A stretch of DNA of 64,000 nt from an uncultured Gemmatimonadales bacterium. Lineage in GTDB: Bacteria; Gemmatimonadota; Gemmatimonadetes; Gemmatimonadales; Gemmatimonadaceae. Location of the stretch: positions 896,001 to 960,000 of the forward strand of contig CAWKNZ010000002.1 of assembly GCA_963851265.1 (NCBI GenBank), given 5' to 3'. Positions 1-64,000 of this stretch are shown here, in pieces. The first letter of the stretch is position 1. Every line of letters begins with the position of its first letter. The notes beneath the pieces are model-generated. The model was not told the DNA's origin and searched no databases. It was given only the letters and a program-made list of their open reading frames with translations. Both the position numbers and the translations under genes were made by a program.

Positions 1-1066
1 CCTCGATCAGCCGCGCGACGGCCGCCGCCGCCGCGCCCGCCGTCTGTCCGCCGCGGTCGAAGAGGTCCGCCTGCGGCGCTGCGGCCGCCCGCGCGGCTTC
101 CACCCGCAGCGCGAGCCCGCACACGCCGTCCGGGAGCTCGACGCGTTCCAGCTCCGCTCGCAGCAGCCGGCGCCACGCGGCGGGGTCGGCGGTGTCGCGC
201 GCGGCCCGCACGCGCCGCTCCACCGCACCGCCGCCGGCGAGCTGCACCACGAGCGTCATCGCGCCCGCTCCCTCGCCGCGCGCGTCCAACGCCTCGCACA
301 CGCGCGCAACGAGCCGGCCCGCGACGAACAGCAGTCGCTCGGGCTCGCGCAGGTCGAACTCGGTCCACTCGAGCGACGCCGACGGCAGCGCGTGCCCGGC
401 GTGCCGGAACACGCGCCGCGCGTCGTCCGCCCGCGCGAGCTTCCAGAGGGCGACGCCTGCTGCCCCGAGCCGCACCTCCACCGCCTCCCGCGCGATGCGG
501 GCGAGCGCGCCGCACGTGACCACGCCCACGTCGGCGAGCGCCGCCACCGCCCGCGCCACCGCGGCCGGCGATACGGCGGCCGGCGATACGGCGGTCCCCG
601 TGTCGCCGGCCGCGTCGGCCGTCACCGAGGGCAGCAGCGTGCTCAGCGCGTGCGGGGCGAGGAACGCGCGCTCGGCGTTCGGCGCCACCCCGGTCAGCGG
701 CGCTTCCTGCCCGCCTCCCCCGCCTCCGTGCGCCCCCCAACGCGCCCCCCAACGCGCCGCCACCTCTGCGGCCACCGCGACGCGCGCGACCCCCACGCGC
801 GGCCGCGCGACGTGCTCTGCGCGCGCATGGCGCAACACTTCACGCGCCACCCAACGCGCCGGCAGCCCGCGCCCGTCCGCCCAGACGTACGTCCCGCCCT
901 CGGCCGGCACCACCACCGCGTGCGGCGTCACGCCGAGGAGTCGCGCGAGCAGCGGGGGCAACGCGCCTGCGTTAGGCGTCGTCGGCGCAGCCCCCGGCGG
1001 AGTCGCCTCCGCCGCCGGCTCCGCGGCGGTCGGCCGGTCGGGGGTCCAGAGCGTCACGAACGTCAT
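1..1066 (-). CDS. imuB: ImuB-like Y-family polymerase-fold protein (partial, runs off left edge)
   Basis: Not in the ORF track; translated by hand from ATG 1066: MTFVTLWTPDRP...LADVGVVTCGALARIAREAVEVRLGAAGVALWKLAR...LEWTEFDLREPERLLFVAGRLVARVCEALDARGEG...QADLF. This resembles ImuB thumb/little-finger regions and has a QxDLF clamp-binding-like motif. It lies directly downstream of and overlaps imuA. Confidence 0.7.
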   Translation of the reverse strand, partial: MTFVTLWTPDRPTAAEPAAEATPPGAAPTTPNAGALPPLLARLLGVTPHAVVVPAEGGTYVWADGRGLPARWVAREVLRHARAEHVARPRVGVARVAVAAEVAARWGARWGAHGGGGGGQEAPLTGVAPNAERAFLAPHALSTLLPSVTADAAGDTGTAVSPAAVSPAAVARAVAALADVGVVTCGALARIAREAVEVRLGAAGVALWKLARADDARRVFRHAGHALPSASLEWTEFDLREPERLLFVAGRLVARVCEALDARGEGAGAMTLVVQLAGGGAVERRVRAARDTADPAAWRRLLRAELERVELPDGVCGLALRVEAARAAAAPQADLFDRGGQTAGAAAAAVARLIE

Positions 1067-1757
1067 ACGCGGCCACCGCGAGCGTGACCTCCGCCCGCGC
1101 ATTCCACCCCAGCGCGCGCGCGCGCACCTCGGCACGCACCTCCGCCGGCGCCGCGGCGCCGAACGGCCCGCGCTGCCACCGCACCGCCCCCGGCAGCAGC
1201 CGCGACGTGATCCGCAGCGCGGCCATGCTCCCGCGCTCCGTGAGCACGACGAGCGCCGCCCCGCCGTCGCGCGTCGCCCGCGTGAGGCGCACCGTCTCGG
1301 TCCCCGCCGGCTCGCTCCCCGCCGCCATCTCGAGCACCACGAGCGCGAACGCCCCCGACCGCAGCACGAGCTCCGCACAGCGTAAGGCGTTCATCCGGTC
1401 GTTGGGCTGCACGACGAGTGGCAGCCGGTCCCCGCCGGGCGCGTCCGCCGCCGGCCACCCCCAGCCGTACGTCAGCGTCTCGGTGCCGTCGATCCAGGCG
1501 GCCCGCTCGCCGTCGGCGATCGCCGCGCGACACGCCGACCGCAGCACCGTCGCCGCCCCGGCCGCGGGCGCCCACGCCGTGAGCTTGCCCCGCGGCAGCC
1601 CGCCCCCCGGCAGCGCGCGGTCGAGCGCCGGGATGTTGGTCGACACCGGGCGCGCCAGCCGCTCCGCGTCCCGCTCGACCAACGGCCGCGCGTCCGGAAA
1701 CTGCTCGGCCAGCAGGCGCCGGACGTCCTGAATCGCGCGGAGCGGGGCGGCAGGCAC
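972..1757 (-). CDS. imuA: ImuA-like RecA-fold protein
   Basis: STNIPALDRALPGGGLPRGKLT RecA-like N-terminus with degenerate Walker A; AAWIDG; AELVLRSGAFALVVL; precedes an ImuB-like gene. Confidence 0.75.
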   Translation of the reverse strand: MPAAPLRAIQDVRRLLAEQFPDARPLVERDAERLARPVSTNIPALDRALPGGGLPRGKLTAWAPAAGAATVLRSACRAAIADGERAAWIDGTETLTYGWGWPAADAPGGDRLPLVVQPNDRMNALRCAELVLRSGAFALVVLEMAAGSEPAGTETVRLTRATRDGGAALVVLTERGSMAALRITSRLLPGAVRWQRGPFGAAAPAEVRAEVRARALGWNARAEVTLAVAAYDVRDALDPRPADRRGAGGGGDSAGGCADDA

Positions 1758-1859
1758 GGTGCGAGGTCCGGTGGCGGGGCGCGGGTGACGGGGGCATCCG
1801 GGTGGGCAGGGGTTAGGCAGCCGCGTCGGAACCCGCTCGGCGCGAGCGGCGGGCGGCCA

Positions 1860-1888
1860 ATGCTATCCCGAACGAATACCGAAAGCAA
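1860..1888 (-). promoter_or_regulatory. Sigma70-type promoter of imuAB with direct-repeat operator in the spacer
   Basis: Minus strand TTGCTT (1888-1883), 17 nt spacer, TAGCAT (1865-1860). The spacer holds CCGAA at 1868-1872 and 1879-1883 (11 bp period). Confidence 0.6.
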
Positions 1889-1932
1889 GGAACGCGCTCG
1901 CGCGTCCGTCGCGCCAGGCCGGCCCAACGCAT

Positions 1933-1968
1933 GCGGGCCCCGCAGACGCCGAGGTCTGCGGGGCCCGC
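1933..1968 (-). terminator. GC-rich hairpin after the Ig-repeat lipoprotein gene
   Basis: 15 bp perfect inverted repeat GCGGGCCCCGCAGAC / GTCTGCGGGGCCCGC with a 6 nt loop, about 50 nt past the stop at 2017; no strong U-tail. Confidence 0.5.
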
Positions 1969-2016
1969 GCCCGCGTGTCGCCGTTAGCCCGGCCCTACGG
2001 CCGGGTCACCGCCGCC

Positions 2017-3933
2017 TCACGGGTCGAACTGCGCCGCCACCGCCGACACGCCGTTCGCCGGGACGAGGCAGGTACCGTCGGTCTGGACCGCCGGGCACCC
2101 GAGCCAGCGCGTGAAGTGGTACCCGCTGGCCGGAATGGCCGTCAGGACCTCTCCCCTGGCGGGAACGCGGCTCGGGACCCACGGCGCGATGCAGGTGCCG
2201 CCGTCGGGGCTGTTGGCCTGCGACCGGTCGCACGGGGCCGAGATGACCAACGTCGTGATCGTGATCGCGCCGAGGCCGGCGCCGGTCGGCGCGACCGTGA
2301 CGCCGTTCGCCGACGACAGCGACGCGAACGTCGCGACCGGGGTCGCACCGCCCGCCCCGATCGTGAACACGCACGTCGTCCCGCTCGACGCGCACGACAC
2401 CCCGCTCCACCCGGTGAACGAGCTGAGCGCGTCCGGCGTCGCCGTCAGCGTGACCTGGGTGCCCGCCGTGTACTGCGTCGTGCACGTCGCGCCGATCGTG
2501 ATGCCGCCGAGTTGGTGACAGCTGATCGTGCCCGCGGCCCCCGCCGGCGAACTCGTCACGTACCCGCCGCCGTTGGCGGTGCCGACCGTGTTGAGCGTGA
2601 GCGAGACGGCCGCCGCGAAGGCCACGCCGACCGTCTTGTTCGTCGTCACCGAGGCGAGCGTACACGCGCCCGAACCGCTGCAGTCCCCGCTGAACGAGAA
2701 CGCCTGCGCGGACGGGTTGGCGCGGGTCACGTTCACCGTCACCGTCGCCCCGAAGTCGACCGACCGGGGGCACGTGACCGTCGTCTGGCCCGAGGCGAGC
2801 GTGCACACCGTCGCGTCCACCGCGCCGCCCGTAGCCGACAGCGTCGCGGAGCCGCCGGTCCCGGTCGGGTCGGTCAGCGTGAGCGTGAGCGTCGACGCGC
2901 GGTCGTGCGCGGAGAGGAACTGCACCGTGGCGTTCCGCGCGGCGCTCGGCGTGACCGTGCAGGTCGCGCTCGTGCCGGCCGTGCTGCAGTCGCCGCCCCA
3001 GCCCCCGAACGTGCTGCCGGCGTCGGGCGCCGCGGTGAGCGTGACCGCCGAATCGCTCGGGAACGGGCGCGAGGTGCAGCTCGAACCCGACGGCGTGCCG
3101 TTCACGATGCGGCACGCGAGACCCGCCGGGCTCGACGCCACCGATCCGGTGCCCGTCGCCCCGCTCACGCCGGCGATCGTGACCGTGTTGGCCGTGAACA
3201 CCGTGACCGGCAGGGTCGCCGTCTGGCCGGCCACGCTGGCGCTGACCACGGTGTTGCCCACCGTGACCGGGGTGAGGAGCCCCGAGGTCGCGTCGACGGT
3301 CGCCACCGAGGCGGTGTTCGACGACCACGACACGGCCCGGCCCGCGAGCACGTTGTTGCTCGCGTCGAGCACCCGCGCGGTGAGCTGGAGCGGGGCGCCC
3401 ACGACGGCGCGCGCGCTCGGCGAGGTCCCCGTCGGGGTGAGGATCTGCACCGACGCGACCTGAACGAAGCTCACGGCCGGGCTCACCGTCAGCGTGGCGC
3501 CGCCCGCGAGCGTGTACGGGCCGACGCTCTGCGCGTCGACGGCCGTGCCGCCCGCGAGGAGCGTCAGCTGCAAGTGCACCCCGCAGGTCGTCGCCGACGA
3601 GCCGCCCGCGCGCGCGGCGTCGTTGAGGCAGGGCGCGAGGTCGAGCGTGAACGGGACGTTCTGCGACCCGCCCCCCGAGACCGCGACGGTCTGCGTGGCG
3701 AGGGCGCCCGCCGCGCCGCTCGCGCGGTCGTACGTGGCGACGACTTGGACGCCGAGCGAGCCGGCGTTTGGGGCGACGGAGATCTGCGTCGGAACGGTGA
3801 CGGCGACGGTGGTGACGGGCGATTTGACGCCGGTGCCGCTGTCACTGCCACCGCCGCACGCGCCAGCCGCCGTGAGGACGGCTGCGACGGCGAGCGTGCG
3901 GCGCAGGGTGAGAACGCTACGAGGCTGCAGCAT
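2017..3933 (-). CDS. Surface lipoprotein with bacterial Ig-like (Big_2) domain and several divergent InlB B-repeat-like domains
   Basis: Signal peptide with lipobox (..VLTAAGA-C). VSWSSNTASVATVDATSGLLTPVTVGNTVVSAS is Big_2-like. Repeated VTLTAxP..SxFxGWxG.C units; Thr/Gly/Ser-rich with paired Cys. Start chosen at ATG 3933. Confidence 0.75.
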   Translation of the reverse strand: MLQPRSVLTLRRTLAVAAVLTAAGACGGGSDSGTGVKSPVTTVAVTVPTQISVAPNAGSLGVQVVATYDRASGAAGALATQTVAVSGGGSQNVPFTLDLAPCLNDAARAGGSSATTCGVHLQLTLLAGGTAVDAQSVGPYTLAGGATLTVSPAVSFVQVASVQILTPTGTSPSARAVVGAPLQLTARVLDASNNVLAGRAVSWSSNTASVATVDATSGLLTPVTVGNTVVSASVAGQTATLPVTVFTANTVTIAGVSGATGTGSVASSPAGLACRIVNGTPSGSSCTSRPFPSDSAVTLTAAPDAGSTFGGWGGDCSTAGTSATCTVTPSAARNATVQFLSAHDRASTLTLTLTDPTGTGGSATLSATGGAVDATVCTLASGQTTVTCPRSVDFGATVTVNVTRANPSAQAFSFSGDCSGSGACTLASVTTNKTVGVAFAAAVSLTLNTVGTANGGGYVTSSPAGAAGTISCHQLGGITIGATCTTQYTAGTQVTLTATPDALSSFTGWSGVSCASSGTTCVFTIGAGGATPVATFASLSSANGVTVAPTGAGLGAITITTLVISAPCDRSQANSPDGGTCIAPWVPSRVPARGEVLTAIPASGYHFTRWLGCPAVQTDGTCLVPANGVSAVAAQFDP

Positions 3934-4181
3934 GGATAGGCGCGAGGGGCTCGCCGGGCGGGGCGCCACGTGCGCCCCGCCCGGCGGGCTCGATTTGCCA
4001 GTACAGTAGTCGCGCGTACACCCGGCGCGGAATGTCGGGAATGTGCAACAGTGCGATCGTAGCACGCGCGCCACGGGCGTCCGGCCCGGTGGCGGGTGGG
4101 CGCCGTGCTTCCGTTAGGCGCGGCACGGCGCGCCGACCGGCTACGTTTCGACGCCCGTCGACCCCTCCCACTTTCGCGCCC

Positions 4182-4775
4182 GTGTCCACACCCGACGCCC
4201 CCGACCTCGCGTTCCCGCGGCCCCGGCCCGCGTCTGCGGCCGACCCCGCCGCTCGGCCAGCCGCCTTCTCCGACGGCGGGGCGCCCGGCGCGGGCCCCGC
4301 GGCCGCGGCAGTCCCGAGCCGACGCGCGGCCGACGCACCCGCGCACGGTCTCCGCACACGGCCCGTCGACCGGATGCTGCACATGCTGCTGCTCGCCGCG
4401 GAGCGCGACGTGCGGGTGGGCCTGACGGTCAGCGTGGGGGACGTGCTCGTGACCGGCAACCTGATCGGCACCGTCGCGTACTGCCGCGCCGTCGCCGACC
4501 AGTTCGCGACGGCCGCCGGGGGGACCGGAATGGACGAATCCTTTGCCGAGGCGTTCCGGGGACTCGTCGACGACGCGTACGGCGCGGCGCACGGCGACCG
4601 GCGTCAGCCAGCCGACGCCGCCGCATACGAGCGTGCGGTCGAATTCGTCCACCTCGAGGACGCGCGATACATGACCGGAGCCGGGCTCCTCCCCATCACG
4701 CGGCGCGGCGTACTCTGGTGTTGTCGCGCCGACGACGTCACGGCGTGGAGCATCGGTGATCTGACCCACGGCTGA
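4182..4775 (+). CDS. GvpU-like protein (gas vesicle accessory family homolog)
   Basis: VGLTVSVGDVLVTGNLIG..YC...FVHLEDARY...VLWCCRADDVTAWSIGDL matches my recollection of the GvpU-family pattern (TL.V.G..VSG.LI...FIHL...LW.....V..F..G). Start uncertain. Confidence 0.5.
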   Translation: MSTPDAPDLAFPRPRPASAADPAARPAAFSDGGAPGAGPAAAAVPSRRAADAPAHGLRTRPVDRMLHMLLLAAERDVRVGLTVSVGDVLVTGNLIGTVAYCRAVADQFATAAGGTGMDESFAEAFRGLVDDAYGAAHGDRRQPADAAAYERAVEFVHLEDARYMTGAGLLPITRRGVLWCCRADDVTAWSIGDLTHG

Positions 4776-5003
4776 CCGGGCCCGACCTCCGGGCCCGGCG
4801 ATTGGGGCCGGGATGGAAGGGGGAGAGAGGAGCGCGAACACGATCTCGCGGCCGCCTGTCACGCGTCCTCGCCGAACACGGGCGAGCCTGTTACGATGGG
4901 CGTGTAGCAAAGATGTGACCTGGCTCACCAAATTGTGGCCGGCCACGTCCGCGGGCCTCGACCGACTCCCCAGCACTCTCCCCTCCCAATCCCCCCCCGT
5001 TCC

Positions 5004-5795
5004 ATGCATCGTTGGCTCTCGACCGCTGTGATCGCGACCGCTCTTCTCGCGGCTCCCGCCGCCGCGCAGATCACGCCGGGCAGCACCTTCACGTTCAGAG
5101 GCGTTGCGAACGCCTCCGACATCGGACTCGGTGGCGTGATGCTCGATTTCTCTCCGAAGGTGATCGCGGCCGCGTCGGCCAACACCGGCTCGTTCGGCGT
5201 GTTCAACACGGACGCCGATGGCGGGATGTCGGGCGACGTCGCGGGCATTCGCGTGGGGAACGGCGACAACCCGGTCGCTAACTTCCTCACGCTCGGGGGC
5301 TTTCGCTTCAGCATCGCGTCACTCCCGAGCGGGATGTACGCGCAGGACGCCTGCTACGTCGAACCGGAGCTGGGGCAGACCTGCACGCCGTTCCAGTCGG
5401 TCCAGGGTGATCCTGCGGTGAACGCCGGGATGTCGCCGTTCTACGTTGCGAATCTCGACTCGGGTGATCCCGACGCGCCCATGAACTCGACGGCGGCGTT
5501 CGCACTGCTCGGTACCGTGACCGGCCCCGACGGTTACGTCTCGACGTTCACGGGAACGGTCGCGTCGTCATTCGTCGGGCTGCCGTACCAGTACGTGCTC
5601 TACACGCTCGAGCAGGACGGACTGCAGGACGTGACGTTCACCGGCCGGTTCGTTGCCGGCCCCGTGATCGGCCGCACCGACGCCGTGCCGCCGATCGACA
5701 CCGCCGTTACGCCCGAGCCCGCGACGTACGCCCTGCTCGGCTTCGGGCTCGCCGGCGTGGCCGGCGTGAGTCGCCGGCGCAAGGCACGCACGTAA
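5004..5795 (+). CDS. PEP-CTERM sorting domain protein
   Basis: N-terminal signal peptide (MHRWLSTAVIATALLAAPAAA); C-terminal TPEPATYALLGFGLAGVAGVSRRRKART. Confidence 0.85.
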   Translation: MHRWLSTAVIATALLAAPAAAQITPGSTFTFRGVANASDIGLGGVMLDFSPKVIAAASANTGSFGVFNTDADGGMSGDVAGIRVGNGDNPVANFLTLGGFRFSIASLPSGMYAQDACYVEPELGQTCTPFQSVQGDPAVNAGMSPFYVANLDSGDPDAPMNSTAAFALLGTVTGPDGYVSTFTGTVASSFVGLPYQYVLYTLEQDGLQDVTFTGRFVAGPVIGRTDAVPPIDTAVTPEPATYALLGFGLAGVAGVSRRRKART

Positions 5796-6098
5796 CGCGG
5801 CGCACGCGCAGCGATGACGACGTAAGGCGGAGCGGCCACTGCGGTCGCTCCGCCTCTTCGTTGAGCGGAATTCGGCGTGCGTCGCGCCGACGCCACACGC
5901 TCGCGACATCTGTTTGCGCGGCGTGTACGCGCGACCTGACGCTGTCCGAACCAGATCGATCACGTTCGAACCATGTGCGAACGTCGACCCGACGATTGTG
6001 GCAATTGCTGTAGCACTCACACTACGCATTCGCGGGCACGTCCACTACGAAACGAGCGCGAGTGCAGTTCGCCCCGCGTACGGTCCGATCGGGTGCGC

Positions 6099-6115
6099 CG
6101 GCACGCGGTGTGCTT
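6099..6115 (+). promoter_or_regulatory. Possible sigma54 -24/-12 promoter upstream of the second PEP-CTERM gene
   Basis: CGGCACGCGGTGTGCTT has GG(6100-6101)-N10-GC(6112-6113), resembling TGGCACG-N4-TTGCW. Short motif in GC-rich DNA, so weak. Confidence 0.25.
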
Positions 6116-6361
6116 GTAGCTGCGGCGAACGTCGTGGTGCAGTGGGACGGGCGAGACCGCGATGTAGCAGGTGTGTGACTAATTGATATCAAGTGTGATT
6201 TCAGAGTCATTCGACCTGGCATATAGCATCTGACGGCAGTACGTTGGGGCTGTTCGGTGGCGCTCCCGGTTCAACCAGGTGCGACACTGTCACAGGTCCA
6301 CACTCAGCACGGGGGCTGCGTGTGGACGGTTAGTCCAGAGATCCACCTTCAGGGGGGCAGG

Positions 6362-7066
6362 ATGATTCGTTCGTTCACGTTCAAGGCCGTGACGGCAGCC
6401 ACGCTGTCGTTTGCGGTGGCGTCGGTTGCATCGGCGCAAACCCAGAGCCGGCTCAACTTCAGCGGCTCGGTCAACATTCAGGACGCGCCCAACAGCGGCG
6501 GCGCGAACCTGCTGCTCGACTTCCTCGCGGGCCCCAACCAGAACGTCGGCGGCACGCCCACGGGGAACGTGATCGCGGTCCCGACGATCAACGGCATCTT
6601 CACGCCGGCGATCGCGCCGGGCACGCAGGGCATCATCTCCGACCTCACGATCTCGCCCGCGGGCGTGGTCGGGCTGCCGGTGAGCCCGTTCCTCACGATC
6701 GGCGGCTACACCTTCACGCTCCAGGGCACGCAGAACAGCCCGGGCGCCGTCACCTTCGGGCCGATCGCGCTCAACCCGGCCGGCACGCAGGGCTCGACGG
6801 CGACGTTCTCGGTGTTCGGCACCGAGACCGGCCCGGTCGGGGGCATGCAGACGTTCAGCGGCGTGTTCACGGCGCAGTTCGCCGGCCTGACGCCGACGCA
6901 GGTCTTCAACACGATCAACTCGGGCGGCGTGCTGTCGGCCGTGTCGATCTCGGCGGAGTTCCTCGTCCCCGCGACGGTCACCACGCCGGAGCCGGCCACG
7001 TACGCGCTCCTGGCGACCGGGCTCGGCGCCCTGGGCCTCGTCGCCCGCCGCCGCCGCCAGGCGTAA
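6362..7066 (+). CDS. PEP-CTERM sorting domain protein (paralog of 5004-5795)
   Basis: Purine-rich RBS; signal peptide ending ASVASA-Q; C-terminal TTPEPATYALLATGLGALGLVARRRRQA. Confidence 0.88.
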   Translation: MIRSFTFKAVTAATLSFAVASVASAQTQSRLNFSGSVNIQDAPNSGGANLLLDFLAGPNQNVGGTPTGNVIAVPTINGIFTPAIAPGTQGIISDLTISPAGVVGLPVSPFLTIGGYTFTLQGTQNSPGAVTFGPIALNPAGTQGSTATFSVFGTETGPVGGMQTFSGVFTAQFAGLTPTQVFNTINSGGVLSAVSISAEFLVPATVTTPEPATYALLATGLGALGLVARRRRQA

Positions 7067-7135
7067 CAACACGGCCCCGCCGGTACGCGGAGCTCGCGGG
7101 ACTGAGTCCCGCGTACCCGACGGGCCTTGAGTGCA

Positions 7136-7186
7136 CGACGAAACGAGTGGGGCGGCGCACCGTGCGCCGCCCCACTCGTTTCGTCG
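7136..7186. terminator. Bidirectional terminator / long perfect hairpin
   Basis: 25 bp perfect arms CGACGAAACGAGTGGGGCGGCGCAC-C-GTGCGCCGCCCCACTCGTTTCGTCG between convergent genes. Confidence 0.7.
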
Positions 7187-7200
7187 CGTCCGGCCGTACG

Positions 7201-8790
7201 TTAGGCCGCGCGGGACGCGCCCGGCCGGGCGCCCGGCGATTCGTTAGGCGTCACCGCGGCCGCGCGTTCTGCAGTTGACGCACGCTCGCCCTCGGCCGAC
7301 GGCTGGCCGCGGCGGTGGGCGAGGGCGGCGCGGGCCTCGGCGACGGCGTCGGCGAGGCGGGCGGCGGCGTCGGCGCACTGGGCGGGGGTGTGGTCGGCCT
7401 GGGCCTGGAGGCGGAAGCGCGCGGCGCGCACGCCGACGGCGGGGAACTCGACCAGGTTGGCGAAGAGCCCGCGGCGCAGCACGCCGCCGCTGGCCAGGCG
7501 CGCCAGCGGGGTGTGGCCGATGAGCACGGGCACCACGGCGGCGGGCTCGCCGAGGCACGCGAGCCCGCGCGCGCCGAGCGCCGCGCGCAGCGCCGCGACG
7601 TTGGCCAGCAGGCGCTCGCGGCGCGCGGCGCCCTCGGGCCCGCGCACGATGGCGAGCGCCGCGCGCACCACGGCCACCTGCAGCGGCGAGAGCGCGTTGG
7701 AGAACGTGTAGGGGCCGCCGTAGGCCTCCAGGTAGGCGCGCACCCCGGCGGAGCGCGTGGCCACGAAGCCGCCGTTCGAGGCGAAGGTCTTCGAGAACGC
7801 GCCCATCACCAGGTCCACCTCGCCCAGGAGCCCCGAGCGCCCCACGTGCCCCGTGCCCCCGGGGCCGAGCGCGCCGAAGTCGTGCGCCACGTCGACCAGG
7901 AGCGTCGCCTGGTACTCGCGGCACACCGCGCGCATGGCGCCGAGGTCGGGCGAGTCGGCGTCCATCGAGAACAGGCCCTCGGTGAGCACCAGGATCCCGT
8001 GGCGCGCGTCGGCCGCGCGGATCTGGGCGAGCGCGCGCGCCAGGGCCGGCACGCTCAGGTGCTCCACGCGCGTCACGTTCGCGGTGGCCGCCTGCGCCCC
8101 GGTCTGCAGCGAGGCGTGCGCCAGGCGGTCCATGACCACGTGGTCGTCGGGGCGCACCAGCGCGGTCACCGCCGCGAACGCCGCGCCCCAGCCGCTGGAG
8201 AAGAGCACCACGTGCTCCACGCCCAGCGCCTCGCCCAGCTCGCGCTCCAGCGCGCGCGAGGCCGCCGAGCGCCCCTGCAGCGCGCCCGAGCCCCCGGAGT
8301 GCACGCCGAAGCGCTCGAGCGCGTCGGCCGCGGCCGCCCGCACCGCCGGGTGCGCCGCGAGCGAGAGGTAGTCCTGCGTGGCGAAGTTGAGCCCCTCCAC
8401 GTAGCCCGCCCCCGCCGCCGCGTCCCCGGCCGCCCCGGGCGCGAACCGCGCCCCCTCGGCCCGCGCCACCGGGCCCACGCCCCCCTCCACCGCCCGCGCG
8501 TACGGCCACACCTCGGCCGCGCGCCGCGCCGCGATCCACGGCGCGATCCCCGCCGTGCGCGCCACCAGGTCCGGCCCGCTCGGCCGCGCGAACTCCGCGA
8601 AGCTCCCCCGCAGCGGGTCCACCCCCGCCCACGCCCCCGCGTCGAGCGCCCCCGCCGCGACCCCGGCCGCCGACGCGCCCGCGGCGGCCGCGGGCGGCGT
8701 AGACGGATCAGAGGGAGGAACGAGCGACGGATGAAGCGGCACGAGGAACGCGGTTCGGGACAGCGGAGCGACGAAGCCAGACAGGATCAC
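7201..8790 (-). CDS. PLP-dependent alpha-oxoamine synthase family protein (KBL/BioF/SPT/CqsA-like)
   Basis: NFATQDYLSLA, GVHSGGS, LFSSGWGA, DRLAHASL, EGLFSMD, DVAHDFG, GAFSKTF (PLP Lys). The true start may be downstream of 8790. Confidence 0.85.
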   Translation of the reverse strand: MILSGFVAPLSRTAFLVPLHPSLVPPSDPSTPPAAAAGASAAGVAAGALDAGAWAGVDPLRGSFAEFARPSGPDLVARTAGIAPWIAARRAAEVWPYARAVEGGVGPVARAEGARFAPGAAGDAAAGAGYVEGLNFATQDYLSLAAHPAVRAAAADALERFGVHSGGSGALQGRSAASRALERELGEALGVEHVVLFSSGWGAAFAAVTALVRPDDHVVMDRLAHASLQTGAQAATANVTRVEHLSVPALARALAQIRAADARHGILVLTEGLFSMDADSPDLGAMRAVCREYQATLLVDVAHDFGALGPGGTGHVGRSGLLGEVDLVMGAFSKTFASNGGFVATRSAGVRAYLEAYGGPYTFSNALSPLQVAVVRAALAIVRGPEGAARRERLLANVAALRAALGARGLACLGEPAAVVPVLIGHTPLARLASGGVLRRGLFANLVEFPAVGVRAARFRLQAQADHTPAQCADAAARLADAVAEARAALAHRRGQPSAEGERASTAERAAAVTPNESPGARPGASRAA

Positions 8791-8948
8791 GCACGAGGAC
8801 CCCTACGAACGACGGCGCGCCAGGTCGACCAACGGGCGGAACGATCTCATCTCCTGAGATCGTGTCGCCCGAGTCGCCCTGAACGCGCCCGGTCCTACGA
8901 TGTCATGTTCCGTCATGTGCGTCGACCGGGAGCGTGACCGGCAGACGA

Positions 8949-8980
8949 AACGCGCGGCCGATCGTGATCGGCCGCGCGTT
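8949..8980 (-). terminator. Intrinsic terminator-like hairpin after small ORF 8999-9142
   Basis: 15 bp perfect inverted repeat AACGCGCGGCCGATC / GATCGGCCGCGCGTT; the minus-strand stem ends in TTTCG. Confidence 0.55.
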
Positions 8981-8998
8981 CACACAACCTGCTGCAGC

Positions 8999-9142
8999 CT
9001 AGCGGCGGGCGACGTGTGAAGCGAAGTGCGGCGCCGACGACGAGAAGAGCGCGACCATCCAGCGAACCGGAACGCGCGGCACCGACGCGCGCTGCATCCG
9101 GGAGCTCAGCATGATCGAACGCAGCACGATGGAACGCAGCAT
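8999..9142 (-). CDS. Small 47-aa ORF of unknown function
   Basis: AGGAG RBS 8 nt before the ATG at 9142; MLRSIVLRSIMLSSRMQRASVPRVPVRWMVALFSSSAPHFASHVARR; followed by a terminator-like hairpin. Confidence 0.4.
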   Translation of the reverse strand: MLRSIVLRSIMLSSRMQRASVPRVPVRWMVALFSSSAPHFASHVARR

Positions 9143-9393
9143 TGGTAGGACTCCTAGAGGGAAGGCGGCGGTGTGGAACCGGCGGGGCGGCGGGGAGCCA
9201 CTCGAGGACGCACGACTGCGGTGTGACGTCACACCGGCACTGCGCGAATCGCGGCGCGTGCACACAGCGTGAGTTACAGGGCCGCCGAGGGTCCTTCAAC
9301 CCTGGGATGTGCTGCACCTCACATCACGCATGCGATCCCGAACGCGGCGCGTGTTAGGCACCACGACGCCGGCCGCACCGGCTTCCAAACCGC

Positions 9394-10254
9394 CTACTCA
9401 TCTGGCGGGAAGTCGGCCCCCACGGTCACCCCCTCCCATGCGTCGAAATCGCTACGAAGTTCGTCGAGCTTGCGCCGCGCCCCGTTGAGCGCGGCGCGGC
9501 CGAGCAGGAGGTGGAGCGGCGGATTCGGCGCGAGCACCGCGTCGATGATCGCCTGCGCCGCACGCACCGGGTCGCCGGGTTGCTTCCCGCTCGCATCGCG
9601 GATGTTGCGGCGGTTCCGGCCGGCCGTTTCGTCGTAGTCGCGAATATGTACCGTTGCCTCGTCCGCCGAGCGGCCGGCCCAGTCGGTGCGGAAGCCGCTC
9701 GGCTCGACGACGGTCACCTTGATGCCGAGTGGCGCGACCTCCTGCGCGAGCGCTTCGGAGAATCCGACCACCGCGAACTTCGTCGCGTTGTAGTATCCGA
9801 CCGCCGGGAAAGCTCGGAGTCCGCCGATGGACGCGACGTTCACGACGTGACCGCGGCGGCGGCGGCGCATGCCGGGGAGAACCGCGCGCGTCATGGCCGA
9901 GAGCCCCCAGACGTTGATCTCGAACATGCGACGGACGGCCGCCTCGTCGCTCTCCTCGATCGCGCCGAAGTAGCCGATCCCCGCGTTGTTCACGAGCACG
10001 TCGACGCCGCCGAACACCTCCTCGGCGGCCTGCGCGACCGCCTGCACCTCCGGGCCGTCCGTTACGTCGAGTTGCTGCACGTGCACCTGATCGGCCGGCC
10101 GGTCCGCGGCGAGATCGCGGATGGACCCCGGGTCGCGCGCCGTGACCACGGCTCGGTGCCCTCGGTCGAGCACGGCCTTGGCGAGTTCGCGGCCGAAGCC
10201 GGTCGAACAGCCCGTGATGAGCCACACGGGAGTGGGCTGTTGCTGTTCTGTCAT
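9394..10254 (-). CDS. Short-chain dehydrogenase/reductase (17-beta-HSD-like classical SDR)
   Basis: WLITGCSTGFG, DVLVNNAG, YNATK (YxxxK), VEPSGFRTDW. Confidence 0.92.
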   Translation of the reverse strand: MTEQQQPTPVWLITGCSTGFGRELAKAVLDRGHRAVVTARDPGSIRDLAADRPADQVHVQQLDVTDGPEVQAVAQAAEEVFGGVDVLVNNAGIGYFGAIEESDEAAVRRMFEINVWGLSAMTRAVLPGMRRRRRGHVVNVASIGGLRAFPAVGYYNATKFAVVGFSEALAQEVAPLGIKVTVVEPSGFRTDWAGRSADEATVHIRDYDETAGRNRRNIRDASGKQPGDPVRAAQAIIDAVLAPNPPLHLLLGRAALNGARRKLDELRSDFDAWEGVTVGADFPPDE

Positions 10255-10575
10255 GAAGCGGTGGTGGTTAGAGGGAGTGAACTACGCGCGGGTGCGCATG
10301 GCGGCGTCGTGGCGCCCCCCCGGCCGGGGCGCCTCCGATTGCGATGAGGGCTGGGAAACGCATGTCGCGCGGCGAGTCGTGCACGCCCGTCACGGGTTCC
10401 GGGTAGAACCCGGACCTCGCCGACGTCTCGTGCCCGCCGCCGGGAACGCCCGGCGCGTCGGTGACGACTGCGGGCTCGGGCATGAACGGCACGGGAAGAA
10501 GCCAGCCGGATCTGCCGAGCCGCCCGCGCAAGAACGGTGCAGCGGTGAACTACAGGACGCGGAATGCGGGGCAGC

Positions 10576-10995
10576 TCAGCCGATCGTCTCGAGCACGCGC
10601 GCCAGCGCCGCGCGGTCGTCGCGGGAGAGCGCCGCGTCGAACCGGCGCGTCAGTCGCGCGAGGTTCCGCTGACCGACGGCGTGCCGCTCCGCGCCGAGCG
10701 GGGTGAGCACGGCGCGCACGCTCCGGCGGTCGTCGGCGTCGTCCACACGGCGGACGAGGCCGTCGGCTTCCATCCGGTCGGTGAGCTGCGTGATGTTGGA
10801 GCGCACGCAACGCTGGCCCGCGGCGAGCTCGCCGAGCGGGACCGGCGCGCCGGCGCGCGCGAGCTGCGCGAGCACGCCGAACTTGGCGCGGGACAACCCG
10901 AGTTCGGCCATCGCCGCCTCGACCTGATCCTGGAGCAGCTGCGCCGCGTCCAGGAACCGGAGCGCGAGCGCGCGCCCGGCGGTGGACTTGTTCAT
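10576..10995 (-). CDS. MarR family transcriptional regulator
   Basis: GLSRAKFGVL...ELA...SNITQLTDRMEADGLVRR..DADDRRSVRAVLTPLG winged-helix signature. Confidence 0.9.
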   Translation of the reverse strand: MNKSTAGRALALRFLDAAQLLQDQVEAAMAELGLSRAKFGVLAQLARAGAPVPLGELAAGQRCVRSNITQLTDRMEADGLVRRVDDADDRRSVRAVLTPLGAERHAVGQRNLARLTRRFDAALSRDDRAALARVLETIG

Positions 10996-11089
10996 CTATG
11001 CAAGATACAGAAATGTCGTGCGACGCGGCATCGGCTCGACGCGCAACGGGGCGGCTACGCCGCGCGCCCGCTGCGCGTCGGCGGACGCC

Positions 11090-14000
11090 TCACGCCGCCC
11101 GGATGCGGCGCGCGAGCGGCGTGTAGTCGAGCGCGCGCGCGTGCACCAGCGACCGGTGCAGCATCGCCTCCGCCACCGGTCCGACGCCGCGCAGCAGCGG
11201 CGCGCATTCGGCTGCCAACCAGAGCGCGGCGTACGGGTCGTACCGTTCCGCGCGCTCGATGCGCGCGAGCAGCAGCTCCGCCACGTCCGCGCGCGAACGG
11301 CCGGTCGCCGCCGCAACCCGGACGTGGAGCGCGTCGCACAGCTCGCGCCCCTCAAACCACCACTCCGCCCGCTCCGCAAACCGCAGGTCCACCACGGCCT
11401 CCCGCTGCACCGCCCCACGCACCGCGCCGAGGTCGAGCTCGGCCAGACCGCCGCCCGCGAGCGCGCCAAGGTGTACCCCGGATTGGCCGAGCGCCTCGGC
11501 GGGTCCGAGGCATGCAGCGTACAGCTCCAACGCCCCGGCCGCGTCGCCCTGCGCGCGCGCGAGGTGTGCGAGGTTGTACAGCGTCACGAGCCGCTGCGGT
11601 TCCATCGCGAGGGCCGTGAACAGCTGCCGCGCCTCCTGCAGCGACTCCTCGGCCTGGGTGAACCGGCCGGTCTTGAGCATGAGGATGCCGAGGTTCCCGA
11701 GCGCGGTGGCGATCGTATTGCGCGTCCCGAGCTCACGGCCAATGGCTAGGGCCGTGCCGTACGCGACTTCGGCCGCGGCGTGGTTCCCCGACCGGTCGCA
11801 TGCGATGCCGATGTACCCGTGCGCCCGCTCCTGCCCGCGCCGGTCGCCGAGTCTCGTGTACAGGTCGAGTGCGCGCCGGTAGTGCGGGACCGCGTCGGCC
11901 GGACTCGTCTCGTGGCGCCCGGCCGAGACGACGTCGAGGACGGTGACGCCGACACGCATCGCTGCTGCGGCGTGCAGCTCGAGGTTGGGGAGGGGGGCCG
12001 CCGCGGCTACCGCCTCCGCGGCATAGCGTTCCGCGTCGCCTGAGTCGCCGAGCGCGGCGTGCGCTTCGGAGCACATGATGAGCAGCCACACGACTTCCTC
12101 GGTCGCGCCCGCGGCGCGCGCGTCGGCGAGCAGTGCGACGCAGCTCGCCAGCACGTCGCTCGCCGGTGCGCCGCGCTTGAGAAGTAGCCGCTGTTGCATC
12201 CGGCGCGCGGCCCAGAGCACGCCGAGCGTTTCGGAACCGTCGACGAGTTCGGTGAGCAGCGCCGTACATTCGGTGTCCGCCGCGGCGTGGTCGCCACGCA
12301 CCTCGGCGATCCCGGCGAGGCGCCATGCGACCGCGGCCATGTCGGAGCGCGCGCGGGCGTGCCGACGCGCGACCGCGAACAGCTCGGCCGCACTGTCGTA
12401 CGCGTGCGCGGCCGACGCCCGCGCTCCCGCCTCGAACGCCGTTCGGAACGCGTCGGCCGCGCAGCCGGCGCGGTCGAAGTGCCGGGCCACGTCCGCCGTG
12501 GTCACGTCGCCGCGCGACTCGAGCGCGCGGCCGACCCGCTCGTGCACGCGCCGGAGGCGCAACGGATTGACGCCCGCCTGCAGCACCCGCGGCAACAGCG
12601 CGTGCGCGAACGTGAGGGACGTGGCCGCCCGCGGCGACCGCTTGACCACGGCGGTGGCGAGGCCGGCGTCGAGCGCGTCGAGCACCTCGTCCTCGTCACG
12701 GTCGCAGGCGGCCGCGAGCGTTTCGGCGTCGAAGTCGCGGCCCAGGACGGCCGCGACGGCGAGGATGTCGCGCTGTCCGCGGCCGAGTCGCGCAATCCGC
12801 CGGGCGAGCAGGTCGTGGACCGCGCGTGGCAGAGGCGCCTCGTGTGGGCTACGCGCGGCCGCGGCGTCGAACACCCACCGCCCGTTCACCGCGCGCAGCT
12901 GACCGGCGTCGGTGAGGGCGCGGAGGGTGTGGGCGACGAACAACGGGTTGCCCTCGCTCTGCGCGGCCACGTACGCCAGAAGGGCGGGGTCCGCAGGCTG
13001 TCCGCCGAGCGCGGTGCGCAGCCATTGCGCGAGGACGTCGGAGCGGAGGCGGCCTAACGAGATCTCGGTGTACCGCTCCGACCGCGACAGGCGCGCACGC
13101 CGCGCATCCGCCGCCTCGTCGAGGTCGTCCGCGCCGATCGCCAGGCAGACGAGCAGCCGCTGCTCGCTGGTGCGCACGGCGAGAAACTCGAGCGCCTCCC
13201 ACGTCGCGGCGTCGGCCCACTGGGCGTCGTCGATGATCACGGCGAGGGGACGCGTGGCGGTGACGAGCGACAGAAAGTGGTGCAACTCGTCGAGCAGCAC
13301 GTACGGGGACCCGCCCGACGCGGGCAGCGGATCCACGACCGCGCGCGGTCCATCGGACGGATCGGCGAGTTCGGGGACGAGCCGCGAGAGCTCGCGCCAC
13401 GCGCGGCGCGGCGCGAGGCCCGCGCGCCAGGCCGCGAGCACGATGTCGGCCCACGGGCCCAGCGGCGGGCGCACGTCGGCTTCGAGACAGCGCGCCACGA
13501 GCAGCGACCCGGCGCGCACGCCGACGTCGGGGGCGAGCTGCTTGAGCAACGCCGACTTGCCTGCGCCCGCCTCGCCGACGACGGCGACGAGTTGCGGTTC
13601 GCCGCGCGCGGCGGCATCGAACAGGCGGCGCAGGCGCTGCCGCTCGTCCACACGTCCGACGAAGCACTCGAGAACGGCGTCGGCGTGCGCGGCGGTGCCG
13701 GACCCCGCGCGGGTGACCGCGTCGCGCCCGGCGCGCTTGGCGCCGTACAGCGCACCGTCCGCAGCGGCGAAGAGAGCCTCGAGCGTGTCGCCGTGTTCGG
13801 GAGCGGTCGCGACTCCGATCGACAACGTGACGCGAACGGTTTCCCCCGTGCCGTCCCGCCGCGGGCACGCCGACGCCGCGACCGCGGCTCGCAGTCGCTC
13901 CGCCACGACGCACGCCTCATCCAGCTGCGTGCCGGGGAGCAGGACGACGAATTCGTCGCCCGCGTATCGCGCCGGCAGGTCGCTGGGCCGGGTATTCGCG

Positions 14001-16036
14001 CGCACGTGGTCGGCGACGAGGCGCAGCACGCTGTCGCCCTGCAGGTGACCGAAGGTGTCGTTGACGAGCTTGAAGTGGTCGACGTCGATCACGAGCAGCG
14101 ACACCGCACGGCCGGTCGTGCGCCGCGCGTCGAGGATGCGTTCGGCGGTGTCCCGGAACGCGCGTCGGAGCGGCAGCTGCGTGAGGTCGTCGGGTGGCGC
14201 CGACGCGCGCTCGAGTTCACCCCCCGCCATTCCGGCCAACTCGGCGACCACGACGTCCGAAACGGTATCGTCCGGCACGTCGTCGCGAGCGGGCGCACCC
14301 GGCGACTCGTCCGACGGCGCCCAGCGCGCCGGAGCACTCGGTTCGTGATCGTTGCGCGCGGCCCACTCGGTCGCGAGCGCCTCGAACCACCCGAACACCG
14401 CAGGATCGAAGCGCGAGCCGACGTCACGGCGCATGACCTGGAGCGCGTCGTCGTGCGAGAGTGCGCGCTTGTAGCTGCGTACCGTCGTGAGCGCGTCGTA
14501 TACGTCGGCGACGCCGAGGATGCGCGCCGCGAGCGGGATCGCGTCGCCGCGTAGCCCGCGCGGGTACCCGCACCCGTCCCAGCGTTCGTGGTGCGACTCG
14601 ACGACGGCGCGAACCGCTCTCGGGAAGTCGAGCTCCTCGAGCATCTCGGTTCCGGCCGCCGCGTGGCCGCGCATCAACGCCCATTCTGCGTCGCTCAGCG
14701 TCCCGGGTTTGTTCAGGACCTCCGGAGGAACCGAAAGCTTGCCGACGTCATGGAGCAGGGCGCCGATTCTGAACCAGTACAACCCAGTTCGGTCGAAGCC
14801 GTGCGCCGAGCCGGCACGTTCCGCGATCATGCACGCGAGTTCGGCGACTCGCACGCAGTGCCCTTGCGTGTACCGGTCCCTGGCTTCGGCCGACTCGCCC
14901 CAGCGGCGGGCGACGTGAAGGATGTGCTCCTCGACGCTGCGGAGCTGCGGGGCGACGTCCAAGGCGTCGCGGCGCGCGTCCAGTCGCGAGAAGAGCCGGT
15001 GCGCGCGGTTGAGCTGGCGAAGTACTTCGCCGTTCTTGCCGCTGCGCTGGGCCAACTCGGCACGCTCGCGCGCGACCTCCGCCTGCACGAGCACGTCTCC
15101 GCACGCGGCGGCGACTTCGTCCGCGCGGAGCAGGTGGCGTTCGGCGTCCTCAGCGTCCCCGGTCTCGCGGGCGATCACGCCGAGGACCTTGGTCGCCTGG
15201 CCGATCGCGGCGGCGTCGCTGACCCTGGCCGCAGCGTCGAGTGCGCGTCGGGCGGCGTTCTGCGCCTTCCCGAACTCGCGCCGTGCGACCCAGAGTTCGG
15301 CGATACGCACGTCGACCCGAACGCGTGCGCGGAGGTCGCCGGCGACGTCCGTCAGCCGGGCGGCTTCCAGTAAGGCGCGTTCGGCGTCCGTCCACTCCCC
15401 GGCGTCCGTGTGCAGCGCGCCCTGGCGTACGAGCACTGTCGCGGTATCGCGCACGAGTCCGAGCCCGCGAAACTCGCCGAGGGCGGTGGCGAAATGGCGG
15501 TGCGCGACGACGACGTCGCCGCGCGAGGCCGCGAGCACGCCGCTCCGTTCGGCTGCCTGCGCGGCGAGCTTCGGGCGGCGTGCACGCTGCGCGAGCGAGC
15601 GGGCCTCCACGTACAGCTGCTCCGCGTGGTCCGCGGCGCCTCCGCGGTGCACGGTCGCGGCCTGAAGCATGAACGCTTCGGCACGCGCGTCGTCGTCGGC
15701 GACCGATTCGGCGACCGCAACCGACGCCGTCAGGCAATCGAGTGCGGCCGCGTCGTCGCCGCGGTCGTGCGCGTTCGCCTCCGTCTGATACGTGCGCGCG
15801 ATCCAGCGCAGGATGTGCGGCGCCTCGCGCGAGGCTTCTTCGGGGTCGCGGAGCGCGTAGAGCGCCTGTTCGAGCGCGTCGCGCGTTGCGCGGATGCGTC
15901 CCTGTTCCTCGTCGTGACGCGCCCGCTCGAGCAACGCCGCGACCGCCGTCGATCCTGCCGGGCCGCCGTGTGCCGGCGTCGGCGCGTAGGCAGCCGTGAG
16001 AGCGGGGACGGTCGGGGGCGGGACGGGGATGCGCAC
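11090..16036 (-). CDS. Multidomain c-di-GMP signalling protein: TPR - HD-GYP - GGDEF - AAA/STAND ATPase - TPR
   Basis: HD-GYP: YTQGHCVRV, LLHDVGK, HHERWDGCGYPRGL, ADVYDALT. GGDEF: DVDHFKLVNDTFGHLQGD, RPSD I-site, RYAGDEF. Walker A GEAGAGKS, Walker B IIDDAQWAD, SEGNPLF. Helical repeats at both ends. Start chosen at GTG 16036. Confidence 0.88.
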   Translation of the reverse strand: MRIPVPPPTVPALTAAYAPTPAHGGPAGSTAVAALLERARHDEEQGRIRATRDALEQALYALRDPEEASREAPHILRWIARTYQTEANAHDRGDDAAALDCLTASVAVAESVADDDARAEAFMLQAATVHRGGAADHAEQLYVEARSLAQRARRPKLAAQAAERSGVLAASRGDVVVAHRHFATALGEFRGLGLVRDTATVLVRQGALHTDAGEWTDAERALLEAARLTDVAGDLRARVRVDVRIAELWVARREFGKAQNAARRALDAAARVSDAAAIGQATKVLGVIARETGDAEDAERHLLRADEVAAACGDVLVQAEVARERAELAQRSGKNGEVLRQLNRAHRLFSRLDARRDALDVAPQLRSVEEHILHVARRWGESAEARDRYTQGHCVRVAELACMIAERAGSAHGFDRTGLYWFRIGALLHDVGKLSVPPEVLNKPGTLSDAEWALMRGHAAAGTEMLEELDFPRAVRAVVESHHERWDGCGYPRGLRGDAIPLAARILGVADVYDALTTVRSYKRALSHDDALQVMRRDVGSRFDPAVFGWFEALATEWAARNDHEPSAPARWAPSDESPGAPARDDVPDDTVSDVVVAELAGMAGGELERASAPPDDLTQLPLRRAFRDTAERILDARRTTGRAVSLLVIDVDHFKLVNDTFGHLQGDSVLRLVADHVRANTRPSDLPARYAGDEFVVLLPGTQLDEACVVAERLRAAVAASACPRRDGTGETVRVTLSIGVATAPEHGDTLEALFAAADGALYGAKRAGRDAVTRAGSGTAAHADAVLECFVGRVDERQRLRRLFDAAARGEPQLVAVVGEAGAGKSALLKQLAPDVGVRAGSLLVARCLEADVRPPLGPWADIVLAAWRAGLAPRRAWRELSRLVPELADPSDGPRAVVDPLPASGGSPYVLLDELHHFLSLVTATRPLAVIIDDAQWADAATWEALEFLAVRTSEQRLLVCLAIGADDLDEAADARRARLSRSERYTEISLGRLRSDVLAQWLRTALGGQPADPALLAYVAAQSEGNPLFVAHTLRALTDAGQLRAVNGRWVFDAAAARSPHEAPLPRAVHDLLARRIARLGRGQRDILAVAAVLGRDFDAETLAAACDRDEDEVLDALDAGLATAVVKRSPRAATSLTFAHALLPRVLQAGVNPLRLRRVHERVGRALESRGDVTTADVARHFDRAGCAADAFRTAFEAGARASAAHAYDSAAELFAVARRHARARSDMAAVAWRLAGIAEVRGDHAAADTECTALLTELVDGSETLGVLWAARRMQQRLLLKRGAPASDVLASCVALLADARAAGATEEVVWLLIMCSEAHAALGDSGDAERYAAEAVAAAAPLPNLELHAAAAMRVGVTVLDVVSAGRHETSPADAVPHYRRALDLYTRLGDRRGQERAHGYIGIACDRSGNHAAAEVAYGTALAIGRELGTRNTIATALGNLGILMLKTGRFTQAEESLQEARQLFTALAMEPQRLVTLYNLAHLARAQGDAAGALELYAACLGPAEALGQSGVHLGALAGGGLAELDLGAVRGAVQREAVVDLRFAERAEWWFEGRELCDALHVRVAAATGRSRADVAELLLARIERAERYDPYAALWLAAECAPLLRGVGPVAEAMLHRSLVHARALDYTPLARRIRAA

Positions 16037-16389
16037 GTTCGGGGCTTCGCGCCGGGGCGCTGGTCGAACAGACGGGAGCCGGCCGTTGCGCGGAAGACGA
16101 TCGTGCGTGGCGCGCCGGCGCGTGCTGCTCGCGGGTGTTGGGGGCAGGACGGGTGCGAGCGATGCGACGTCACACCGCCCGCGATCCGCCCGGACGGAGG
16201 TGTTGGCGAGCGCGCGAACGGCGGCGGTGCCGACCGGGCACCAACCGCCGTTGGGTGAAGTTCTCCTGCGGCGGTTGGGACCGTCGCAGGGCAATGATGC
16301 GGTTCAGGCGGCCGCCGAGCGTGTGGCGACCGGCCGCCCGCGACGCGCGTGCCTCGCGCCGTCAGCGAGGCGCCATCAGCGACGCGCGG

Positions 16390-17721
16390 TCAGCCGCGCG
16401 TCGCTGCGACGTCAGCGAATCCCGCGTCGAGTGCAGCCTCGGTCGCCGCGAACGTCTCGTCGTCGTGCGCGATCGAGAGGAAGTTGGCTTCGTAGGCCGA
16501 CGGGGCGATGTAGACGCCGTGTCCGAGCAGCGCATGGAAGAGCCGCGCGAAGGCGGCCGTGTCGGACGAGCGCGCACCCGCGTAGTCGACCACTGGGGCG
16601 GGGTTGAGAAAGAACCCCCACATTCCGCCGACCGCGGCGGTCTGCGCGGCGACGCCGTGCCGCGCGGCCGCGCTGGCGACGGCGGCCGCGAGGCGGGCGC
16701 CCATCGCGCGCATCGCCTCGTAGGTGCCGACGGTCGCCATCACGCCGAGCGAGGCGAGGCCCGCCGCCATGCCCAACGGGTTGCCCGAGAGCGTGCCGGC
16801 CTGGTAGACCGGGCCGGAGGGTGCGACCGTGCGCATCACGTCGGCGCGGCCGCCGTATGCCGCGACGGGGAGTCCGCCGCCGATCACCTTGCCGAGGCAG
16901 GTGAGGTCCGGCGTGATCCCATAGAGGATCTGCGCGCCGCCCCACGCGACGCGGAAGCCCGTCATGACCTCGTCGAAGATCAGCAGGGCGTCGTGGGCGG
17001 TCGTCAGGCGGCGGAGTCCGGCGAGGAACCCGGGCGCCGGGGGAACCAACCCCATGTTGCCGGCGACGGGTTCGACGATGATGGCGGCGACCTGGCCGCG
17101 GTTGGCCTCGAGCGCCGCTTCGGTCGCCGCGAGATCGTTGAACGGGACGACGATCGTGTCCGCCGTCGCGCCCGGCGTCACGCCGGGGCTGTCGGGAAGT
17201 CCGAGCGTGGCGACGCCGGAGCCGGCCCTGACGAGCAGCGCGTCGGCATGCCCGTGATAGCAGCCGTCGTACTTGATGAACTTGGGACGGCCGGTGAACG
17301 CGCGCGCGACGCGGATCGCGCTCATCGTCGCTTCGGAGCCGCTCGACACGAACCGGACCATCTCCACGCTCGGGAGCGCGTCGACGAGCACGGCCGCGAG
17401 CTCGGCTTCGGCTTCGATCGGCGCGCCGAAGCTGGTGCCGGACGCGACCTGGCGTCGGATGGCCTCGACCACCGCCGGATTCGCGTGACCCGCGGCAAGG
17501 GCGCCCCACGACATCACGTAGTCGACGTACGTCGTGCCGTCGACATCGGTCACGTACGCGCCGCGCCCGGAACGCATCACGCGGGGGGTGCCGCCGACCG
17601 CGCGGTAGGCACGCACGGGGCTGCTGACGCCGCCGGGGATGACGGCGCGCGCGCGTTCGAGCACGGCCGCGGAGCGCTCCACGGGCGTCGTGTCGATGCC
17701 CGCAGTTGGTGCGATCGTCAC
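16390..17721 (-). CDS. hemL: Glutamate-1-semialdehyde 2,1-aminomutase
   Basis: IPGGVSSPVRA, YVDYVMSWG, GTSFGAP, GCYHGH, FDEVMTGFR, GKVIGGGLP, YQAGTLSGNP; GTG start overlaps the hemB stop. Confidence 0.95.
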   Translation of the reverse strand: MTIAPTAGIDTTPVERSAAVLERARAVIPGGVSSPVRAYRAVGGTPRVMRSGRGAYVTDVDGTTYVDYVMSWGALAAGHANPAVVEAIRRQVASGTSFGAPIEAEAELAAVLVDALPSVEMVRFVSSGSEATMSAIRVARAFTGRPKFIKYDGCYHGHADALLVRAGSGVATLGLPDSPGVTPGATADTIVVPFNDLAATEAALEANRGQVAAIIVEPVAGNMGLVPPAPGFLAGLRRLTTAHDALLIFDEVMTGFRVAWGGAQILYGITPDLTCLGKVIGGGLPVAAYGGRADVMRTVAPSGPVYQAGTLSGNPLGMAAGLASLGVMATVGTYEAMRAMGARLAAAVASAAARHGVAAQTAAVGGMWGFFLNPAPVVDYAGARSSDTAAFARLFHALLGHGVYIAPSAYEANFLSIAHDDETFAATEAALDAGFADVAATRG

Positions 17722-18782
17722 GCGGCGTCTCCCTCGCGGATCCAAGCCGCGGCGTCCTTCGCGTAATACGAGATCACGAGATCGGCGCCCGCTCGGCGGA
17801 TGGCGATAAGCGATTCGAGCGCGGCCCTCCGACGGTCGAGCCAGCCGCGCTCGGCGGCCGCCTCGAGCATCGCGTACTCGCCGCTCACCTGGTACGCGAC
17901 GAGCGGGAGCGAACTCTTTCGCCGCACGCGGTGAATGACGTCGAGGTAGGCACCGGCGGGCTTCACCATGAGCATGTCGGCGCCCTCGGCTGCGTCGCGC
18001 ATCGACTCGCGCACGGCCTCCCGCGCGTTGCCGGCCGGGAGCTGGTGGCCGGCGCGGTCGCCGAACGACGGCGCGGAGGCGACGGCCTCGCGGAACGGTC
18101 CGTAGAACGCGGACGCGAACTTGGTCGAGTAGGACATGATCGGCACGTCGCGGTGGCCGGCCGCGTCGAGCGCGGCGCGGATCGCGGTGACCTGGCCGTC
18201 CATCATCGCGCTCGGCGCGACGATGTCGACGCCTGCATCGGCGTAGGCCACGGCGGCCGCGGCGAGCAGCGGGAGCGTGGCGTGGAGGTCGACCACGCCG
18301 GAGTCGTCGAGGGCGCCGCAGTGACCGTGCGCCGTGTACTCGCACAGGCAGACGTCCGCGACGACGAGCAGGTGCGGCGCGCGGGCCTTGATCGCCCGAA
18401 TCGCGCGGGGCACCGGGCCGTGGGGTGCGTACGCGCCGGTCCCGCACGCATCCTTCGCGTCGGGGATGCCGAACAGGAGCACCGACGACAGTCCGTGCGC
18501 GACGACCGCGTCGATCTCCTGCTCGAGCCGGTCGACCGTCCATTGCGCGTGCCCCGGGAGGGACGCGATCGGCTGCACGATGTCGACGCCGTCGCGGATG
18601 AAGAGCGGGAGGATCAGGTGCTCGGGGCGGAGCGACGTTTCGGCAAGCATGCGCCGCGCGGCCGACAGCTGGCGCAGGCGCCCGATGCGGCCTGCCGCGG
18701 CGGCCGGCGCGCTTGGGGCGGGCTGGCCGCGGTCGCGTGACGGCGGCGCCGGAGTGGCGCGGCGATCGAGTACGGAAGACAT
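17718..18782 (-). CDS. hemB: Porphobilinogen synthase (Zn-type)
   Basis: ADVCLCEYTAHGHCG, APSAMMDG, SAFYGPFR, MVKPA, AYQVSGEYAM. Confidence 0.95.
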   Translation of the reverse strand: MSSVLDRRATPAPPSRDRGQPAPSAPAAAAGRIGRLRQLSAARRMLAETSLRPEHLILPLFIRDGVDIVQPIASLPGHAQWTVDRLEQEIDAVVAHGLSSVLLFGIPDAKDACGTGAYAPHGPVPRAIRAIKARAPHLLVVADVCLCEYTAHGHCGALDDSGVVDLHATLPLLAAAAVAYADAGVDIVAPSAMMDGQVTAIRAALDAAGHRDVPIMSYSTKFASAFYGPFREAVASAPSFGDRAGHQLPAGNAREAVRESMRDAAEGADMLMVKPAGAYLDVIHRVRRKSSLPLVAYQVSGEYAMLEAAAERGWLDRRRAALESLIAIRRAGADLVISYYAKDAAAWIREGDAA

Positions 18783-18799
18783 ACGAGGGGCAGCGAGGG

Positions 18800-19654
18800 T
18801 CAGCCGGCCGGCTGTGGGTGCCGGCCGCGCATCAGATGATCGAGTGTAGCGGCAACGAGCGCGTCGTCGTGCGGCGCGGCGGCGACCGCCGACACGCGGA
18901 GGCCTCGAACGGCGCACGCGTCGGCGGTGGTCGGGCCGATGCAGACCGTCGCGCACGCGTCCGGCGGGACGCCGGCCGCGACCAACGCGCGAATCAGCGC
19001 GCCTGCGGCCGACGGACTCGCGACGAGCACGGCGTCCAGCATCCCCGCCGCGGCCGCTGCCGCGAACTCGGCCAGCGCGTCGGGCGGCGCGTCGAGTGTG
19101 CGATAGGCGACCACGCGGTCGACCCGCGCGCCTCGTGCGGCGAGCAGCGACGGGAGCGCGTCGCGTGCGCGGTCGGCGCAGGGAAACAGCACTCGCGCAC
19201 CCCACATGCTGGGAAGTGCGCCTGCGAGCCCGTCGGCCGTCTGGAGCGGCGGTATCAGATCTACCCGCCCGAAGGCGAGGCGTGCCGCACGTGCGGTCGC
19301 CTCGCCGACGACAGCGACCCGCGTGCCGCGCGCGACCCTGGCGTCACACCCGACCTCGTGCGGCGCGCGCAGGCCGAACGCGTCGAGGCGGGACACGATG
19401 GCGTCGACCGCGGCGGCACTGGTGAGCGCGAGCCAGTGGTAGACCGGCTCGGGCGTGCGCGCCGCGAGTTGATGGAGTGCCAGATCGAGCGCGTGGTACG
19501 AAGCGGGCGGAGCGACGGCGATGGCCGGCGCCACGATCACGGTCGCGCCGAGCGCTTCGAGCCGGGTGACGAGCGCGTGGGCGCGCTCGCGCGGGCGGGT
19601 GACGGCGATGACGCGACCGGAAAGCGGCGCGTCGCCAGCACCCGCGTGCGTCAC
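18800..19654 (-). CDS. hemD: Uroporphyrinogen-III synthase
   Basis: IAVTRPRERA, WLALTSAAAV, VVGEATA, VVAYRT, ASPSAA, CIGPTTA; operon position between hemC and hemB. Confidence 0.85.
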   Translation of the reverse strand: MTHAGAGDAPLSGRVIAVTRPRERAHALVTRLEALGATVIVAPAIAVAPPASYHALDLALHQLAARTPEPVYHWLALTSAAAVDAIVSRLDAFGLRAPHEVGCDARVARGTRVAVVGEATARAARLAFGRVDLIPPLQTADGLAGALPSMWGARVLFPCADRARDALPSLLAARGARVDRVVAYRTLDAPPDALAEFAAAAAAGMLDAVLVASPSAAGALIRALVAAGVPPDACATVCIGPTTADACAVRGLRVSAVAAAPHDDALVAATLDHLMRGRHPQPAG

Positions 19655-20625
19655 ACCGCGCCCGCGCGACGCACGCCCGCGACCTCGAGCAGCACGTCTC
19701 CGCCGTCGGCGATGAGGCGCTCGGCCAGCGCGTGCCCCAGGGCGGCCGCGTCCGCGGCGGCGCCCTCGATGCGGCTGCGGACGGGCGCCTGGCCGAGCGT
19801 CGGGTCGAGCACCCCGATCATCCCGTCCACGCGCAGCGCGCCGCCTGGCAGGAGAGTGGCGTGCGCGCCGGTGGGGGCGGTACACCCTGCGCCGAGTCGG
19901 GCGAGAAACGCGCGCTCGGCGGTCACCGCGGTCCGGGTGCGCGCATCGTCGAGGGGCGCGACCGCCGCGAGCGCCTCGGCGTCGTCGGCGCGAACCTCGA
20001 TGCCGATGGCGCCCTGGCTCACGGCGGGGAGCATCACGTCGGTGCTCAGGTACTCCGTGATGCGCGCGGCGAGACCCAGGCGGTGCAGCCCGGCGGCGGC
20101 GAGGAGAATCGCGTCGTACTGCCCCTCGTCGAGCTTGCGGAGTCGCGTGTCGACGTTCCCCCGCACGTCGCGCACGTCCAGGTCGGGGCGCAGTGCGCGG
20201 ACCGCACTCGCGCGGCGCGGGCTGCTCGTGCCGAGCACGGCCCCGTGCGCGAGGTCGGCGAAGCGCGGGCCGCGGGTCACCACCACGTCGCGCGGGTCCT
20301 CGCGCGGCGGGAACGCGCCCAACGCGAAGGCCGGCGCGAGCGTGGAGGGAAGGTCCTTCGCGCTGTGGACGGCGACGTCGATGTCGCCACGGCGGAGCGC
20401 CTGCTCCAGCTCGACCGCGAAGACGCCGCGCCCGCCGATCGCGGAGAGCGGGACGTCCGTCCGCACGTCGCCCTGCGTCGTGATGATCTGGATGTCGAAC
20501 GTGTGGTCGGGCCAGCGCGCGCGGAGCGCCCCGGCGACCGCGGTCGCCTGCGCGAGCGCGAGCGCGCTGCCCCGCGTGCCGATGCGGAAGGTGCGACCGG
20601 CCGCGGCCGCGTGCCCGTTCGTCAC
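19651..20625 (-). CDS. hemC: Hydroxymethylbilane synthase
   Basis: RIGTRGSALALAQ, TTQGD, AVHSAKDLP, GTSSPRR, RGNVDTRL, GAGCTAP. Confidence 0.95.
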   Translation of the reverse strand: MTNGHAAAAGRTFRIGTRGSALALAQATAVAGALRARWPDHTFDIQIITTQGDVRTDVPLSAIGGRGVFAVELEQALRRGDIDVAVHSAKDLPSTLAPAFALGAFPPREDPRDVVVTRGPRFADLAHGAVLGTSSPRRASAVRALRPDLDVRDVRGNVDTRLRKLDEGQYDAILLAAAGLHRLGLAARITEYLSTDVMLPAVSQGAIGIEVRADDAEALAAVAPLDDARTRTAVTAERAFLARLGAGCTAPTGAHATLLPGGALRVDGMIGVLDPTLGQAPVRSRIEGAAADAAALGHALAERLIADGGDVLLEVAGVRRAGAV

Positions 20626-21716
20626 GCGGCGGCGTGCGCCGCGGCCGACGGCGCGCGGCCCGGCTCGGTCGCCCCGTCTCCGGCGCCTTCGACGCGCTGC
20701 GGAACTGGTCCGCGCTCCGCGTGGATCGGCGACGCGCCTTCGGCCAGTTCGGCGCGACTGCGCGTGGTGGGCGGCGGGACGTCCACGCGCACGGTGTTCT
20801 CGCCCGCGACCGCGCGCGCGGCGATGTCGACGAGCGCGGCGACGAAATCTGGACGCACGTTAGGCAGCGCCGTACGCCGGTAGGTGATGCCGAGTTCCTC
20901 GGCCTTGTGCTTCGCCTCGATGTCGAGATCGTAGAGGATCTCGAGGTGGTCGCAGACGAAACCGATGGGCACCTGGAGGACGTGCTCGACGCCTTCGGAC
21001 CGCAACTGGGGCAGGAAGTCGAGGATGTCGGGACCGATCCAGGGCTCGCCGGTCATGCCGGCGCTCTGCCACGCGCGGCGGTAGCCGGGAAGCCCCGCGC
21101 GCTCGGACACGAGCCGTGCGCTCTCTTCGAGTTGCGCCTCGTACGGGTCGCCCCAGGTGCGGATGCGCTCGGGCAGCGAGTGTGCCGAGAACACGACCGT
21201 GACGTCGCCGCGCTCGGTGGCGGGCCACTTCGCGAGCTCGTCGCCGACCACGGTCGCGATCGTGCCGATGAAGCCGGGGTCGTCGTGCCACTGCTCGACG
21301 AAGTCGACCGTGAATTCGACGCCGTGCTTGTGCATGCCTTCGAACAGGTAGCGCTGGTACCCGCCGACCGAGAAGCGAGAGTAGTGCGGCGCGAGCACGA
21401 GGCAGACGACGCGCTCGACGCCGTCGGCCGCCATCTGCGCGACCGCCTCGGCGATCCACGGCGTCCAGTGCTTCATACCGACGTACACGGGCACGTCGAG
21501 GCCGCGCGCCGCGAGGCCGGCGGCGACCGCGTCCCGCACCTCGTTCGTGAGGCGCGTGAGCGGCGTGCGACCGCCCACCGCCTCGTACCGGTGCCGGAGG
21601 TCGTCCATCCGCTCCTGCGAGGGCGGGCGTCCGCCGCGGATGTGCGTGTAGTACGGCTCGATGTGCTCCGGCGTCTCGGGCGTGCCGTATGCGAGGAGCA
21701 GCAGTGCGGTCTTCAT
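20622..21716 (-). CDS. hemH: Ferrochelatase (resembles monoderm-type coproporphyrin ferrochelatase)
   Basis: LLAYGTP...YYTHIRGGR...RYEAVGG, GMKHWTP, LAPHYS, FSAHSLP, WQSAG..GEPWIGPDI, GFVCDHLEILYDLD. Confidence 0.92.
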   Translation of the reverse strand: MKTALLLLAYGTPETPEHIEPYYTHIRGGRPPSQERMDDLRHRYEAVGGRTPLTRLTNEVRDAVAAGLAARGLDVPVYVGMKHWTPWIAEAVAQMAADGVERVVCLVLAPHYSRFSVGGYQRYLFEGMHKHGVEFTVDFVEQWHDDPGFIGTIATVVGDELAKWPATERGDVTVVFSAHSLPERIRTWGDPYEAQLEESARLVSERAGLPGYRRAWQSAGMTGEPWIGPDILDFLPQLRSEGVEHVLQVPIGFVCDHLEILYDLDIEAKHKAEELGITYRRTALPNVRPDFVAALVDIAARAVAGENTVRVDVPPPTTRSRAELAEGASPIHAERGPVPQRVEGAGDGATEPGRAPSAAAHAAA

Positions 21717-22819
21717 GCGGATGCGGCGGGTCGGACGGAGGTGGAGCGGTGCGTGTGGACCACCTCGACCACACGTTCGATGGCGGCGAGCGGCGTGTGC
21801 GGCAGCAGGCCGTGGCCGAGGTTGAACACGTGGCCCGGTCGCCCGGCGGCGCGGTCGAGGATGTCGCGCGTGTGCGCCTCGACCACGTCGAGCGGCGCGG
21901 AGAGCGCGGCCGGGTCGAGATTGCCTTGCACGCCGAGGTCGTGGCCGACGCGGGCCCATGCCTCGTCCAGGGGAACCCGCCAGTCGAGGCCGATCACGGT
22001 GCCGCCATCGTCCTTCATCATGTCGAGCAGGTGCGCGGTTCCGGTACCGAAGTGCACGAGCGGCACGCGGAGTTCCCGCAGCTCGGCGAAGATGCGCCGC
22101 GTGTACGACCGGACGTGGCGATCGTAGTCGACGGCCGACAGCGCGCCGACCCAGCTATCGAACAGCTGCAGCGCGTCCGCACCGGCCGCGGCGTTGGCGC
22201 GCAGAAAGGCGACGACAATGTCGCAGAGCCGGGTCATCAGCGCGTCCCACACGTCGGGCGCGCCCAACATCATCGCCTTCGTGTGCACGAAATCGCGCGT
22301 CGGGCGCCCCTCGATGAGGTAAGAGGCGAGGGTGAACGGCGCGCCGGCGAAGCCCAGCACGGCGCGGTCGGGTTCGAGCGCGCGGCGGACGATGCGCACC
22401 GCGTCGAGCAGGGCGGGGAGATCGGCCTCGGCGTCGAGCGGGCGCAACGCCTCCACGTCGGCCATCGTGCGCACCGGGCGTGCGATCATCGGCCCGACCT
22501 TCTCGACGATGTCGAGGTCGACGCCGATCCCGACGAGCGGGAGCATGATGTCGCCGAACATCACCGCCGCGTCGAGCGGAAGCCGACGCATCGGTTGCAG
22601 GGTGACCTCGGCGCAGACTTCCGCGATCTCGCAGATCTGGAGCAGCGTGTAACGCTCGCGGACCTTGCGGTACTCGGGAAGGGTGCGCCCGGCCTGGCGC
22701 ATGAACCACACCGGGGTGCGCTCGACGGCGAGTCCGTGTGCAGCGCGAAGGAACGGGCCGGTCGGCGCGGCCGGCGCGTCGAGGGGCACGGTCGGGATCG
22801 GAGACACCCAGGCGGTCAT
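21713..22819 (-). CDS. hemE: Uroporphyrinogen decarboxylase
   Basis: PVWFMRQAGRTLPEYR, GFAGAPFTLASY, QLFDSW, VQGNLDP, FNLGHG. Confidence 0.95.
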   Translation of the reverse strand: MTAWVSPIPTVPLDAPAAPTGPFLRAAHGLAVERTPVWFMRQAGRTLPEYRKVRERYTLLQICEIAEVCAEVTLQPMRRLPLDAAVMFGDIMLPLVGIGVDLDIVEKVGPMIARPVRTMADVEALRPLDAEADLPALLDAVRIVRRALEPDRAVLGFAGAPFTLASYLIEGRPTRDFVHTKAMMLGAPDVWDALMTRLCDIVVAFLRANAAAGADALQLFDSWVGALSAVDYDRHVRSYTRRIFAELRELRVPLVHFGTGTAHLLDMMKDDGGTVIGLDWRVPLDEAWARVGHDLGVQGNLDPAALSAPLDVVEAHTRDILDRAAGRPGHVFNLGHGLLPHTPLAAIERVVEVVHTHRSTSVRPAASA

Positions 22820-22858
22820 CGAGCGGGCGGGAGCGGGCGGGGGACGGTCAACGCGCCG

Positions 22859-24370
22859 TCACGACGCCGCCGCGCGGCGCGCGATGCGGGGGTGACGCGG
22901 GCGGGGCGGGGTCGCAGCGGGCTCCTCCAGCATATCGACCGGACCGTCACCCGGCCCTGCCGATTCATAATAGAGCGGCACCGCCTCCTCGCGATCGAGT
23001 CCGAACAGGCGTCGCGCGGCGGCTTCGTGCGCGCGCGGCTCGGCGGCGAGCGCCGCGAGCGGCGCGTGCAGGAGCTTGTTGACGAGGCGTCCGGCGAGCG
23101 CCCGAACGACCTCCTGCTCGCGCGCGTCGAGTCCGTCGAGGCGGGTGAGCGCGCGGGCGAGTTCGCGTTCCCGCACGGCGTCGGCCGTGGCGCGGAGCTG
23201 CGCGATGGTCGGCACGACGTCGCGCGCGCGGAGCCAGCGCGTGAAGCGCCGGGCCCACCGGTCGACCTCGGCGTCGGCCGCCGCCGTGTCACCCGCGGCG
23301 CCGGCATGAACCGGGGCGAGCCCGTCGACGTCCCAGACCGTCACATGCGCCAGGTCGCGCACGTCCAGGTGGACGTTGCGCGGGACGCCGAGGTCGACGA
23401 CGGTGACCGGGCGAGGCACATCACCCGCTCGGCGGCCGCGCGCGCCGTCGGCGAACTGGCGGCCGACGAGGACCGGCGCGGCGGCCGCGGTGCACGCGAA
23501 GACGACGTCGGCGTGCGCGATGGCCGCATCGAGCCCGCTCCACAGGGCCTGCCCCACGCCGTACCGACTCGCGAGCTCGGCCCCGCGGTCGGTCGAGCGG
23601 TTGACGACCGTGACCCTGCGTGCGCCGGCGCGTGCGACGAGGGCGAGGACGTCGCGCGCAGTATCGCCCGCGCCCACCACCACGACGTCGCGTTCGCGGA
23701 GCGCGTCCCCTCCGCCGACCGCACGGACGGCGGCCTCGACCATCGACAGCGGGCCCGGGGCCGCGGGATCGACGGTGCCGACGAGCGGGCGCGCCCGGCG
23801 CCCGGCGGCGAGCGCGGTGCTGCCAAGACGGTGCAGAACCGGCCCGAGCACGCCGTCGGCGCGCGCGTCGGCGAGGGCCCGGCGGAGCTGCCCGGTGATC
23901 TGGGTCTCGCCGAAGATCACCGAGTCGAGGCCGGCGGCCACGCGGCAGAGGTGCCGCGCGGCGTCGGTGCCCACGTGCACGTCGGCGAGCGCGCGGACGT
24001 GTTCGGGGGTGAGCTCGCTGCGTTCGGCTAGCAGCCCGACGAGGGCCGCAACGGTCGCGGCGCGCGCCCCCCGTGGCGCGACCGCGTATAGCTCGATGCG
24101 GTTGCACGTCGAGAGGACGAACGCTTCGTCGACGTGCGCGCGCGCGGCGAGGTGGGCGGCGGCGCCGCGGCCCGGCGCGAACGCCGCGCGTTCGCGAACG
24201 GCGAGCGGCGCGCCGCGCGCGTGTAGCGTGACGGCGACGACCGGAACGAAGTGGGCACGCACGGCCGCGCGATCGGCCGCGGCCGTGCGCCGCCCGTGGC
24301 GCTGGTCACGCCCGGAAGCGGAAGTACCGGAAGACATCAGGACGGGAAACGACACCGCGGGCGGGGTCAC
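22859..24370 (-). CDS. hemA: Glutamyl-tRNA reductase
   Basis: LSTCNRIELY, GLDSVIFGETQITGQ, VGAGDTA, VNRS, DLGVPRNV, LVNKLLHAP. Start uncertain (GTG 24370 overlaps the upstream stop). Confidence 0.9.
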   Translation of the reverse strand: MTPPAVSFPVLMSSGTSASGRDQRHGRRTAAADRAAVRAHFVPVVAVTLHARGAPLAVRERAAFAPGRGAAAHLAARAHVDEAFVLSTCNRIELYAVAPRGARAATVAALVGLLAERSELTPEHVRALADVHVGTDAARHLCRVAAGLDSVIFGETQITGQLRRALADARADGVLGPVLHRLGSTALAAGRRARPLVGTVDPAAPGPLSMVEAAVRAVGGGDALRERDVVVVGAGDTARDVLALVARAGARRVTVVNRSTDRGAELASRYGVGQALWSGLDAAIAHADVVFACTAAAAPVLVGRQFADGARGRRAGDVPRPVTVVDLGVPRNVHLDVRDLAHVTVWDVDGLAPVHAGAAGDTAAADAEVDRWARRFTRWLRARDVVPTIAQLRATADAVRERELARALTRLDGLDAREQEVVRALAGRLVNKLLHAPLAALAAEPRAHEAAARRLFGLDREEAVPLYYESAGPGDGPVDMLEEPAATPPRPRHPRIARRAAAS

Positions 24371-25845
24371 GCGGCCGCGGCGGCGTGCGCCGGGCGGAGC
24401 GCGGTGAGGACGCGGTCGGCCGCGGCCTCGCCCGAGCAGATACAGTCGGGAATGCCGACACCCTGATAGGCGTTGCCGGCGAGAGCGAGCCACGGATGGT
24501 CAGCCACGCGATCGGCGACGCGCGCGACGCGCGCGCCGTGGCCGAGCGTGTACTGCGGCATCGCGTCGATCCAGCGTGCGACGCGGGTGAAGCGTGGCGC
24601 GGCGTGCACGCCCAACACCTCGCGGAGTTCGGCGCGGGCGAGGGCGATCAACCGCTCCTCGTCGTGGTGGACCAGTTCGGGGCGGTGCGCGCCGCCCAGG
24701 AACAGGCGGAAGAGGGCCGCGTCGTTCGGGACCCGGCCCGCCCACTTGCTCGAGAGCCACGTGCAGGCCATGACGGCGCGCCCTTCTGCGCCCGGCACGA
24801 CGTACCCCGTGCCGTCGAGGGCGCGGGGTACGTCGGCGAGGGCATACGCGAGCGTGACGGTCGCCGTCGATCCGTGAGTGACCGTGGCGAGGTCGGCCGC
24901 GAGCCGCCCGTCGACACCGCGCAGCAGCGGGACGGCGGCAGACGCGGGCGTCGCGACGATCACGGCGTCGGCGTCGAGGACCACGTCGTCGAGAACGACA
25001 CGCGCGCGGGGACGTCCCCACGCGTCGACCGCGTCGGGCGCCTGGAGTGCACGGACGGGCGCACCCCGAACGATGCGCACGCGCGCCGACGCCAGGAGCC
25101 AGCGTTCGAGCGCCTCGATCAGCTCCGCCAGTCCCGTCGGGAGCGACAGGAACGGCGACGGCGCCGGCCCGCCCGACGCGGTCGCGGCGGCGCGAGCGCG
25201 CAGCCCGCGCAGGAGGCTCCCGTGCGCGCGCTCGATCGCGCGCAGTTGCGGGAACGTCGCCTCGATGCTGAGTTCGGCGCCGTCGCCGGCGTAGATGCCC
25301 GTGAGGAGCGGCTCGACGAGCCGGTCGTACGCCTGGCGGCCCATGCGCCGCACGACGAAGGATCGGATCGACTCGTCGCCGGACTCGTGGCGCGCGCGGA
25401 GCCACGGTTCGAGGGCCACGCGGGCGAGGCCGGTCCCGGACAGGATGCCCGACGTCGCGAGCGGGCGGAGCTGCGTGGGCATGAGCCCCGAGAGCCCGGC
25501 CGGGAGTCGGCGGAGGCGGCCCGCACGATACACGTAGGCGCCGCGCGCGCTCGACCCGTGGAGGCGATCGGCGAGCCCGAGCCGTGCGCAGAGCGCGCGC
25601 GTCGCCGGCTTCGCCGCGATCACCGAATCGGCCCCCACCTCGAACGTGTACGCGCCCGACCGTTCGGTGTGGATCATCCCGCCGAGTCGCGGGGTGGCCT
25701 CGACCACCGTCACCGTCGCCCGGGGGTCCGACCGGATCACGCGCTCGGCTGCCGCGAGCCCACTCACGCCTCCGCCGACCACCACCACATGTGGTGCGAC
25801 GGAGTCGAACGTGACATCGGAGCGGGCGCGCATGTGGTCGAACAT
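24367..25845 (-). CDS. hemY: HemY-family FAD-dependent (copro/proto)porphyrinogen oxidase
   Basis: VVVGGGVSGLAAA, RLGGMIHT, EVGADS, VEPLLTGIYAGD, MPQYTLGH, AGNAYQGVGIPDCI. Confidence 0.9.
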   Translation of the reverse strand: MFDHMRARSDVTFDSVAPHVVVVGGGVSGLAAAERVIRSDPRATVTVVEATPRLGGMIHTERSGAYTFEVGADSVIAAKPATRALCARLGLADRLHGSSARGAYVYRAGRLRRLPAGLSGLMPTQLRPLATSGILSGTGLARVALEPWLRARHESGDESIRSFVVRRMGRQAYDRLVEPLLTGIYAGDGAELSIEATFPQLRAIERAHGSLLRGLRARAAATASGGPAPSPFLSLPTGLAELIEALERWLLASARVRIVRGAPVRALQAPDAVDAWGRPRARVVLDDVVLDADAVIVATPASAAVPLLRGVDGRLAADLATVTHGSTATVTLAYALADVPRALDGTGYVVPGAEGRAVMACTWLSSKWAGRVPNDAALFRLFLGGAHRPELVHHDEERLIALARAELREVLGVHAAPRFTRVARWIDAMPQYTLGHGARVARVADRVADHPWLALAGNAYQGVGIPDCICSGEAAADRVLTALRPAHAAAAA

Positions 25846-26226
25846 ACGACGGGTTATGGGCGGAACCATTCGGAGTGGTGCGGAGTCGTGCGGACCGGAC
25901 GACCACGACGCATCCGAACGATTACGTAGACGGCGCGTGACACGGACCAAGCGCGGGCGCGCTTGTGGCGCGGGAACGACGGAGCGCGGCGACGGCGCCG
26001 CGTCATGCGGCGCCCGCGGTCGCGTTGGGCGCGGGCGCCGAGCAGGACGCAACTGTATGCGGCATCGAGAGTTCCGGGTTCTGTATCGGCGACGTCGTGG
26101 GGCGAGCGGCGCGGCACGTCCCACGGTCCGGGGCGTGCAACGTCGCGAGCACGCCGGCCCTGATCTCCGTGCGCACGGCGACGAGCCGTACGTGATTCTC
26201 CGATCCAGCCTACAAGCGAACACCCG

Positions 26227-26703
26227 ATGGGCATTGTTTCCCTATTCGCCGCGGCGTCGGTCTTCGTGGCGGTTGCCGCCGCTCCTCCGACGTCGGCGAA
26301 CGTGGCTGGCGTGTGGGCGACGGTCGTCGACTGCGACGCGGTGCGCGTCGAGCTCGACACGGGTGGCGTCGCGCACGGGCCCGAGGCTCGGCAGCGGGCG
26401 ACGGCCGAAGGCCCGCTTCGGGCGCGTCTGCGCTGGACGCTCCGCGACGCCGACGTGAGCCCGTCGGCGTGGGCACTCGGGGTCCGGACGACGCTCGACG
26501 ATCTCGACGTCGACTGCGCCTCCGGTTCGTCACGAACGGTGGCGTCGCGCGCGTTCACCGCGGGCGGCGAATTCGTCGAAGGGGCGAGCGCGGCCGTCGA
26601 GGCGCCCGCCTGGCGACGACACGCCGCGGGCAGCGTCGGCGCGCTCGTGACCGCGGCCGTGTGTCGCGCGGCGGGACGGGCGGTCGGCGCGGCCGCTGCC
26701 TAA
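26227..26703 (+). CDS. Secreted hypothetical protein (possibly surface-adhesin-E-like fold)
   Basis: Signal peptide; W..V...VELD, D.DC.....R, W.....GS.......C pattern. Confidence 0.5.
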   Translation: MGIVSLFAAASVFVAVAAAPPTSANVAGVWATVVDCDAVRVELDTGGVAHGPEARQRATAEGPLRARLRWTLRDADVSPSAWALGVRTTLDDLDVDCASGSSRTVASRAFTAGGEFVEGASAAVEAPAWRRHAAGSVGALVTAAVCRAAGRAVGAAAA

Positions 26704-26874
26704 CGGTGCCGAGCGGGGCGGGCGTCGCCGCGCGCAGTCGCCCGGGCGGTCCGGCGCCGGTGTGCGCCGCGCGACCGACCCCCTGCCTGCCCGCGGCACG
26801 GGTCGGCTATCATCTGTGATGGTCATCTCGGGACGCTCCGCGCGAGCGCCCGCCGCGCATCCGCCCCGCCCGCC

Positions 26875-28590
26875 GTGTCAGTCGTCAACCTGCCCGAATC
26901 GCCCGCCGCGCTCACCGACGCGACCTGGGACGACGTCGCCCCGCTGTACGCCGCGCTCGCCGAGGCGCCGTTGACGACCGACACGGTCGAGGCGTGGCTC
27001 GCCGAATGGTCCGCGGTCGAATCGATCGTCGGCGAGGCCGGCACGCTCGCGATGATCGCGTACACCGGCGACACCGCCGATCCCGCGAAGGAGGCGGCGT
27101 ACCTGCGCTTCTCGACCGAGATCTTCCCGAAGGTCGACGAGGCCGGAGTCGGGCTCGCGCGCCGACTCCTCGCGCTCGGCTGGTCGCGCCCGGACCTCGA
27201 CACCACGCTCCGGAGGTTCCGCACGGACGCGGAGATCTTCCGTGAGGAGAACGTGCCGCTCTTCGCCGAGATCGAGGAGCTGTCGGCGCAGTACCAGAAG
27301 CTGACTGGGAATCTGGGCGCCGACTGGGACGGGGTGCGCAAGACGATCCCGCAGCTGCAGCCCTACCTTCGGTCGGCGGATCGGGCGGTGCGCGAGCGCG
27401 CGTTCCGGCTCGGGGCCGACGCGTATGCGAGCGAGCGCGACGCGATGGCGCAACTGTTCGACGCGATGTACGAAAAGCGCGTGCGCGTCGCGCGGAACGC
27501 CGGGTTCGGCGATTATCAGCAATACGCGTTCGCCGCGAAGCACCGGTTCGACTACACGCCCGACGACGTCGCGCGCTTTCACGACGCCGTGGAGGCGACG
27601 GTCGTCCCCGCCGTCGAGCGACTGATGGCCTACCGGCGCGAGGCGCTCGGCGTCGACACGCTGCGGCCGTGGGATCTGGCCGTCGACCTCCACCGCGACC
27701 GGCCGCTCGTACCGTTCACGTCCGTCGACGAGTTCGTCGGAGGCGCCCGGCGCGTGTTCGCGGGCGTCGACGCCGCGCTCGGCGCGCAGTTCGACACGAT
27801 GGCGAGCGAGGGGCTGCTCGACCTCGAGAGCCGCGCGGGGAAAGCGCCGGGCGGGTATTGCACCAAGCTGCCGTGGCGCGGCCGGCCGTTCATCTTCATG
27901 AATGCCGTGGGCGTGCCCGACGACGTGAACACGCTCGTGCACGAGGCCGGGCACTGCTTCCACGACTTCGCCGCACACGCGCTGCCGCTCGTCTGGCAGC
28001 GCTCGACGGGACACGAGGCGGCGGAGCTGGCGTCGATGAGCATGGAGCTGCTCGCCGCGCCGTACCTCGCCAAGCCGGCCGGATACTACGAGCCGGCCGA
28101 CGCCGACGCCGCGATGCTCGAGCACCTCGTGGACGTGCTCACGACGCTGCCGCACGTGGCGAGCGTGGACGCGTTCCAGCGGTGGATCTACACCGACCCG
28201 GACGGCGCCGACGCGTCGGCGCGCGACGCGGCCTGGCTCCGCATCCGCGCGCGCTTCGACCGGGGCGTCGACTGGTCGGGGCTCGCGCGCGAGCGGGTCG
28301 CGCGCTGGTACCGTCAGCTGCACATCTTCGAGCTGCCGTTCTACTACATCGAGTACGGCATCGCGCAGCTCGGCGCGCTGCAGGTGTGGCGCGGCGCCCT
28401 CGACGACCAGGCGGACGCGGTGGCGCGGTACCGCGGCGCGCTGTCGTTGGGCGGCACGCGGCCGCTTCCGGAGATCTACGCTGCGGCAGGGGCGAAACTC
28501 GTCTTCGACGCGCCGACGATGCGCGAGTTGGTGGCGCTCGTCGAGACGCACATCGACCGGCTGCAGTCGCGCCTCGCGACGGCGCGCTAG
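26875..28590 (+). CDS. M3 family oligoendopeptidase (PepF-like)
   Basis: GKAPGGYC, PFIFMNA, LVHEAGH (HExxH), AELASMSME, PFYYIEYGIAQLGA. Confidence 0.93.
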   Translation: MSVVNLPESPAALTDATWDDVAPLYAALAEAPLTTDTVEAWLAEWSAVESIVGEAGTLAMIAYTGDTADPAKEAAYLRFSTEIFPKVDEAGVGLARRLLALGWSRPDLDTTLRRFRTDAEIFREENVPLFAEIEELSAQYQKLTGNLGADWDGVRKTIPQLQPYLRSADRAVRERAFRLGADAYASERDAMAQLFDAMYEKRVRVARNAGFGDYQQYAFAAKHRFDYTPDDVARFHDAVEATVVPAVERLMAYRREALGVDTLRPWDLAVDLHRDRPLVPFTSVDEFVGGARRVFAGVDAALGAQFDTMASEGLLDLESRAGKAPGGYCTKLPWRGRPFIFMNAVGVPDDVNTLVHEAGHCFHDFAAHALPLVWQRSTGHEAAELASMSMELLAAPYLAKPAGYYEPADADAAMLEHLVDVLTTLPHVASVDAFQRWIYTDPDGADASARDAAWLRIRARFDRGVDWSGLARERVARWYRQLHIFELPFYYIEYGIAQLGALQVWRGALDDQADAVARYRGALSLGGTRPLPEIYAAAGAKLVFDAPTMRELVALVETHIDRLQSRLATAR

Positions 28591-28614
28591 CCCGCACCTC
28601 CGAGGAATACACGC

Positions 28615-28815
28615 ATGGCGGAGATCCAGTTCGAGCGGCGCGGGCGGCCGCTCTGGCTCGCGGTGTTGGTCGTACTCGTCGTCGGCGGCGGCGGGTACTA
28701 CGAGTGGACGTCGTGCGCGACGCTCCAGCACCAGCGCACCCTCGCACCGTCCAACACGCCGGCAACCGCGCCCGCGGCGGCACCCGGCGCTGCGCCCGCG
28801 GCCCGATCGCCGTAG
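28615..28815 (+). CDS. Small single-pass membrane protein, 66 aa
   Basis: GAGGA RBS; MAEIQFERRGRP followed by a hydrophobic helix and a Pro/Ala tail; fits between two same-strand genes. Confidence 0.65.
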   Translation: MAEIQFERRGRPLWLAVLVVLVVGGGGYYEWTSCATLQHQRTLAPSNTPATAPAAAPGAAPAARSP

Positions 28816-28829
28816 TCGCCGCGAGCGTC

Positions 28830-29762
28830 ATGGCGGCGAACGCAGCCACTCGGCGCCCGGCGTCGGCCGGAGCGCCGCCGACGGGTGCGGCGACCGGACT
28901 CGGCGCGGACGGGTGGGCGGCGGGCGACGGCGTTCGTCTGCACTACGTCTCGCGCGGCGACGGCCCGCTCGTGCTGTTGCTGCACGGGTTCCCCGATTTC
29001 TGGTACGGGTGGCGACACCAACTGGCGCCGCTGGCCCGGTCGGGTTTCCGGGCGGTGGCCGTGGACCTCCGCGGGTACAACCTGAGTCAGCGCCCGGCGC
29101 GGGTCGCGGCGTACGTCCTCGACCGCCTCGCCGGCGACGTCGTCGGGCTCGCTGTCGCGTTAGGCGGCGGCCGCGCGCACGTGGTCGGGCACGACTGGGG
29201 CGGGGCGATCGCGTGGCGCGTCGCGACGCGGCACCCCGACGTCGTGGACCGGCTGGCGATTCTCAACGCGCCGCACCCGCGCCGGTTCGCGGAGCTGTTG
29301 CAGACGCCCGCCCAGGCGCTGCGGTCGTGGTATGCCGGCGCGGTGCAGGTGCCCGCCGTGCCGGAGCTGCTGCTGGCGGCACGCGGGCGCGCGCTGCTGC
29401 ACGCGACCTGGACGGCGATGCACCGCCGCCCCGGCGCGTTCACGGCCGAGGACCACGCGCGCTACGACGCCGCGTTCGCCTCGCCGGGCGCGCTGCGCGC
29501 CGCGCTGGCGTACTATCGCGCCGCGGCCCGACACGCGCGCGACACGCTCGGCCGCGACGTTTCAGCGCGCGACGACGTCGTGCGCGCGCCGACGTTGGTG
29601 GTCTGGGGCGACGAGGACCCGGCGCTCGTGCGCGCGAACGCCGAGGGGCTCGAGCGGTGGGTGCCCGATCTGCGGGTCGAGCGGGTGCCGGGCGCGGGAC
29701 ACTTCGTGCAGGCCGACGCGCCCGAGTCGGTTAACGACGCGCTCCGCCGATTCCTGAGCTGA
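28830..29762 (+). CDS. Alpha/beta hydrolase (epoxide hydrolase-like)
   Basis: LLHGFPDFWYGWRHQ, DLRGYN, VGHDWGG, VWGDED, GHFVQ. Confidence 0.9.
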   Translation: MAANAATRRPASAGAPPTGAATGLGADGWAAGDGVRLHYVSRGDGPLVLLLHGFPDFWYGWRHQLAPLARSGFRAVAVDLRGYNLSQRPARVAAYVLDRLAGDVVGLAVALGGGRAHVVGHDWGGAIAWRVATRHPDVVDRLAILNAPHPRRFAELLQTPAQALRSWYAGAVQVPAVPELLLAARGRALLHATWTAMHRRPGAFTAEDHARYDAAFASPGALRAALAYYRAAARHARDTLGRDVSARDDVVRAPTLVVWGDEDPALVRANAEGLERWVPDLRVERVPGAGHFVQADAPESVNDALRRFLS

Positions 29763-29803
29763 CTGCGCGTCGGGCGGACGGCGCGACTGGGATCGCGTAG
29801 TCG

Positions 29804-30388
29804 TTAGGCGCGTGGCGTCGCGCGTCCTACCGCGCGCGCCGGCGCCGCCATCCGCGTCACGCCGCCCGACACGAGGAAGGCCATCACGTCCGCGCTCTCG
29901 GCGGCGACCGGGCGCACGCGCTCCGCGGGGAAGAGCACGACGTGCCCGGCCACGCTGTACGACATCGGCAGGTAGACGGCGACGCGGCCGGGGAGGCCGA
30001 GGTGGTCGAGCGCGGTCTGGGTCACGAAGCCGAGCGCCTCACCGCCCGCGTCGGGGTAGAGTGCGACGATCACGGGGCGGTCGAATCGGCGCTGCTCGCC
30101 GACGAAGGCGTTGAGCAGGTCCTTGGTCGAGCCGTAGAGCAGGCGGACGAGCGGCAGGCGCGTGAGCACACGCTCGATCAGGCCGAGTACCGCGCGTGCG
30201 ATGAACGTCGAGGCGAGGAAGCCGACGACGACGACGACCGCGATCGTGATGACGAAACCCGCGCCCGGGACGCTGAGCCCGAGCCACGAGTCGACCGCGG
30301 AAAAGAGCCGCCAGCAGACGTAGAGGGTGACCGCGAGCGGCGCGATCACGGCCACGCCGCGAAGAAAGTAGTTGAGCAGGGCGCGCAT
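29804..30388 (-). CDS. DUF502 family membrane protein
   Basis: YFLRG..VIAPLAVT, two TM helices, RLPLVRLLYGSTKDL, LGFVT, AVYLP. Confidence 0.85.
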   Translation of the reverse strand: MRALLNYFLRGVAVIAPLAVTLYVCWRLFSAVDSWLGLSVPGAGFVITIAVVVVVGFLASTFIARAVLGLIERVLTRLPLVRLLYGSTKDLLNAFVGEQRRFDRPVIVALYPDAGGEALGFVTQTALDHLGLPGRVAVYLPMSYSVAGHVVLFPAERVRPVAAESADVMAFLVSGGVTRMAAPARAVGRATPRA

Positions 30389-30450
30389 CCCGGAACATAC
30401 GCGTCCCCGCTCGCCCTACGCGCGCGGCCCCGCGGACGTCGGCGTGTCGC

Positions 30451-31542
30451 TCACGCGCTCGCAGCGACGGCGCCGCTCATCTCCGCGACGAGCGGCATGA
30501 CCTGCTCCGAGAAGCGCTCCATCTCCTCGAGCTGCGGGCTGCACTGGATGAGGAGCAGGTCGACGCCGGCCTCCGACAGCGCCTGCACGCGGGCTGCGAC
30601 CTGCTCGGGCGTTCCGACGAGTCCCGTGCGCAGACCGCGGTTGGACACCGAGTAGTCTTCCAGCGAGAGCGCCGACTCGAGCTTCGTGTTGCCCACCCAG
30701 TCCTGATAGTTCTTGTAGCCCGGCGTGCCAGGGGCGACGTTCGTGATGCGCGCGATCTCTCGCTTCACGTCGGCGTCGCTGTCCCGCACGATGGTGTACG
30801 CGGCCACGCCGAACTGCATCGGGGCGAGGCCGTCGGGGCGACCCGTGCGCTCGACCGCCGCCTGCTCGCGGCGGCGCTGCATGTCGGTGACCTTCGGCGC
30901 GATCTGCTCGGGTCCGTCGCCGTGCATGACGAATGCGTCGCAGTCGCGACTGATGAGCGTCTTCGCGGCCTCGCTCTCGCCGCCCGCGTAGATCGTGGGG
31001 CGCGGGCGGCCGGGCAACGCGAGCGGCTTGGGCTCGAGCACCGTCTCGTCGACCTCGTAGTACTTGCCCTTGAACCGCACGCCCGTCTCGCGCCACGCCG
31101 CGTCGAGCACGTGCAGCCACTCGGCGGTGCGCGCGTACCGATCGTCGTGCGCGTCGAAGCGCACGCCGTACCGCCGCGCCTCGTCGGCCCACCACGACGA
31201 CACGACGTTGAGCGACAGCCGTCCGTTGCTGATGCGGTCGATGTTGGCGGCCTGCTTGGCGAGGATCGCCGGGTTGTGGAAGGTGGGGCGTACCGCGACC
31301 ATGAGCTCGAGCCGCTCCGTGACCGCGGCAAGCGCCGCCGCCGTCGTCCACGCGTCGAGCGACGGCGCGTCGATCCCCTTGATGTCGTTCAGGAACAGCT
31401 CGGCGACGAGCGTGAGGTCGAACCCGATCGCCTCGCTGCGCTGGGCGAGGCGCTTGGCGTAGGCCCACGACGTCTCCATCGCTTCGTCGGGAACGTTGCG
31501 CAGCCAGCCGCCGAACACGGGGAGCCAGTAGCCGTAGCGCAT
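30451..31542 (-). CDS. Luciferase-like (LLM) flavin-dependent monooxygenase, SsuD/SfnG-related
   Basis: MRYGYWLPVFGGW, GFDLTLVAE, AVRPTFHNP, ISNGRLSLNVVSSWW, IYAGGES, GLVGTPEQVA. Confidence 0.88.
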   Translation of the reverse strand: MRYGYWLPVFGGWLRNVPDEAMETSWAYAKRLAQRSEAIGFDLTLVAELFLNDIKGIDAPSLDAWTTAAALAAVTERLELMVAVRPTFHNPAILAKQAANIDRISNGRLSLNVVSSWWADEARRYGVRFDAHDDRYARTAEWLHVLDAAWRETGVRFKGKYYEVDETVLEPKPLALPGRPRPTIYAGGESEAAKTLISRDCDAFVMHGDGPEQIAPKVTDMQRRREQAAVERTGRPDGLAPMQFGVAAYTIVRDSDADVKREIARITNVAPGTPGYKNYQDWVGNTKLESALSLEDYSVSNRGLRTGLVGTPEQVAARVQALSEAGVDLLLIQCSPQLEEMERFSEQVMPLVAEMSGAVAASA

Positions 31543-32552
31543 CACGCGGCCCCGGCGTGCACGAGTCCGGCGCGCTCCTCGAGATAGTCGGCGAGGCGCG
31601 CGAACGGGTCGAAGCCGACCACCCGCGGCGCGTCGGCGACGAAGTTGGAGAGCGCGTTGACGTCGTAGTAGTAGACCTTGCCGTCGCGGTCGTCGACGAG
31701 GTACTCGACGCCGCCGACGTCGATCCCCGCCGCCTGCACGATCGCCTCGACCGCCGCGATCACGTCGGCGGGCGGCGTGGAGCCCTCGACGCGCATCCCG
31801 TTCTTCGGCGCGTCGAGCGCGCACGCGGCGCGCGACAGTTCCGCGCCGCCGGTGGTCTGGCACGCGTCGGCCGGGCACAGGTTGAAGTCGCCCGCGGGGT
31901 ACACGTTGATCGCGTACAGGAACTTGCCGCCCAACGTCTCGACGCGCGTGATGCGGCCGTCGCGCAGCGGGGCGCGCTCCTGGACCAGAGCGGTGCCGTC
32001 GACGCCGAAGTCGAGCGCGTCGGTCGCGACCGCGGCCGCGAGCTCGTCGCGCGAGCCGTACTCGACGATGCCGGCGCCGCTGCCTCCGACGTTGGCCTTG
32101 ACGAGCACCGGGTAGCGCAGCGCGTCGGCGGCCGCGAGGGCGGCCTCGCCGCTGTTCACGACGCGTGCGCGCGGGTAGCCGAGCCCCAGCGAGGCGAGCA
32201 GGTCGAGCTGGCCGGCCTTCGTCAGTTCCATCGCGTACGCGCGCGAGCCGTTGACCACGGGCACCCCGATACGCTCGAGGTGGCGCATCCAGTCGAGCGT
32301 GTAATACGTGGTGTTGATGCGGCCGCGCAGGTACGCGGACGGCGACGCGCGGTTGAAGACGGCCGCGTACGGCGCGTCGGTCTCGCCCGGATCGTACGAA
32401 TGCGACGCGGCGTCGAGGCGCACGTACGGCGTCCCGCGCCGATCCAGTTCGGCGAAGAGCGGTCGGAACCAGTCCGGGTGCTCGTGAAAGATCGCGATCG
32501 GCTTGGGCGAATCGGACGAAGCAGACGCGGACGGCGCGAAAGAGTCGGGCAT
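31542..32552 (-). CDS. RimK-like ATP-grasp ligase
   Basis: FNRASPS, VVNG, YPVLVKANVGGSGAGI, LVQE, GGVEYL, YYDVNALSNF; the stop overlaps the LLM start. Confidence 0.85.
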   Translation of the reverse strand: MPDSFAPSASASSDSPKPIAIFHEHPDWFRPLFAELDRRGTPYVRLDAASHSYDPGETDAPYAAVFNRASPSAYLRGRINTTYYTLDWMRHLERIGVPVVNGSRAYAMELTKAGQLDLLASLGLGYPRARVVNSGEAALAAADALRYPVLVKANVGGSGAGIVEYGSRDELAAAVATDALDFGVDGTALVQERAPLRDGRITRVETLGGKFLYAINVYPAGDFNLCPADACQTTGGAELSRAACALDAPKNGMRVEGSTPPADVIAAVEAIVQAAGIDVGGVEYLVDDRDGKVYYYDVNALSNFVADAPRVVGFDPFARLADYLEERAGLVHAGAA

Positions 32553-32710
32553 CGGTCGGCGGGGTGCGGCGCGGGTGTGATGGACGCGGGACGCGACGTA
32601 CGCAAGAAGCAAACGCAAATCGCCCGGGCGCCCGGTGGCCACCGGGCGGTTCGGGCGTCGGGTGCGAGGCGTCGACGGCGCGGCACGGCGCCACGCCGAA
32701 CGGTCGATAA

Positions 32711-32740
32711 ATCTTAGCTCTGAGAGGAGTGCGCGGTCAA
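32711..32740 (-). promoter_or_regulatory. Sigma70-type promoter of the ATP-grasp/LLM operon
   Basis: Minus strand TTGACC (32740-32735), 18 nt spacer, TAAGAT (32716-32711) in a locally AT-rich patch. Confidence 0.5.
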
Positions 32741-32852
32741 CGGCGCCAGCGCGACGGAGCCCGGCTGCGTAAGCGAACCGTCGCGCGCCGTGCGTGCGGA
32801 TTCCCACGCCGTCCGGCGCGCCGCCGTCTCACCCGGTTCATCCCCCGCCGCC

Positions 32853-35800
32853 ATGTCACGCTCCGCCCGGCGCCGTCGCGCCGACCACCTGCGCCTTCTC
32901 GCCGCCTTCGCGTCCGCCGTACCCGCCGTGACCGCGCCAGCCGCGACGCGCGCGCAGACGGCGCCGCCACGACCGGCGGCGACGCGTCCGACAGCGCCGC
33001 GGCCGCTCACGCAGGCCGACTACGACCGTTGGGTGACGGTCCAGGGCACGACGCTCGCCAGGGACGGCCGCTGGGTGGCGTACACGCTCGTGCCCGAGGT
33101 CGGCGACGGGCCACTCGTCGTACGCGCGACGCACGGGGCGACGGAGTACCGCGTGCCGCGAGGTTTCGTCGGGCGGCCGCAGCTCACGGTCAACGTCGAT
33201 TCGGGGTTCACGGCCCCGCCGCCCGCGTTCTCTGCGGACGGCCGCATCGCGGCGGCGCTCGCGTACGCGCCGCAAGCGGAGTTCGACCGCGCGCGCCGGG
33301 AGAAGCGGCGCATCCCGCCCGCGCCGTCGCTCGCCGTGGTGTCGCTCGCCGACGGTCGGATCGAAACCATTCCGCGCGTGCGCAGCTTCGCGATGCCGCG
33401 CGACGCGGGCGGGTGGCTCGCCTACCTGCTCGAACCGGCGGACAGCGCCGGGCGGCGCGCAGCCGCCGCGCGCGACAGCGTCGTCCGGCCGAGCGGGGCG
33501 CCGCCGGGCGGCGGCGCGCCGGCGGGTGCCGCGGCCCAGACGCCGGGCGCGACGCCGCGGCCCGTGACCGACACCACCGGGACGCGACGGCGAGAATACG
33601 GATCCACCCTCGTCGTGCGCGACCTCGCGACGGGTGCGGAGACGCGCATCGCGGACGTCGCGTCGTACGTGATCGGCGACAGCGCGCGATGGCTCGCCTA
33701 CGCCGTGTCGTCGCGCACGCCGGGGCGCGACGGCGTCTACGCGCGCGCCCTCGGCCCCGCCGCGTCGTCGGGCGCACTCGGCCCGGAGGTCGCGTTCGCC
33801 ACGGGACGCGGCGAGTACAAGGCGCTCGCGTTCGACCGGGCGGTGCGCCAACTCGCGTTCGTCTCGAACCGCGACGATTCGCTCGCCTCGCGGCCGCGCT
33901 GGTCGCTCTTCCACGCGCGGCTCGACGGGCGCGGCGCCGAGTCGCGCGCGGTGGTCGCAGCCGCGGCCGTCGAGCGCGGACTGGGCGTGCACGACCGCGG
34001 GGTGAGCTTCGTGCGCGACGGGTCGGCCGTCGTGTTCGGCCTCGCGCCGACGCTGGCCGATTCGATTCCGGCCGACTCGCTCGCCGACAAGGCCGTGCTC
34101 GACCTCTGGCACTGGCAGGACGCGCGGCTCCAACCGCAGCAGCGGCTCGAGGCCACGCGCGACCGCGCTCGGGCCTACACGGCCGTGTATACGCCCGCGA
34201 CGGGCCGCTTCGTGCGGCTCGGTTCGGACTCGCTGCCGCAGGTCACCGTCAGCGACGACGGCCGCGTGGCGCTCGCCGTGACCACGCTCCCCTACGCGAT
34301 CGCGCAGATGTGGGGCGAGGGCGGCAGCGACGTGTACCTGCTCGACGCGCGGACCGGCGCGCGCACGACGGTCGCGCGCCGGGTGCCTTTCGGCGCGCAG
34401 CTCTCGCCTGGCGCGCGCTACGTGACGTGGTACGCCGGAGCGGCGCACGGGGGCTGGCAGGCGTACGACGTCGCGGCGCACCACGCCGCGCCGCTCGCCG
34501 CCGACGTTCGCGGCGTGCGCTTCGACGAGGAGACGTGGGACACGCCGAGCGAGCCCGCGCCCTGGGGCCAGGCGGGATGGACCGCGGGCGACCGCGACTT
34601 CCTCGTCTACTCGCGGTACGACGTGTGGGCGCTCGACCCGAGCGGGCGCCGCGCCCCTCGCGTGGTCACGGATTCGGCCGGAGTACGGAACCACGTCGTG
34701 CTGCGCGTGGCGCGGACCGACCGCGACGAGCGATTCCTCGACGCGCGCGCGCCGCTGCTCCTCAGCGCGTTCGACGACGAGACGAAGGCGAGCGGCTTCT
34801 ACCGCGACCGCGTGGACGGCGGCGGCGCGCCCGTGCGGATCGTCATGGCCGACGCGCGCTTCGGTGCGCCGGTGAAGGCGCAGGGCGCCGACGAGTACGC
34901 CGTCACGCGGCAGACCTTCACGGCGGCGCCGGACGTCTACGTGGGCGAGCGGCTGGACGCCCTGACGAAGGTGAGCGACGCCAACCCGCAGCAGGCGCAA
35001 TACGCGTGGGGCACGGCCGAGCTCGTGCACTGGCGGAACACGGACGGCGTACCGCTCAACGGCGTCCTCTACAAGCCGGCGGATTTCGACGCGTCGCGCA
35101 AGTATCCGATGCTCGTCTACTTCTACGAGCAGCTGTCGGACAACCTGTATCAGTACCACCCGCCGGCGGGGCGCAACGTCATCAACCCGACGGTCTACGC
35201 GTCCAACGGCTACCTCGTCTTCTTCCCGGACATCGCGTACACGACCGGCTTTCCGGGGCAGAGCGCGCTCAAGTCGATCCTCCCGGGCGTGCAGGCCATC
35301 GCCGCGCGTGGCTTCGTCGACGAGCAGCGCGTCGGGATCGCGGGGCAGAGCTGGGGCGGGTACCAGAGTGCGTACATCATCACGCAGACCCCCTACTTCC
35401 GAGCCGCGTTCCTCGGCGCGCCGGTCGCGAACATGACCAGCGCGTACGGCGGGATACGATGGGAGACCGGCGTGGCGCGCGCCTTCCAGTACGAGAAAGG
35501 CCAGAGCCGGATCGGGCGCTCGTTGTGGGACGCGCTGCCGCGCTACGTCGAGAACTCGCCGCTCTTCTACGTGGACCGCGTGACGACGCCGTCGCTCATC
35601 ATGAGCAACGACGGCGACGGCGCGGTGCCGTGGTACCAGGGCATCGAGCTGTTCGTCGCGATGCGGCGGTTCGGAAAGGAGGCGTACCTGCTGGACTACA
35701 ACGGCGACGGCCACAACCCGCGCAAGCGCGCCAACCAACTCGACGTCGACCGCCGGATGCAGCAGTTCTTCGCGCACCACCTCAAGGGCGAGCCCGCGCC

Positions 35801-36023
35801 GGACTGGATGCGGGTCGGCGTCCCCTTCCTGCTGAAAGGACGCGACCAATTCACGGCGCCCGCGGTCGCGGCCGAACCGGGGACTGGAGGTCGGCCTTCC
35901 GGCGCCGCGGGCGCGCGGCCGACGAACGGGACGGGGACCGGGACGGGGACCGGGACGGGCGCCGGCAGCGCGACCGCGACGGGCGGCGGAGTCCCCGCGC
36001 CGGCCGGCGGCACGAGCCCGTGA
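32853..36023 (+). CDS. S9 family (prolyl oligopeptidase/DPP-IV-like) serine peptidase, secreted
   Basis: Beta-propeller-like N-terminal region; KYPMLVYFYE, GQSWGGY nucleophile, NDGDGAVPW, YNGDGHN; Gly/Thr-rich tail. Confidence 0.92.
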   Translation: MSRSARRRRADHLRLLAAFASAVPAVTAPAATRAQTAPPRPAATRPTAPRPLTQADYDRWVTVQGTTLARDGRWVAYTLVPEVGDGPLVVRATHGATEYRVPRGFVGRPQLTVNVDSGFTAPPPAFSADGRIAAALAYAPQAEFDRARREKRRIPPAPSLAVVSLADGRIETIPRVRSFAMPRDAGGWLAYLLEPADSAGRRAAAARDSVVRPSGAPPGGGAPAGAAAQTPGATPRPVTDTTGTRRREYGSTLVVRDLATGAETRIADVASYVIGDSARWLAYAVSSRTPGRDGVYARALGPAASSGALGPEVAFATGRGEYKALAFDRAVRQLAFVSNRDDSLASRPRWSLFHARLDGRGAESRAVVAAAAVERGLGVHDRGVSFVRDGSAVVFGLAPTLADSIPADSLADKAVLDLWHWQDARLQPQQRLEATRDRARAYTAVYTPATGRFVRLGSDSLPQVTVSDDGRVALAVTTLPYAIAQMWGEGGSDVYLLDARTGARTTVARRVPFGAQLSPGARYVTWYAGAAHGGWQAYDVAAHHAAPLAADVRGVRFDEETWDTPSEPAPWGQAGWTAGDRDFLVYSRYDVWALDPSGRRAPRVVTDSAGVRNHVVLRVARTDRDERFLDARAPLLLSAFDDETKASGFYRDRVDGGGAPVRIVMADARFGAPVKAQGADEYAVTRQTFTAAPDVYVGERLDALTKVSDANPQQAQYAWGTAELVHWRNTDGVPLNGVLYKPADFDASRKYPMLVYFYEQLSDNLYQYHPPAGRNVINPTVYASNGYLVFFPDIAYTTGFPGQSALKSILPGVQAIAARGFVDEQRVGIAGQSWGGYQSAYIITQTPYFRAAFLGAPVANMTSAYGGIRWETGVARAFQYEKGQSRIGRSLWDALPRYVENSPLFYVDRVTTPSLIMSNDGDGAVPWYQGIELFVAMRRFGKEAYLLDYNGDGHNPRKRANQLDVDRRMQQFFAHHLKGEPAPDWMRVGVPFLLKGRDQFTAPAVAAEPGTGGRPSGAAGARPTNGTGTGTGTGTGAGSATATGGGVPAPAGGTSP

Positions 36024-36173
36024 CGCGGAGATCGGCGCGGCGTGCGCCACCGCGGGCGCGACGGTGCGCGCGAGGCGAGCGCGTCCGGGCGGGTCGGGCG
36101 TGCGTGTTCGCGCCGGCACGCCGCTCGCACCGGGGCCTGCGTCCCGCCGGATCGCCCCCGCACCGTCGCACTC

Positions 36174-37112
36174 GTGCACACACGCCGCATCGGATCGCTC
36201 ACCGTCTCGGCGGTCGGCCTCGGCTGTAACAACTTCGGGGCCCGCCTCGACGCGGCCGCGACCGCCGACGTGGTGAACGCGGCGCTGGACGCCGGGGTCA
36301 CGTTGTTCGACACGGCGGACGTGTACGGCGGGACGCGGAGCGAGGAGTTCCTCGGCCGTGCGTTAGGCGCGCGGCGCCGCGACGTGGTCGTGGCGACCAA
36401 GTTCGGCATCAAGCTCGACGATGCGCGCCCGGGCGGCGGGGCGCCCGCGTACGTCCGCCGGGCCGCGGAGGACAGTCTGCGGCGCCTCGGGACCGACGTG
36501 ATCGACCTGTACCAGTTGCACCGCCCGGACCCGGCGGTGCCGATCGGGGACACGATGGGCGCCCTCGGCGATCTCGTGCGCGAGGGGAAGGTGCGCGAGA
36601 TCGGCTGTTCCAACTTCTCGGTCGAGCAGATCCGGGAGTCGAACGCCGCGCAATCCAGCACGACGCGCGACGCCGTGCGTTTCGCGAGCGTTCAGAACGA
36701 GTACAGCCTGTTCCACCGCGAACCGGAGCACGACGGCGTGCTGGCCGAGTGCGAGCGCGAGCGGCTCGGGTTTCTGCCGTACTTCCCGCTCGCGAGCGGG
36801 CTGCTGAGCGGCAAGTACCGCCGCGGTGCGCCGGCGCCGCCCGACACGCGGTTAGGCTCGGGCGGGTGGGGGAGCGACCGGCTGAGCGACGACAATCTCG
36901 CGCGCGTGGAGCGCCTCACGGGCGTGGCCGAAGCGCGCGGGCACAGCGTGCTCGAACTCGCGATCGCGTGGCTGCTCGCGCGGCCTGCGGTGGCGTCGGT
37001 GATCGCGGGTGCGACGCGTGCCGAGCAGGTGCGGGCCAACGCGGAGGCCGCGAACTGGCGGCTGACGGAGCACGACCTGACCGCCGTCGAGCAGGCGCTC
37101 GCCGCATCCTGA
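36174..37112 (+). CDS. Aldo/keto reductase
   Basis: VGLGCNNFG, FDTADVYG, ATKFG, SLRRLGTDVIDLYQLHRPD, IGCSNFS, PYFPLASGLLSGKY. Confidence 0.93.
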   Translation: MHTRRIGSLTVSAVGLGCNNFGARLDAAATADVVNAALDAGVTLFDTADVYGGTRSEEFLGRALGARRRDVVVATKFGIKLDDARPGGGAPAYVRRAAEDSLRRLGTDVIDLYQLHRPDPAVPIGDTMGALGDLVREGKVREIGCSNFSVEQIRESNAAQSSTTRDAVRFASVQNEYSLFHREPEHDGVLAECERERLGFLPYFPLASGLLSGKYRRGAPAPPDTRLGSGGWGSDRLSDDNLARVERLTGVAEARGHSVLELAIAWLLARPAVASVIAGATRAEQVRANAEAANWRLTEHDLTAVEQALAAS

Positions 37113-37178
37113 TCGGCCGATCCCGTTCACCTCCGATCGGCGACCGACCCAGGCCCCTCGGTTCCCACTTTCCGACCC

Positions 37179-38051
37179 GTGTCCGATCCGACGACCGCCG
37201 GCGCGCAGCCGCCGCAGCCCGAGCAGCAACAGTCCGCGCCGGGCACCGAACGTGAGATGACGCCGACCGCCGATCACGGCGAACACTCGTACCGGGGAAG
37301 CGGCAAACTGACCGGCAAGGTGGCTCTCATCACCGGTGCGGACTCGGGCATCGGCCGCGCAGTCGCGATCGCCTTTGCCCGCGAGGGGGCGGACGTCCTG
37401 ATCTCCTACCTGAACGAGGAGGAGGACGCGGCGGAAACGCGCCGCCTCGTCGAGGCCGAGGGGCGGCGCGCGGTCGCCGTCGCGGGCGACATCGGCGAGG
37501 AGGCGCACTGCAAGGCGCTCGTGCAGCGCTGTGTCGCCGAGCTCGGCGGGATCGACGTGCTCGTGAACAACGCGGCGTTCCAGCGGACGCACGACAGCAT
37601 CACCGAGTTCTCGACCGAGGAGTGGGACCGCACCTACCGGACGAACGTGTACGCGATGTTCTGGCTCTGCCGTGAGGCGGTACCGCGGATGAAGCCGGGC
37701 AGCGCGATCATCAACACGACCTCGGTGCAGGCGTTCACGCCGGTTCCGATGCTGCTCGCCTACGCATCGACGAAGGCCGCGATCCGGAACTTCACGCAGG
37801 GGCTCGCGCAGGGCGTGGCGGACAAGGGGATTCGCGTGAACGCCGTCGCGCCGGGGCCGGTGTGGACGCCGCTCATCCCGGCGACGATGCCGCCGGAGAA
37901 GGTGAAGACGTTCGGCCAGGACGTGCCGCTCAAGCGTGCCGCGCAGCCGCGCGAACTGGCGCCGATCTACGTGCTGCTCGCCTCAGACGAGGGGAGCTAC
38001 ATCACGGGGATGGTCTACGGCGCGACCGGCGGCGACCCGATCGGTGCCTGA
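37179..38051 (+). CDS. SDR oxidoreductase, general-stress YdaD/YghA type
   Basis: DHGEHSYRGSGKL, ITGADSGIGRA, VNNAAFQ, YASTK, VAPGPVWTPLIP. Confidence 0.92.
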   Translation: MSDPTTAGAQPPQPEQQQSAPGTEREMTPTADHGEHSYRGSGKLTGKVALITGADSGIGRAVAIAFAREGADVLISYLNEEEDAAETRRLVEAEGRRAVAVAGDIGEEAHCKALVQRCVAELGGIDVLVNNAAFQRTHDSITEFSTEEWDRTYRTNVYAMFWLCREAVPRMKPGSAIINTTSVQAFTPVPMLLAYASTKAAIRNFTQGLAQGVADKGIRVNAVAPGPVWTPLIPATMPPEKVKTFGQDVPLKRAAQPRELAPIYVLLASDEGSYITGMVYGATGGDPIGA

Positions 38052-38085
38052 CCGGCCCGCCGCTCACGCCTAACACTTCTCCGCC

Positions 38086-38286
38086 GTGCCCCCGTACCAG
38101 ACGCTCGCAGAGCTGCCGGAAGCGCAGGTCGCCCGCTACGACCACCACGAGAAGCGCGCGTTCCTCGAGGCGTTCAACCACGCGTACGAGGAGTACGGCC
38201 ACGACGAGCATCGGGCCTTCGCCGTCGCGCACGCGGCCGCGCAGCGGGCGGGTGCGAAAGCGCGCGAGGATGCGGACGCCCCGTAA
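38086..38286 (+). CDS. chaB: ChaB family protein
   Basis: PYQTLAELP...FLEAFNHAYEEY..DE.RAFAVAHAA is the ChaB pattern. Confidence 0.75.
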   Translation: MPPYQTLAELPEAQVARYDHHEKRAFLEAFNHAYEEYGHDEHRAFAVAHAAAQRAGAKAREDADAP

Positions 38287-38351
38287 CGCGCCGCGCCGAG
38301 CTGCCGGGCCGAGCATCAGCGCGTCCGGCAGCGCGCGGCGCAGCGCGCCGC

Positions 38352-38837
38352 TCAGTTTGCGGTGAGATCCCGCCGGAAGACGACCAGATCGCGGACCTCG
38401 ATGCCGTTCTCGTAGATCGGGGTGCGGTGGTAGCGGAAGTAGTCGTGGCGAACGTGGTCGAAGCGGAACCCGCACTTCTGGTAGAACGCGAGGTTGCCGA
38501 TGCTCGCGTTGCCGGTGCCGACCTCGATGGTGCGCTTGCGACGACGCAGCGCCTCCGCACATAGCGCGTGCACGATCGCGCGGCCGACGCCGCGGCCGTG
38601 AAGCGACTCGACCACGCCGAGCTCGACGATCTCGCACGGGTCGCCGCTCCAGCGCATCGTCGCCGCGCCGGCGAGTCGGCCGCCGACGGTCGCGCGGTAG
38701 ACGGCGTCGCTGAGGTGACCGAGGCTCCACCGCAGCGCGCGTTCGCTCGGTTCGGCGAGCAGGAGAATCGGGACGAGCGCCTCGATGTCGGCGCCCGTGA
38801 CTTCGGCGACTTCGACGGGCGACGCGGCGCCGCTCAC
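38352..38837 (-). CDS. GNAT family N-acetyltransferase
   Basis: LLLAEPSE, HGRGVGR, VGTGNASIGNLAFYQKCGFR, IYENGIEVRD. Confidence 0.88.
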   Translation of the reverse strand: MSGAASPVEVAEVTGADIEALVPILLLAEPSERALRWSLGHLSDAVYRATVGGRLAGAATMRWSGDPCEIVELGVVESLHGRGVGRAIVHALCAEALRRRKRTIEVGTGNASIGNLAFYQKCGFRFDHVRHDYFRYHRTPIYENGIEVRDLVVFRRDLTAN

Positions 38838-39535
38838 TCGTCCCGGATCGACGCCGTGACGTCGCGGAGCCACTCGCCTAGGTCGGCATCGAGCGCGTCG
38901 CGGCAGCCGTCGAGACCGTGGCGGCAGTCGGGGTAGAGGATGATGCGCTTCGGCTCGCTGGCGCGCGCGTAGATGTCACGCGAGCACTGGAACGGCAGCA
39001 CTTCGTCGGCGACGCCGTGCGCCAGGAGGAGCGGGCGGGGCGCGAGGCGCGGGACGCCGCCGGTCCCGGCCGTCTGGCTGCTGAGCGCGGCGACCGCGAT
39101 CACGGCGTCGCTCGCCGCCCCGGCGGTGATGACCACCGCGCCGCCGAACGAATGTCCGACGAGCACGACGCGCGTGCGTCCGCGCTCGACGAGGTAGCCG
39201 ACACCGACCAGCGTGTCGAGCACGCACTCGAGCAGGTCCGCCGGCCGGCGATACGCGACCTGGAGCGAGGTGACACCCTGCGGCGTGAGTGCCGCGCCGA
39301 GCCGATCGTAGAGGCCGCCGGCCGGACCATGGAAGCCTCCGCCCGCGCCGAACACCCAGACGACGGCCGCGTCGCCCGGGGCACCGGATTGCAGGCGGCA
39401 TGCGATCACTCCCCGGTCGGTGACCAGGTCGACGTGCTCGGTGCCGGCGTCGCCCGGCGCATGTCGGACGTCGAGCAGCGACAGTTCGTGCGGCGTTTCG
39501 GTGGGCGGCATGGTGGCGTGGCGGGCAATGGGCAT
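38834..39535 (-). CDS. Alpha/beta hydrolase
   Basis: GAGGG oxyanion loop, VGHSFGG, HGVADEVL, HGL; overlaps the GNAT start. Start 39535 or 39511. Confidence 0.85.
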   Translation of the reverse strand: MPIARHATMPPTETPHELSLLDVRHAPGDAGTEHVDLVTDRGVIACRLQSGAPGDAAVVWVFGAGGGFHGPAGGLYDRLGAALTPQGVTSLQVAYRRPADLLECVLDTLVGVGYLVERGRTRVVLVGHSFGGAVVITAGAASDAVIAVAALSSQTAGTGGVPRLAPRPLLLAHGVADEVLPFQCSRDIYARASEPKRIILYPDCRHGLDGCRDALDADLGEWLRDVTASIRDE

Positions 39536-39678
39536 TCCGGCGTCGGGCGTCGGTCCCGGGTTTGCGACGCGTGCGGGCAAGCGCCGCGCCCGCGCCGGGC
39601 AGCGGCCGACCGGTCGAGTGCGCCGTCGACGACCGTCGACGATCCGCACAGATTACACGCCCACCACGCACCGCCCTC

Positions 39679-40107
39679 ATGGAACGCCGCAACCTCGATC
39701 TCGAAGTGCCCCTCACGCGCGAGCAGTGGCAGCAACTCGGCGAATCCGCCAACCTTCGCGAGGACATGGGCGTCCTGCGCTGGGCGATCGCGGACTTCGA
39801 CGTCATTCGGGTCTCGATGCACGATGACGACGCCCCGGCGGGGTGGGAGGGCGTCGCGACGCGCACGAATTTCGCCGCCGACGACCGGGAGGTCGCGCGG
39901 TTCGTGTACAACGACGGTCGCCCGTACGCGCAGCTCGAAACGCCCGCGGCGCCGGCGCCGCCGGCGATCACCGGCGCGCAGGACCGCGCGCTCGACGTGG
40001 CGCTCGAGCGCTGGGTGCGGGACAAGTGGCGCGGGCTGATGCGTGATTCCGGGCTGCACGACGACGCGGGCGCGCTGCCGGTCGACGAGCCGAATCCGCC
40101 GCGATGA
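39679..40107 (+). CDS. Hypothetical protein
   Basis: Protein-like acidic composition (MERRNLDLEVPL...); fills the gap immediately upstream of the ABC ATPase. Confidence 0.65.
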   Translation: MERRNLDLEVPLTREQWQQLGESANLREDMGVLRWAIADFDVIRVSMHDDDAPAGWEGVATRTNFAADDREVARFVYNDGRPYAQLETPAAPAPPAITGAQDRALDVALERWVRDKWRGLMRDSGLHDDAGALPVDEPNPPR

Positions 40108-40120
40108 CGACTCGCGCACG

Positions 40121-41194
40121 ATGACGGCGCCGGGACGCGCCGCGGGAGATCCGGTGCCGTCGATCACGACGCGCGGCCTGCGGAAGGTGTACGCCGCCCC
40201 GCCGGCCACGCGCCGCGGCGGGCGGGGTCCCGGAGGTCCGCGGCCGTTCGGACCGCCGCCCGTCGGCGGGTCGCCTCCCCGCGGCCCGGCCGGCCCCGGC
40301 GGCGACGTCGTCGCGCTCGCCGGCCTCGACCTCGACGTGGCCGCCGGCGAGTGCTTCGGCCTGTTGGGGCCTAACGGGGCGGGGAAGACGACGACGATCG
40401 GCATTCTCACGACGCGCGTGCTCCCGACCGCGGGGGAGGCGCGCGTCGCCGGCGCCGACGTGGTGCGCGAGTCGGTGCTCGCGCGGCTCCGGCTCGGCGT
40501 CGTCCCGCAGCGCCCCAATCCCGACCGTGCGCTGACGGTCGAGGAGAACCTCCTGTTCCACGCGGCCTACTACGGGCTGGACGCGGCCGCCGCGCGGCGG
40601 CGGGCGGCCGCGCTCCTCGAGCAGTTCGGGATTGCGGACAAGGCGGCCAACAAGGTCGACGCGCTCTCGGGCGGGCAGCAGCAGCGGCTGATGATCGCGC
40701 GCGCGCTGATCCACGAGCCCGACGTGCTCTTCCTCGACGAGCCGACGGTCGGCCTCGACCCGCAGGCGCGACTCGCGCTCTGGGACGTGCTTCGCGAGCT
40801 GCGCCGCGGCGGGCGTACGGTCGTGCTGACCACGCACTACATGGAAGAGGCCGACCAGCTCTGCGACCGGCTCGCGATCGTCGATCGGGGGACGCTGCTG
40901 GCGCTCGACACGCCCGGCGCGCTCAAGGCGCGCGCGCCGGGCGGCACGCTGCTCGAGCTGACGCTCGACGGCGACGCGTCCGATGCGGCGGATCGTGCGC
41001 GCAGCGTCGGCGGGGTCCTGCGGAGCGAGGCGGCGGGCGCCATGTTGCGCGTGTATGCCGAGCACGGCGGCGCGGCACTGCCGCCGCTGCTCGAGATCGC
41101 CGAGGCGAGCGGGCGGAGCGTCCGCGACATCCGCCTCGTCCCGCCGAGCCTCGAATCGCTGTTCGTGTCGCTCACCGGGCGCGCGCTGACCTGA
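40121..41194 (+). CDS. ABC-2 exporter ATP-binding subunit (DrrA/NodI-like)
   Basis: GPNGAGKTT, LSGGQ, FLDEPTVGLDP, TTHYMEEADQLCDR. Confidence 0.93.
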   Translation: MTAPGRAAGDPVPSITTRGLRKVYAAPPATRRGGRGPGGPRPFGPPPVGGSPPRGPAGPGGDVVALAGLDLDVAAGECFGLLGPNGAGKTTTIGILTTRVLPTAGEARVAGADVVRESVLARLRLGVVPQRPNPDRALTVEENLLFHAAYYGLDAAAARRRAAALLEQFGIADKAANKVDALSGGQQQRLMIARALIHEPDVLFLDEPTVGLDPQARLALWDVLRELRRGGRTVVLTTHYMEEADQLCDRLAIVDRGTLLALDTPGALKARAPGGTLLELTLDGDASDAADRARSVGGVLRSEAAGAMLRVYAEHGGAALPPLLEIAEASGRSVRDIRLVPPSLESLFVSLTGRALT

Positions 41195-41226
41195 CTCCCG
41201 ACCGCCTCCTCCGCGATGCTCCTGCA

Positions 41227-42063
41227 ATGACTGCCGCGACGCTGCCCGCCCCCACCGCCGTCGATGGGGGCACCGTGCCCGCGCTGGCGCCCGCGCGCGC
41301 AATGGTGTTCGCCGCGCTGATGCGCCGCGATCTGCGCGCACTCCGGCGCGAACTCCCGTTCTTCCTCCTGCGCACGATCCTGCAGCCACTGCTGTTCGTG
41401 ATCGTGTTCGGCGCGCTGATGCCGCGGATGGGGCTCGTGAGCAGCCGCTACGGCGCCGCGATGCTGCCCGGGGTGCTCGCGCTCACGCTCGGCCTCGCGG
41501 CCGTGCAGAGCGTCGCGCTGCCGCTGGTCCAGGATTTCGGCTGGACGCGCGAGATCGAGGATCGCCTCCTGGCGCCGATTCCGATGGGGCTGCTCGTCTC
41601 GCAGAAGATCGCGAGCGGCGCGCTCCAGGCGCTCGTCAGCGCGTGCGCGGTGCTGCCGATCGCACGCCTCGTCATGGGCCCGATTCCGGGGCTCTCGCCG
41701 ACCAATCTCGGCGTGGTGGCGCTCGTGGCCGTCCTCGGCGCGCTCACGTTCTCCGCGGCCGGCCTCGTGCTCGGGACGGCGATCAGCCCGCAGCAGATCG
41801 GGTTGCTGTTCAGCGCGATCCTCACGCCCACGATCTTCTTCGGGTGCGCCTACTACCCGTGGCGCGGACTCGACGCGGTGCCGTTCGTGAAGTACCTCGT
41901 GCTCGTCAATCCGCTCACGTACGTGAGTGAGGGCATGCGCGCGGTGCTGACGCCCGGGATGCCGCACATGCCGCTAGGCGCGGTGCTGTGCGCACTCGTC
42001 GTGCTCGGGACGGCGTTCTCGGTGCTCGGGATGCGGGGCTTCCGGAAGCGCGCCTTCGGCTGA
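41227..42063 (+). CDS. ABC-2 exporter permease
   Basis: About 6 TM helices; EIEDRLLAP, NPLTYVSEGMR. Confidence 0.9.
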   Translation: MTAATLPAPTAVDGGTVPALAPARAMVFAALMRRDLRALRRELPFFLLRTILQPLLFVIVFGALMPRMGLVSSRYGAAMLPGVLALTLGLAAVQSVALPLVQDFGWTREIEDRLLAPIPMGLLVSQKIASGALQALVSACAVLPIARLVMGPIPGLSPTNLGVVALVAVLGALTFSAAGLVLGTAISPQQIGLLFSAILTPTIFFGCAYYPWRGLDAVPFVKYLVLVNPLTYVSEGMRAVLTPGMPHMPLGAVLCALVVLGTAFSVLGMRGFRKRAFG

Positions 42064-42276
42064 CGCGGCGGCACCGCGCCGCGTGCACCTGGATTCGAGG
42101 GGGCGCGTGCACCGACCGGCGCGATCGGGGTACGAGGACGGGACGGTGTGGGTCGTGAACGCGCGTGCCCGCGTTTGCCCGCGCGTTGCAGGGTTCACGT
42201 CGTCCGTCGCACTCGTTACGCAGCCCCACGCGCCGCGCGGCGGTCCGCGCTGGCGGCGCTCACTACTTTTTATCGC

Positions 42277-44313
42277 ATGGCGACTCACCTCGATCCCGAG
42301 CCGGCGACGTTGCCCGGCCGTTCGCCCGCCCTGCCGGCGGAGCACGACCTCTCAGCGATCGTCGTCGGTGGCGCGCCCGAAGCGGACGCGTGGACGATCG
42401 AGGACGCGCGCGCCCTCTACAACGTGGAAGGGTGGGGCGCGGGCTATTTCGACGTGAACGAACGCGGACGCGTGGTCGTGCGGCCGGACCGCGACCGGCC
42501 GGAGCTCGAACTCGACCTGCTCGACTTCGCGCGCGACCTCGAGGAGCAGGGCGTCGCGCTTCCGGTCCTGCTTCGGTTCAGCGACATCCTCCGCTCGCGC
42601 ATCTCGCAGCTCAGCGAGCGCTTTCAGGCCGCGATGCGGGAGTACGAGTACGACGGCGGCTACACGACGGTCTACCCGGTCAAGGTGAACCAGCAGCGGC
42701 ACGTGGTCGAGGAGATCCTCGAGCACGGGCGCCCGTACGGCGTCGGGCTCGAGTGCGGCTCCAAGCCCGAGTTGCAGGCCGTCCTCGCCGTCTCGGAGGA
42801 CGCGGACCACCTCATCGTCTGCAACGGGTACAAGGACCACGAGTTCATGCGCCTCGCGCTCATGGGGCAGAAGGTCGGACACGAGGTGTTCCTCGTGATC
42901 GAGCAGCTCTCCGAGCTGGACGTGCTGCTCGAGGTCGCGGCGGAGCTGGACGTGCGACCGACGGTGGGCGTGCGCGTGAAGCTCGCGACCGAGAGCGCGG
43001 GGCGTTGGGCGCAGAGCGCTGGCGAGAAGAGCAAGTTCGGGCTCAACCCCTCGCAGCTCGTCAAGCTCATCGACCGCCTGCGTGACGCCGGGCAGCTCGA
43101 CATCCTCAAGCTCGTTCACTTCCACCTCGGCTCGCAGATCCCCGACATCCGGTTCATCAAGTCCGGGCTGCAGGAGGTCGCGCGCTTCTACGTCGAACTG
43201 CGCAAGATGGGCGTGGAGCTGTCGCACGTCGACGTGGGTGGCGGGCTCGGCGTTGACTACGACGGGACCGGTTCCTCGCAGAGCAACGCGAGCGTGAACT
43301 ACTCGCTGCAGGAATACGCGAACGACGTCGTGTACACGATGGCGGAGGCGTGCCGCGAGGCGGAGGTGCCGATGCCGCACCTGATCTCGGAGAGCGGGCG
43401 CGCGCTGACGGCCCACCACGCGATGCTGCTGCTCAAGGTGATCGACGTGGAAAGCCAGGCCGAGCCGCCGGTGCCCACGCTCACCGACGACGATCACGGC
43501 ATCCTGCACGAGATGATCGACGACTTCGCGCTGCTGCGTGGGGAGGGCGGCGGGCGCCCGCTGACGCCGCACAAGGTCATGGCGATCTACCACGACGCGA
43601 GCTTCGCGAAGGACCGCTCGCGCCAGCTCTTCAACAGCGGCGTGCTCGACCTGCGCGGTCTCGCGCTGGCCGAGCAGATCTACTTCGCCGTGATCAACCG
43701 CATCGCGGCGATCGTGAACGCCGACCCCGAGGAGTACGAGGAGATCCACAAGGAGCTCGACGCGACGCTCGTGGACCGCTACTTCTGCAACTTCTCGCTC
43801 TTCCAGTCGCTGCCCGACAACTGGGCGATCGACCAGCTCTTCCCGATCATGCCGGTGCACCGGCTCGACGAGCGTCCGACGCGGTTAGGCACACTGCAGG
43901 ACGTGACGTGCGATTCGGACGGCAAGATCGACCGATTCGTCGGTGACCGCACCGGCCGTCCGTCGCTCGAACTGCACGAATTCCGCGACGACGAGGAGTA
44001 CGTCCTGGGCATCTTCCTCACCGGGGCCTACCAGGAGATCCTCGGCGACCTGCACAACCTCTTCGGCGACACCAACGCGGTGCACGTCAAGCTGACCGAG
44101 CGCGGCGCCGAGATCACGGACCTCGTACACGGCGACACCGTGACCGAGGTGCTCAACTACGTACAGTTCCACGCGCCCTCGCTCCTCACGACGTGGCGTC
44201 GGAAGGTGACCGCGGCCAAGTCGCTCTCGCGCAGCGAGGCCAACCAGTTCGTCGCGGATTACGTGGCCGGCCTCGACGGGTACACCTACCTCGAAGGCGA
44301 GGCCGCGCGGTGA
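42277..44313 (+). CDS. speA: Biosynthetic arginine decarboxylase
   Basis: WGAGYF, VYPVKVNQ, GSKPEL, CNGYKD, KSKFGL, HFHLGSQ, DVGGGLGVDYDG, SESGRA, NFSLFQSLPD.WAIDQLFP, TCDSDG, GAYQEILG.LHNLFGD. Confidence 0.96.
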   Translation: MATHLDPEPATLPGRSPALPAEHDLSAIVVGGAPEADAWTIEDARALYNVEGWGAGYFDVNERGRVVVRPDRDRPELELDLLDFARDLEEQGVALPVLLRFSDILRSRISQLSERFQAAMREYEYDGGYTTVYPVKVNQQRHVVEEILEHGRPYGVGLECGSKPELQAVLAVSEDADHLIVCNGYKDHEFMRLALMGQKVGHEVFLVIEQLSELDVLLEVAAELDVRPTVGVRVKLATESAGRWAQSAGEKSKFGLNPSQLVKLIDRLRDAGQLDILKLVHFHLGSQIPDIRFIKSGLQEVARFYVELRKMGVELSHVDVGGGLGVDYDGTGSSQSNASVNYSLQEYANDVVYTMAEACREAEVPMPHLISESGRALTAHHAMLLLKVIDVESQAEPPVPTLTDDDHGILHEMIDDFALLRGEGGGRPLTPHKVMAIYHDASFAKDRSRQLFNSGVLDLRGLALAEQIYFAVINRIAAIVNADPEEYEEIHKELDATLVDRYFCNFSLFQSLPDNWAIDQLFPIMPVHRLDERPTRLGTLQDVTCDSDGKIDRFVGDRTGRPSLELHEFRDDEEYVLGIFLTGAYQEILGDLHNLFGDTNAVHVKLTERGAEITDLVHGDTVTEVLNYVQFHAPSLLTTWRRKVTAAKSLSRSEANQFVADYVAGLDGYTYLEGEAAR

Positions 44314-45065
44314 GCGAACAGACGGCGCCGGCCGCGCAGGCGAGCGCCGGCCCGGCCGCGCTCTGGGAGGACTTCATCGACGTGTTCGCGAGCCCGTCCG
44401 AGGTGTTCGAGCGGCGGCGCGGCGGCGCGTACGCGGGCGGCCTCACGCTGTACGGTGTCGTCGCGGCGCTGATCTTCGTCGCGTCGCGTTCGTTCTGGCA
44501 ACCGTACTTCGCACACCAGATGGAGTTGAGCCTCGCGGCGCAACAGGCCGCGGGGAAGCTGACGGCCGCCCAGGTCGAGCAGGCACGCGGGGCCTTCGCG
44601 GGGTTCGCCGGCGTCTTCACCTGGATCGTCGGCACGCTCGGTACGCCCTTCATCGTCATGTTCGTCGCCGTCCTGGTCCTCGGCGCCGCGCGCGTGATCG
44701 GGGTGCGCCTCTCGTACGGACAGTCGCTCGTCGTCGCGACGCTGGCGTACGTGCCGCGGCTGCTCGGGACCATCGCTGGCGCGGGCGTGCTGGCGGTCAA
44801 GGACCCCGCGACGCTCGCCCCGGGTGCGCTGCCGTCGAGCCCCGCCGCCCTGCTCGGCCCCGACGCGTCACAGGTTCTCGCTGCCCTGCTGGGTCGCCTC
44901 GACCCGTTCGTTCTCTGGGGTACGTTCCTGATCGCGATCGGCGTGGCCGTGCTCGGGCGCGCGCCGCGGAGCAAGGGCTTCACGGCCGCCGCACTCGTCT
45001 GGGGCGTCGCGACGCTGGGCGCGGTGCTGAGCGCGCTGCGTGCCGCGGCTGCCGCCAACCCGTAG
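44310..45065 (+). CDS. Yip1-family membrane protein
   Basis: DVFASPSEVF followed by about 5 TM helices; GTG start overlaps the speA stop. Confidence 0.75.
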   Translation: MSEQTAPAAQASAGPAALWEDFIDVFASPSEVFERRRGGAYAGGLTLYGVVAALIFVASRSFWQPYFAHQMELSLAAQQAAGKLTAAQVEQARGAFAGFAGVFTWIVGTLGTPFIVMFVAVLVLGAARVIGVRLSYGQSLVVATLAYVPRLLGTIAGAGVLAVKDPATLAPGALPSSPAALLGPDASQVLAALLGRLDPFVLWGTFLIAIGVAVLGRAPRSKGFTAAALVWGVATLGAVLSALRAAAAANP

Positions 45066-45084
45066 CGCGTTCGAGGCACCGGCG

Positions 45085-45142
45085 CGGTGAAGCGCGAAGC
45101 GGGGCGGCCGGATACCCGGCCGCCCCGCTTCGCGCTTCACCG
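45085..45142. terminator. Bidirectional terminator / long perfect hairpin
   Basis: 27 bp perfect arms (45085-45111 / 45116-45142) with a 4 nt loop, between convergent yip1 and sod. Confidence 0.7.
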
Positions 45143-45162
45143 TTCGATGTGCCGGGCTCGGG

Positions 45163-45777
45163 TCAGGCCTGGCCGTAGCGCTTCGCGACCTCGCCCCAGT
45201 TGACCGTGTTCCACCACGCGTCGATGTAGTCGGGGCGGCGGTTCTGGTACTTCAGGTAATAGCTGTGCTCCCACACATCGAGGCCGAGCAGGACGGCGCT
45301 GGGACTCATACCATCCATCAGGGGGTTGTCCTGGTTAGGCGTGCTCGTGATGGCGAGCTTGTCACCCTGACGGACCAGCCACGCCCACCCCGAGCCGAAG
45401 CGCCCGACCGCGGCCGCCTTGAACTGATCGCGGAACGTGCCGAAATCGCCGAAGCTCGACCTGATGGCCGACCCGATCCCGTCGGCCGGTTCGCCGCCCG
45501 CGTTGGGGCCCATCAGCTGCCAGAACAGCGAGTGGTTCCAGTGGCCGCCGCCGTTGTTCCGGATCGGTCCGCGGACCGCCTCCGGGGCGGTGTTGAGGTT
45601 CGCGAGTAGTTGCTCGATCGACTGACCCGCCAGCTCGGGCGCCTTCTCGATCGCGGCGTTCAGGTTGGTGACGTACGCCTGGTGGTGCTTGTCGTGGTGG
45701 ATCGACATCGTCTGCGCGTCGATGTGCGGCTCGAGCGCGTCGGGCGAATAGGGAAGCGGCGGCAGCGTGAAGGCCAT
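45163..45777 (-). CDS. sodA: Fe/Mn superoxide dismutase (Mn-type residues)
   Basis: [41 protein letters not shown]. Confidence 0.95.
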
Positions 45778-45823
45778 CGTAGCGATTCTCCGGAAGGGCG
45801 AAGGACAGTAGATCAGGTCGGTC

Positions 45824-46474
45824 TCAGCTCACTGTCGAGACGCGAGTTGCGCGCCGCGCGCGCCACCAACTCACGATGGCCGGGCTGACGGAGAGCAGAA
45901 CGATCGCGATGATGAGCAACTCCAGGTGCTTCGTCAGTGCCGGGAATCGCGAGCCGAGCACGTAGCCGGCGGCCAGCATGCCCCAGATCCACGCCACCCC
46001 GCCGATGACGCTGAAGGTCAGGAACGTGGGATACCGCATCCCGGCGCCGCCGGCCACGAGCGGCGCGAAGGTCCGGATGATCGGCATGAAACGCGCAAGC
46101 ACGACCGTCTTCGCGCCGTGGGTGGCGTAGAAGTCCGCCGCGCGCTGCAGGTGCTTCTTCTTGAACAGGAGTGAGTCGTCCCGGTTGAAGATGCGCGGAC
46201 CCGAAAGTCGCCCGATCCAGTAGTTGGTGTTGTCGCCGAGAATCGCCGCGGCGCTCAACGCCAGCCCCATCGTCGTGATGTCGAGGGGCAGGTGTTGCGG
46301 GCCGGGCGCGGCCAACAGGCCGGCGGTCACGAGCAGCGAGTCACCGGGGAGAAAGAACCCGAAGAACAGACCGGTTTCGGTGAAAATGATCGTGAAGAGC
46401 CCGACGTAGCCCGCCCATTGCACGAGGGCGGGAAGGTCACGGAGCCGGTCGAAGAAGTCGCCGAGGGAGGGCAT
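45824..46474 (-). CDS. dedA: DedA/VTT family membrane protein
   Basis: [39 protein letters not shown]. Confidence 0.9.
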
Positions 46475-46591
46475 GACGGAGATCAGAGACGGTCGGAACA
46501 GGGACGGCGGGGTGCAACCTCGCCCGCGCCGGACGACGGCGCAATCGGCGCGTCGTACGTCCGGCGCCCCGCGCGCCGCGGAGCCGGTCAC

Positions 46592-47767
46592 GTGACGGCG
46601 CCGGCAGCGCCGAACGGCCGCGCGTCGTCGGGCGCGGCGTCGGTGCACGACGCGGTCGTCGCGCTCGAGCAGCTGTTCCGGCCGCCGCCACGCCTTGCAG
46701 GGGGCCTGTTCGGGGCCGGGCTGTCAGCGCGCGGCGAACGCTGGTTCGAGCGTGTGGCGTATGCGGTGGTCGTGCTGTTCGCGCTCGCGTGGGCGTGGAG
46801 CATCGCGGAGGCGCGCGGTCGCCGCCTGCGGAGCGGAACGCACGATGTCGCGACCGTGGTCACGCCGGCCACGGCGAGCGTGACCGCGGCGCTGACGCAT
46901 GCCGACCGGCCGTCGACGGCGTACCTCACCGACGCGCTCATGAATCGACTGGCCACGTTGCGAGGTGCGAGTGGGAAGGTTCGCGTCGTCGTCCACGCGC
47001 CCGGCGAGCCGGTCGACGCGACCGCGCCGGCGGTGACCACTGCCGACGGAACGCCGTCGTCGGCGGTCGAACGTCTCGCACTGCGGATCGGCAACGCGAT
47101 CCGGCCAGTGGCCGACATCAACGTGTTGACGCTGACCCCGCTCAGTGCGCGGCGGCACGGGCGGATCGGGCTGTACTTCGTGGGAGCCTGGCCGACCGAG
47201 CGCGGCGCGTCGGCCGCGCGCGGCAACTACGCCCCACCGCGCGGGCTCTTGCAGGTCACGCCCGAGACGCAGGACACGCAGCTGTCCGACCACCTACGCC
47301 TGCGCGACTTCCTGACCCACGATCAGGCCGCCGTGTGGCCCAAGTACGTGGTCGTCGACCCGCGCATCATCGACAAGGACGAACTCGTCCTCGCCGACCT
47401 CGCCGCGCGCGGCATCCCGGCCCGTGGTCTGCACGTGTTGAGTGGCTTTCGGACGCCGCAGTACAACGCGGCCGGTGGTGATCCCACCGGGCGTGCGGGC
47501 CTGAGCCGCCACATGTACGGCGACGCGACCGACATCTGGATCGACAATACGGGGGGCGGGCAGATGGACGACCTCAACCACGACGGGCGCCGGACCGTCG
47601 CCGACGCGCAGGTGATCTGCGACGCCGTCGAGCGGGTCGAGCAGGCGCACCCCGAACTCGTGGGCGGCTGTGGCGTCTATCCCGGTAACGGTGCGCACGG
47701 CCCCTTCACTCACATCGACGCCCGCGGGTACCGTGCCCGCTGGACCGGCTCAGGAGACGGCGGATGA
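46592..47767 (+). CDS. Membrane-anchored peptidase M15/DUF882-like Zn metallopeptidase
   Basis: One TM helix; SGFRTPQYN, SRHMYGDATD, FTHIDARG (H/D/H Zn ligands). Start uncertain. Confidence 0.75.
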   Translation: MTAPAAPNGRASSGAASVHDAVVALEQLFRPPPRLAGGLFGAGLSARGERWFERVAYAVVVLFALAWAWSIAEARGRRLRSGTHDVATVVTPATASVTAALTHADRPSTAYLTDALMNRLATLRGASGKVRVVVHAPGEPVDATAPAVTTADGTPSSAVERLALRIGNAIRPVADINVLTLTPLSARRHGRIGLYFVGAWPTERGASAARGNYAPPRGLLQVTPETQDTQLSDHLRLRDFLTHDQAAVWPKYVVVDPRIIDKDELVLADLAARGIPARGLHVLSGFRTPQYNAAGGDPTGRAGLSRHMYGDATDIWIDNTGGGQMDDLNHDGRRTVADAQVICDAVERVEQAHPELVGGCGVYPGNGAHGPFTHIDARGYRARWTGSGDGG

Positions 47768-48363
47768 CCGAGATCACGACTGCCCCCACGACCGAGCGCT
47801 CGGGCGCGCGCGGCGAGGCGCCCGACGCGCTGCCCACGGCCGATATGGGCGCGGACGACGCGCGCGGGTCCGGCCGCGACCCGCGCGGCCGCGACGCGTC
47901 CGGCCGCGACGCGACCGGCCGTGACGCCGCAGCCCGCGATGCCCAGCGCCGCGGCCTCGACCCGTTGTTCGGCGTTCGCACTGCCGACATCGAGCCGTAC
48001 ACGGGCCTGCGCTACCTCTCGAAGCTGTTCCGGATGATCGCGGTCGTGCTCGTCCTGCTGCTGATCGCCGAGGTGGTGACCGGGCTGATCACGCAGGGCA
48101 CCGATTCGATCTCGACTCTGCTCGCCGAGGTGAGCCGGCTCATCGTGCTCGCGGGCGCCCTCTGGGGCGTCGGCGACCTGGCGATCCTGCTCATCGACGT
48201 GGGGCACGACGTGCGTGCCGCCCGCATCCTGATCGGCCGACAGACGGCGCACCTGTCGCACCACCCGCACGAGGGGCAGGTCGCAGGTCCGCTGGCCACC
48301 GCTCCGGTCACGATGCCGGTCGCCGTGCCGGTGCGCGAGCCGCGCGTCACGCCGCGCACCTGA
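47764..48363 (+). CDS. Hypothetical membrane protein
   Basis: ATGA overlap with the upstream gene; EPYTGLRYLSKLFR followed by 2-3 hydrophobic helices; LLIDVGHDVRA. Confidence 0.75.
   Translation: MTEITTAPTTERSGARGEAPDALPTADMGADDARGSGRDPRGRDASGRDATGRDAAARDAQRRGLDPLFGVRTADIEPYTGLRYLSKLFRMIAVVLVLLLIAEVVTGLITQGTDSISTLLAEVSRLIVLAGALWGVGDLAILLIDVGHDVRAARILIGRQTAHLSHHPHEGQVAGPLATAPVTMPVAVPVREPRVTPRT
47872..47940 (+). repeat. In-frame 15-nt tandem repeat (GRDxx x5)
   Basis: GGCCGCGAC-N6 units encoding GRDPR GRDAS GRDAT GRDAA ARDA. Confidence 0.7.
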
Positions 48364-48400
48364 CGCGCGCGCCGCGGGCGTGTTGGTGTTAGGCGCGGGC

Positions 48401-51247
48401 GTGCCGCCTCCGCCGGACGTCCTCGTTCTGCCGCATACGCACTGGGACCGCGAGTGGTACCACCTGGCGGGCCGCTTTCGGCAGCGCCTCGTCGCGCTCG
48501 TCGACGAGGCGCTCGACCCGTCGGAGGGCGACTCGCCTCGGAACGACGCCGCGACGGGCGAGCCCGCGACGCGCGACACCGCTGACGACGCAGGAGCCGG
48601 CGCGCCGTTCCTGCTCGACGGACAGAGCGTCGTACTCGACGACTACCTCGCCGTCCGACCAGAGCGACGCGACGTGCTGGCCCGGGCCCTGGCCGCCGGG
48701 CGCGTCGAGGCAGGGCCGTGGTACGTCCTCGCGGACGGCTTGATCCCCGGCGGCGAGTCCCACGTCCGGAACCTGCTCGCGGGGCGGCGCACCATCGCCC
48801 GACTCGGCGCGACGCCGCCGCCGGTGCTCTACGCGCCCGACGCGTTCGGACACCCGGCCGCGTTCCCGACGCTCGCCCGCGGATTCGGCTTCGACGTCGC
48901 GATCGTCTGGCGCGGTTACGGCGGCGCGCGCTGGCCGGCCGGTGACGCCGCGTGGTGGATGGGCGACGACGGCAGCCGGGTGCTGTTGTATCACCTACCG
49001 CCGGACGGGTACGAAGTCGGCTCGCGACTCCCGCCCACGCTCCCGGCGGCGCGCGAACGGTGGGCCGCGCTCGCCGCGACCCTGGTTCCCCGGGCCCGTC
49101 TCGGTGTCGTGCTCGTGCCGAACGGCGCGGACCACCACGCGCGGCAGGAACGGTGGGGCGAGGCGGTCGATGCGCTCAGGCGCGCGGCCGAGCCGGCGCG
49201 CGTCGACGTGGTGTCGTTGCGAACGTTCGCGGCGCGTGTGCGCGAGGCCGCGGACGCGCGACCGCTCGCGACGGTCGCGGGCGAGTTGCGCGATTCGTAC
49301 GGGTACACGTGGACTCTGCAGGGCACGTTCGGCACGCGCGCGGCGCAGAAGCGCCGGGCGGCATCGGGCGAGCGCGCGCTCGTACGCGACGTCGAGCCGT
49401 GGATGGCACTCGCCACACTGGGGCGCCCGACCGCGGTGGACGGCGCGGACGGCACCCGCCGCGCGTTACTCGACGCGGCGTGGCGCGACCTTCTGCTGTG
49501 CCAACCGCACGACACGCTTTGTGGCTGCTCCATCGACGGCGTGGCGCGCGCGATGGACGGGCGCCTCGCCGAGGTCGCGTCGCAGGGCGACGGTCTCCGC
49601 CGCGAAGCGCTCGACACGCTCGTCGGCCACGACGTCGTCCGCGCGCGTGGCCTGCGCACGCTCTGGCGCCCGCACGTGCTCGTCCGGAATCGCACGCCGC
49701 GGGCGCGCGGCGGCGTCGCGGAATTGAGCGTCGCGACCCTCGTCCGCGACGTGGGGGTCGGGCCCGGCTCGGCCGGCACGTGGCGCACCGTCCGCGCACC
49801 CGGCGCGCCGGTCGCGCTGACGCTAGGTATCGGCGGCGCGCCCGTCGCACTCCAGGTGCTCGGTCGCACGCTCGCGCACGAACGGGTCGAGTCGCCGCGG
49901 CACTATCCTGACGACGACCTCGTCGAGATCGCGCGCGCGCTCGCGTGGGTGCCGCCGGTCCCAGGGTACGGAATCGCCGCCCTCGCGGCTACGCCCCCAC
50001 GGGCCGGCGATTCCGCCGAGCGTCGGCCCGAGGCGCGAGACGCCGGCCCTCCGACGCCGGTGCGCACCGCCGACGGCCGGCTCGACAACGGACGCGTGCA
50101 GATCGGCGTCGACGCGCGCGGTCGCGTGTCGCTGCACGACATCGCGACCGGACACACGATCGATGACGTGATCGGCTTCGAGGATGTGGGCGATGCGGGC
50201 GACCTCTACACGCACAGCCCAATCGGCAACGTGCTCACGTTCGCGCGGTGCGTCGGCGTGCAGACGGTCGCGCGCGGCCCGCTGCGCGCGACCGTCGAGG
50301 TGCGCTTCGAGTTTCGCGTGCCCGAGGGACTCGCGCCCGATCCCGACGACGTGCTCTCGCGTCCGACACGCCGCGGCGGCCGCGCCGTGAACGTTCCGCT
50401 CACCCTAAGCCTCAGCCTCGACGCCGGCGCGCCATTCGTGCGCGTGCGCGTCACGGGGAACAATCGCGCGCGTGACCACCGGCTGCGCCTCACGATTCGC
50501 ACCGGGCTGGCCGACGCCCGCGTCGTGGCCGACGCGGCCTTCGGGCCCGTCACGCGCGCGCCGCTCGACGTTCCACCCGCCGACCGTGTGGCGGAGCGAC
50601 CCACCCCGACCGCGCCGTTGCACCGATACGTCTCGCTCTACTCGGGCGCGTGCGGCGCGACCGTGGTGGCCGATGGACTTGCCGAGTACGAGGCCACCGA
50701 GGACGGGGTGGTGGCCGTGACGCTCGTTCGCGCCGTGGGCGAGCTCTCACGTCCCGATCTTCCCGAACGGCCCGGGCACGCGGGGTGGCCCGCGCACACG
50801 CCCGAGGCGCAGTGCGCCGGTCCGTTCGAGGCCACGTTCGGCGTCGCGCTCCACGGGCCCGATTCCGACGACGCGCGCGCGCACGTCGAGCGCCTCGTCG
50901 ACGACGTCCTGCTGCCGCTCGCGGGCGAGACGATCCGCTCCGCGCTGCACCCGCCGGTGAGCGAGGCCGCCTTGGAGTTGTGTGGCGACGCGTTCGCGTT
51001 CGGCGCGGCCAAACCCGCGGAATGCGGCGATGGGTGGATCGCGCTGCGGGCGATCAACGTCACCGCCGCGGCACAGCGCGGCGCGTGGCGCATCACGGCG
51101 TCCGACGGAAGGCGCGTGCGTGAGGCGCTGCGCGCGCGCCTCGACGAAACGCCCGCCGACGCGCTCGCCGTCGCGCGCGACGGCGACGTGGCAGTGATCG
51201 AGTTCGACGCCGGACCGCGCGAGGCGGTGACGATCGTCGTGCGCTGA
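48401..51247 (+). CDS. Glycoside hydrolase family 38 (alpha-mannosidase/mannosylglycerate hydrolase-like)
   Basis: HTHWDREWY, LLDGQ, GPWYVLAD, DAFGH nucleophile, NGADH, QPHDTLCGCSID, DHRLR. No signal peptide seen. Confidence 0.9.
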   Translation: MPPPPDVLVLPHTHWDREWYHLAGRFRQRLVALVDEALDPSEGDSPRNDAATGEPATRDTADDAGAGAPFLLDGQSVVLDDYLAVRPERRDVLARALAAGRVEAGPWYVLADGLIPGGESHVRNLLAGRRTIARLGATPPPVLYAPDAFGHPAAFPTLARGFGFDVAIVWRGYGGARWPAGDAAWWMGDDGSRVLLYHLPPDGYEVGSRLPPTLPAARERWAALAATLVPRARLGVVLVPNGADHHARQERWGEAVDALRRAAEPARVDVVSLRTFAARVREAADARPLATVAGELRDSYGYTWTLQGTFGTRAAQKRRAASGERALVRDVEPWMALATLGRPTAVDGADGTRRALLDAAWRDLLLCQPHDTLCGCSIDGVARAMDGRLAEVASQGDGLRREALDTLVGHDVVRARGLRTLWRPHVLVRNRTPRARGGVAELSVATLVRDVGVGPGSAGTWRTVRAPGAPVALTLGIGGAPVALQVLGRTLAHERVESPRHYPDDDLVEIARALAWVPPVPGYGIAALAATPPRAGDSAERRPEARDAGPPTPVRTADGRLDNGRVQIGVDARGRVSLHDIATGHTIDDVIGFEDVGDAGDLYTHSPIGNVLTFARCVGVQTVARGPLRATVEVRFEFRVPEGLAPDPDDVLSRPTRRGGRAVNVPLTLSLSLDAGAPFVRVRVTGNNRARDHRLRLTIRTGLADARVVADAAFGPVTRAPLDVPPADRVAERPTPTAPLHRYVSLYSGACGATVVADGLAEYEATEDGVVAVTLVRAVGELSRPDLPERPGHAGWPAHTPEAQCAGPFEATFGVALHGPDSDDARAHVERLVDDVLLPLAGETIRSALHPPVSEAALELCGDAFAFGAAKPAECGDGWIALRAINVTAAAQRGAWRITASDGRRVREALRARLDETPADALAVARDGDVAVIEFDAGPREAVTIVVR

Positions 51248-51253
51248 GCGACC

Positions 51254-52123
51254 TCACGAGTCGCGACGGTGCTCCTGCAGCACGTCGCCGATCTGCGTAC
51301 ACGCGAGAACCGTCACGACGAGCAGCAGGCCGGGTACCAACGACACCCACGGCGCGACGATCAGCAGGTCGCGCCCGCCGGCGATGAGGTTGCCCCAACT
51401 CGGCGCCGGCGGCTGCACGCCGAGCCCGAGGAACGAGAGCCCGCTTTCGAGCAGCACCGCGTTGCCCACGCCGAGCGCCGTCGCGACCACCGCGGCGCCA
51501 AGCGCGTTCGGCACCACATGCCGCCAGAGGACGCGCGCCGGTGCCGCGCCGAGCGCGGCCGCGGCGGTCACGTACTCGGCGCGCACCACGCCGAGCGCCT
51601 CGGCGCGCACGAGCCGCGCGACGCCCATCCACCCGGTGAGCGCGAGCACCGCGACGGTCGTTCGGACCCCGGGGCCCCAGAGCGCGGCCACGACGAGCAG
51701 GAGCACGATGCGCGGGACGGCGAGTAGCACGTCCGCGACGGCGGTCACGGCGCGATCCGCCACGCCGCCGCGCCACGCCGCCGCGGCGCCTAACACCGTG
51801 CCCAACACCCCGGACAAGACCGACCCGCCGACGCCCACCGCGAGCGACAGCCGCGCCGCGGCGAGCGCCCTCACGAGGAGGTCGCGGCCGAACGCGTCGG
51901 TGCCGAGCGGGTGCCAGAGCCCGAGCGCGTCACGCGCGCCGGGCGGCACGAGTCGGCGCGCGAGCACGTCCCCGATCCCCTGCGCGTCGGCCGGGGCGAG
52001 CACCGGTACGACGAGCGCGGCCGCCGCGAGCACGCCGAGTGCGGTGGCCGGCCACGCGATCGCCCGGATCCGACGCGTCCGCACGCGCGGTTCCGCCCCC
52101 GCGCGGCCGTCATCGACGCGCAT
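51254..52123 (-). CDS. ABC transporter permease (DppC/OppC-like)
   Basis: HPLGTDAFGRD, EYVTAAAALGA, HVVPN, ESGLSFLGLGVQPPAPSWG. Confidence 0.92.
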   Translation of the reverse strand: MRVDDGRAGAEPRVRTRRIRAIAWPATALGVLAAAALVVPVLAPADAQGIGDVLARRLVPPGARDALGLWHPLGTDAFGRDLLVRALAAARLSLAVGVGGSVLSGVLGTVLGAAAAWRGGVADRAVTAVADVLLAVPRIVLLLVVAALWGPGVRTTVAVLALTGWMGVARLVRAEALGVVRAEYVTAAAALGAAPARVLWRHVVPNALGAAVVATALGVGNAVLLESGLSFLGLGVQPPAPSWGNLIAGGRDLLIVAPWVSLVPGLLLVVTVLACTQIGDVLQEHRRDS

Positions 52124-53162
52124 CGCCCCGTCGGCGCGGGTCTACCCACGGCAGCACGACGTCCGCGGCGAGGTTCGCGAGCACGGTCGCGACCGCGTAC
52201 AGGAGCGCGGCGCCGAGCACGACCGGATAGTCACGCGCGGCGATCGCCTGCACGACCACGCGTCCCACGCCCGGCCACGCGAACACCGTTTCGACAAACA
52301 CCGAGCCGGCGACCACGCCCGGCAGCGCAAGGGCGAACAACACGATCAGCGGCGGCAGGGCTGCGCGGAGCGCGTGGAGCCCGTACGTGCGGGCCGGCCC
52401 GAGTCCCTTCGCCCGCGCGGTGCGCACGAAGTCTCCTGCCAGTACTTCGCCGACCGCGCCACGCGTGTACCGCGCGACGCCGGCCGCTCCGACCGCGCTG
52501 AGCACCGCGAGCGGGAGTACCGCGTGCCGCACGCGGTCGCCGACGGCGGCCCACCCGCGCACGAGCCCCGACGGATCGCTCGCGCCGAAGCTCGGCAACC
52601 GCCACGCCGGCGGCACTCCCCAGCGCGCCGCGCCGACTGTCGCCGCCGCGATCAGGCCCAACCCGAGCCAGTAGCTCGGCGCCGCGTACGCGACGGTCGT
52701 GAGCGCGGTCAGCGCGGCGTCGGCGCGCTGCCCACCGCGATCGCCGCGTGCGCGCAGCGTCGCCTGCCAGGTACCGACGCCGACGCCTATCAGGTAGCTC
52801 AGCACCAGCGAGCCGAGTCCGAGCGCCACCGACGCGGGCAGCGCGTCGGCGATCACCCGCGCCGCGGGCCGTCGTTGGGCGAAGCTCTCGCCGAGGTCGC
52901 CGCGCAGCGCGCGCGTCGTCCACCGGACATATTGATCGGCGATGGGACGATCGATGCCGAGCTCCGAGCGAAGGCGGGCGACGTCGGCCGCGCTCGCGCC
53001 GGGCGGTACGAGGAACGCGGCGGGATCGCCTGGTGCGGCGTGCACGAGCACGAACAACAACGTCGCCACGGCCCAGATCAGCACGCCGGCGGCGGCGACT
53101 TCGCGCGCGAGCCGCGCGAATGGCGCGGGGGCAGGCGGGGTCGAACGCTCGGACGCGGGCAC
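52110..53162 (-). CDS. ABC transporter permease (DppB/OppB-like)
   Basis: APGDPA, GDLGES, DFVRTARAKGL, VETVFAWPGVGR, RDYPVV, DPR. Start approximate. Confidence 0.9.
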   Translation of the reverse strand: MPASERSTPPAPAPFARLAREVAAAGVLIWAVATLLFVLVHAAPGDPAAFLVPPGASAADVARLRSELGIDRPIADQYVRWTTRALRGDLGESFAQRRPAARVIADALPASVALGLGSLVLSYLIGVGVGTWQATLRARGDRGGQRADAALTALTTVAYAAPSYWLGLGLIAAATVGAARWGVPPAWRLPSFGASDPSGLVRGWAAVGDRVRHAVLPLAVLSAVGAAGVARYTRGAVGEVLAGDFVRTARAKGLGPARTYGLHALRAALPPLIVLFALALPGVVAGSVFVETVFAWPGVGRVVVQAIAARDYPVVLGAALLYAVATVLANLAADVVLPWVDPRRRGDARR

Positions 53163-53168
53163 GGCCGC

Positions 53169-54791
53169 ATGATGCGCGCGCACGCGGGGAAGGGAAGGGC
53201 CGTACTCCTCGCCCGTCGGTCGTCCGCGGTACGCGTCGGCTCGCTGGGCATCGGCCTGGCGTGCGTCGACGCCGCGTGTGCCGCACCCCCGCGGCCGGCC
53301 GACGTCGCGGTCATCGCATCGGGCAGCGACCTGGAATCGCCCGACCCGCTCGTGACCGTGCACCCGATGTCGCGCCAGGTACAGCGACACGTGCTGCTCG
53401 TGACGCTCGCGCGCTACGACGAGCGGTTCGCCCCGATCCCGTACTATGCGCGCCGATGGCGTTGGTCGCGCGACCGGCGCACGGTCACGTTCGCGCTCGA
53501 GCCATCGCTCCGCTGGCACGACGGGGTGCGCACGACCGCGCGCGACGCGGTCTTCACGTTCGCCCTCGCGCGCGATTCCGCGCTCGGCTCGCCCCGGCGC
53601 GGCGAACTTACCGCCGTCGACGCGGCCACGGCGCCGGACGACACCACGCTCGTGCTGCGGTTCGCGTCCGCGCAGCCCTCGCTTCCGCGCTTCGTCTGTG
53701 AGCTGCCGATCGTCCCGGAGCACCTGCTCCGCGCCGCAAGTAGCGGCGCGCTTCGGCGGACGCGATTCGAGCACGTCCCGGTCGGGAACGGGCCGTTTCG
53801 GTTCGTCGAACACGTGCCGGGCGCGCGCTGGGTGTTCGCCCGGAACGGTGGCTTCCCCGCGGCGATGGGCGGGCCGCCGCGACTTGCGCGCCTCGTCGTC
53901 GCGGTAGTCGACGAGCCGACGACCAAGTTCGCCGGCCTGGTCACGGGCGAGCTCGACGCCGCCGGCATCGCGCCGACGAGTGCCGCCCGGCTCGCGGGCG
54001 ACCGCGTAGCGCGCGTCGTTTCGTACCCGGTCGCGTTCTCGACGGGCCTCGTGTTCAACACCCGGCGGCCGCCGTTCGACGACGTGCGCGTCCGTCGCGC
54101 CGTGAACGCGTCGCTCGACCGCCGGCGGATCGTCGACGTCGCCCTCGCGGGGTTCGGCACGCCGTCGGCGGCGTCGGTCCCGCCAGGCTTCCCCAATGCC
54201 GTCGCAGTCGCCGACCCGCGCGACGCTCGCGCGGCTGATTCGCTCCTCGACGCCGCCGGGTGGATGCGCGGGGTGGACGGCGTGCGCCGCCGCGCCGGTC
54301 GGCCGCTCGCGGTCGATCTGCTCACCGTCGGCTCGGGCGACAACGCGGTCGAGCAGCTCGTGCAGGCGGACCTCGCCGCACGCGGGATCCGCCTGTCGAT
54401 TCAGCCCCGCGAATTCGGCGCGTTCCTCACCGCCGCCCGCGCGCCGCGCAAGACGTTCGACGTCCTGCTCACGGGCGTGCCCGGCGATCTCGATCTCACG
54501 CACCTCGTCGCGATGTTCGCGTCGAGCGCCGCCGGAGGCACCCTCGACTACGCAGGTTACCACCGCGCGGTCCTCGACTCGGCCTTTGCCCGCGTCGCGG
54601 TCGCGCCCGACTCGGCCGCGCGCGCCGCCGCCTGGGCCGCGGCCCAGCACACGCTCGCCGATTCGGTCCCGGTGGCGTGGCTGTACCACGCGCGCGGCGT
54701 GCAGGGCGTGGCGCGGCGGCTGACCGGTGTCGTGATGGACCTGCGCGGCGAGCTGGCGACCGTGCACGACTGGCTCGGCGAGCGCCCGTGA
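53169..54791 (+). CDS. ABC transporter substrate-binding protein, family 5 (probable lipoprotein)
   Basis: RWHDG..TTARDAVFT, PVGNGPFRF, FNTRRPPFDDVRVRRA; Cys after a hydrophobic stretch. Start approximate. Confidence 0.88.
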   Translation: MMRAHAGKGRAVLLARRSSAVRVGSLGIGLACVDAACAAPPRPADVAVIASGSDLESPDPLVTVHPMSRQVQRHVLLVTLARYDERFAPIPYYARRWRWSRDRRTVTFALEPSLRWHDGVRTTARDAVFTFALARDSALGSPRRGELTAVDAATAPDDTTLVLRFASAQPSLPRFVCELPIVPEHLLRAASSGALRRTRFEHVPVGNGPFRFVEHVPGARWVFARNGGFPAAMGGPPRLARLVVAVVDEPTTKFAGLVTGELDAAGIAPTSAARLAGDRVARVVSYPVAFSTGLVFNTRRPPFDDVRVRRAVNASLDRRRIVDVALAGFGTPSAASVPPGFPNAVAVADPRDARAADSLLDAAGWMRGVDGVRRRAGRPLAVDLLTVGSGDNAVEQLVQADLAARGIRLSIQPREFGAFLTAARAPRKTFDVLLTGVPGDLDLTHLVAMFASSAAGGTLDYAGYHRAVLDSAFARVAVAPDSAARAAAWAAAQHTLADSVPVAWLYHARGVQGVARRLTGVVMDLRGELATVHDWLGERP

Positions 54792-57715
54792 GCACGTTGT
54801 ATCTCTCGCCGTCCGACGTGGCCGCCCGACGAGCCGTTGTCGCCCGACCGGATGCAACCCTCGGTCTGCTGGCCGAATCGCTCGCCCGGGAACTCGCGCC
54901 GGTGGTCGCGCGCTCCGTCTCGCTGCCGCCCAACAAGGCCCGGATGACGCGTCGCGGCGGCATCTGTCCACGAGACGGCGCCCGCCTCGCGTTCGACCCG
55001 TTCGCCCCGCGTGCGCATCGATGCGACGCGTGCGGCACGGTGTACGACCGAGACGAGGATTACGAGTGGTGGACGTTCGGGTATCAGCTCTGGCTCGCCG
55101 AGCGGTCCGTCCACGCCGCGGCCCTCGCGCTCGTCGCCGGCCGCGACGCGGGTACGCCGGGTGGCGCGTTAGGCGTCCCCGAGCTGGCCGCCTTCGCCGC
55201 GCGCGTGCTCGACGCGCAGGCCGACGCCTATCTCACGTATCCGAACCGCGACAACGTCCTCGGCCCCACGCGCCCCTTCTTCAGCACGTACCTCGAGTCG
55301 CTCTGGCTCGTGCACGTCTGTACCGCGCTGGACCTGCTGCGGGCCGCGGTGCCGCGCGCGTACGACGCACTCGCCGCCCGCGTGATCGATCGAGTGGTCG
55401 AGCCGAGCCGCGTCCTGATCGCGGGTTTCCCGGAGGGGACTTCGAACCGCCAGGTCTGGCATGCCGCGGCGCGACTCGCCGTTGCGCGCGTGGTCGGCGA
55501 TGGGCGAGCGGCGGCGGACGCCGTATACGGCCCATCCGGGATCGCCGACCTGCTGCGCAGCGCCCTGCTCCAGGACGGGAGTTGGTACGAGGGCGACAAC
55601 TACCACCAGTTCGCACACCGCGGTTTCTGGTACGCCCTGCGTTTCGCCGAACGCGCCGGCCTCGAGATCGCCCCGGAACTCCTCGATCGGTTCCGAGCCG
55701 GTTATGCCGTCCCATTCCGCGTCGCGCTCCCCGATGAAACGCTCCCGGCGCGACGCGATTCGCAGTACGCCGTCTCGCTCCGGCAATGGCGTTGGGCCGA
55801 GTGGTGCGAGCTTGGCCTGGGCGAGCACGTCGGCCCGCCACTTCGCGGTGCGCTCGCGAAGCTGTACCGCCCGACCGACCCGCCGCTCCCATCCGCGACG
55901 GGCCGTTGGCGAAGCACGGGTGAGAGTGAGCGGAACGAGCCCGCGAGCGCGCTCTCGCGTGCCGACCTCGGCTGGAAGTCACTGCTCTTTGCATTGCCCG
56001 AGCTGCCGCCGGCGCAGGCCGACGCCATGCCCCGCTCGGTGCTGCTCGCGGCGCAGGGATACGCGGTGCTCCGCCCGGCAGGCGGCCGCGTCTACGCCTC
56101 GCTCGATTTCGGCGGCGGCGGCGGTGGGCACGGGCATCCAGACCGGCTGAACGTCCTCGTCCAGGACGGCGTCTCCCGGTGGCTCGACGACCCAGGTACG
56201 GGGACGTATGTGGAGCGCACGCTGCACTGGTACCGGAGCACCCTCGCGCACGCGGCGCCGCTCGTCGACGGCCGTTCGCAGCAGCCGGGGCGAGGCACGC
56301 TCGAAGCGTTCGACCCCGGTCCCGACCAACCCGACGCACTCGAACGCATCGTCCCGCGCTTCGCCGGCGTTGCGGCGTGGACGGCGGTCGACGGCGTCGT
56401 CGCGCGCCGAGCCGTCGTCGCGACGGACGCGTACGTCGTCGACCGGTTTGCCTGGCGCGCGCCGCGTTCGCGGCTCGTCGACCTGCCCCTGCACGTCGAC
56501 GGCACCATCGACGGGTCGGCGTCGGAATGGTTGCCGTTCGAGCCGGGCGGCGCGGGCGGGCTCGAGGACGGTTTCGATTTCGTGCGGGCCGCCGAAGCGA
56601 CCGTGCCCGACAATTCGCCGGTCCGCCTGCGCCTCGTGAGCCGCGGTGGGCGCGCTGAGCGGCCGCCCGCGCTCTGGCTCGCGTCGCCGGAGATGACGCT
56701 CTGGCGCGGGATCGCCCCGGGGCCGCCCGGATTCGGCGAACGGCGGTTTCACGCCGTCCGCATGCGGGGCGCGCGTGGGACGGTCGTCGCGATCTGGGAT
56801 CTGAGAGGCGCGATCCAGAACGTCACGGTGGAACCGGACGCAATCACGATCGTGCTCGCCGACGGCACCGTCGATCGCCACGCTCCTCCACCGCGGTGGC
56901 GCGCCGGCGGCGCGCCGACCGCGGCGGGCGCGCCGGCCGGAGGGCGCTCGTGGCGCGTCGAACGGACGCGAACGGACGGCATGCGGGCCGAGCGGCAACT
57001 CGTGCTCGCGCGCTCCGCCGCTCCGCGGCGAACGCGCGCGGGCGACCGCACAATCGTCGACGCGCTCGCCGTCGCGCTCGCCGGGGCCACCTACACGCTC
57101 GCCGACGGAGAGGCCGCGCTCACCTTCCGACTCGGCGCATCGCACTACCTGCGCTCCGAGCCGTCGTGGGAGGATGCGGGCAGGCCGACGGCCACCGTCC
57201 GCGTCCGCGTCGTCGGCTCGGCCCTGACGATCGACGTCGACGTCGGACTCGGTCGCGCGCCTTCGTTCGCGGCCGCCGGGTCGGAAAACCCCCTCGACAA
57301 CGAGCGTGCAGACGTGAACAGTGACGGACTGCAGCTACTCGTCAGTCCCGCTGCAGCCCCATCGAGGAGCGCTGCGTGGCTCCTCGTTCCCGACGTGCGC
57401 GCGCCGGACGTGCGCGTGACGCCGACCGCGGGCCACCCCGCCGGCGACGCGCGCGCGGTCCGACTCGACGCACGGTGGAACCCGCGCGCGGACGGGTGGA
57501 GCATGCACTGTAGCGTCCCGCGCGACGCCATCGACGGCGATCTGGTCGCGGTGGACCTCGCGATCAACGAGAAGCCTCCCGATCGAGACCGCCGCCGCGG
57601 GCAGCTCACCCTCGGCGAACCGGACGGCGCGTTCGTGTATCTTCGGGGAGACCGCATGAGCGCCGCCCGCGCGCTGCGGTTCGTGCTCCCGCCGGCGTCC
57701 GCGCCCGCGGTGTAA
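54788..57715 (+). CDS. Heparinase II/III-like polysaccharide lyase-fold protein
   Basis: DGSWYEG..YH, GGGHGHPDRLN, DDPGTGTY, WYRSTLAH; N-terminal CP.DG...H.C..CG; extra C-terminal domain. GTG start overlaps the SBP stop. Confidence 0.8.
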   Translation: MSTLYLSPSDVAARRAVVARPDATLGLLAESLARELAPVVARSVSLPPNKARMTRRGGICPRDGARLAFDPFAPRAHRCDACGTVYDRDEDYEWWTFGYQLWLAERSVHAAALALVAGRDAGTPGGALGVPELAAFAARVLDAQADAYLTYPNRDNVLGPTRPFFSTYLESLWLVHVCTALDLLRAAVPRAYDALAARVIDRVVEPSRVLIAGFPEGTSNRQVWHAAARLAVARVVGDGRAAADAVYGPSGIADLLRSALLQDGSWYEGDNYHQFAHRGFWYALRFAERAGLEIAPELLDRFRAGYAVPFRVALPDETLPARRDSQYAVSLRQWRWAEWCELGLGEHVGPPLRGALAKLYRPTDPPLPSATGRWRSTGESERNEPASALSRADLGWKSLLFALPELPPAQADAMPRSVLLAAQGYAVLRPAGGRVYASLDFGGGGGGHGHPDRLNVLVQDGVSRWLDDPGTGTYVERTLHWYRSTLAHAAPLVDGRSQQPGRGTLEAFDPGPDQPDALERIVPRFAGVAAWTAVDGVVARRAVVATDAYVVDRFAWRAPRSRLVDLPLHVDGTIDGSASEWLPFEPGGAGGLEDGFDFVRAAEATVPDNSPVRLRLVSRGGRAERPPALWLASPEMTLWRGIAPGPPGFGERRFHAVRMRGARGTVVAIWDLRGAIQNVTVEPDAITIVLADGTVDRHAPPPRWRAGGAPTAAGAPAGGRSWRVERTRTDGMRAERQLVLARSAAPRRTRAGDRTIVDALAVALAGATYTLADGEAALTFRLGASHYLRSEPSWEDAGRPTATVRVRVVGSALTIDVDVGLGRAPSFAAAGSENPLDNERADVNSDGLQLLVSPAAAPSRSAAWLLVPDVRAPDVRVTPTAGHPAGDARAVRLDARWNPRADGWSMHCSVPRDAIDGDLVAVDLAINEKPPDRDRRRGQLTLGEPDGAFVYLRGDRMSAARALRFVLPPASAPAV

Positions 57716-57753
57716 TTCCGGGCGCGGGCGACCGCGCCGCATCCGCCGTCCGC

Positions 57754-58587
57754 ATGCCGTCGCTGCTCGACCAGGTCCGCGTCGTTCTCTACGAACCGCA
57801 GAAGCCCATCAACATCGCGGCGACCGTGCGCGCGATGAAGAACATGGGCGTCGGCGAGTTGCGCCTGGTCCGGCCCTGCGCGTACGACGCCAACTACATC
57901 GAGGTGATCGCGCACCACACGCGCGACATCGCCGACCGCATCGCGCACTTCGACTCGCTCGAGGCCGCGCTCGCTGACTGCGTGCGCGTGGCGGCGTTCA
58001 CCGGACGCCGCCGGGCCGCCAAGTGGCCGATCGCCACGCCGCGCGCCGCGGCCGCCGACCTCGCCGGGTACGCGACGGACGGTCCCGTCGCCGTCCTGTT
58101 CGGGCGCGAGGACGACGGGCTCCCGGCCGACGCGATCGACCGCGCGCACTTCGGCGTCACGATTCCGACCACCGCGCACGCGTCGCTGAACGTCGCCCAG
58201 GCGGTGCTCGTCGCACTCTACGAGCTGCACCTCGTCGCGGACGACGCGACCGTGCCGTTAGGCCGTCCGCGTCGCCACGCCGGCCCGCCCACCACCGCGC
58301 AGCTCGAGGAGTTCTTCGGCGACACGCAGCGCGCGCTCGCCGCCCTCGACTTCTTCCGGACGCGCAGCATCGAGCACGTGATGCGCGGCATCCGCTCCCT
58401 CGTCTTCCGCGCCTCGCCCGACGAGCGCGAACTGGGCCTCACGCGCGCGATGGCCTTCGAGGTGATCCGGACGATCGAGCGCGAGCGGACGCGGGCGTAC
58501 GCCGCCGGCTTCGACGCGGCGCGCGCCGAGCGCGCGGCCGCCGCGCCCGACGACGGCGCGCGCGACGCCGCCGTCCACTCTCCGTGA
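57754..58587 (+). CDS. TrmJ/LasT-type SPOUT RNA methyltransferase
   Basis: VVLYEPQKPINIAATVRAMKNMG, LFGREDDGL, IPT....SLNVAQAV..ALYE. Confidence 0.88.
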   Translation: MPSLLDQVRVVLYEPQKPINIAATVRAMKNMGVGELRLVRPCAYDANYIEVIAHHTRDIADRIAHFDSLEAALADCVRVAAFTGRRRAAKWPIATPRAAAADLAGYATDGPVAVLFGREDDGLPADAIDRAHFGVTIPTTAHASLNVAQAVLVALYELHLVADDATVPLGRPRRHAGPPTTAQLEEFFGDTQRALAALDFFRTRSIEHVMRGIRSLVFRASPDERELGLTRAMAFEVIRTIERERTRAYAAGFDAARAERAAAAPDDGARDAAVHSP

Positions 58588-59819
58588 CCCCGGCGTCGGC
58601 GAATTGGCGAGCGCGCGCCGCGGACGCCGTGGCGGCCGACGCGAGCACCGGGAGCAAGCGCCCGGCCGCGCTCTACGGCGCGTCCGACGCGCCCGATGCG
58701 CCGCTGCACTACATCCGCGCCGAGGGCTGTCGCGTCGTCACCGCCGACGGCCGAACGCTGGTGGACTGCACGAGCGCGCTCGGCGCGGTCGCGCTCGGCT
58801 ACGCCGACCCCGACGTCACCCGCGCCGTGTGCGACGCGGCGCGCGCGGGCCCCGTGAGCGGGCTGACGTCGACGCTCGAACCCGCGCTCGCCGAGCGGCT
58901 CGCGGCGACCGTGCCGTGCGCCGAGCGCGCGCTCTTCCTCAAGAGCGGCGCCGAGGCGACCAGCGCGGCCGTGCGCGTCGCGCGCGCGGCCACGGGGCGC
59001 GACGTGGTGCTCGCGAGCGGCTACTTCGGTTGGCACGACTGGGCGAGCGACGCCGACACGCGCGGCGTCCCGGCGGCCGCGCGGGACGCGGTCGTGCGCC
59101 TAACGCGCGACGACGTCCCCGCGCTCGCGCGAGCGGTCGACGCGGTCGGCGCGTCGCGCGTCGCGGCGATTCTCGTTGAGCCCGTCGTCGAACGGTTCCC
59201 CGACACCGCGTGGCTGCACGCGCTGCGCGACACGGCGCGGCGCATCGGCGCGGTGCTGATATTCGACGAGGTCAAGACGGCGTTCCGCCTCGCGCCCGGC
59301 GGGTATCAGCAGCTCGCGGGCGTTTGGCCCGACCTCGCGGTGATCGGCAAGGCGCTCGCCAACGGCTACCCGCTCGCAGCCATCGTCGGACGGCGCGACG
59401 TGATGGACGCGGCGCGCCGCACGTGGATCTCGTCGACGCTCGCGAGCGAAGCCACCGCCCTCGCGGCCGCGCACGCCGTACTCGACCGGCACGCCGCGGC
59501 CGACGTGTGCGGCGCGGTCGCCGCGCGCGGATGCGCATTCCGCGCCGCGGCGTCGCGCGCCCTCGCAGACGTGGCCGCGTGTGAGGTCCTCGGCCTCGAC
59601 GCGATGTGGTTCGTGCGCTTCGGCCCATCGGCGCAGGCAACCGGCGGCGCGCGCGAGGGCGCGTTCCTGCGCGCGGCGCGCGACCGCGGCGTGCTGTTCA
59701 AGCGTGGCGCGTACCAATATGCGATGCTCGCGCACGACGCGGCGGCGCTCGCCGCCGTCGCCGCGTCAGCCGATGCCGGCGCCGCGGCCGTGCGCGCGCT
59801 CGACGAGGGCGGCGCGTGA
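58584..59819 (+). CDS. Class III PLP aminotransferase (GSA-aminomutase-like paralog)
   Basis: LGYAD, FLKSGAEATSAAVRVAR, GYFGWHDW, IFDEVKTAFR, GKALANGYPL, SSTLASE. Confidence 0.88.
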   Translation: MTPASANWRARAADAVAADASTGSKRPAALYGASDAPDAPLHYIRAEGCRVVTADGRTLVDCTSALGAVALGYADPDVTRAVCDAARAGPVSGLTSTLEPALAERLAATVPCAERALFLKSGAEATSAAVRVARAATGRDVVLASGYFGWHDWASDADTRGVPAAARDAVVRLTRDDVPALARAVDAVGASRVAAILVEPVVERFPDTAWLHALRDTARRIGAVLIFDEVKTAFRLAPGGYQQLAGVWPDLAVIGKALANGYPLAAIVGRRDVMDAARRTWISSTLASEATALAAAHAVLDRHAAADVCGAVAARGCAFRAAASRALADVAACEVLGLDAMWFVRFGPSAQATGGAREGAFLRAARDRGVLFKRGAYQYAMLAHDAAALAAVAASADAGAAAVRALDEGGA

Positions 59820-60745
59820 ACGCGACGGCCATGTCGGCGGCCGCGGCGGCCGCGGCCGGGCTAGCCGACGCGAGAGCCGACGCGAGAGCCGACGCGGCGG
59901 GCGCGGCACCGCTGGCCGGGCCGGCGCCGCTCATCGACGTGCACGCGCACTGGTACCACGCCCGCACCCCGCGCGGCGACTGGGCCGCGGTGAACGCCGC
60001 CCGGCTGCGCGCGGGCGAACGCATCGGCATCACCTGGCACGTCGCCTCGGTGCTCGGCACGTGGGGCCAGACGTCGCCCACGTACTTCGCCTCGCCGGCG
60101 GACGTCGCGCTTGGCAACGACGTCGCGTACGCCGTCGCCGACGCGTGCCCCGACCGTGTGCGCGCCTACGTGCACGTGAGCCCGAACGCGCCCGGGCAGG
60201 CGCTCGACGAAATCGCGAGGGGCGTCGACGCGGGCGCGATCGGTGTGAAGCTCGCGGCCGCCCGGCGCGCCGACGACCCGCTGCTCGACGCCATCGCGGC
60301 GCAGGCCGGCGCACGCGGGCTCCCGATCCTGCACCACGTTTGGCAGTGGCGGCGTCGCGACTGGCCATCCCAGGAAGCGAGCGACGGCGTCGAACTCGGG
60401 CGTCTCGCCGCGCGCCATCCGCGCACGCAGTTCATCCTCGCACACATCGGCGGCGGCGGCGAGTACCGGCACACCTTCCACGCCGTCGCCGACCTGCCCA
60501 ACGTGCATCTCGACCTTTCGGGCAGCGGCATCGACCGCGGTATGCTCGACGACGCGCTCGCCGCCGTCGGCGCGCGACGCCTGCTCTGGGCGTGCGACGT
60601 GACGATCTGCACCGGCCTCGCCAAGTTGCGTGCGCTCGAACACGTCGGCCTCGACGCGGACGGGCTCGCGGACGTGCGATGGCGTAACGCCGTGCGGCTG
60701 TTTCCGGCCGGGAGCTTCCCCGGTTTGCCGTCCGTGCCGGCATGA
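59816..60745 (+). CDS. Amidohydrolase_2 family metalloenzyme
   Basis: IDVHAH, GVKL, ILHH, ILAHIGGGG, DLSGS, LWACD. Confidence 0.85.
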   Translation: MNATAMSAAAAAAAGLADARADARADAAGAAPLAGPAPLIDVHAHWYHARTPRGDWAAVNAARLRAGERIGITWHVASVLGTWGQTSPTYFASPADVALGNDVAYAVADACPDRVRAYVHVSPNAPGQALDEIARGVDAGAIGVKLAAARRADDPLLDAIAAQAGARGLPILHHVWQWRRRDWPSQEASDGVELGRLAARHPRTQFILAHIGGGGEYRHTFHAVADLPNVHLDLSGSGIDRGMLDDALAAVGARRLLWACDVTICTGLAKLRALEHVGLDADGLADVRWRNAVRLFPAGSFPGLPSVPA

Positions 60746-61575
60746 TCGCCGCCGACACGGTCCCGTTGGACGTGAACGCGATGATCGGCGCCTATCCCTG
60801 GCGTCCGGTCCCGCACCCGGAGCCGGCGGTACTCGCCGGCGTCCTCGAGCGTGAGGGAATCGCGGCCGCGTGGGTCGGGCACTTGCCGTCGGCGTTCTGG
60901 CGCGATCCGGTGCCGGGCAATGCCGAGCTCTATGCGGCGCTCGAGCCGTTCCGCCAGCTCCACCCGGCGCCGACCATCCGTCCCGATTGGCCCGGGTGGG
61001 AACGCGCCCTCCGCGACGCCGTGGACCTCGGCGCGCCCGCGATCCGTGTCTATCCCACGCTCTGGGGCTTGGGAGCCGGCGACCACGCGCTCGCGTCGCT
61101 CGCGGAGGCGTGCGCGGAGGCGCGGCGCGCGGTGCTTCTCACGGTGCGGTTCGAGGACTCGCGCCAGCGCCACCCGCTCGACGTCGCCCCCGACCTCACC
61201 CCGGCGTACGTGCGGGCCCTCGCCCGCGCCACGCGGGCCTCGCTCGTCGTCGTGAACGCCGGGCGCGAATTCATCGAGGAGGTAGCCTGGGCGCTCACCG
61301 ACGCCGAGCGCGCGCGCGTGTGGTTCGACTTCTCGTGGGTGTGGGGGCCACCCGAGGACCACTTCGCCGCACTGCTGCGCTCGCTCGGCCCCCGGCGCTT
61401 CGTCTACGGCACGGGGTGGCCGCTGCGGCTCGCGCAGAACGCGCGCGCGAACCTCGACCTCCTCCCAGCGGACCTTCGCAGCGCGCTTCGGGATGGTGGG
61501 TTGGCCACGGCCGCCCACATGTTCGCGGTGGAACGACCGCACGGCGGCGTCGCGCCGGAACACCGCGGCGCGTAG
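60742..61575 (+). CDS. Amidohydrolase-fold protein lacking canonical metal ligands
   Basis: LDVNAMIG in place of DxHxH, IRVYP, FVYGTGWP; ATGA overlap with the preceding amidohydrolase. Confidence 0.75.
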   Translation: MIAADTVPLDVNAMIGAYPWRPVPHPEPAVLAGVLEREGIAAAWVGHLPSAFWRDPVPGNAELYAALEPFRQLHPAPTIRPDWPGWERALRDAVDLGAPAIRVYPTLWGLGAGDHALASLAEACAEARRAVLLTVRFEDSRQRHPLDVAPDLTPAYVRALARATRASLVVVNAGREFIEEVAWALTDAERARVWFDFSWVWGPPEDHFAALLRSLGPRRFVYGTGWPLRLAQNARANLDLLPADLRSALRDGGLATAAHMFAVERPHGGVAPEHRGA

Positions 61576-61623
61576 TGTGCGTTCGCCGCGTTGGAACTAT
61601 TCCCGACTCCGTAGTCTTGCGTC

Positions 61624-61642
61624 CGTTGCATCCCTTGCAACG
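61624..61642. promoter_or_regulatory. Palindromic operator candidate upstream of the ACIII operon
   Basis: CGTTGCA-TCCCT-TGCAACG, overlapping a TTGCAA -35-like hexamer. Confidence 0.35.
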
Positions 61643-61821
61643 CCTCTAGTCGGGGACCATCTTACGCCCGCCTCGCGGCCAGGCACGCACGCGCGTTCTC
61701 CTCGTTCGGTGACGACGGTGTCGTCCCGAGCATGTTCGTTTCGGGTGTCTCGTGGTCCACGCGCGCACTCGATCGGTGTCCTTACCGGACGCTTCTACAT
61801 CTCACGCCACAGGTCGCAGCG

Positions 61822-62460
61822 ATGACGATGAGACGAAAGTGGCAGGCCATCCCGGGCTTCCTCGCCCTGGCGGCCGCCGCCACCGTGGTCTCGGCGTACA
61901 GCGGCGCATCGTCGTCGCAGTACCGCTCTCCCGAACAGCCCATCCACTTCCCGCACCCGCGACATGCCGGCGCGGTGAACCTGAAAGACCCCAACCACAG
62001 CGGATTGGGGATGAACTGCTTGTATTGCCATTACGCGTCCAACAAGTCGCCCGACGCGGGCATGCCGGCGGTCGGTACGTGCATGGGCTGTCACACGGTC
62101 GTGCTCGGCAAGGCGGATAGCTCCAAGAAGCAGATTGCGAAGCTCACGGCGTATTGGAACCGCCGGCAGCCCGTCGCGTGGGTCCGCATTCACAAGGTGC
62201 CGGACTACGTGAACTTCCCGCACATGCGCCACGTCAACGCGGGCGTGACCTGCCAGACGTGCCACGGCAAGATCCAGGGCCAGTGGCAGGTGCAGCAGGC
62301 CGCCTCGCTCAACATGGGGTGGTGCATCAACTGTCACGTGAACGGCTACCGGCCGGGCGAGGGCGCTCGCCTCGCCGGCGCGCCCGACTCCGTGATCCAA
62401 GCCGCCGACAAGCTGCCGGTCCACAAGGCCCGGTACGACTGCTCGTCGTGTCACTACTGA
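61822..62460 (+). CDS. actA: Pentaheme cytochrome c, alternative complex III subunit A-like
   Basis: N-terminal anchor; QPIHFPHPRHAG; five CxxCH motifs (CLYCH, CMGCH, CQTCH, CINCH, CSSCH); LNMGWC. Confidence 0.88.
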   Translation: MTMRRKWQAIPGFLALAAAATVVSAYSGASSSQYRSPEQPIHFPHPRHAGAVNLKDPNHSGLGMNCLYCHYASNKSPDAGMPAVGTCMGCHTVVLGKADSSKKQIAKLTAYWNRRQPVAWVRIHKVPDYVNFPHMRHVNAGVTCQTCHGKIQGQWQVQQAASLNMGWCINCHVNGYRPGEGARLAGAPDSVIQAADKLPVHKARYDCSSCHY

Positions 62461-62471
62461 ACCGGCCCCGC

Positions 62472-64000
62472 ATGACCACCGAAGCTGGGACCGCGCGCAG
62501 CGCTGAAAGCGGCGTCAAGCGCCGCGACTTCCTCAAGATTGTCGGCGCCGGCACGGCCGCCACGGCCGCCGTCGGATGCACCTCCGAAAACGTCGGCCGC
62601 CTCCTGCCGTACGTCGCACAGCCCGACCAGACGGTCTCGGGCGTCACCAACTACTACGCCACGGTGTGCCGCGAGGGCGGCGGTGCCGCCGGCGTGTACG
62701 CCGCCGTTCGTGACGGCCGCGTCTACAAGCTCGAGGGGAACCCCTCGCATCCGGCCAACCGCGGTGCGATCTCCGCGCGCTCGCAGGCCGCGCTGCAGGG
62801 CGTGTACAATCCCGACCGGTACCGCGCGCCGTTGATCCGCCAGGAAGGCCAGCTCCGGCAGACCACCTGGGACCGCGCGCTCAGCGTGCTCGCGCAGCAG
62901 TTAGGCACGCTCCGCAGCCGCGGCCAGGCCGGCAACGCGGTGTTCATCAACCAGGCCGAGCTCGGGTCGTTCCCCGGCTTCCTCGATCAGTGGCTGGCAG
63001 CCTTCGGTATGCCGGCGCACCTGAGCTACGACGCGGAGGCGCCGCTCGCGGTGATGGCGGCCAACCGCGCGTCCTACGGCGGCGTGGCGTGGCCGCGCCT
63101 CGACTTCAACGCGTCGCGGCTCATCGTCTCGTTTTCGGCCGACTTCCTCGACCACTGGGGGAACGTCGTTCCGCAGCAGCTCGACTGGGCCGACGCGCGG
63201 GCGAAGCTCGAAGGCGCGCCACGCATGATCTACGTCGGCCCGCGCCGCTCGCTCACCGGACTCAACGCCGACGAGTGGATCCCCGCGCGCGCGGGCAGCG
63301 AGCTCGCGATCGTCGGCCTGCTCCGCGGCCAGCTCGGCGCCGCGGCCGCGGCGCAGCAGAGCGGTGTGTCGCAGGCCGTGCTCGAACGGCTCGCGCAGGA
63401 AGTCACGGCCGCGGGCAACGGCTTCGTCGGCCTCGCGGGCTCGACGGCGAGCAACGCGGGCGAGCTCGCGACCGCGGTCAATGCGCTCAACGCGAGTGCG
63501 GGTGCCGTCGGGCGCGCCGTCCGCCCCGACCAGGCGCATCCCGCGTACGCCCGCGTCGCGTCGCACGCCGAAGTGCGTGCCCTCGTCGACCGCATGAACG
63601 CGGGCCAGGTCCCGCTGGTCATGGTGCGCGGCGCCAACCCGGCGTACTCGACGCCCGCGCAGCTGCAGTTCGCGGCGGCGTTCAAGAAGGTGCCGTTCAA
63701 GGTCTCGTTCTCGAGCTACCCGGACGAGACGAGCGAGCTGGCCGATCTCGTGCTGCCCGACCACCACCCGCTCGAGGCGTGGGGTGACGCGGAGGCCGGG
63801 CCCGGCCAGGTCGCGATCCAGCAGCCCACGATGGACCCGGTGTTCGACACGCGTCAGACGGCGGATGCCCTGCTGGCGCTGGCGCACTCGGACCAGACGA
63901 CGGCCGCGCGGTTCCCGCAGGCGAGCTACCGCGCGTTCCTCATGAGCCGCTTCCCCGGCGGTGTCACGGGGTGGACGGCCGCGTCGCCGAAAGGCGTGGT
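62472..64000 (+). CDS. actB: Molybdopterin-oxidoreductase-fold ACIII subunit B-like protein (partial)
   Basis: Not in the ORF track; translated by hand: MTTEAG..KRRDFLKIVG (Tat) ..AVGC (lipobox-like), LLPYV, KLEGNPSHP, GVYNPDR, ADFL..W, DETSELAD..LPDHH.LEAWGD. Open to the window end. Confidence 0.85.
   Translation, partial: MTTEAGTARSAESGVKRRDFLKIVGAGTAATAAVGCTSENVGRLLPYVAQPDQTVSGVTNYYATVCREGGGAAGVYAAVRDGRVYKLEGNPSHPANRGAISARSQAALQGVYNPDRYRAPLIRQEGQLRQTTWDRALSVLAQQLGTLRSRGQAGNAVFINQAELGSFPGFLDQWLAAFGMPAHLSYDAEAPLAVMAANRASYGGVAWPRLDFNASRLIVSFSADFLDHWGNVVPQQLDWADARAKLEGAPRMIYVGPRRSLTGLNADEWIPARAGSELAIVGLLRGQLGAAAAAQQSGVSQAVLERLAQEVTAAGNGFVGLAGSTASNAGELATAVNALNASAGAVGRAVRPDQAHPAYARVASHAEVRALVDRMNAGQVPLVMVRGANPAYSTPAQLQFAAAFKKVPFKVSFSSYPDETSELADLVLPDHHPLEAWGDAEAGPGQVAIQQPTMDPVFDTRQTADALLALAHSDQTTAARFPQASYRAFLMSRFPGGVTGWTAASPKGV

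Follow-up and report, generated by a model that had tools for sequence, protein, structure and literature searches.

A conserved eight-letter word with a GC halo in soil Gemmatimonadaceae: a candidate DNA-uptake tag

The 64-kb window, that is, the whole stretch of DNA analysed here, belongs to the genome labelled G000 (4.60 Mb, 12 contigs) and offers a sample of a feature found throughout it, the halo and exclusion of which (see below) were measured genome-wide rather than per site. It contains 23 copies of the heptamer GTTAGGC/GCCTAAC (Table 1), 17 on the plus and 6 on the minus strand, all exactly where an earlier note had placed them. Dinucleotide shuffles of the window (n = 100) gave a mean of 1.86 copies and a maximum of 6, and none of the 100 reached 23. 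On the gene calls made in this analysis, 10 sites read xxG TTA GGC, five xxG CCT AAC and one CTA ACG; three more lie at gene ends, where they provide a GCC TAA stop, and four are intergenic. The use of several frames and both gene orientations is thereby confirmed, with three rather than the claimed four stop codons. Near-variants had been called rare, which holds for GTTAGCC, GTTAGTC and GTTAGAG (once each in the window) but not for the one-mismatch words GTTGGGC and GTTCGGC, which are frequent (17 and 46 copies).

Table 1. Copies of the word in the window (window positions) and two candidate reader loci elsewhere in the same genome
Feature	Position	Strand	Context
word CGTTAGGCG	971..977	+	ACG CCT AAC (Thr-Pro-Asn), minus-strand gene
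word GGTTAGGCA	1812..1818	+	intergenic; -1=G class, which has no halo genome-wide
word CGTTAGGCG	4113..4119	+	intergenic by the present gene calls
word CGTTAGGCC	7200..7206	+	GCC TAA stop, gene 7201-8790(-)
word CGTTAGGCG	7243..7249	+	ACG CCT AAC, gene 7201-8790(-); 43 bp from the 7200 site, a rare close pair
word TGTTAGGCA	9353..9359	+	intergenic
word CGTTAGGCC	13052..13058	-	TCG TTA GGC (Ser-Leu-Gly), gene 11090-16036(-), GGDEF-domain protein
word CGTTAGGCA	20859..20865	+	CTG CCT AAC, gene 20622-21716(-)
word CGTTAGGCA	26698..26704	-	GCC TAA stop, weakly scored gene 26311-26703(+)
word CGTTAGGCG	29159..29165	+	GCG TTA GGC, gene 28830-29762(+)
word CGTTAGGCG	29803..29809	+	GCC TAA stop, gene 29804-30388(-)
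word CGTTAGGCG	36362..36368	+	GCG TTA GGC, gene 36174-37112(+)
word GGTTAGGCT	36851..36857	+	CGG TTA GGC, gene 36174-37112(+)
word TGTTAGGCG	38068..38074	-	intergenic
word CGTTAGGCC	40369..40375	-	GGG CCT AAC, gene 40121-41194(+)
word GGTTAGGCA	43884..43890	+	CGG TTA GGC, gene 42277-44313(+)
word GGTTAGGCG	45334..45340	+	ACG CCT AAC, gene 45163-45777(-)
word TGTTAGGCG	48388..48394	+	GTG TTA GGC, start of gene 48386-51247(+)
word TGTTAGGCG	51788..51794	-	GTG TTA GGC, gene 51254-52123(-)
word CGTTAGGCG	55168..55174	+	GCG TTA GGC, gene 55040-57715(+)
word CGTTAGGCC	58257..58263	+	CCG TTA GGC, gene 57754-58587(+)
word CGTTAGGCG	59098..59104	-	CGC CTA ACG, gene 58629-59819(+)
word AGTTAGGCA	62900..62906	+	CAG TTA GGC, gene 62472-65756(+)
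fimT-pilV-pilW-pilX/ComZ-like operon	G000:C3:171439-175722	-	candidate reader, outside the window
methyltransferase-SNF2 pair	G000:C7:579720-585511	-	candidate reader, outside the window

The heptamer occurs 1,762 times in the whole genome, on all 12 contigs, with observed/expected (O/E) ratios of 11, 18 and 14 against Markov models of orders 1, 2 and 3; the excess persists under a synonymous-codon shuffle (1,290 versus 59, O/E 21.8). In the full word the heptamer is preceded by C (79%) or T (14%), and the eight-letter form CGTTAGGC is found in thousands of copies in the genes of some soil Gemmatimonadaceae, as well as in phages. About three quarters of the sites are synonymous choices within intact genes, and TTA is tied to the word, with 990 internal TTA codons inside it and 270 outside. 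Between species, 75 of 127 sites are shared, and the word's TTA is kept in 62 of 81 cases, versus 8.5% for TTG and 6.8% for other silent A/T; orthologous positions without the word carry ordinary codons. The proposal of a genome-wide cis signal at the DNA level is therefore supported by frame independence, rare codons and conserved sites; the word was not found as a DNA signal in the published literature. Occupancy climbs with gene GC3, a proxy for residence that separates foreign-looking from resident genes (O/E from 0.39 to 1.71), and conserved genes are preferred (34 sites in the top quartile, 18 expected, n = 84). The parAB region is depleted of the word in 6 of 8 genomes. Mean spacing is 2.6 kb, core regions of G000 tolerate gaps of 15-45 kb, and the site-pair correlation was computed to 20 kb.

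Around each C/T-class site lies a zone, reaching about ±200-300 bp, that is poorer in silent A/T and almost free of further sites. Silent A/T is about 30% lower within 100 bp and returns by 300 bp, symmetrically (fitted decay 194 bp, amplitude 0.40). This halo is unique among 250 random 7-mers (0.72, versus 0.92 for the next unrelated word) and is absent at -1=G sites, GTTGGGC, same-peptide controls and other TTA codons. It spans all A/T-ending codons and moves amino acids towards GC-rich codons; near-site A/T is lower in 602 of 802 genes. In cross-species comparison it tracks whichever genome has the site, and it recurs in G004 and G234; in G012 it is weak (0.92 versus 1.07 at four-fold sites), despite the highest density in the density comparison. 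C-G divergence, which is saturated, is not reduced near sites. Whatever the orientation, a second site is avoided within 300 bp, and both effects are equal on the two sides of a site, for same and opposite orientations, and in length. Symmetric halo and second-site avoidance are the new elements, both absent from a control with the DNA uptake sequence (DUS) of Neisseria (515 genes; halo O/E 1.04, 1.03 and 1.02; 25 versus 21 pairs under 200 bp). Together with the abundance, such a zone around each chromosomal copy suggests that an undescribed protein recognises the word and alters exchange or repair of nearby DNA.

The trait is on or off within one genus (12 of 26 genomes word-rich), so that the reader should be findable by comparing close genomes; the word-rich genomes of genus g42 form one clade. 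Lineages use dialects (YGTTAGGC, NGTTAGGC, CGTTAGGN). In word-poor genomes the word stands at background, neither enriched nor avoided, and no substitute word was prominent in 80 kb of four of them. Viruses carry the word too: seven records reach host-like density (5.6-20.6 copies per 10 kb), two of them in dialects resembling those of G012 and G234, and a prophage of G269 has 63 copies in 69 kb versus 8 in 13 kb of flank; prophage regions in word-poor hosts have 0-2 copies per 13-20 kb. Phage genes show exclusion (23 versus 45) without a halo (0.141 versus 0.140, 44 ORFs). The word may also mark hosts for phages of Gemmatimonadaceae.

With regard to competence, comEC is present in 43 of 44 genomes and pilMNOPQ is present, both by Pfam, and comEA, dprA, comM, pilB and pilT by motif only. 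The best candidate reader lies in a minor-pilin operon (Table 1). Its 660-aa PilX-like member was modelled with a pLDDT of 86.7, and ComZ of Thermus thermophilus was the only Foldseek match with E below 0.001 (E 9.8e-9). In VIA the model aligned with ComZ at Z 15.4 (334 aligned, rmsd 12), followed by an ice-binding beta-solenoid (Z 12.7). Both proteins combine a pilin domain with a beta-solenoid, but identity is 11-17%, rmsd 12-15, and the candidate is about 150 residues longer. ComZ has been proposed as a tip DNA receptor, as outlined in PMC6561018; it binds DNA without sequence preference, whereas the protein described here would prefer the word. The ComZ-fold tip pilin is enriched in word-rich genomes: counted by its PilW-like ortholog, the operon occurs in 25 of 30 word-rich versus 19 of 43 word-poor genomes, and within g42 in 10 of 12 versus 4 of 13. 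It was not found in word-rich G187 (100% complete, 815 copies) or G030 (90%), its proteins have no diagnostic residue separating the two groups, and the GRxR motif of its FimT-like member is only partial.

From these patterns we infer, tentatively and at a little less than an even chance, that the word tags DNA for uptake and gives rise to short exchange tracts with a GC bias. CGTTAGGC would be a double-strand, orientation-blind recognition word at a sequence-specific DNA-entry step, DUS-like with short tracts. A pilus-tip receptor, for which ComZ-like PilX or one of its partners is the best candidate, would prefer word-bearing DNA, of which just the few hundred bases flanking the word would come to pair with the chromosome. 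Word alleles would displace wordless ones, overriding codon bias, and their spread would end once a tract has the single copy it needs, which would account for the exclusion below 300 bp. Tract mismatches resolved towards G/C, or GC-to-AT damage overwritten, would leave the halo, whose spread across A/T-ending codons and amino-acid shift are as biased conversion would give.

The lack of strand or orientation polarity, the keeping of sites between species far above the silent background, the dialects, the competence genes and the operon's ComZ-like fold and enrichment favour uptake, and the occupancy-GC3 trend resembles the absence of uptake sequences from acquired genes (PMC2397512, PMC2817400). 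Like the DUS of Neisseriaceae (read by ComP) and the USS of Pasteurellaceae, the word is non-palindromic, present in thousands of copies equally on both strands, distributed over coding DNA according to the available frames, conserved, seldom found in atypical genes, split into lineage dialects and accompanied by competence genes. It differs in phylum, length (7-8 bp), a near-lack of inverted terminator pairs (6 close inverted pairs among the 1,762 sites) and a ComZ-like rather than ComP candidate receptor. Several points count against uptake, namely the halo and exclusion that Neisseria DUS lacks, the scarcity of close inverted pairs, the failure to find the operon in G187 and G030 and its presence in 19 word-poor genomes, its lack of a diagnostic residue, the partial GRxR motif, the single clade of word-rich g42 genomes, the absence of sequence preference in ComZ, the parAB depletion, which this reading leaves unexplained, and temperate phages with the word at or above host density, although Neisseriaceae ICEs carry DUS as well (PMC7371117). 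The preference for conserved genes also counts against it, being opposite to the USS/DUS trend in PMC2817400. So does H. influenzae, where 23% of USS have another one within 100 bp and recombination of short fragments is poor (PMC7811141).

The identity of the word with attC ends may reflect a receptor adapted to cassette DNA, and this would account for the same word in scattered lineages. A fuller version, which we consider doubtful, holds that a ComZ-like tip receptor harvests soil cassette DNA, that the word thereby invades chromosomes and phages, and that each copy is a hotspot of GC-biased exchange or repair over about 400 bp, so that bacteria would have their own version of motif-directed biased gene conversion. 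PRDM9 hotspot motifs likewise sit at the centre of a symmetric rise in GC that extends over hundreds of bases, but they are eukaryotic and eroding, whereas the present word is acquired and retained. The halo preserves, around a motif, traces of GC-biased change in bacteria; with about 1,300 coding positions in one genome and built-in controls, it makes directly testable why bacterial genomes exceed mutation bias in GC. To our knowledge, uptake sequences are known from two bacterial families only; if true, the uptake reading would bring the number of such systems to three, the new one belonging to a phylum abundant in soil. If the word gates DNA entry or establishment, it may open the way to genetic tools for this phylum, which is hard to manipulate.

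The earlier analogies to uptake sequences and to the target of a repair system both remain, the latter strengthened by the GC halo. It is possible, if on balance unlikely, that a word-loaded protein inside the cell protects or repairs the flanking DNA, about 200 bp either way, against cytosine deamination and guanine oxidation, each site being a cis-acting antimutator kept by selection and a second site within the zone adding nothing. A symmetric, word-specific halo equal in length to the exclusion, its consistency across genes and recurrence in other genomes, the preference for conserved genes, the word in phages and the parAB depletion, as if ParB competed, all agree with this. A linked antimutator could, by our estimate, produce the log-odds of about 5.2 in favour of the word, provided that silent diversity amounts to several percent. 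On the other hand, no reader was found (Vsr was not found in G000, G012 or G234; MutL is present in 5 of 5 genomes tested), phage genes show exclusion without a halo, the halo is weak in dense G012, and C-G divergence, though saturated, is flat near sites.

An improbable account makes the word a self-mark, with DNA wordless over some hundreds of bases degraded or silenced by an intracellular gatekeeper, phages mimicking the dialect and the halo a by-product. The word-dense viruses with host dialects, the word-poor prophages and the on/off trait fit it, and Chi-rich lambdoid phages (PMC3784561) offer a precedent. Against it, G000 tolerates long wordless gaps, mean spacing far exceeds the 300-bp length, no patchy defence gene was identified, and no mechanism for the halo is offered.

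Type IIG enzymes suit an asymmetric 7-8-mer with adenines, and the word could be the target of an order-wide Eco57I-like adenine methyltransferase with an SNF2 partner (Table 1), methyl-directed repair creating and keeping sites; we regard this HIP1-like scheme as very unlikely. The methyltransferase is single-copy and syntenic with intact catalytic motifs (29 of 30 and 28 of 28 genomes), and its partner, present in all 17 genomes tested from the order and in none of 8 from other classes, matches the word's taxonomic envelope. Yet the enzyme, the sole DNA methyltransferase candidate, occurs regardless of the word (5 of 5 word-poor g42 genomes), a distribution that does not support the suggested methylation target or co-occurrence; its tree follows taxonomy without a diagnostic residue, and word-poor genomes show the word only at background and, in 80 kb of four of them, no prominent substitute. 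Cyanobacterial HIP1 (GCGATCGC) resembles the word in reaching about one copy per gene, at least 15-fold over expectation, and in being conserved, in several frames and between genes, its function being unknown; a halo is not among the properties described in the available part of that source (PMC5861425). Unlike HIP1, the word is not palindromic and is patchy inside genera, and no co-varying methyltransferase was found.

A Chi- or KOPS-like polar signal read by AddAB or FtsK is largely refuted. The word is, like Chi (RecBCD/AddAB) and KOPS/AIMS, an asymmetric octamer, of a kind over-represented in some temperate phages (PMC3784561), an AddAB-like pair is present, and local skew switches near a dif-like site. 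However, the window's 17:6 skew, earlier taken as a hint of replichore polarity, vanishes genome-wide (885 plus, 877 minus), and near the dif-like site skew tracks gene orientation, which explains it; leading and lagging genes are equal per opportunity (Leu-Gly 0.088 versus 0.092; Pro-Asn 0.125 versus 0.160), exclusion and halo have no polarity, and GGGNAGGG has its own skew in the same contig.

Finally, that the sites are integron recombination remnants or direct IntI binding sites is scarcely credible: the word matches both attC ends of this genome, whose cassette arrays end in CGCCTAAC...CGTTAGGC, the R'/R'' boxes (GTTRRRY / RYYYAAC, including C/T before GTT) and the 3' ends of universal attC primers (CGTTAG(S)C and TGTTAG(V)C), but most sites are synonymous choices in intact genes with ordinary codons in orthologs, IntI occurs whether genomes are word-rich or word-poor (32 of 44), no stand-alone IntI-like binding domain is distributed like the word, and dispersed copies, in core genes and without L boxes, do not show the attC hairpin layout of paired R''/R' boxes 40-140 bp apart. 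Genome-wide there are 11 close GCCTAAC..GTTAGGC pairs, several of them in cassette arrays, and the other sites are single.

The word GTTAGGC/GCCTAAC is real and genome-wide in the source genome (G000, assigned to the Gemmatimonadaceae from named homologs). All 23 positions claimed for the window (G000:C2:896001-960000) in an earlier note are exact, against a shuffle expectation of 1.86, and the genome-wide enrichment postulated there is borne out by 1,762 copies on 12 of 12 contigs. Coding copies number 1,290 among the 3,689 genes of our own gene calls, where a synonymous shuffle gives 59 (observed/expected 21.8). Among 7-mers the word ranks first against a first-order model and second, behind its own overlap, against a third-order one; the maximal-order Markov test masks the enrichment because the sub-words consist of the word itself. 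The coding copies are read as xxG TTA GGC (995), xxG CCT AAC (204), CTA (68) and GTT AGG (23), the word holds 122 of 430 TAA and 83 of 735 TAG stop codons, and 284 copies are intergenic, with 14.3 per 10 kb in convergent versus 2.3 in divergent spacers. Only GTTGGGC (2.7) and GTTCGGC (1.45) clearly exceed 1 against the synonymous shuffle among the one-mismatch words (n=21). The preceding base is C in 79% of copies and T in 14%, and likewise where the word is read on the opposite strand; the word is therefore (C>T)GTTAGGC.

In G000, occupancy climbs with gene GC3. It also increases with protein conservation, the top quartile having 34 against 18 expected (n=84). In 385 kb aligned with one congener, 75 of 127 sites are kept. 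Where Leu is retained, the TTA of the word survives in 62 of 81 positions; the corresponding figures are 8.5% where the codon is TTG, 6.8% at other silent A/T and 1 of 12 at non-word TTA. As this survival lies far above that of other silent A/T, individual copies are, judged from the alignment, actively maintained.

The copies also exclude one another. Coding-site pairs stand at 2 observed to 33.5 expected below 100 bp, 8 to 34 at 100-200 bp and 16 to 35 at 200-300 bp, and are normal beyond; the shortage does not depend on whether the two copies point the same way, nor on the side of the site. Taken together, the copies are surrounded by a halo of fewer silent A/T. Relative to a model that accounts for the codon's context, its place in the gene and the gene itself, synonymous third-position A/T falls to 0.69 at 9-50 bp, 0.72 at 50-100, 0.82 at 100-150, 0.90 at 150-200 and 0.93 at 200-300. 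The halo is symmetric, with a fitted decay of 194 bp and no 10-bp periodicity, extends from intergenic sites into adjoining genes, is visible gene by gene in 602 of 802 genes and is unique against 250 random 7-mers. Under the same model, G000 shows none around same-peptide controls, GTTGGGC, other rare codons or non-word TTA, and it is absent from the weak class of sites preceded by G. With wide errors, it tracks the site-bearing genome: sites confined to the genome G004 give 0.78 there and 0.95 in G000, those confined to G000 give 0.75 in G000 and 1.08 in G004. The effect is seen again in G004 (0.65) and G234 (0.77); in G012 it is weak, at 0.96 overall and 0.92 vs 1.07 at four-fold sites. Near the word all A/T-ending codons drop and amino acids drift slightly to GC-rich codons, which marks the halo as a bias of mutation or conversion rather than of translation. 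C-G divergence from the congener is saturated at 80% identity, and a sequencing-run search gave a single match at share 0.26, in the form of contigs, with no strain variation that could be used.

The strand skew in the window had been read as a hint of replichore polarity. The skew is real locally and switches sign near a site that we take to be dif-like, but polarity as its cause is ruled out: genes near this site are 75-94% leading-strand, Leu-Gly opportunities are sevenfold those of Pro-Asn, and per opportunity leading and lagging genes of G000 carry the word equally. The suggested analogies with Chi and KOPS fail for want of such polarity; comparisons with phage Chi and with HIP1 draw on portions of PMC3784561 and PMC5861425, respectively. 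Around this site the gene-orientation pattern inverts the bias usually seen near the origin, and GC3 is lower. The AddB-like nuclease gene and 555-aa ORF beside the AddA-like gene are possibly a split AddB.

Among 31 relatives, the own genus holds 977-3,304 copies, G012 7,758, four genomes 531-681 and the other 21 only 8-233, many of these forming attC-like pairs. More than 300 copies of CGTTAGGC occur in 10 of 251 genomes of the phylum, all in two families of the own order; the maximum among 81 genomes outside it is 70. One genus (g42) is bimodal, with 1,586-4,141 copies in 12 of 26 genomes and 4-66 in 14. Dialects vary slightly between lineages. Word-poor genomes, among which our tallies count the unpublished G011, G077, G116, G197 and G371 (on which none of the conclusions depends), are at background level, and 80 kb from each of four contained no substitute word.

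One candidate reader is a fimT-pilV-pilW-pilX-like operon on C3, found in 25 of 30 word-rich genomes (24/29 plus G000), in 19 of 43 that are word-poor and in four of eight with intermediate counts (Fisher p 0.0013, a significance that kinship exaggerates); the word-rich genomes without it are 67, 77, 78, 90 and 100% complete. Across 48 genomes the last gene of the operon is distributed in the same way, and the predicted structure of the PilX-like product matches ComZ alone, a PDB sequence search giving no match. Passages of PMC6561018 describe Thermus ComZ as a pilin with a beta-solenoid and proposed tip DNA receptor with no sequence preference. The FimT-like protein carries a partial GRxR motif (treated in part of PMC8897410), and no residue distinguishes word-rich from word-poor copies. 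Occurrence is independent of the word for comEC, IntI, MutL and a second minor-pilin cluster; Vsr is present in one of five genomes, a word-poor one, and a third tyrosine recombinase in 3 of 38, all of the own genus.

Dispersed copies also occur in phages. Scanning IMG/VR for paired words gave 205 flanked loci over 6 kb, of which 16 hold far more copies than the two sites used for selection: 11, from seven records, are dispersed and five resemble cassette arrays or other repeats. Whole records hold 55 copies in 45.6 kb (reversed-word control 12), 71 in 82.1 (8), 35 in 17.0 (2), 49 in 41.1 (2), 33 in 28.6 (1), 26 in 21.3 (3) and 28 in 50.0 (9). PHROGs hallmark genes appear in six, with an integrase in three; the five proteins of the seventh (G274) have no match. 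G269 is a prophage in tRNA-Pro, with 77 bases identical to the tRNA-Pro of G000, an integrase family named Gemmatimonadaceae and the dialect of G012; G268 has that of G234. The hosts assigned to the other five rest on nothing but the word and GC. In prophage regions belonging to word-poor hosts the count is 0-2 per 13-20 kb. Exclusion is also present in the phage genes (23 vs 45); the halo is absent. Virus loci L513 and L584, rich in TGTTAGGC alone or NNTTAGGC repeats, differ from host dialects.

Any model must account for what drives the word (log-odds about 5), why it saturates near 300 bp, a GC bias of equal reach, the lack of polarity and a benefit to phages. We lean, tentatively, towards uptake biased by the word, in short tracts and with resolution in favour of GC; this would yield drive, saturation, GC bias and lack of polarity, and a candidate receptor for it exists. 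It would accommodate phages only if prophages exchange like core DNA; Neisseriaceae ICEs carry DUS, according to part of PMC7371117. The model departs from DUS as known from sections of PMC7811141, PMC2397512 and PMC2817400 and from our control, in which 275 coding DUS in 515 Neisseria genes show neither halo nor exclusion (74 of 80 flanked loci, from 170 found; four from other genera and two short ones dropped). Two tested features having failed to appear, the word is not an established member of the DUS/USS family, and we keep to 'works like'.

An intracellular site of protection or repair is a rather unlikely alternative: it accounts for the halo, the conservation bias and the parAB gap, but no reader was found for it among the genes examined and phages lack the halo. 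The gap, the longest word-free stretch of G000 (45 kb, across mnmG-parA-parB-mnmE), was chosen post hoc and alone is not significant (p 0.0017, lowest of 104 windows). Counts around parB are low against the comparison figure in G001 (7 vs 24), G205 (6 vs 18), G158 (10 vs 19), G234 (26 vs 39) and G012 (44 vs 61), weakly so in G004 (17 vs 24, p=0.10) and not in G113 (11 vs 13). One or two canonical parS adjoin parAB in G113, G158, G205, G234 and G012. A search for a Gemmatimonadota plasmid gave no close parB match.

That the word is a self-mark for a gatekeeper seems improbable, and a methylation route, raised in the earlier note, very improbable: the sole DNA methyltransferase candidate by motif search in G000 (Eco57I-like, 1,141 aa, followed by an SNF2 helicase) forms a pair that is order-wide, vertically inherited and present with and without the word. 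The pair, fused once (P0024), resembles a methylation system that has been domesticated for housekeeping. A regular expression for the PAPS-reductase motif of Dnd/Ssp systems found none.

A full-text literature search, with most subscription papers and all supplements outside its scope, found no description of the word and no paper on Gemmatimonad natural transformation with an uptake sequence; tables of motifs supplementing methylome or k-mer papers may affect the claim of novelty. The word belongs with the iterated-word systems, and no report of its mutational footprint was found.

Cassette sites of G000 carry CGTTAGGC at both ends. Universal attC primers end CGTTAG(S)C and TGTTAG(V)C, as given in parts of PMC2927473 and PMC2669170, and these endings are the two commonest word forms in G000; no primer letters were obtained from PMC9176274. 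The attC ends are variable in word-poor genomes, so the match may be partly convergence. Many IMG/VR records (e.g., L347, L348, L333, L359) contain attC-like cassette arrays whose ends read CGTTAGGC, and the arrays of G000 are rich in toxin-antitoxin cassettes (BrnT, HicAB, DUF433/DUF5615).

Coordinates of the features discussed
Location	Locus	Feature
Window 7200-7249		A stop-codon copy and a second one 43 bp away; rare break of the spacing rule
G000:C1:195824-197530		parAB without adjacent canonical parS (own genus; likewise G001, G004 loci)
G000:C2:1000000-1600000		Up to 94% leading-strand genes around dif-like site, ~50% far away
G000:C2:1031069-1031315		~250 bp common with prophage L443 at 77%
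G000:C2:1368968		Presumed dif-like site, assigned by consensus
G000:C3:244574-251614	L007	AddA-like gene; upstream AddB-like nuclease gene and 555-aa ORF of no family
G000:C7:579720-585511	L001:5721-11512	Single-copy Eco57I/type IIG-like adenine methyltransferase and SNF2 helicase, syntenic across order
G000:C10:26753-27964	L645	Third tyrosine recombinase; 83-91% identity within own genus, non-mobile-looking context
G269:C1:4000-19000	L443	Word-rich prophage; genes for three DNA methyltransferases and for a Mom-like modification
G000:C10:185000-215025, C6:1-7000	L002, L003, L008	Integron cassette arrays with IS110 copies
G000:C6:5244-6044(-)		intI match overlapping a serine recombinase ORF on the opposite strand
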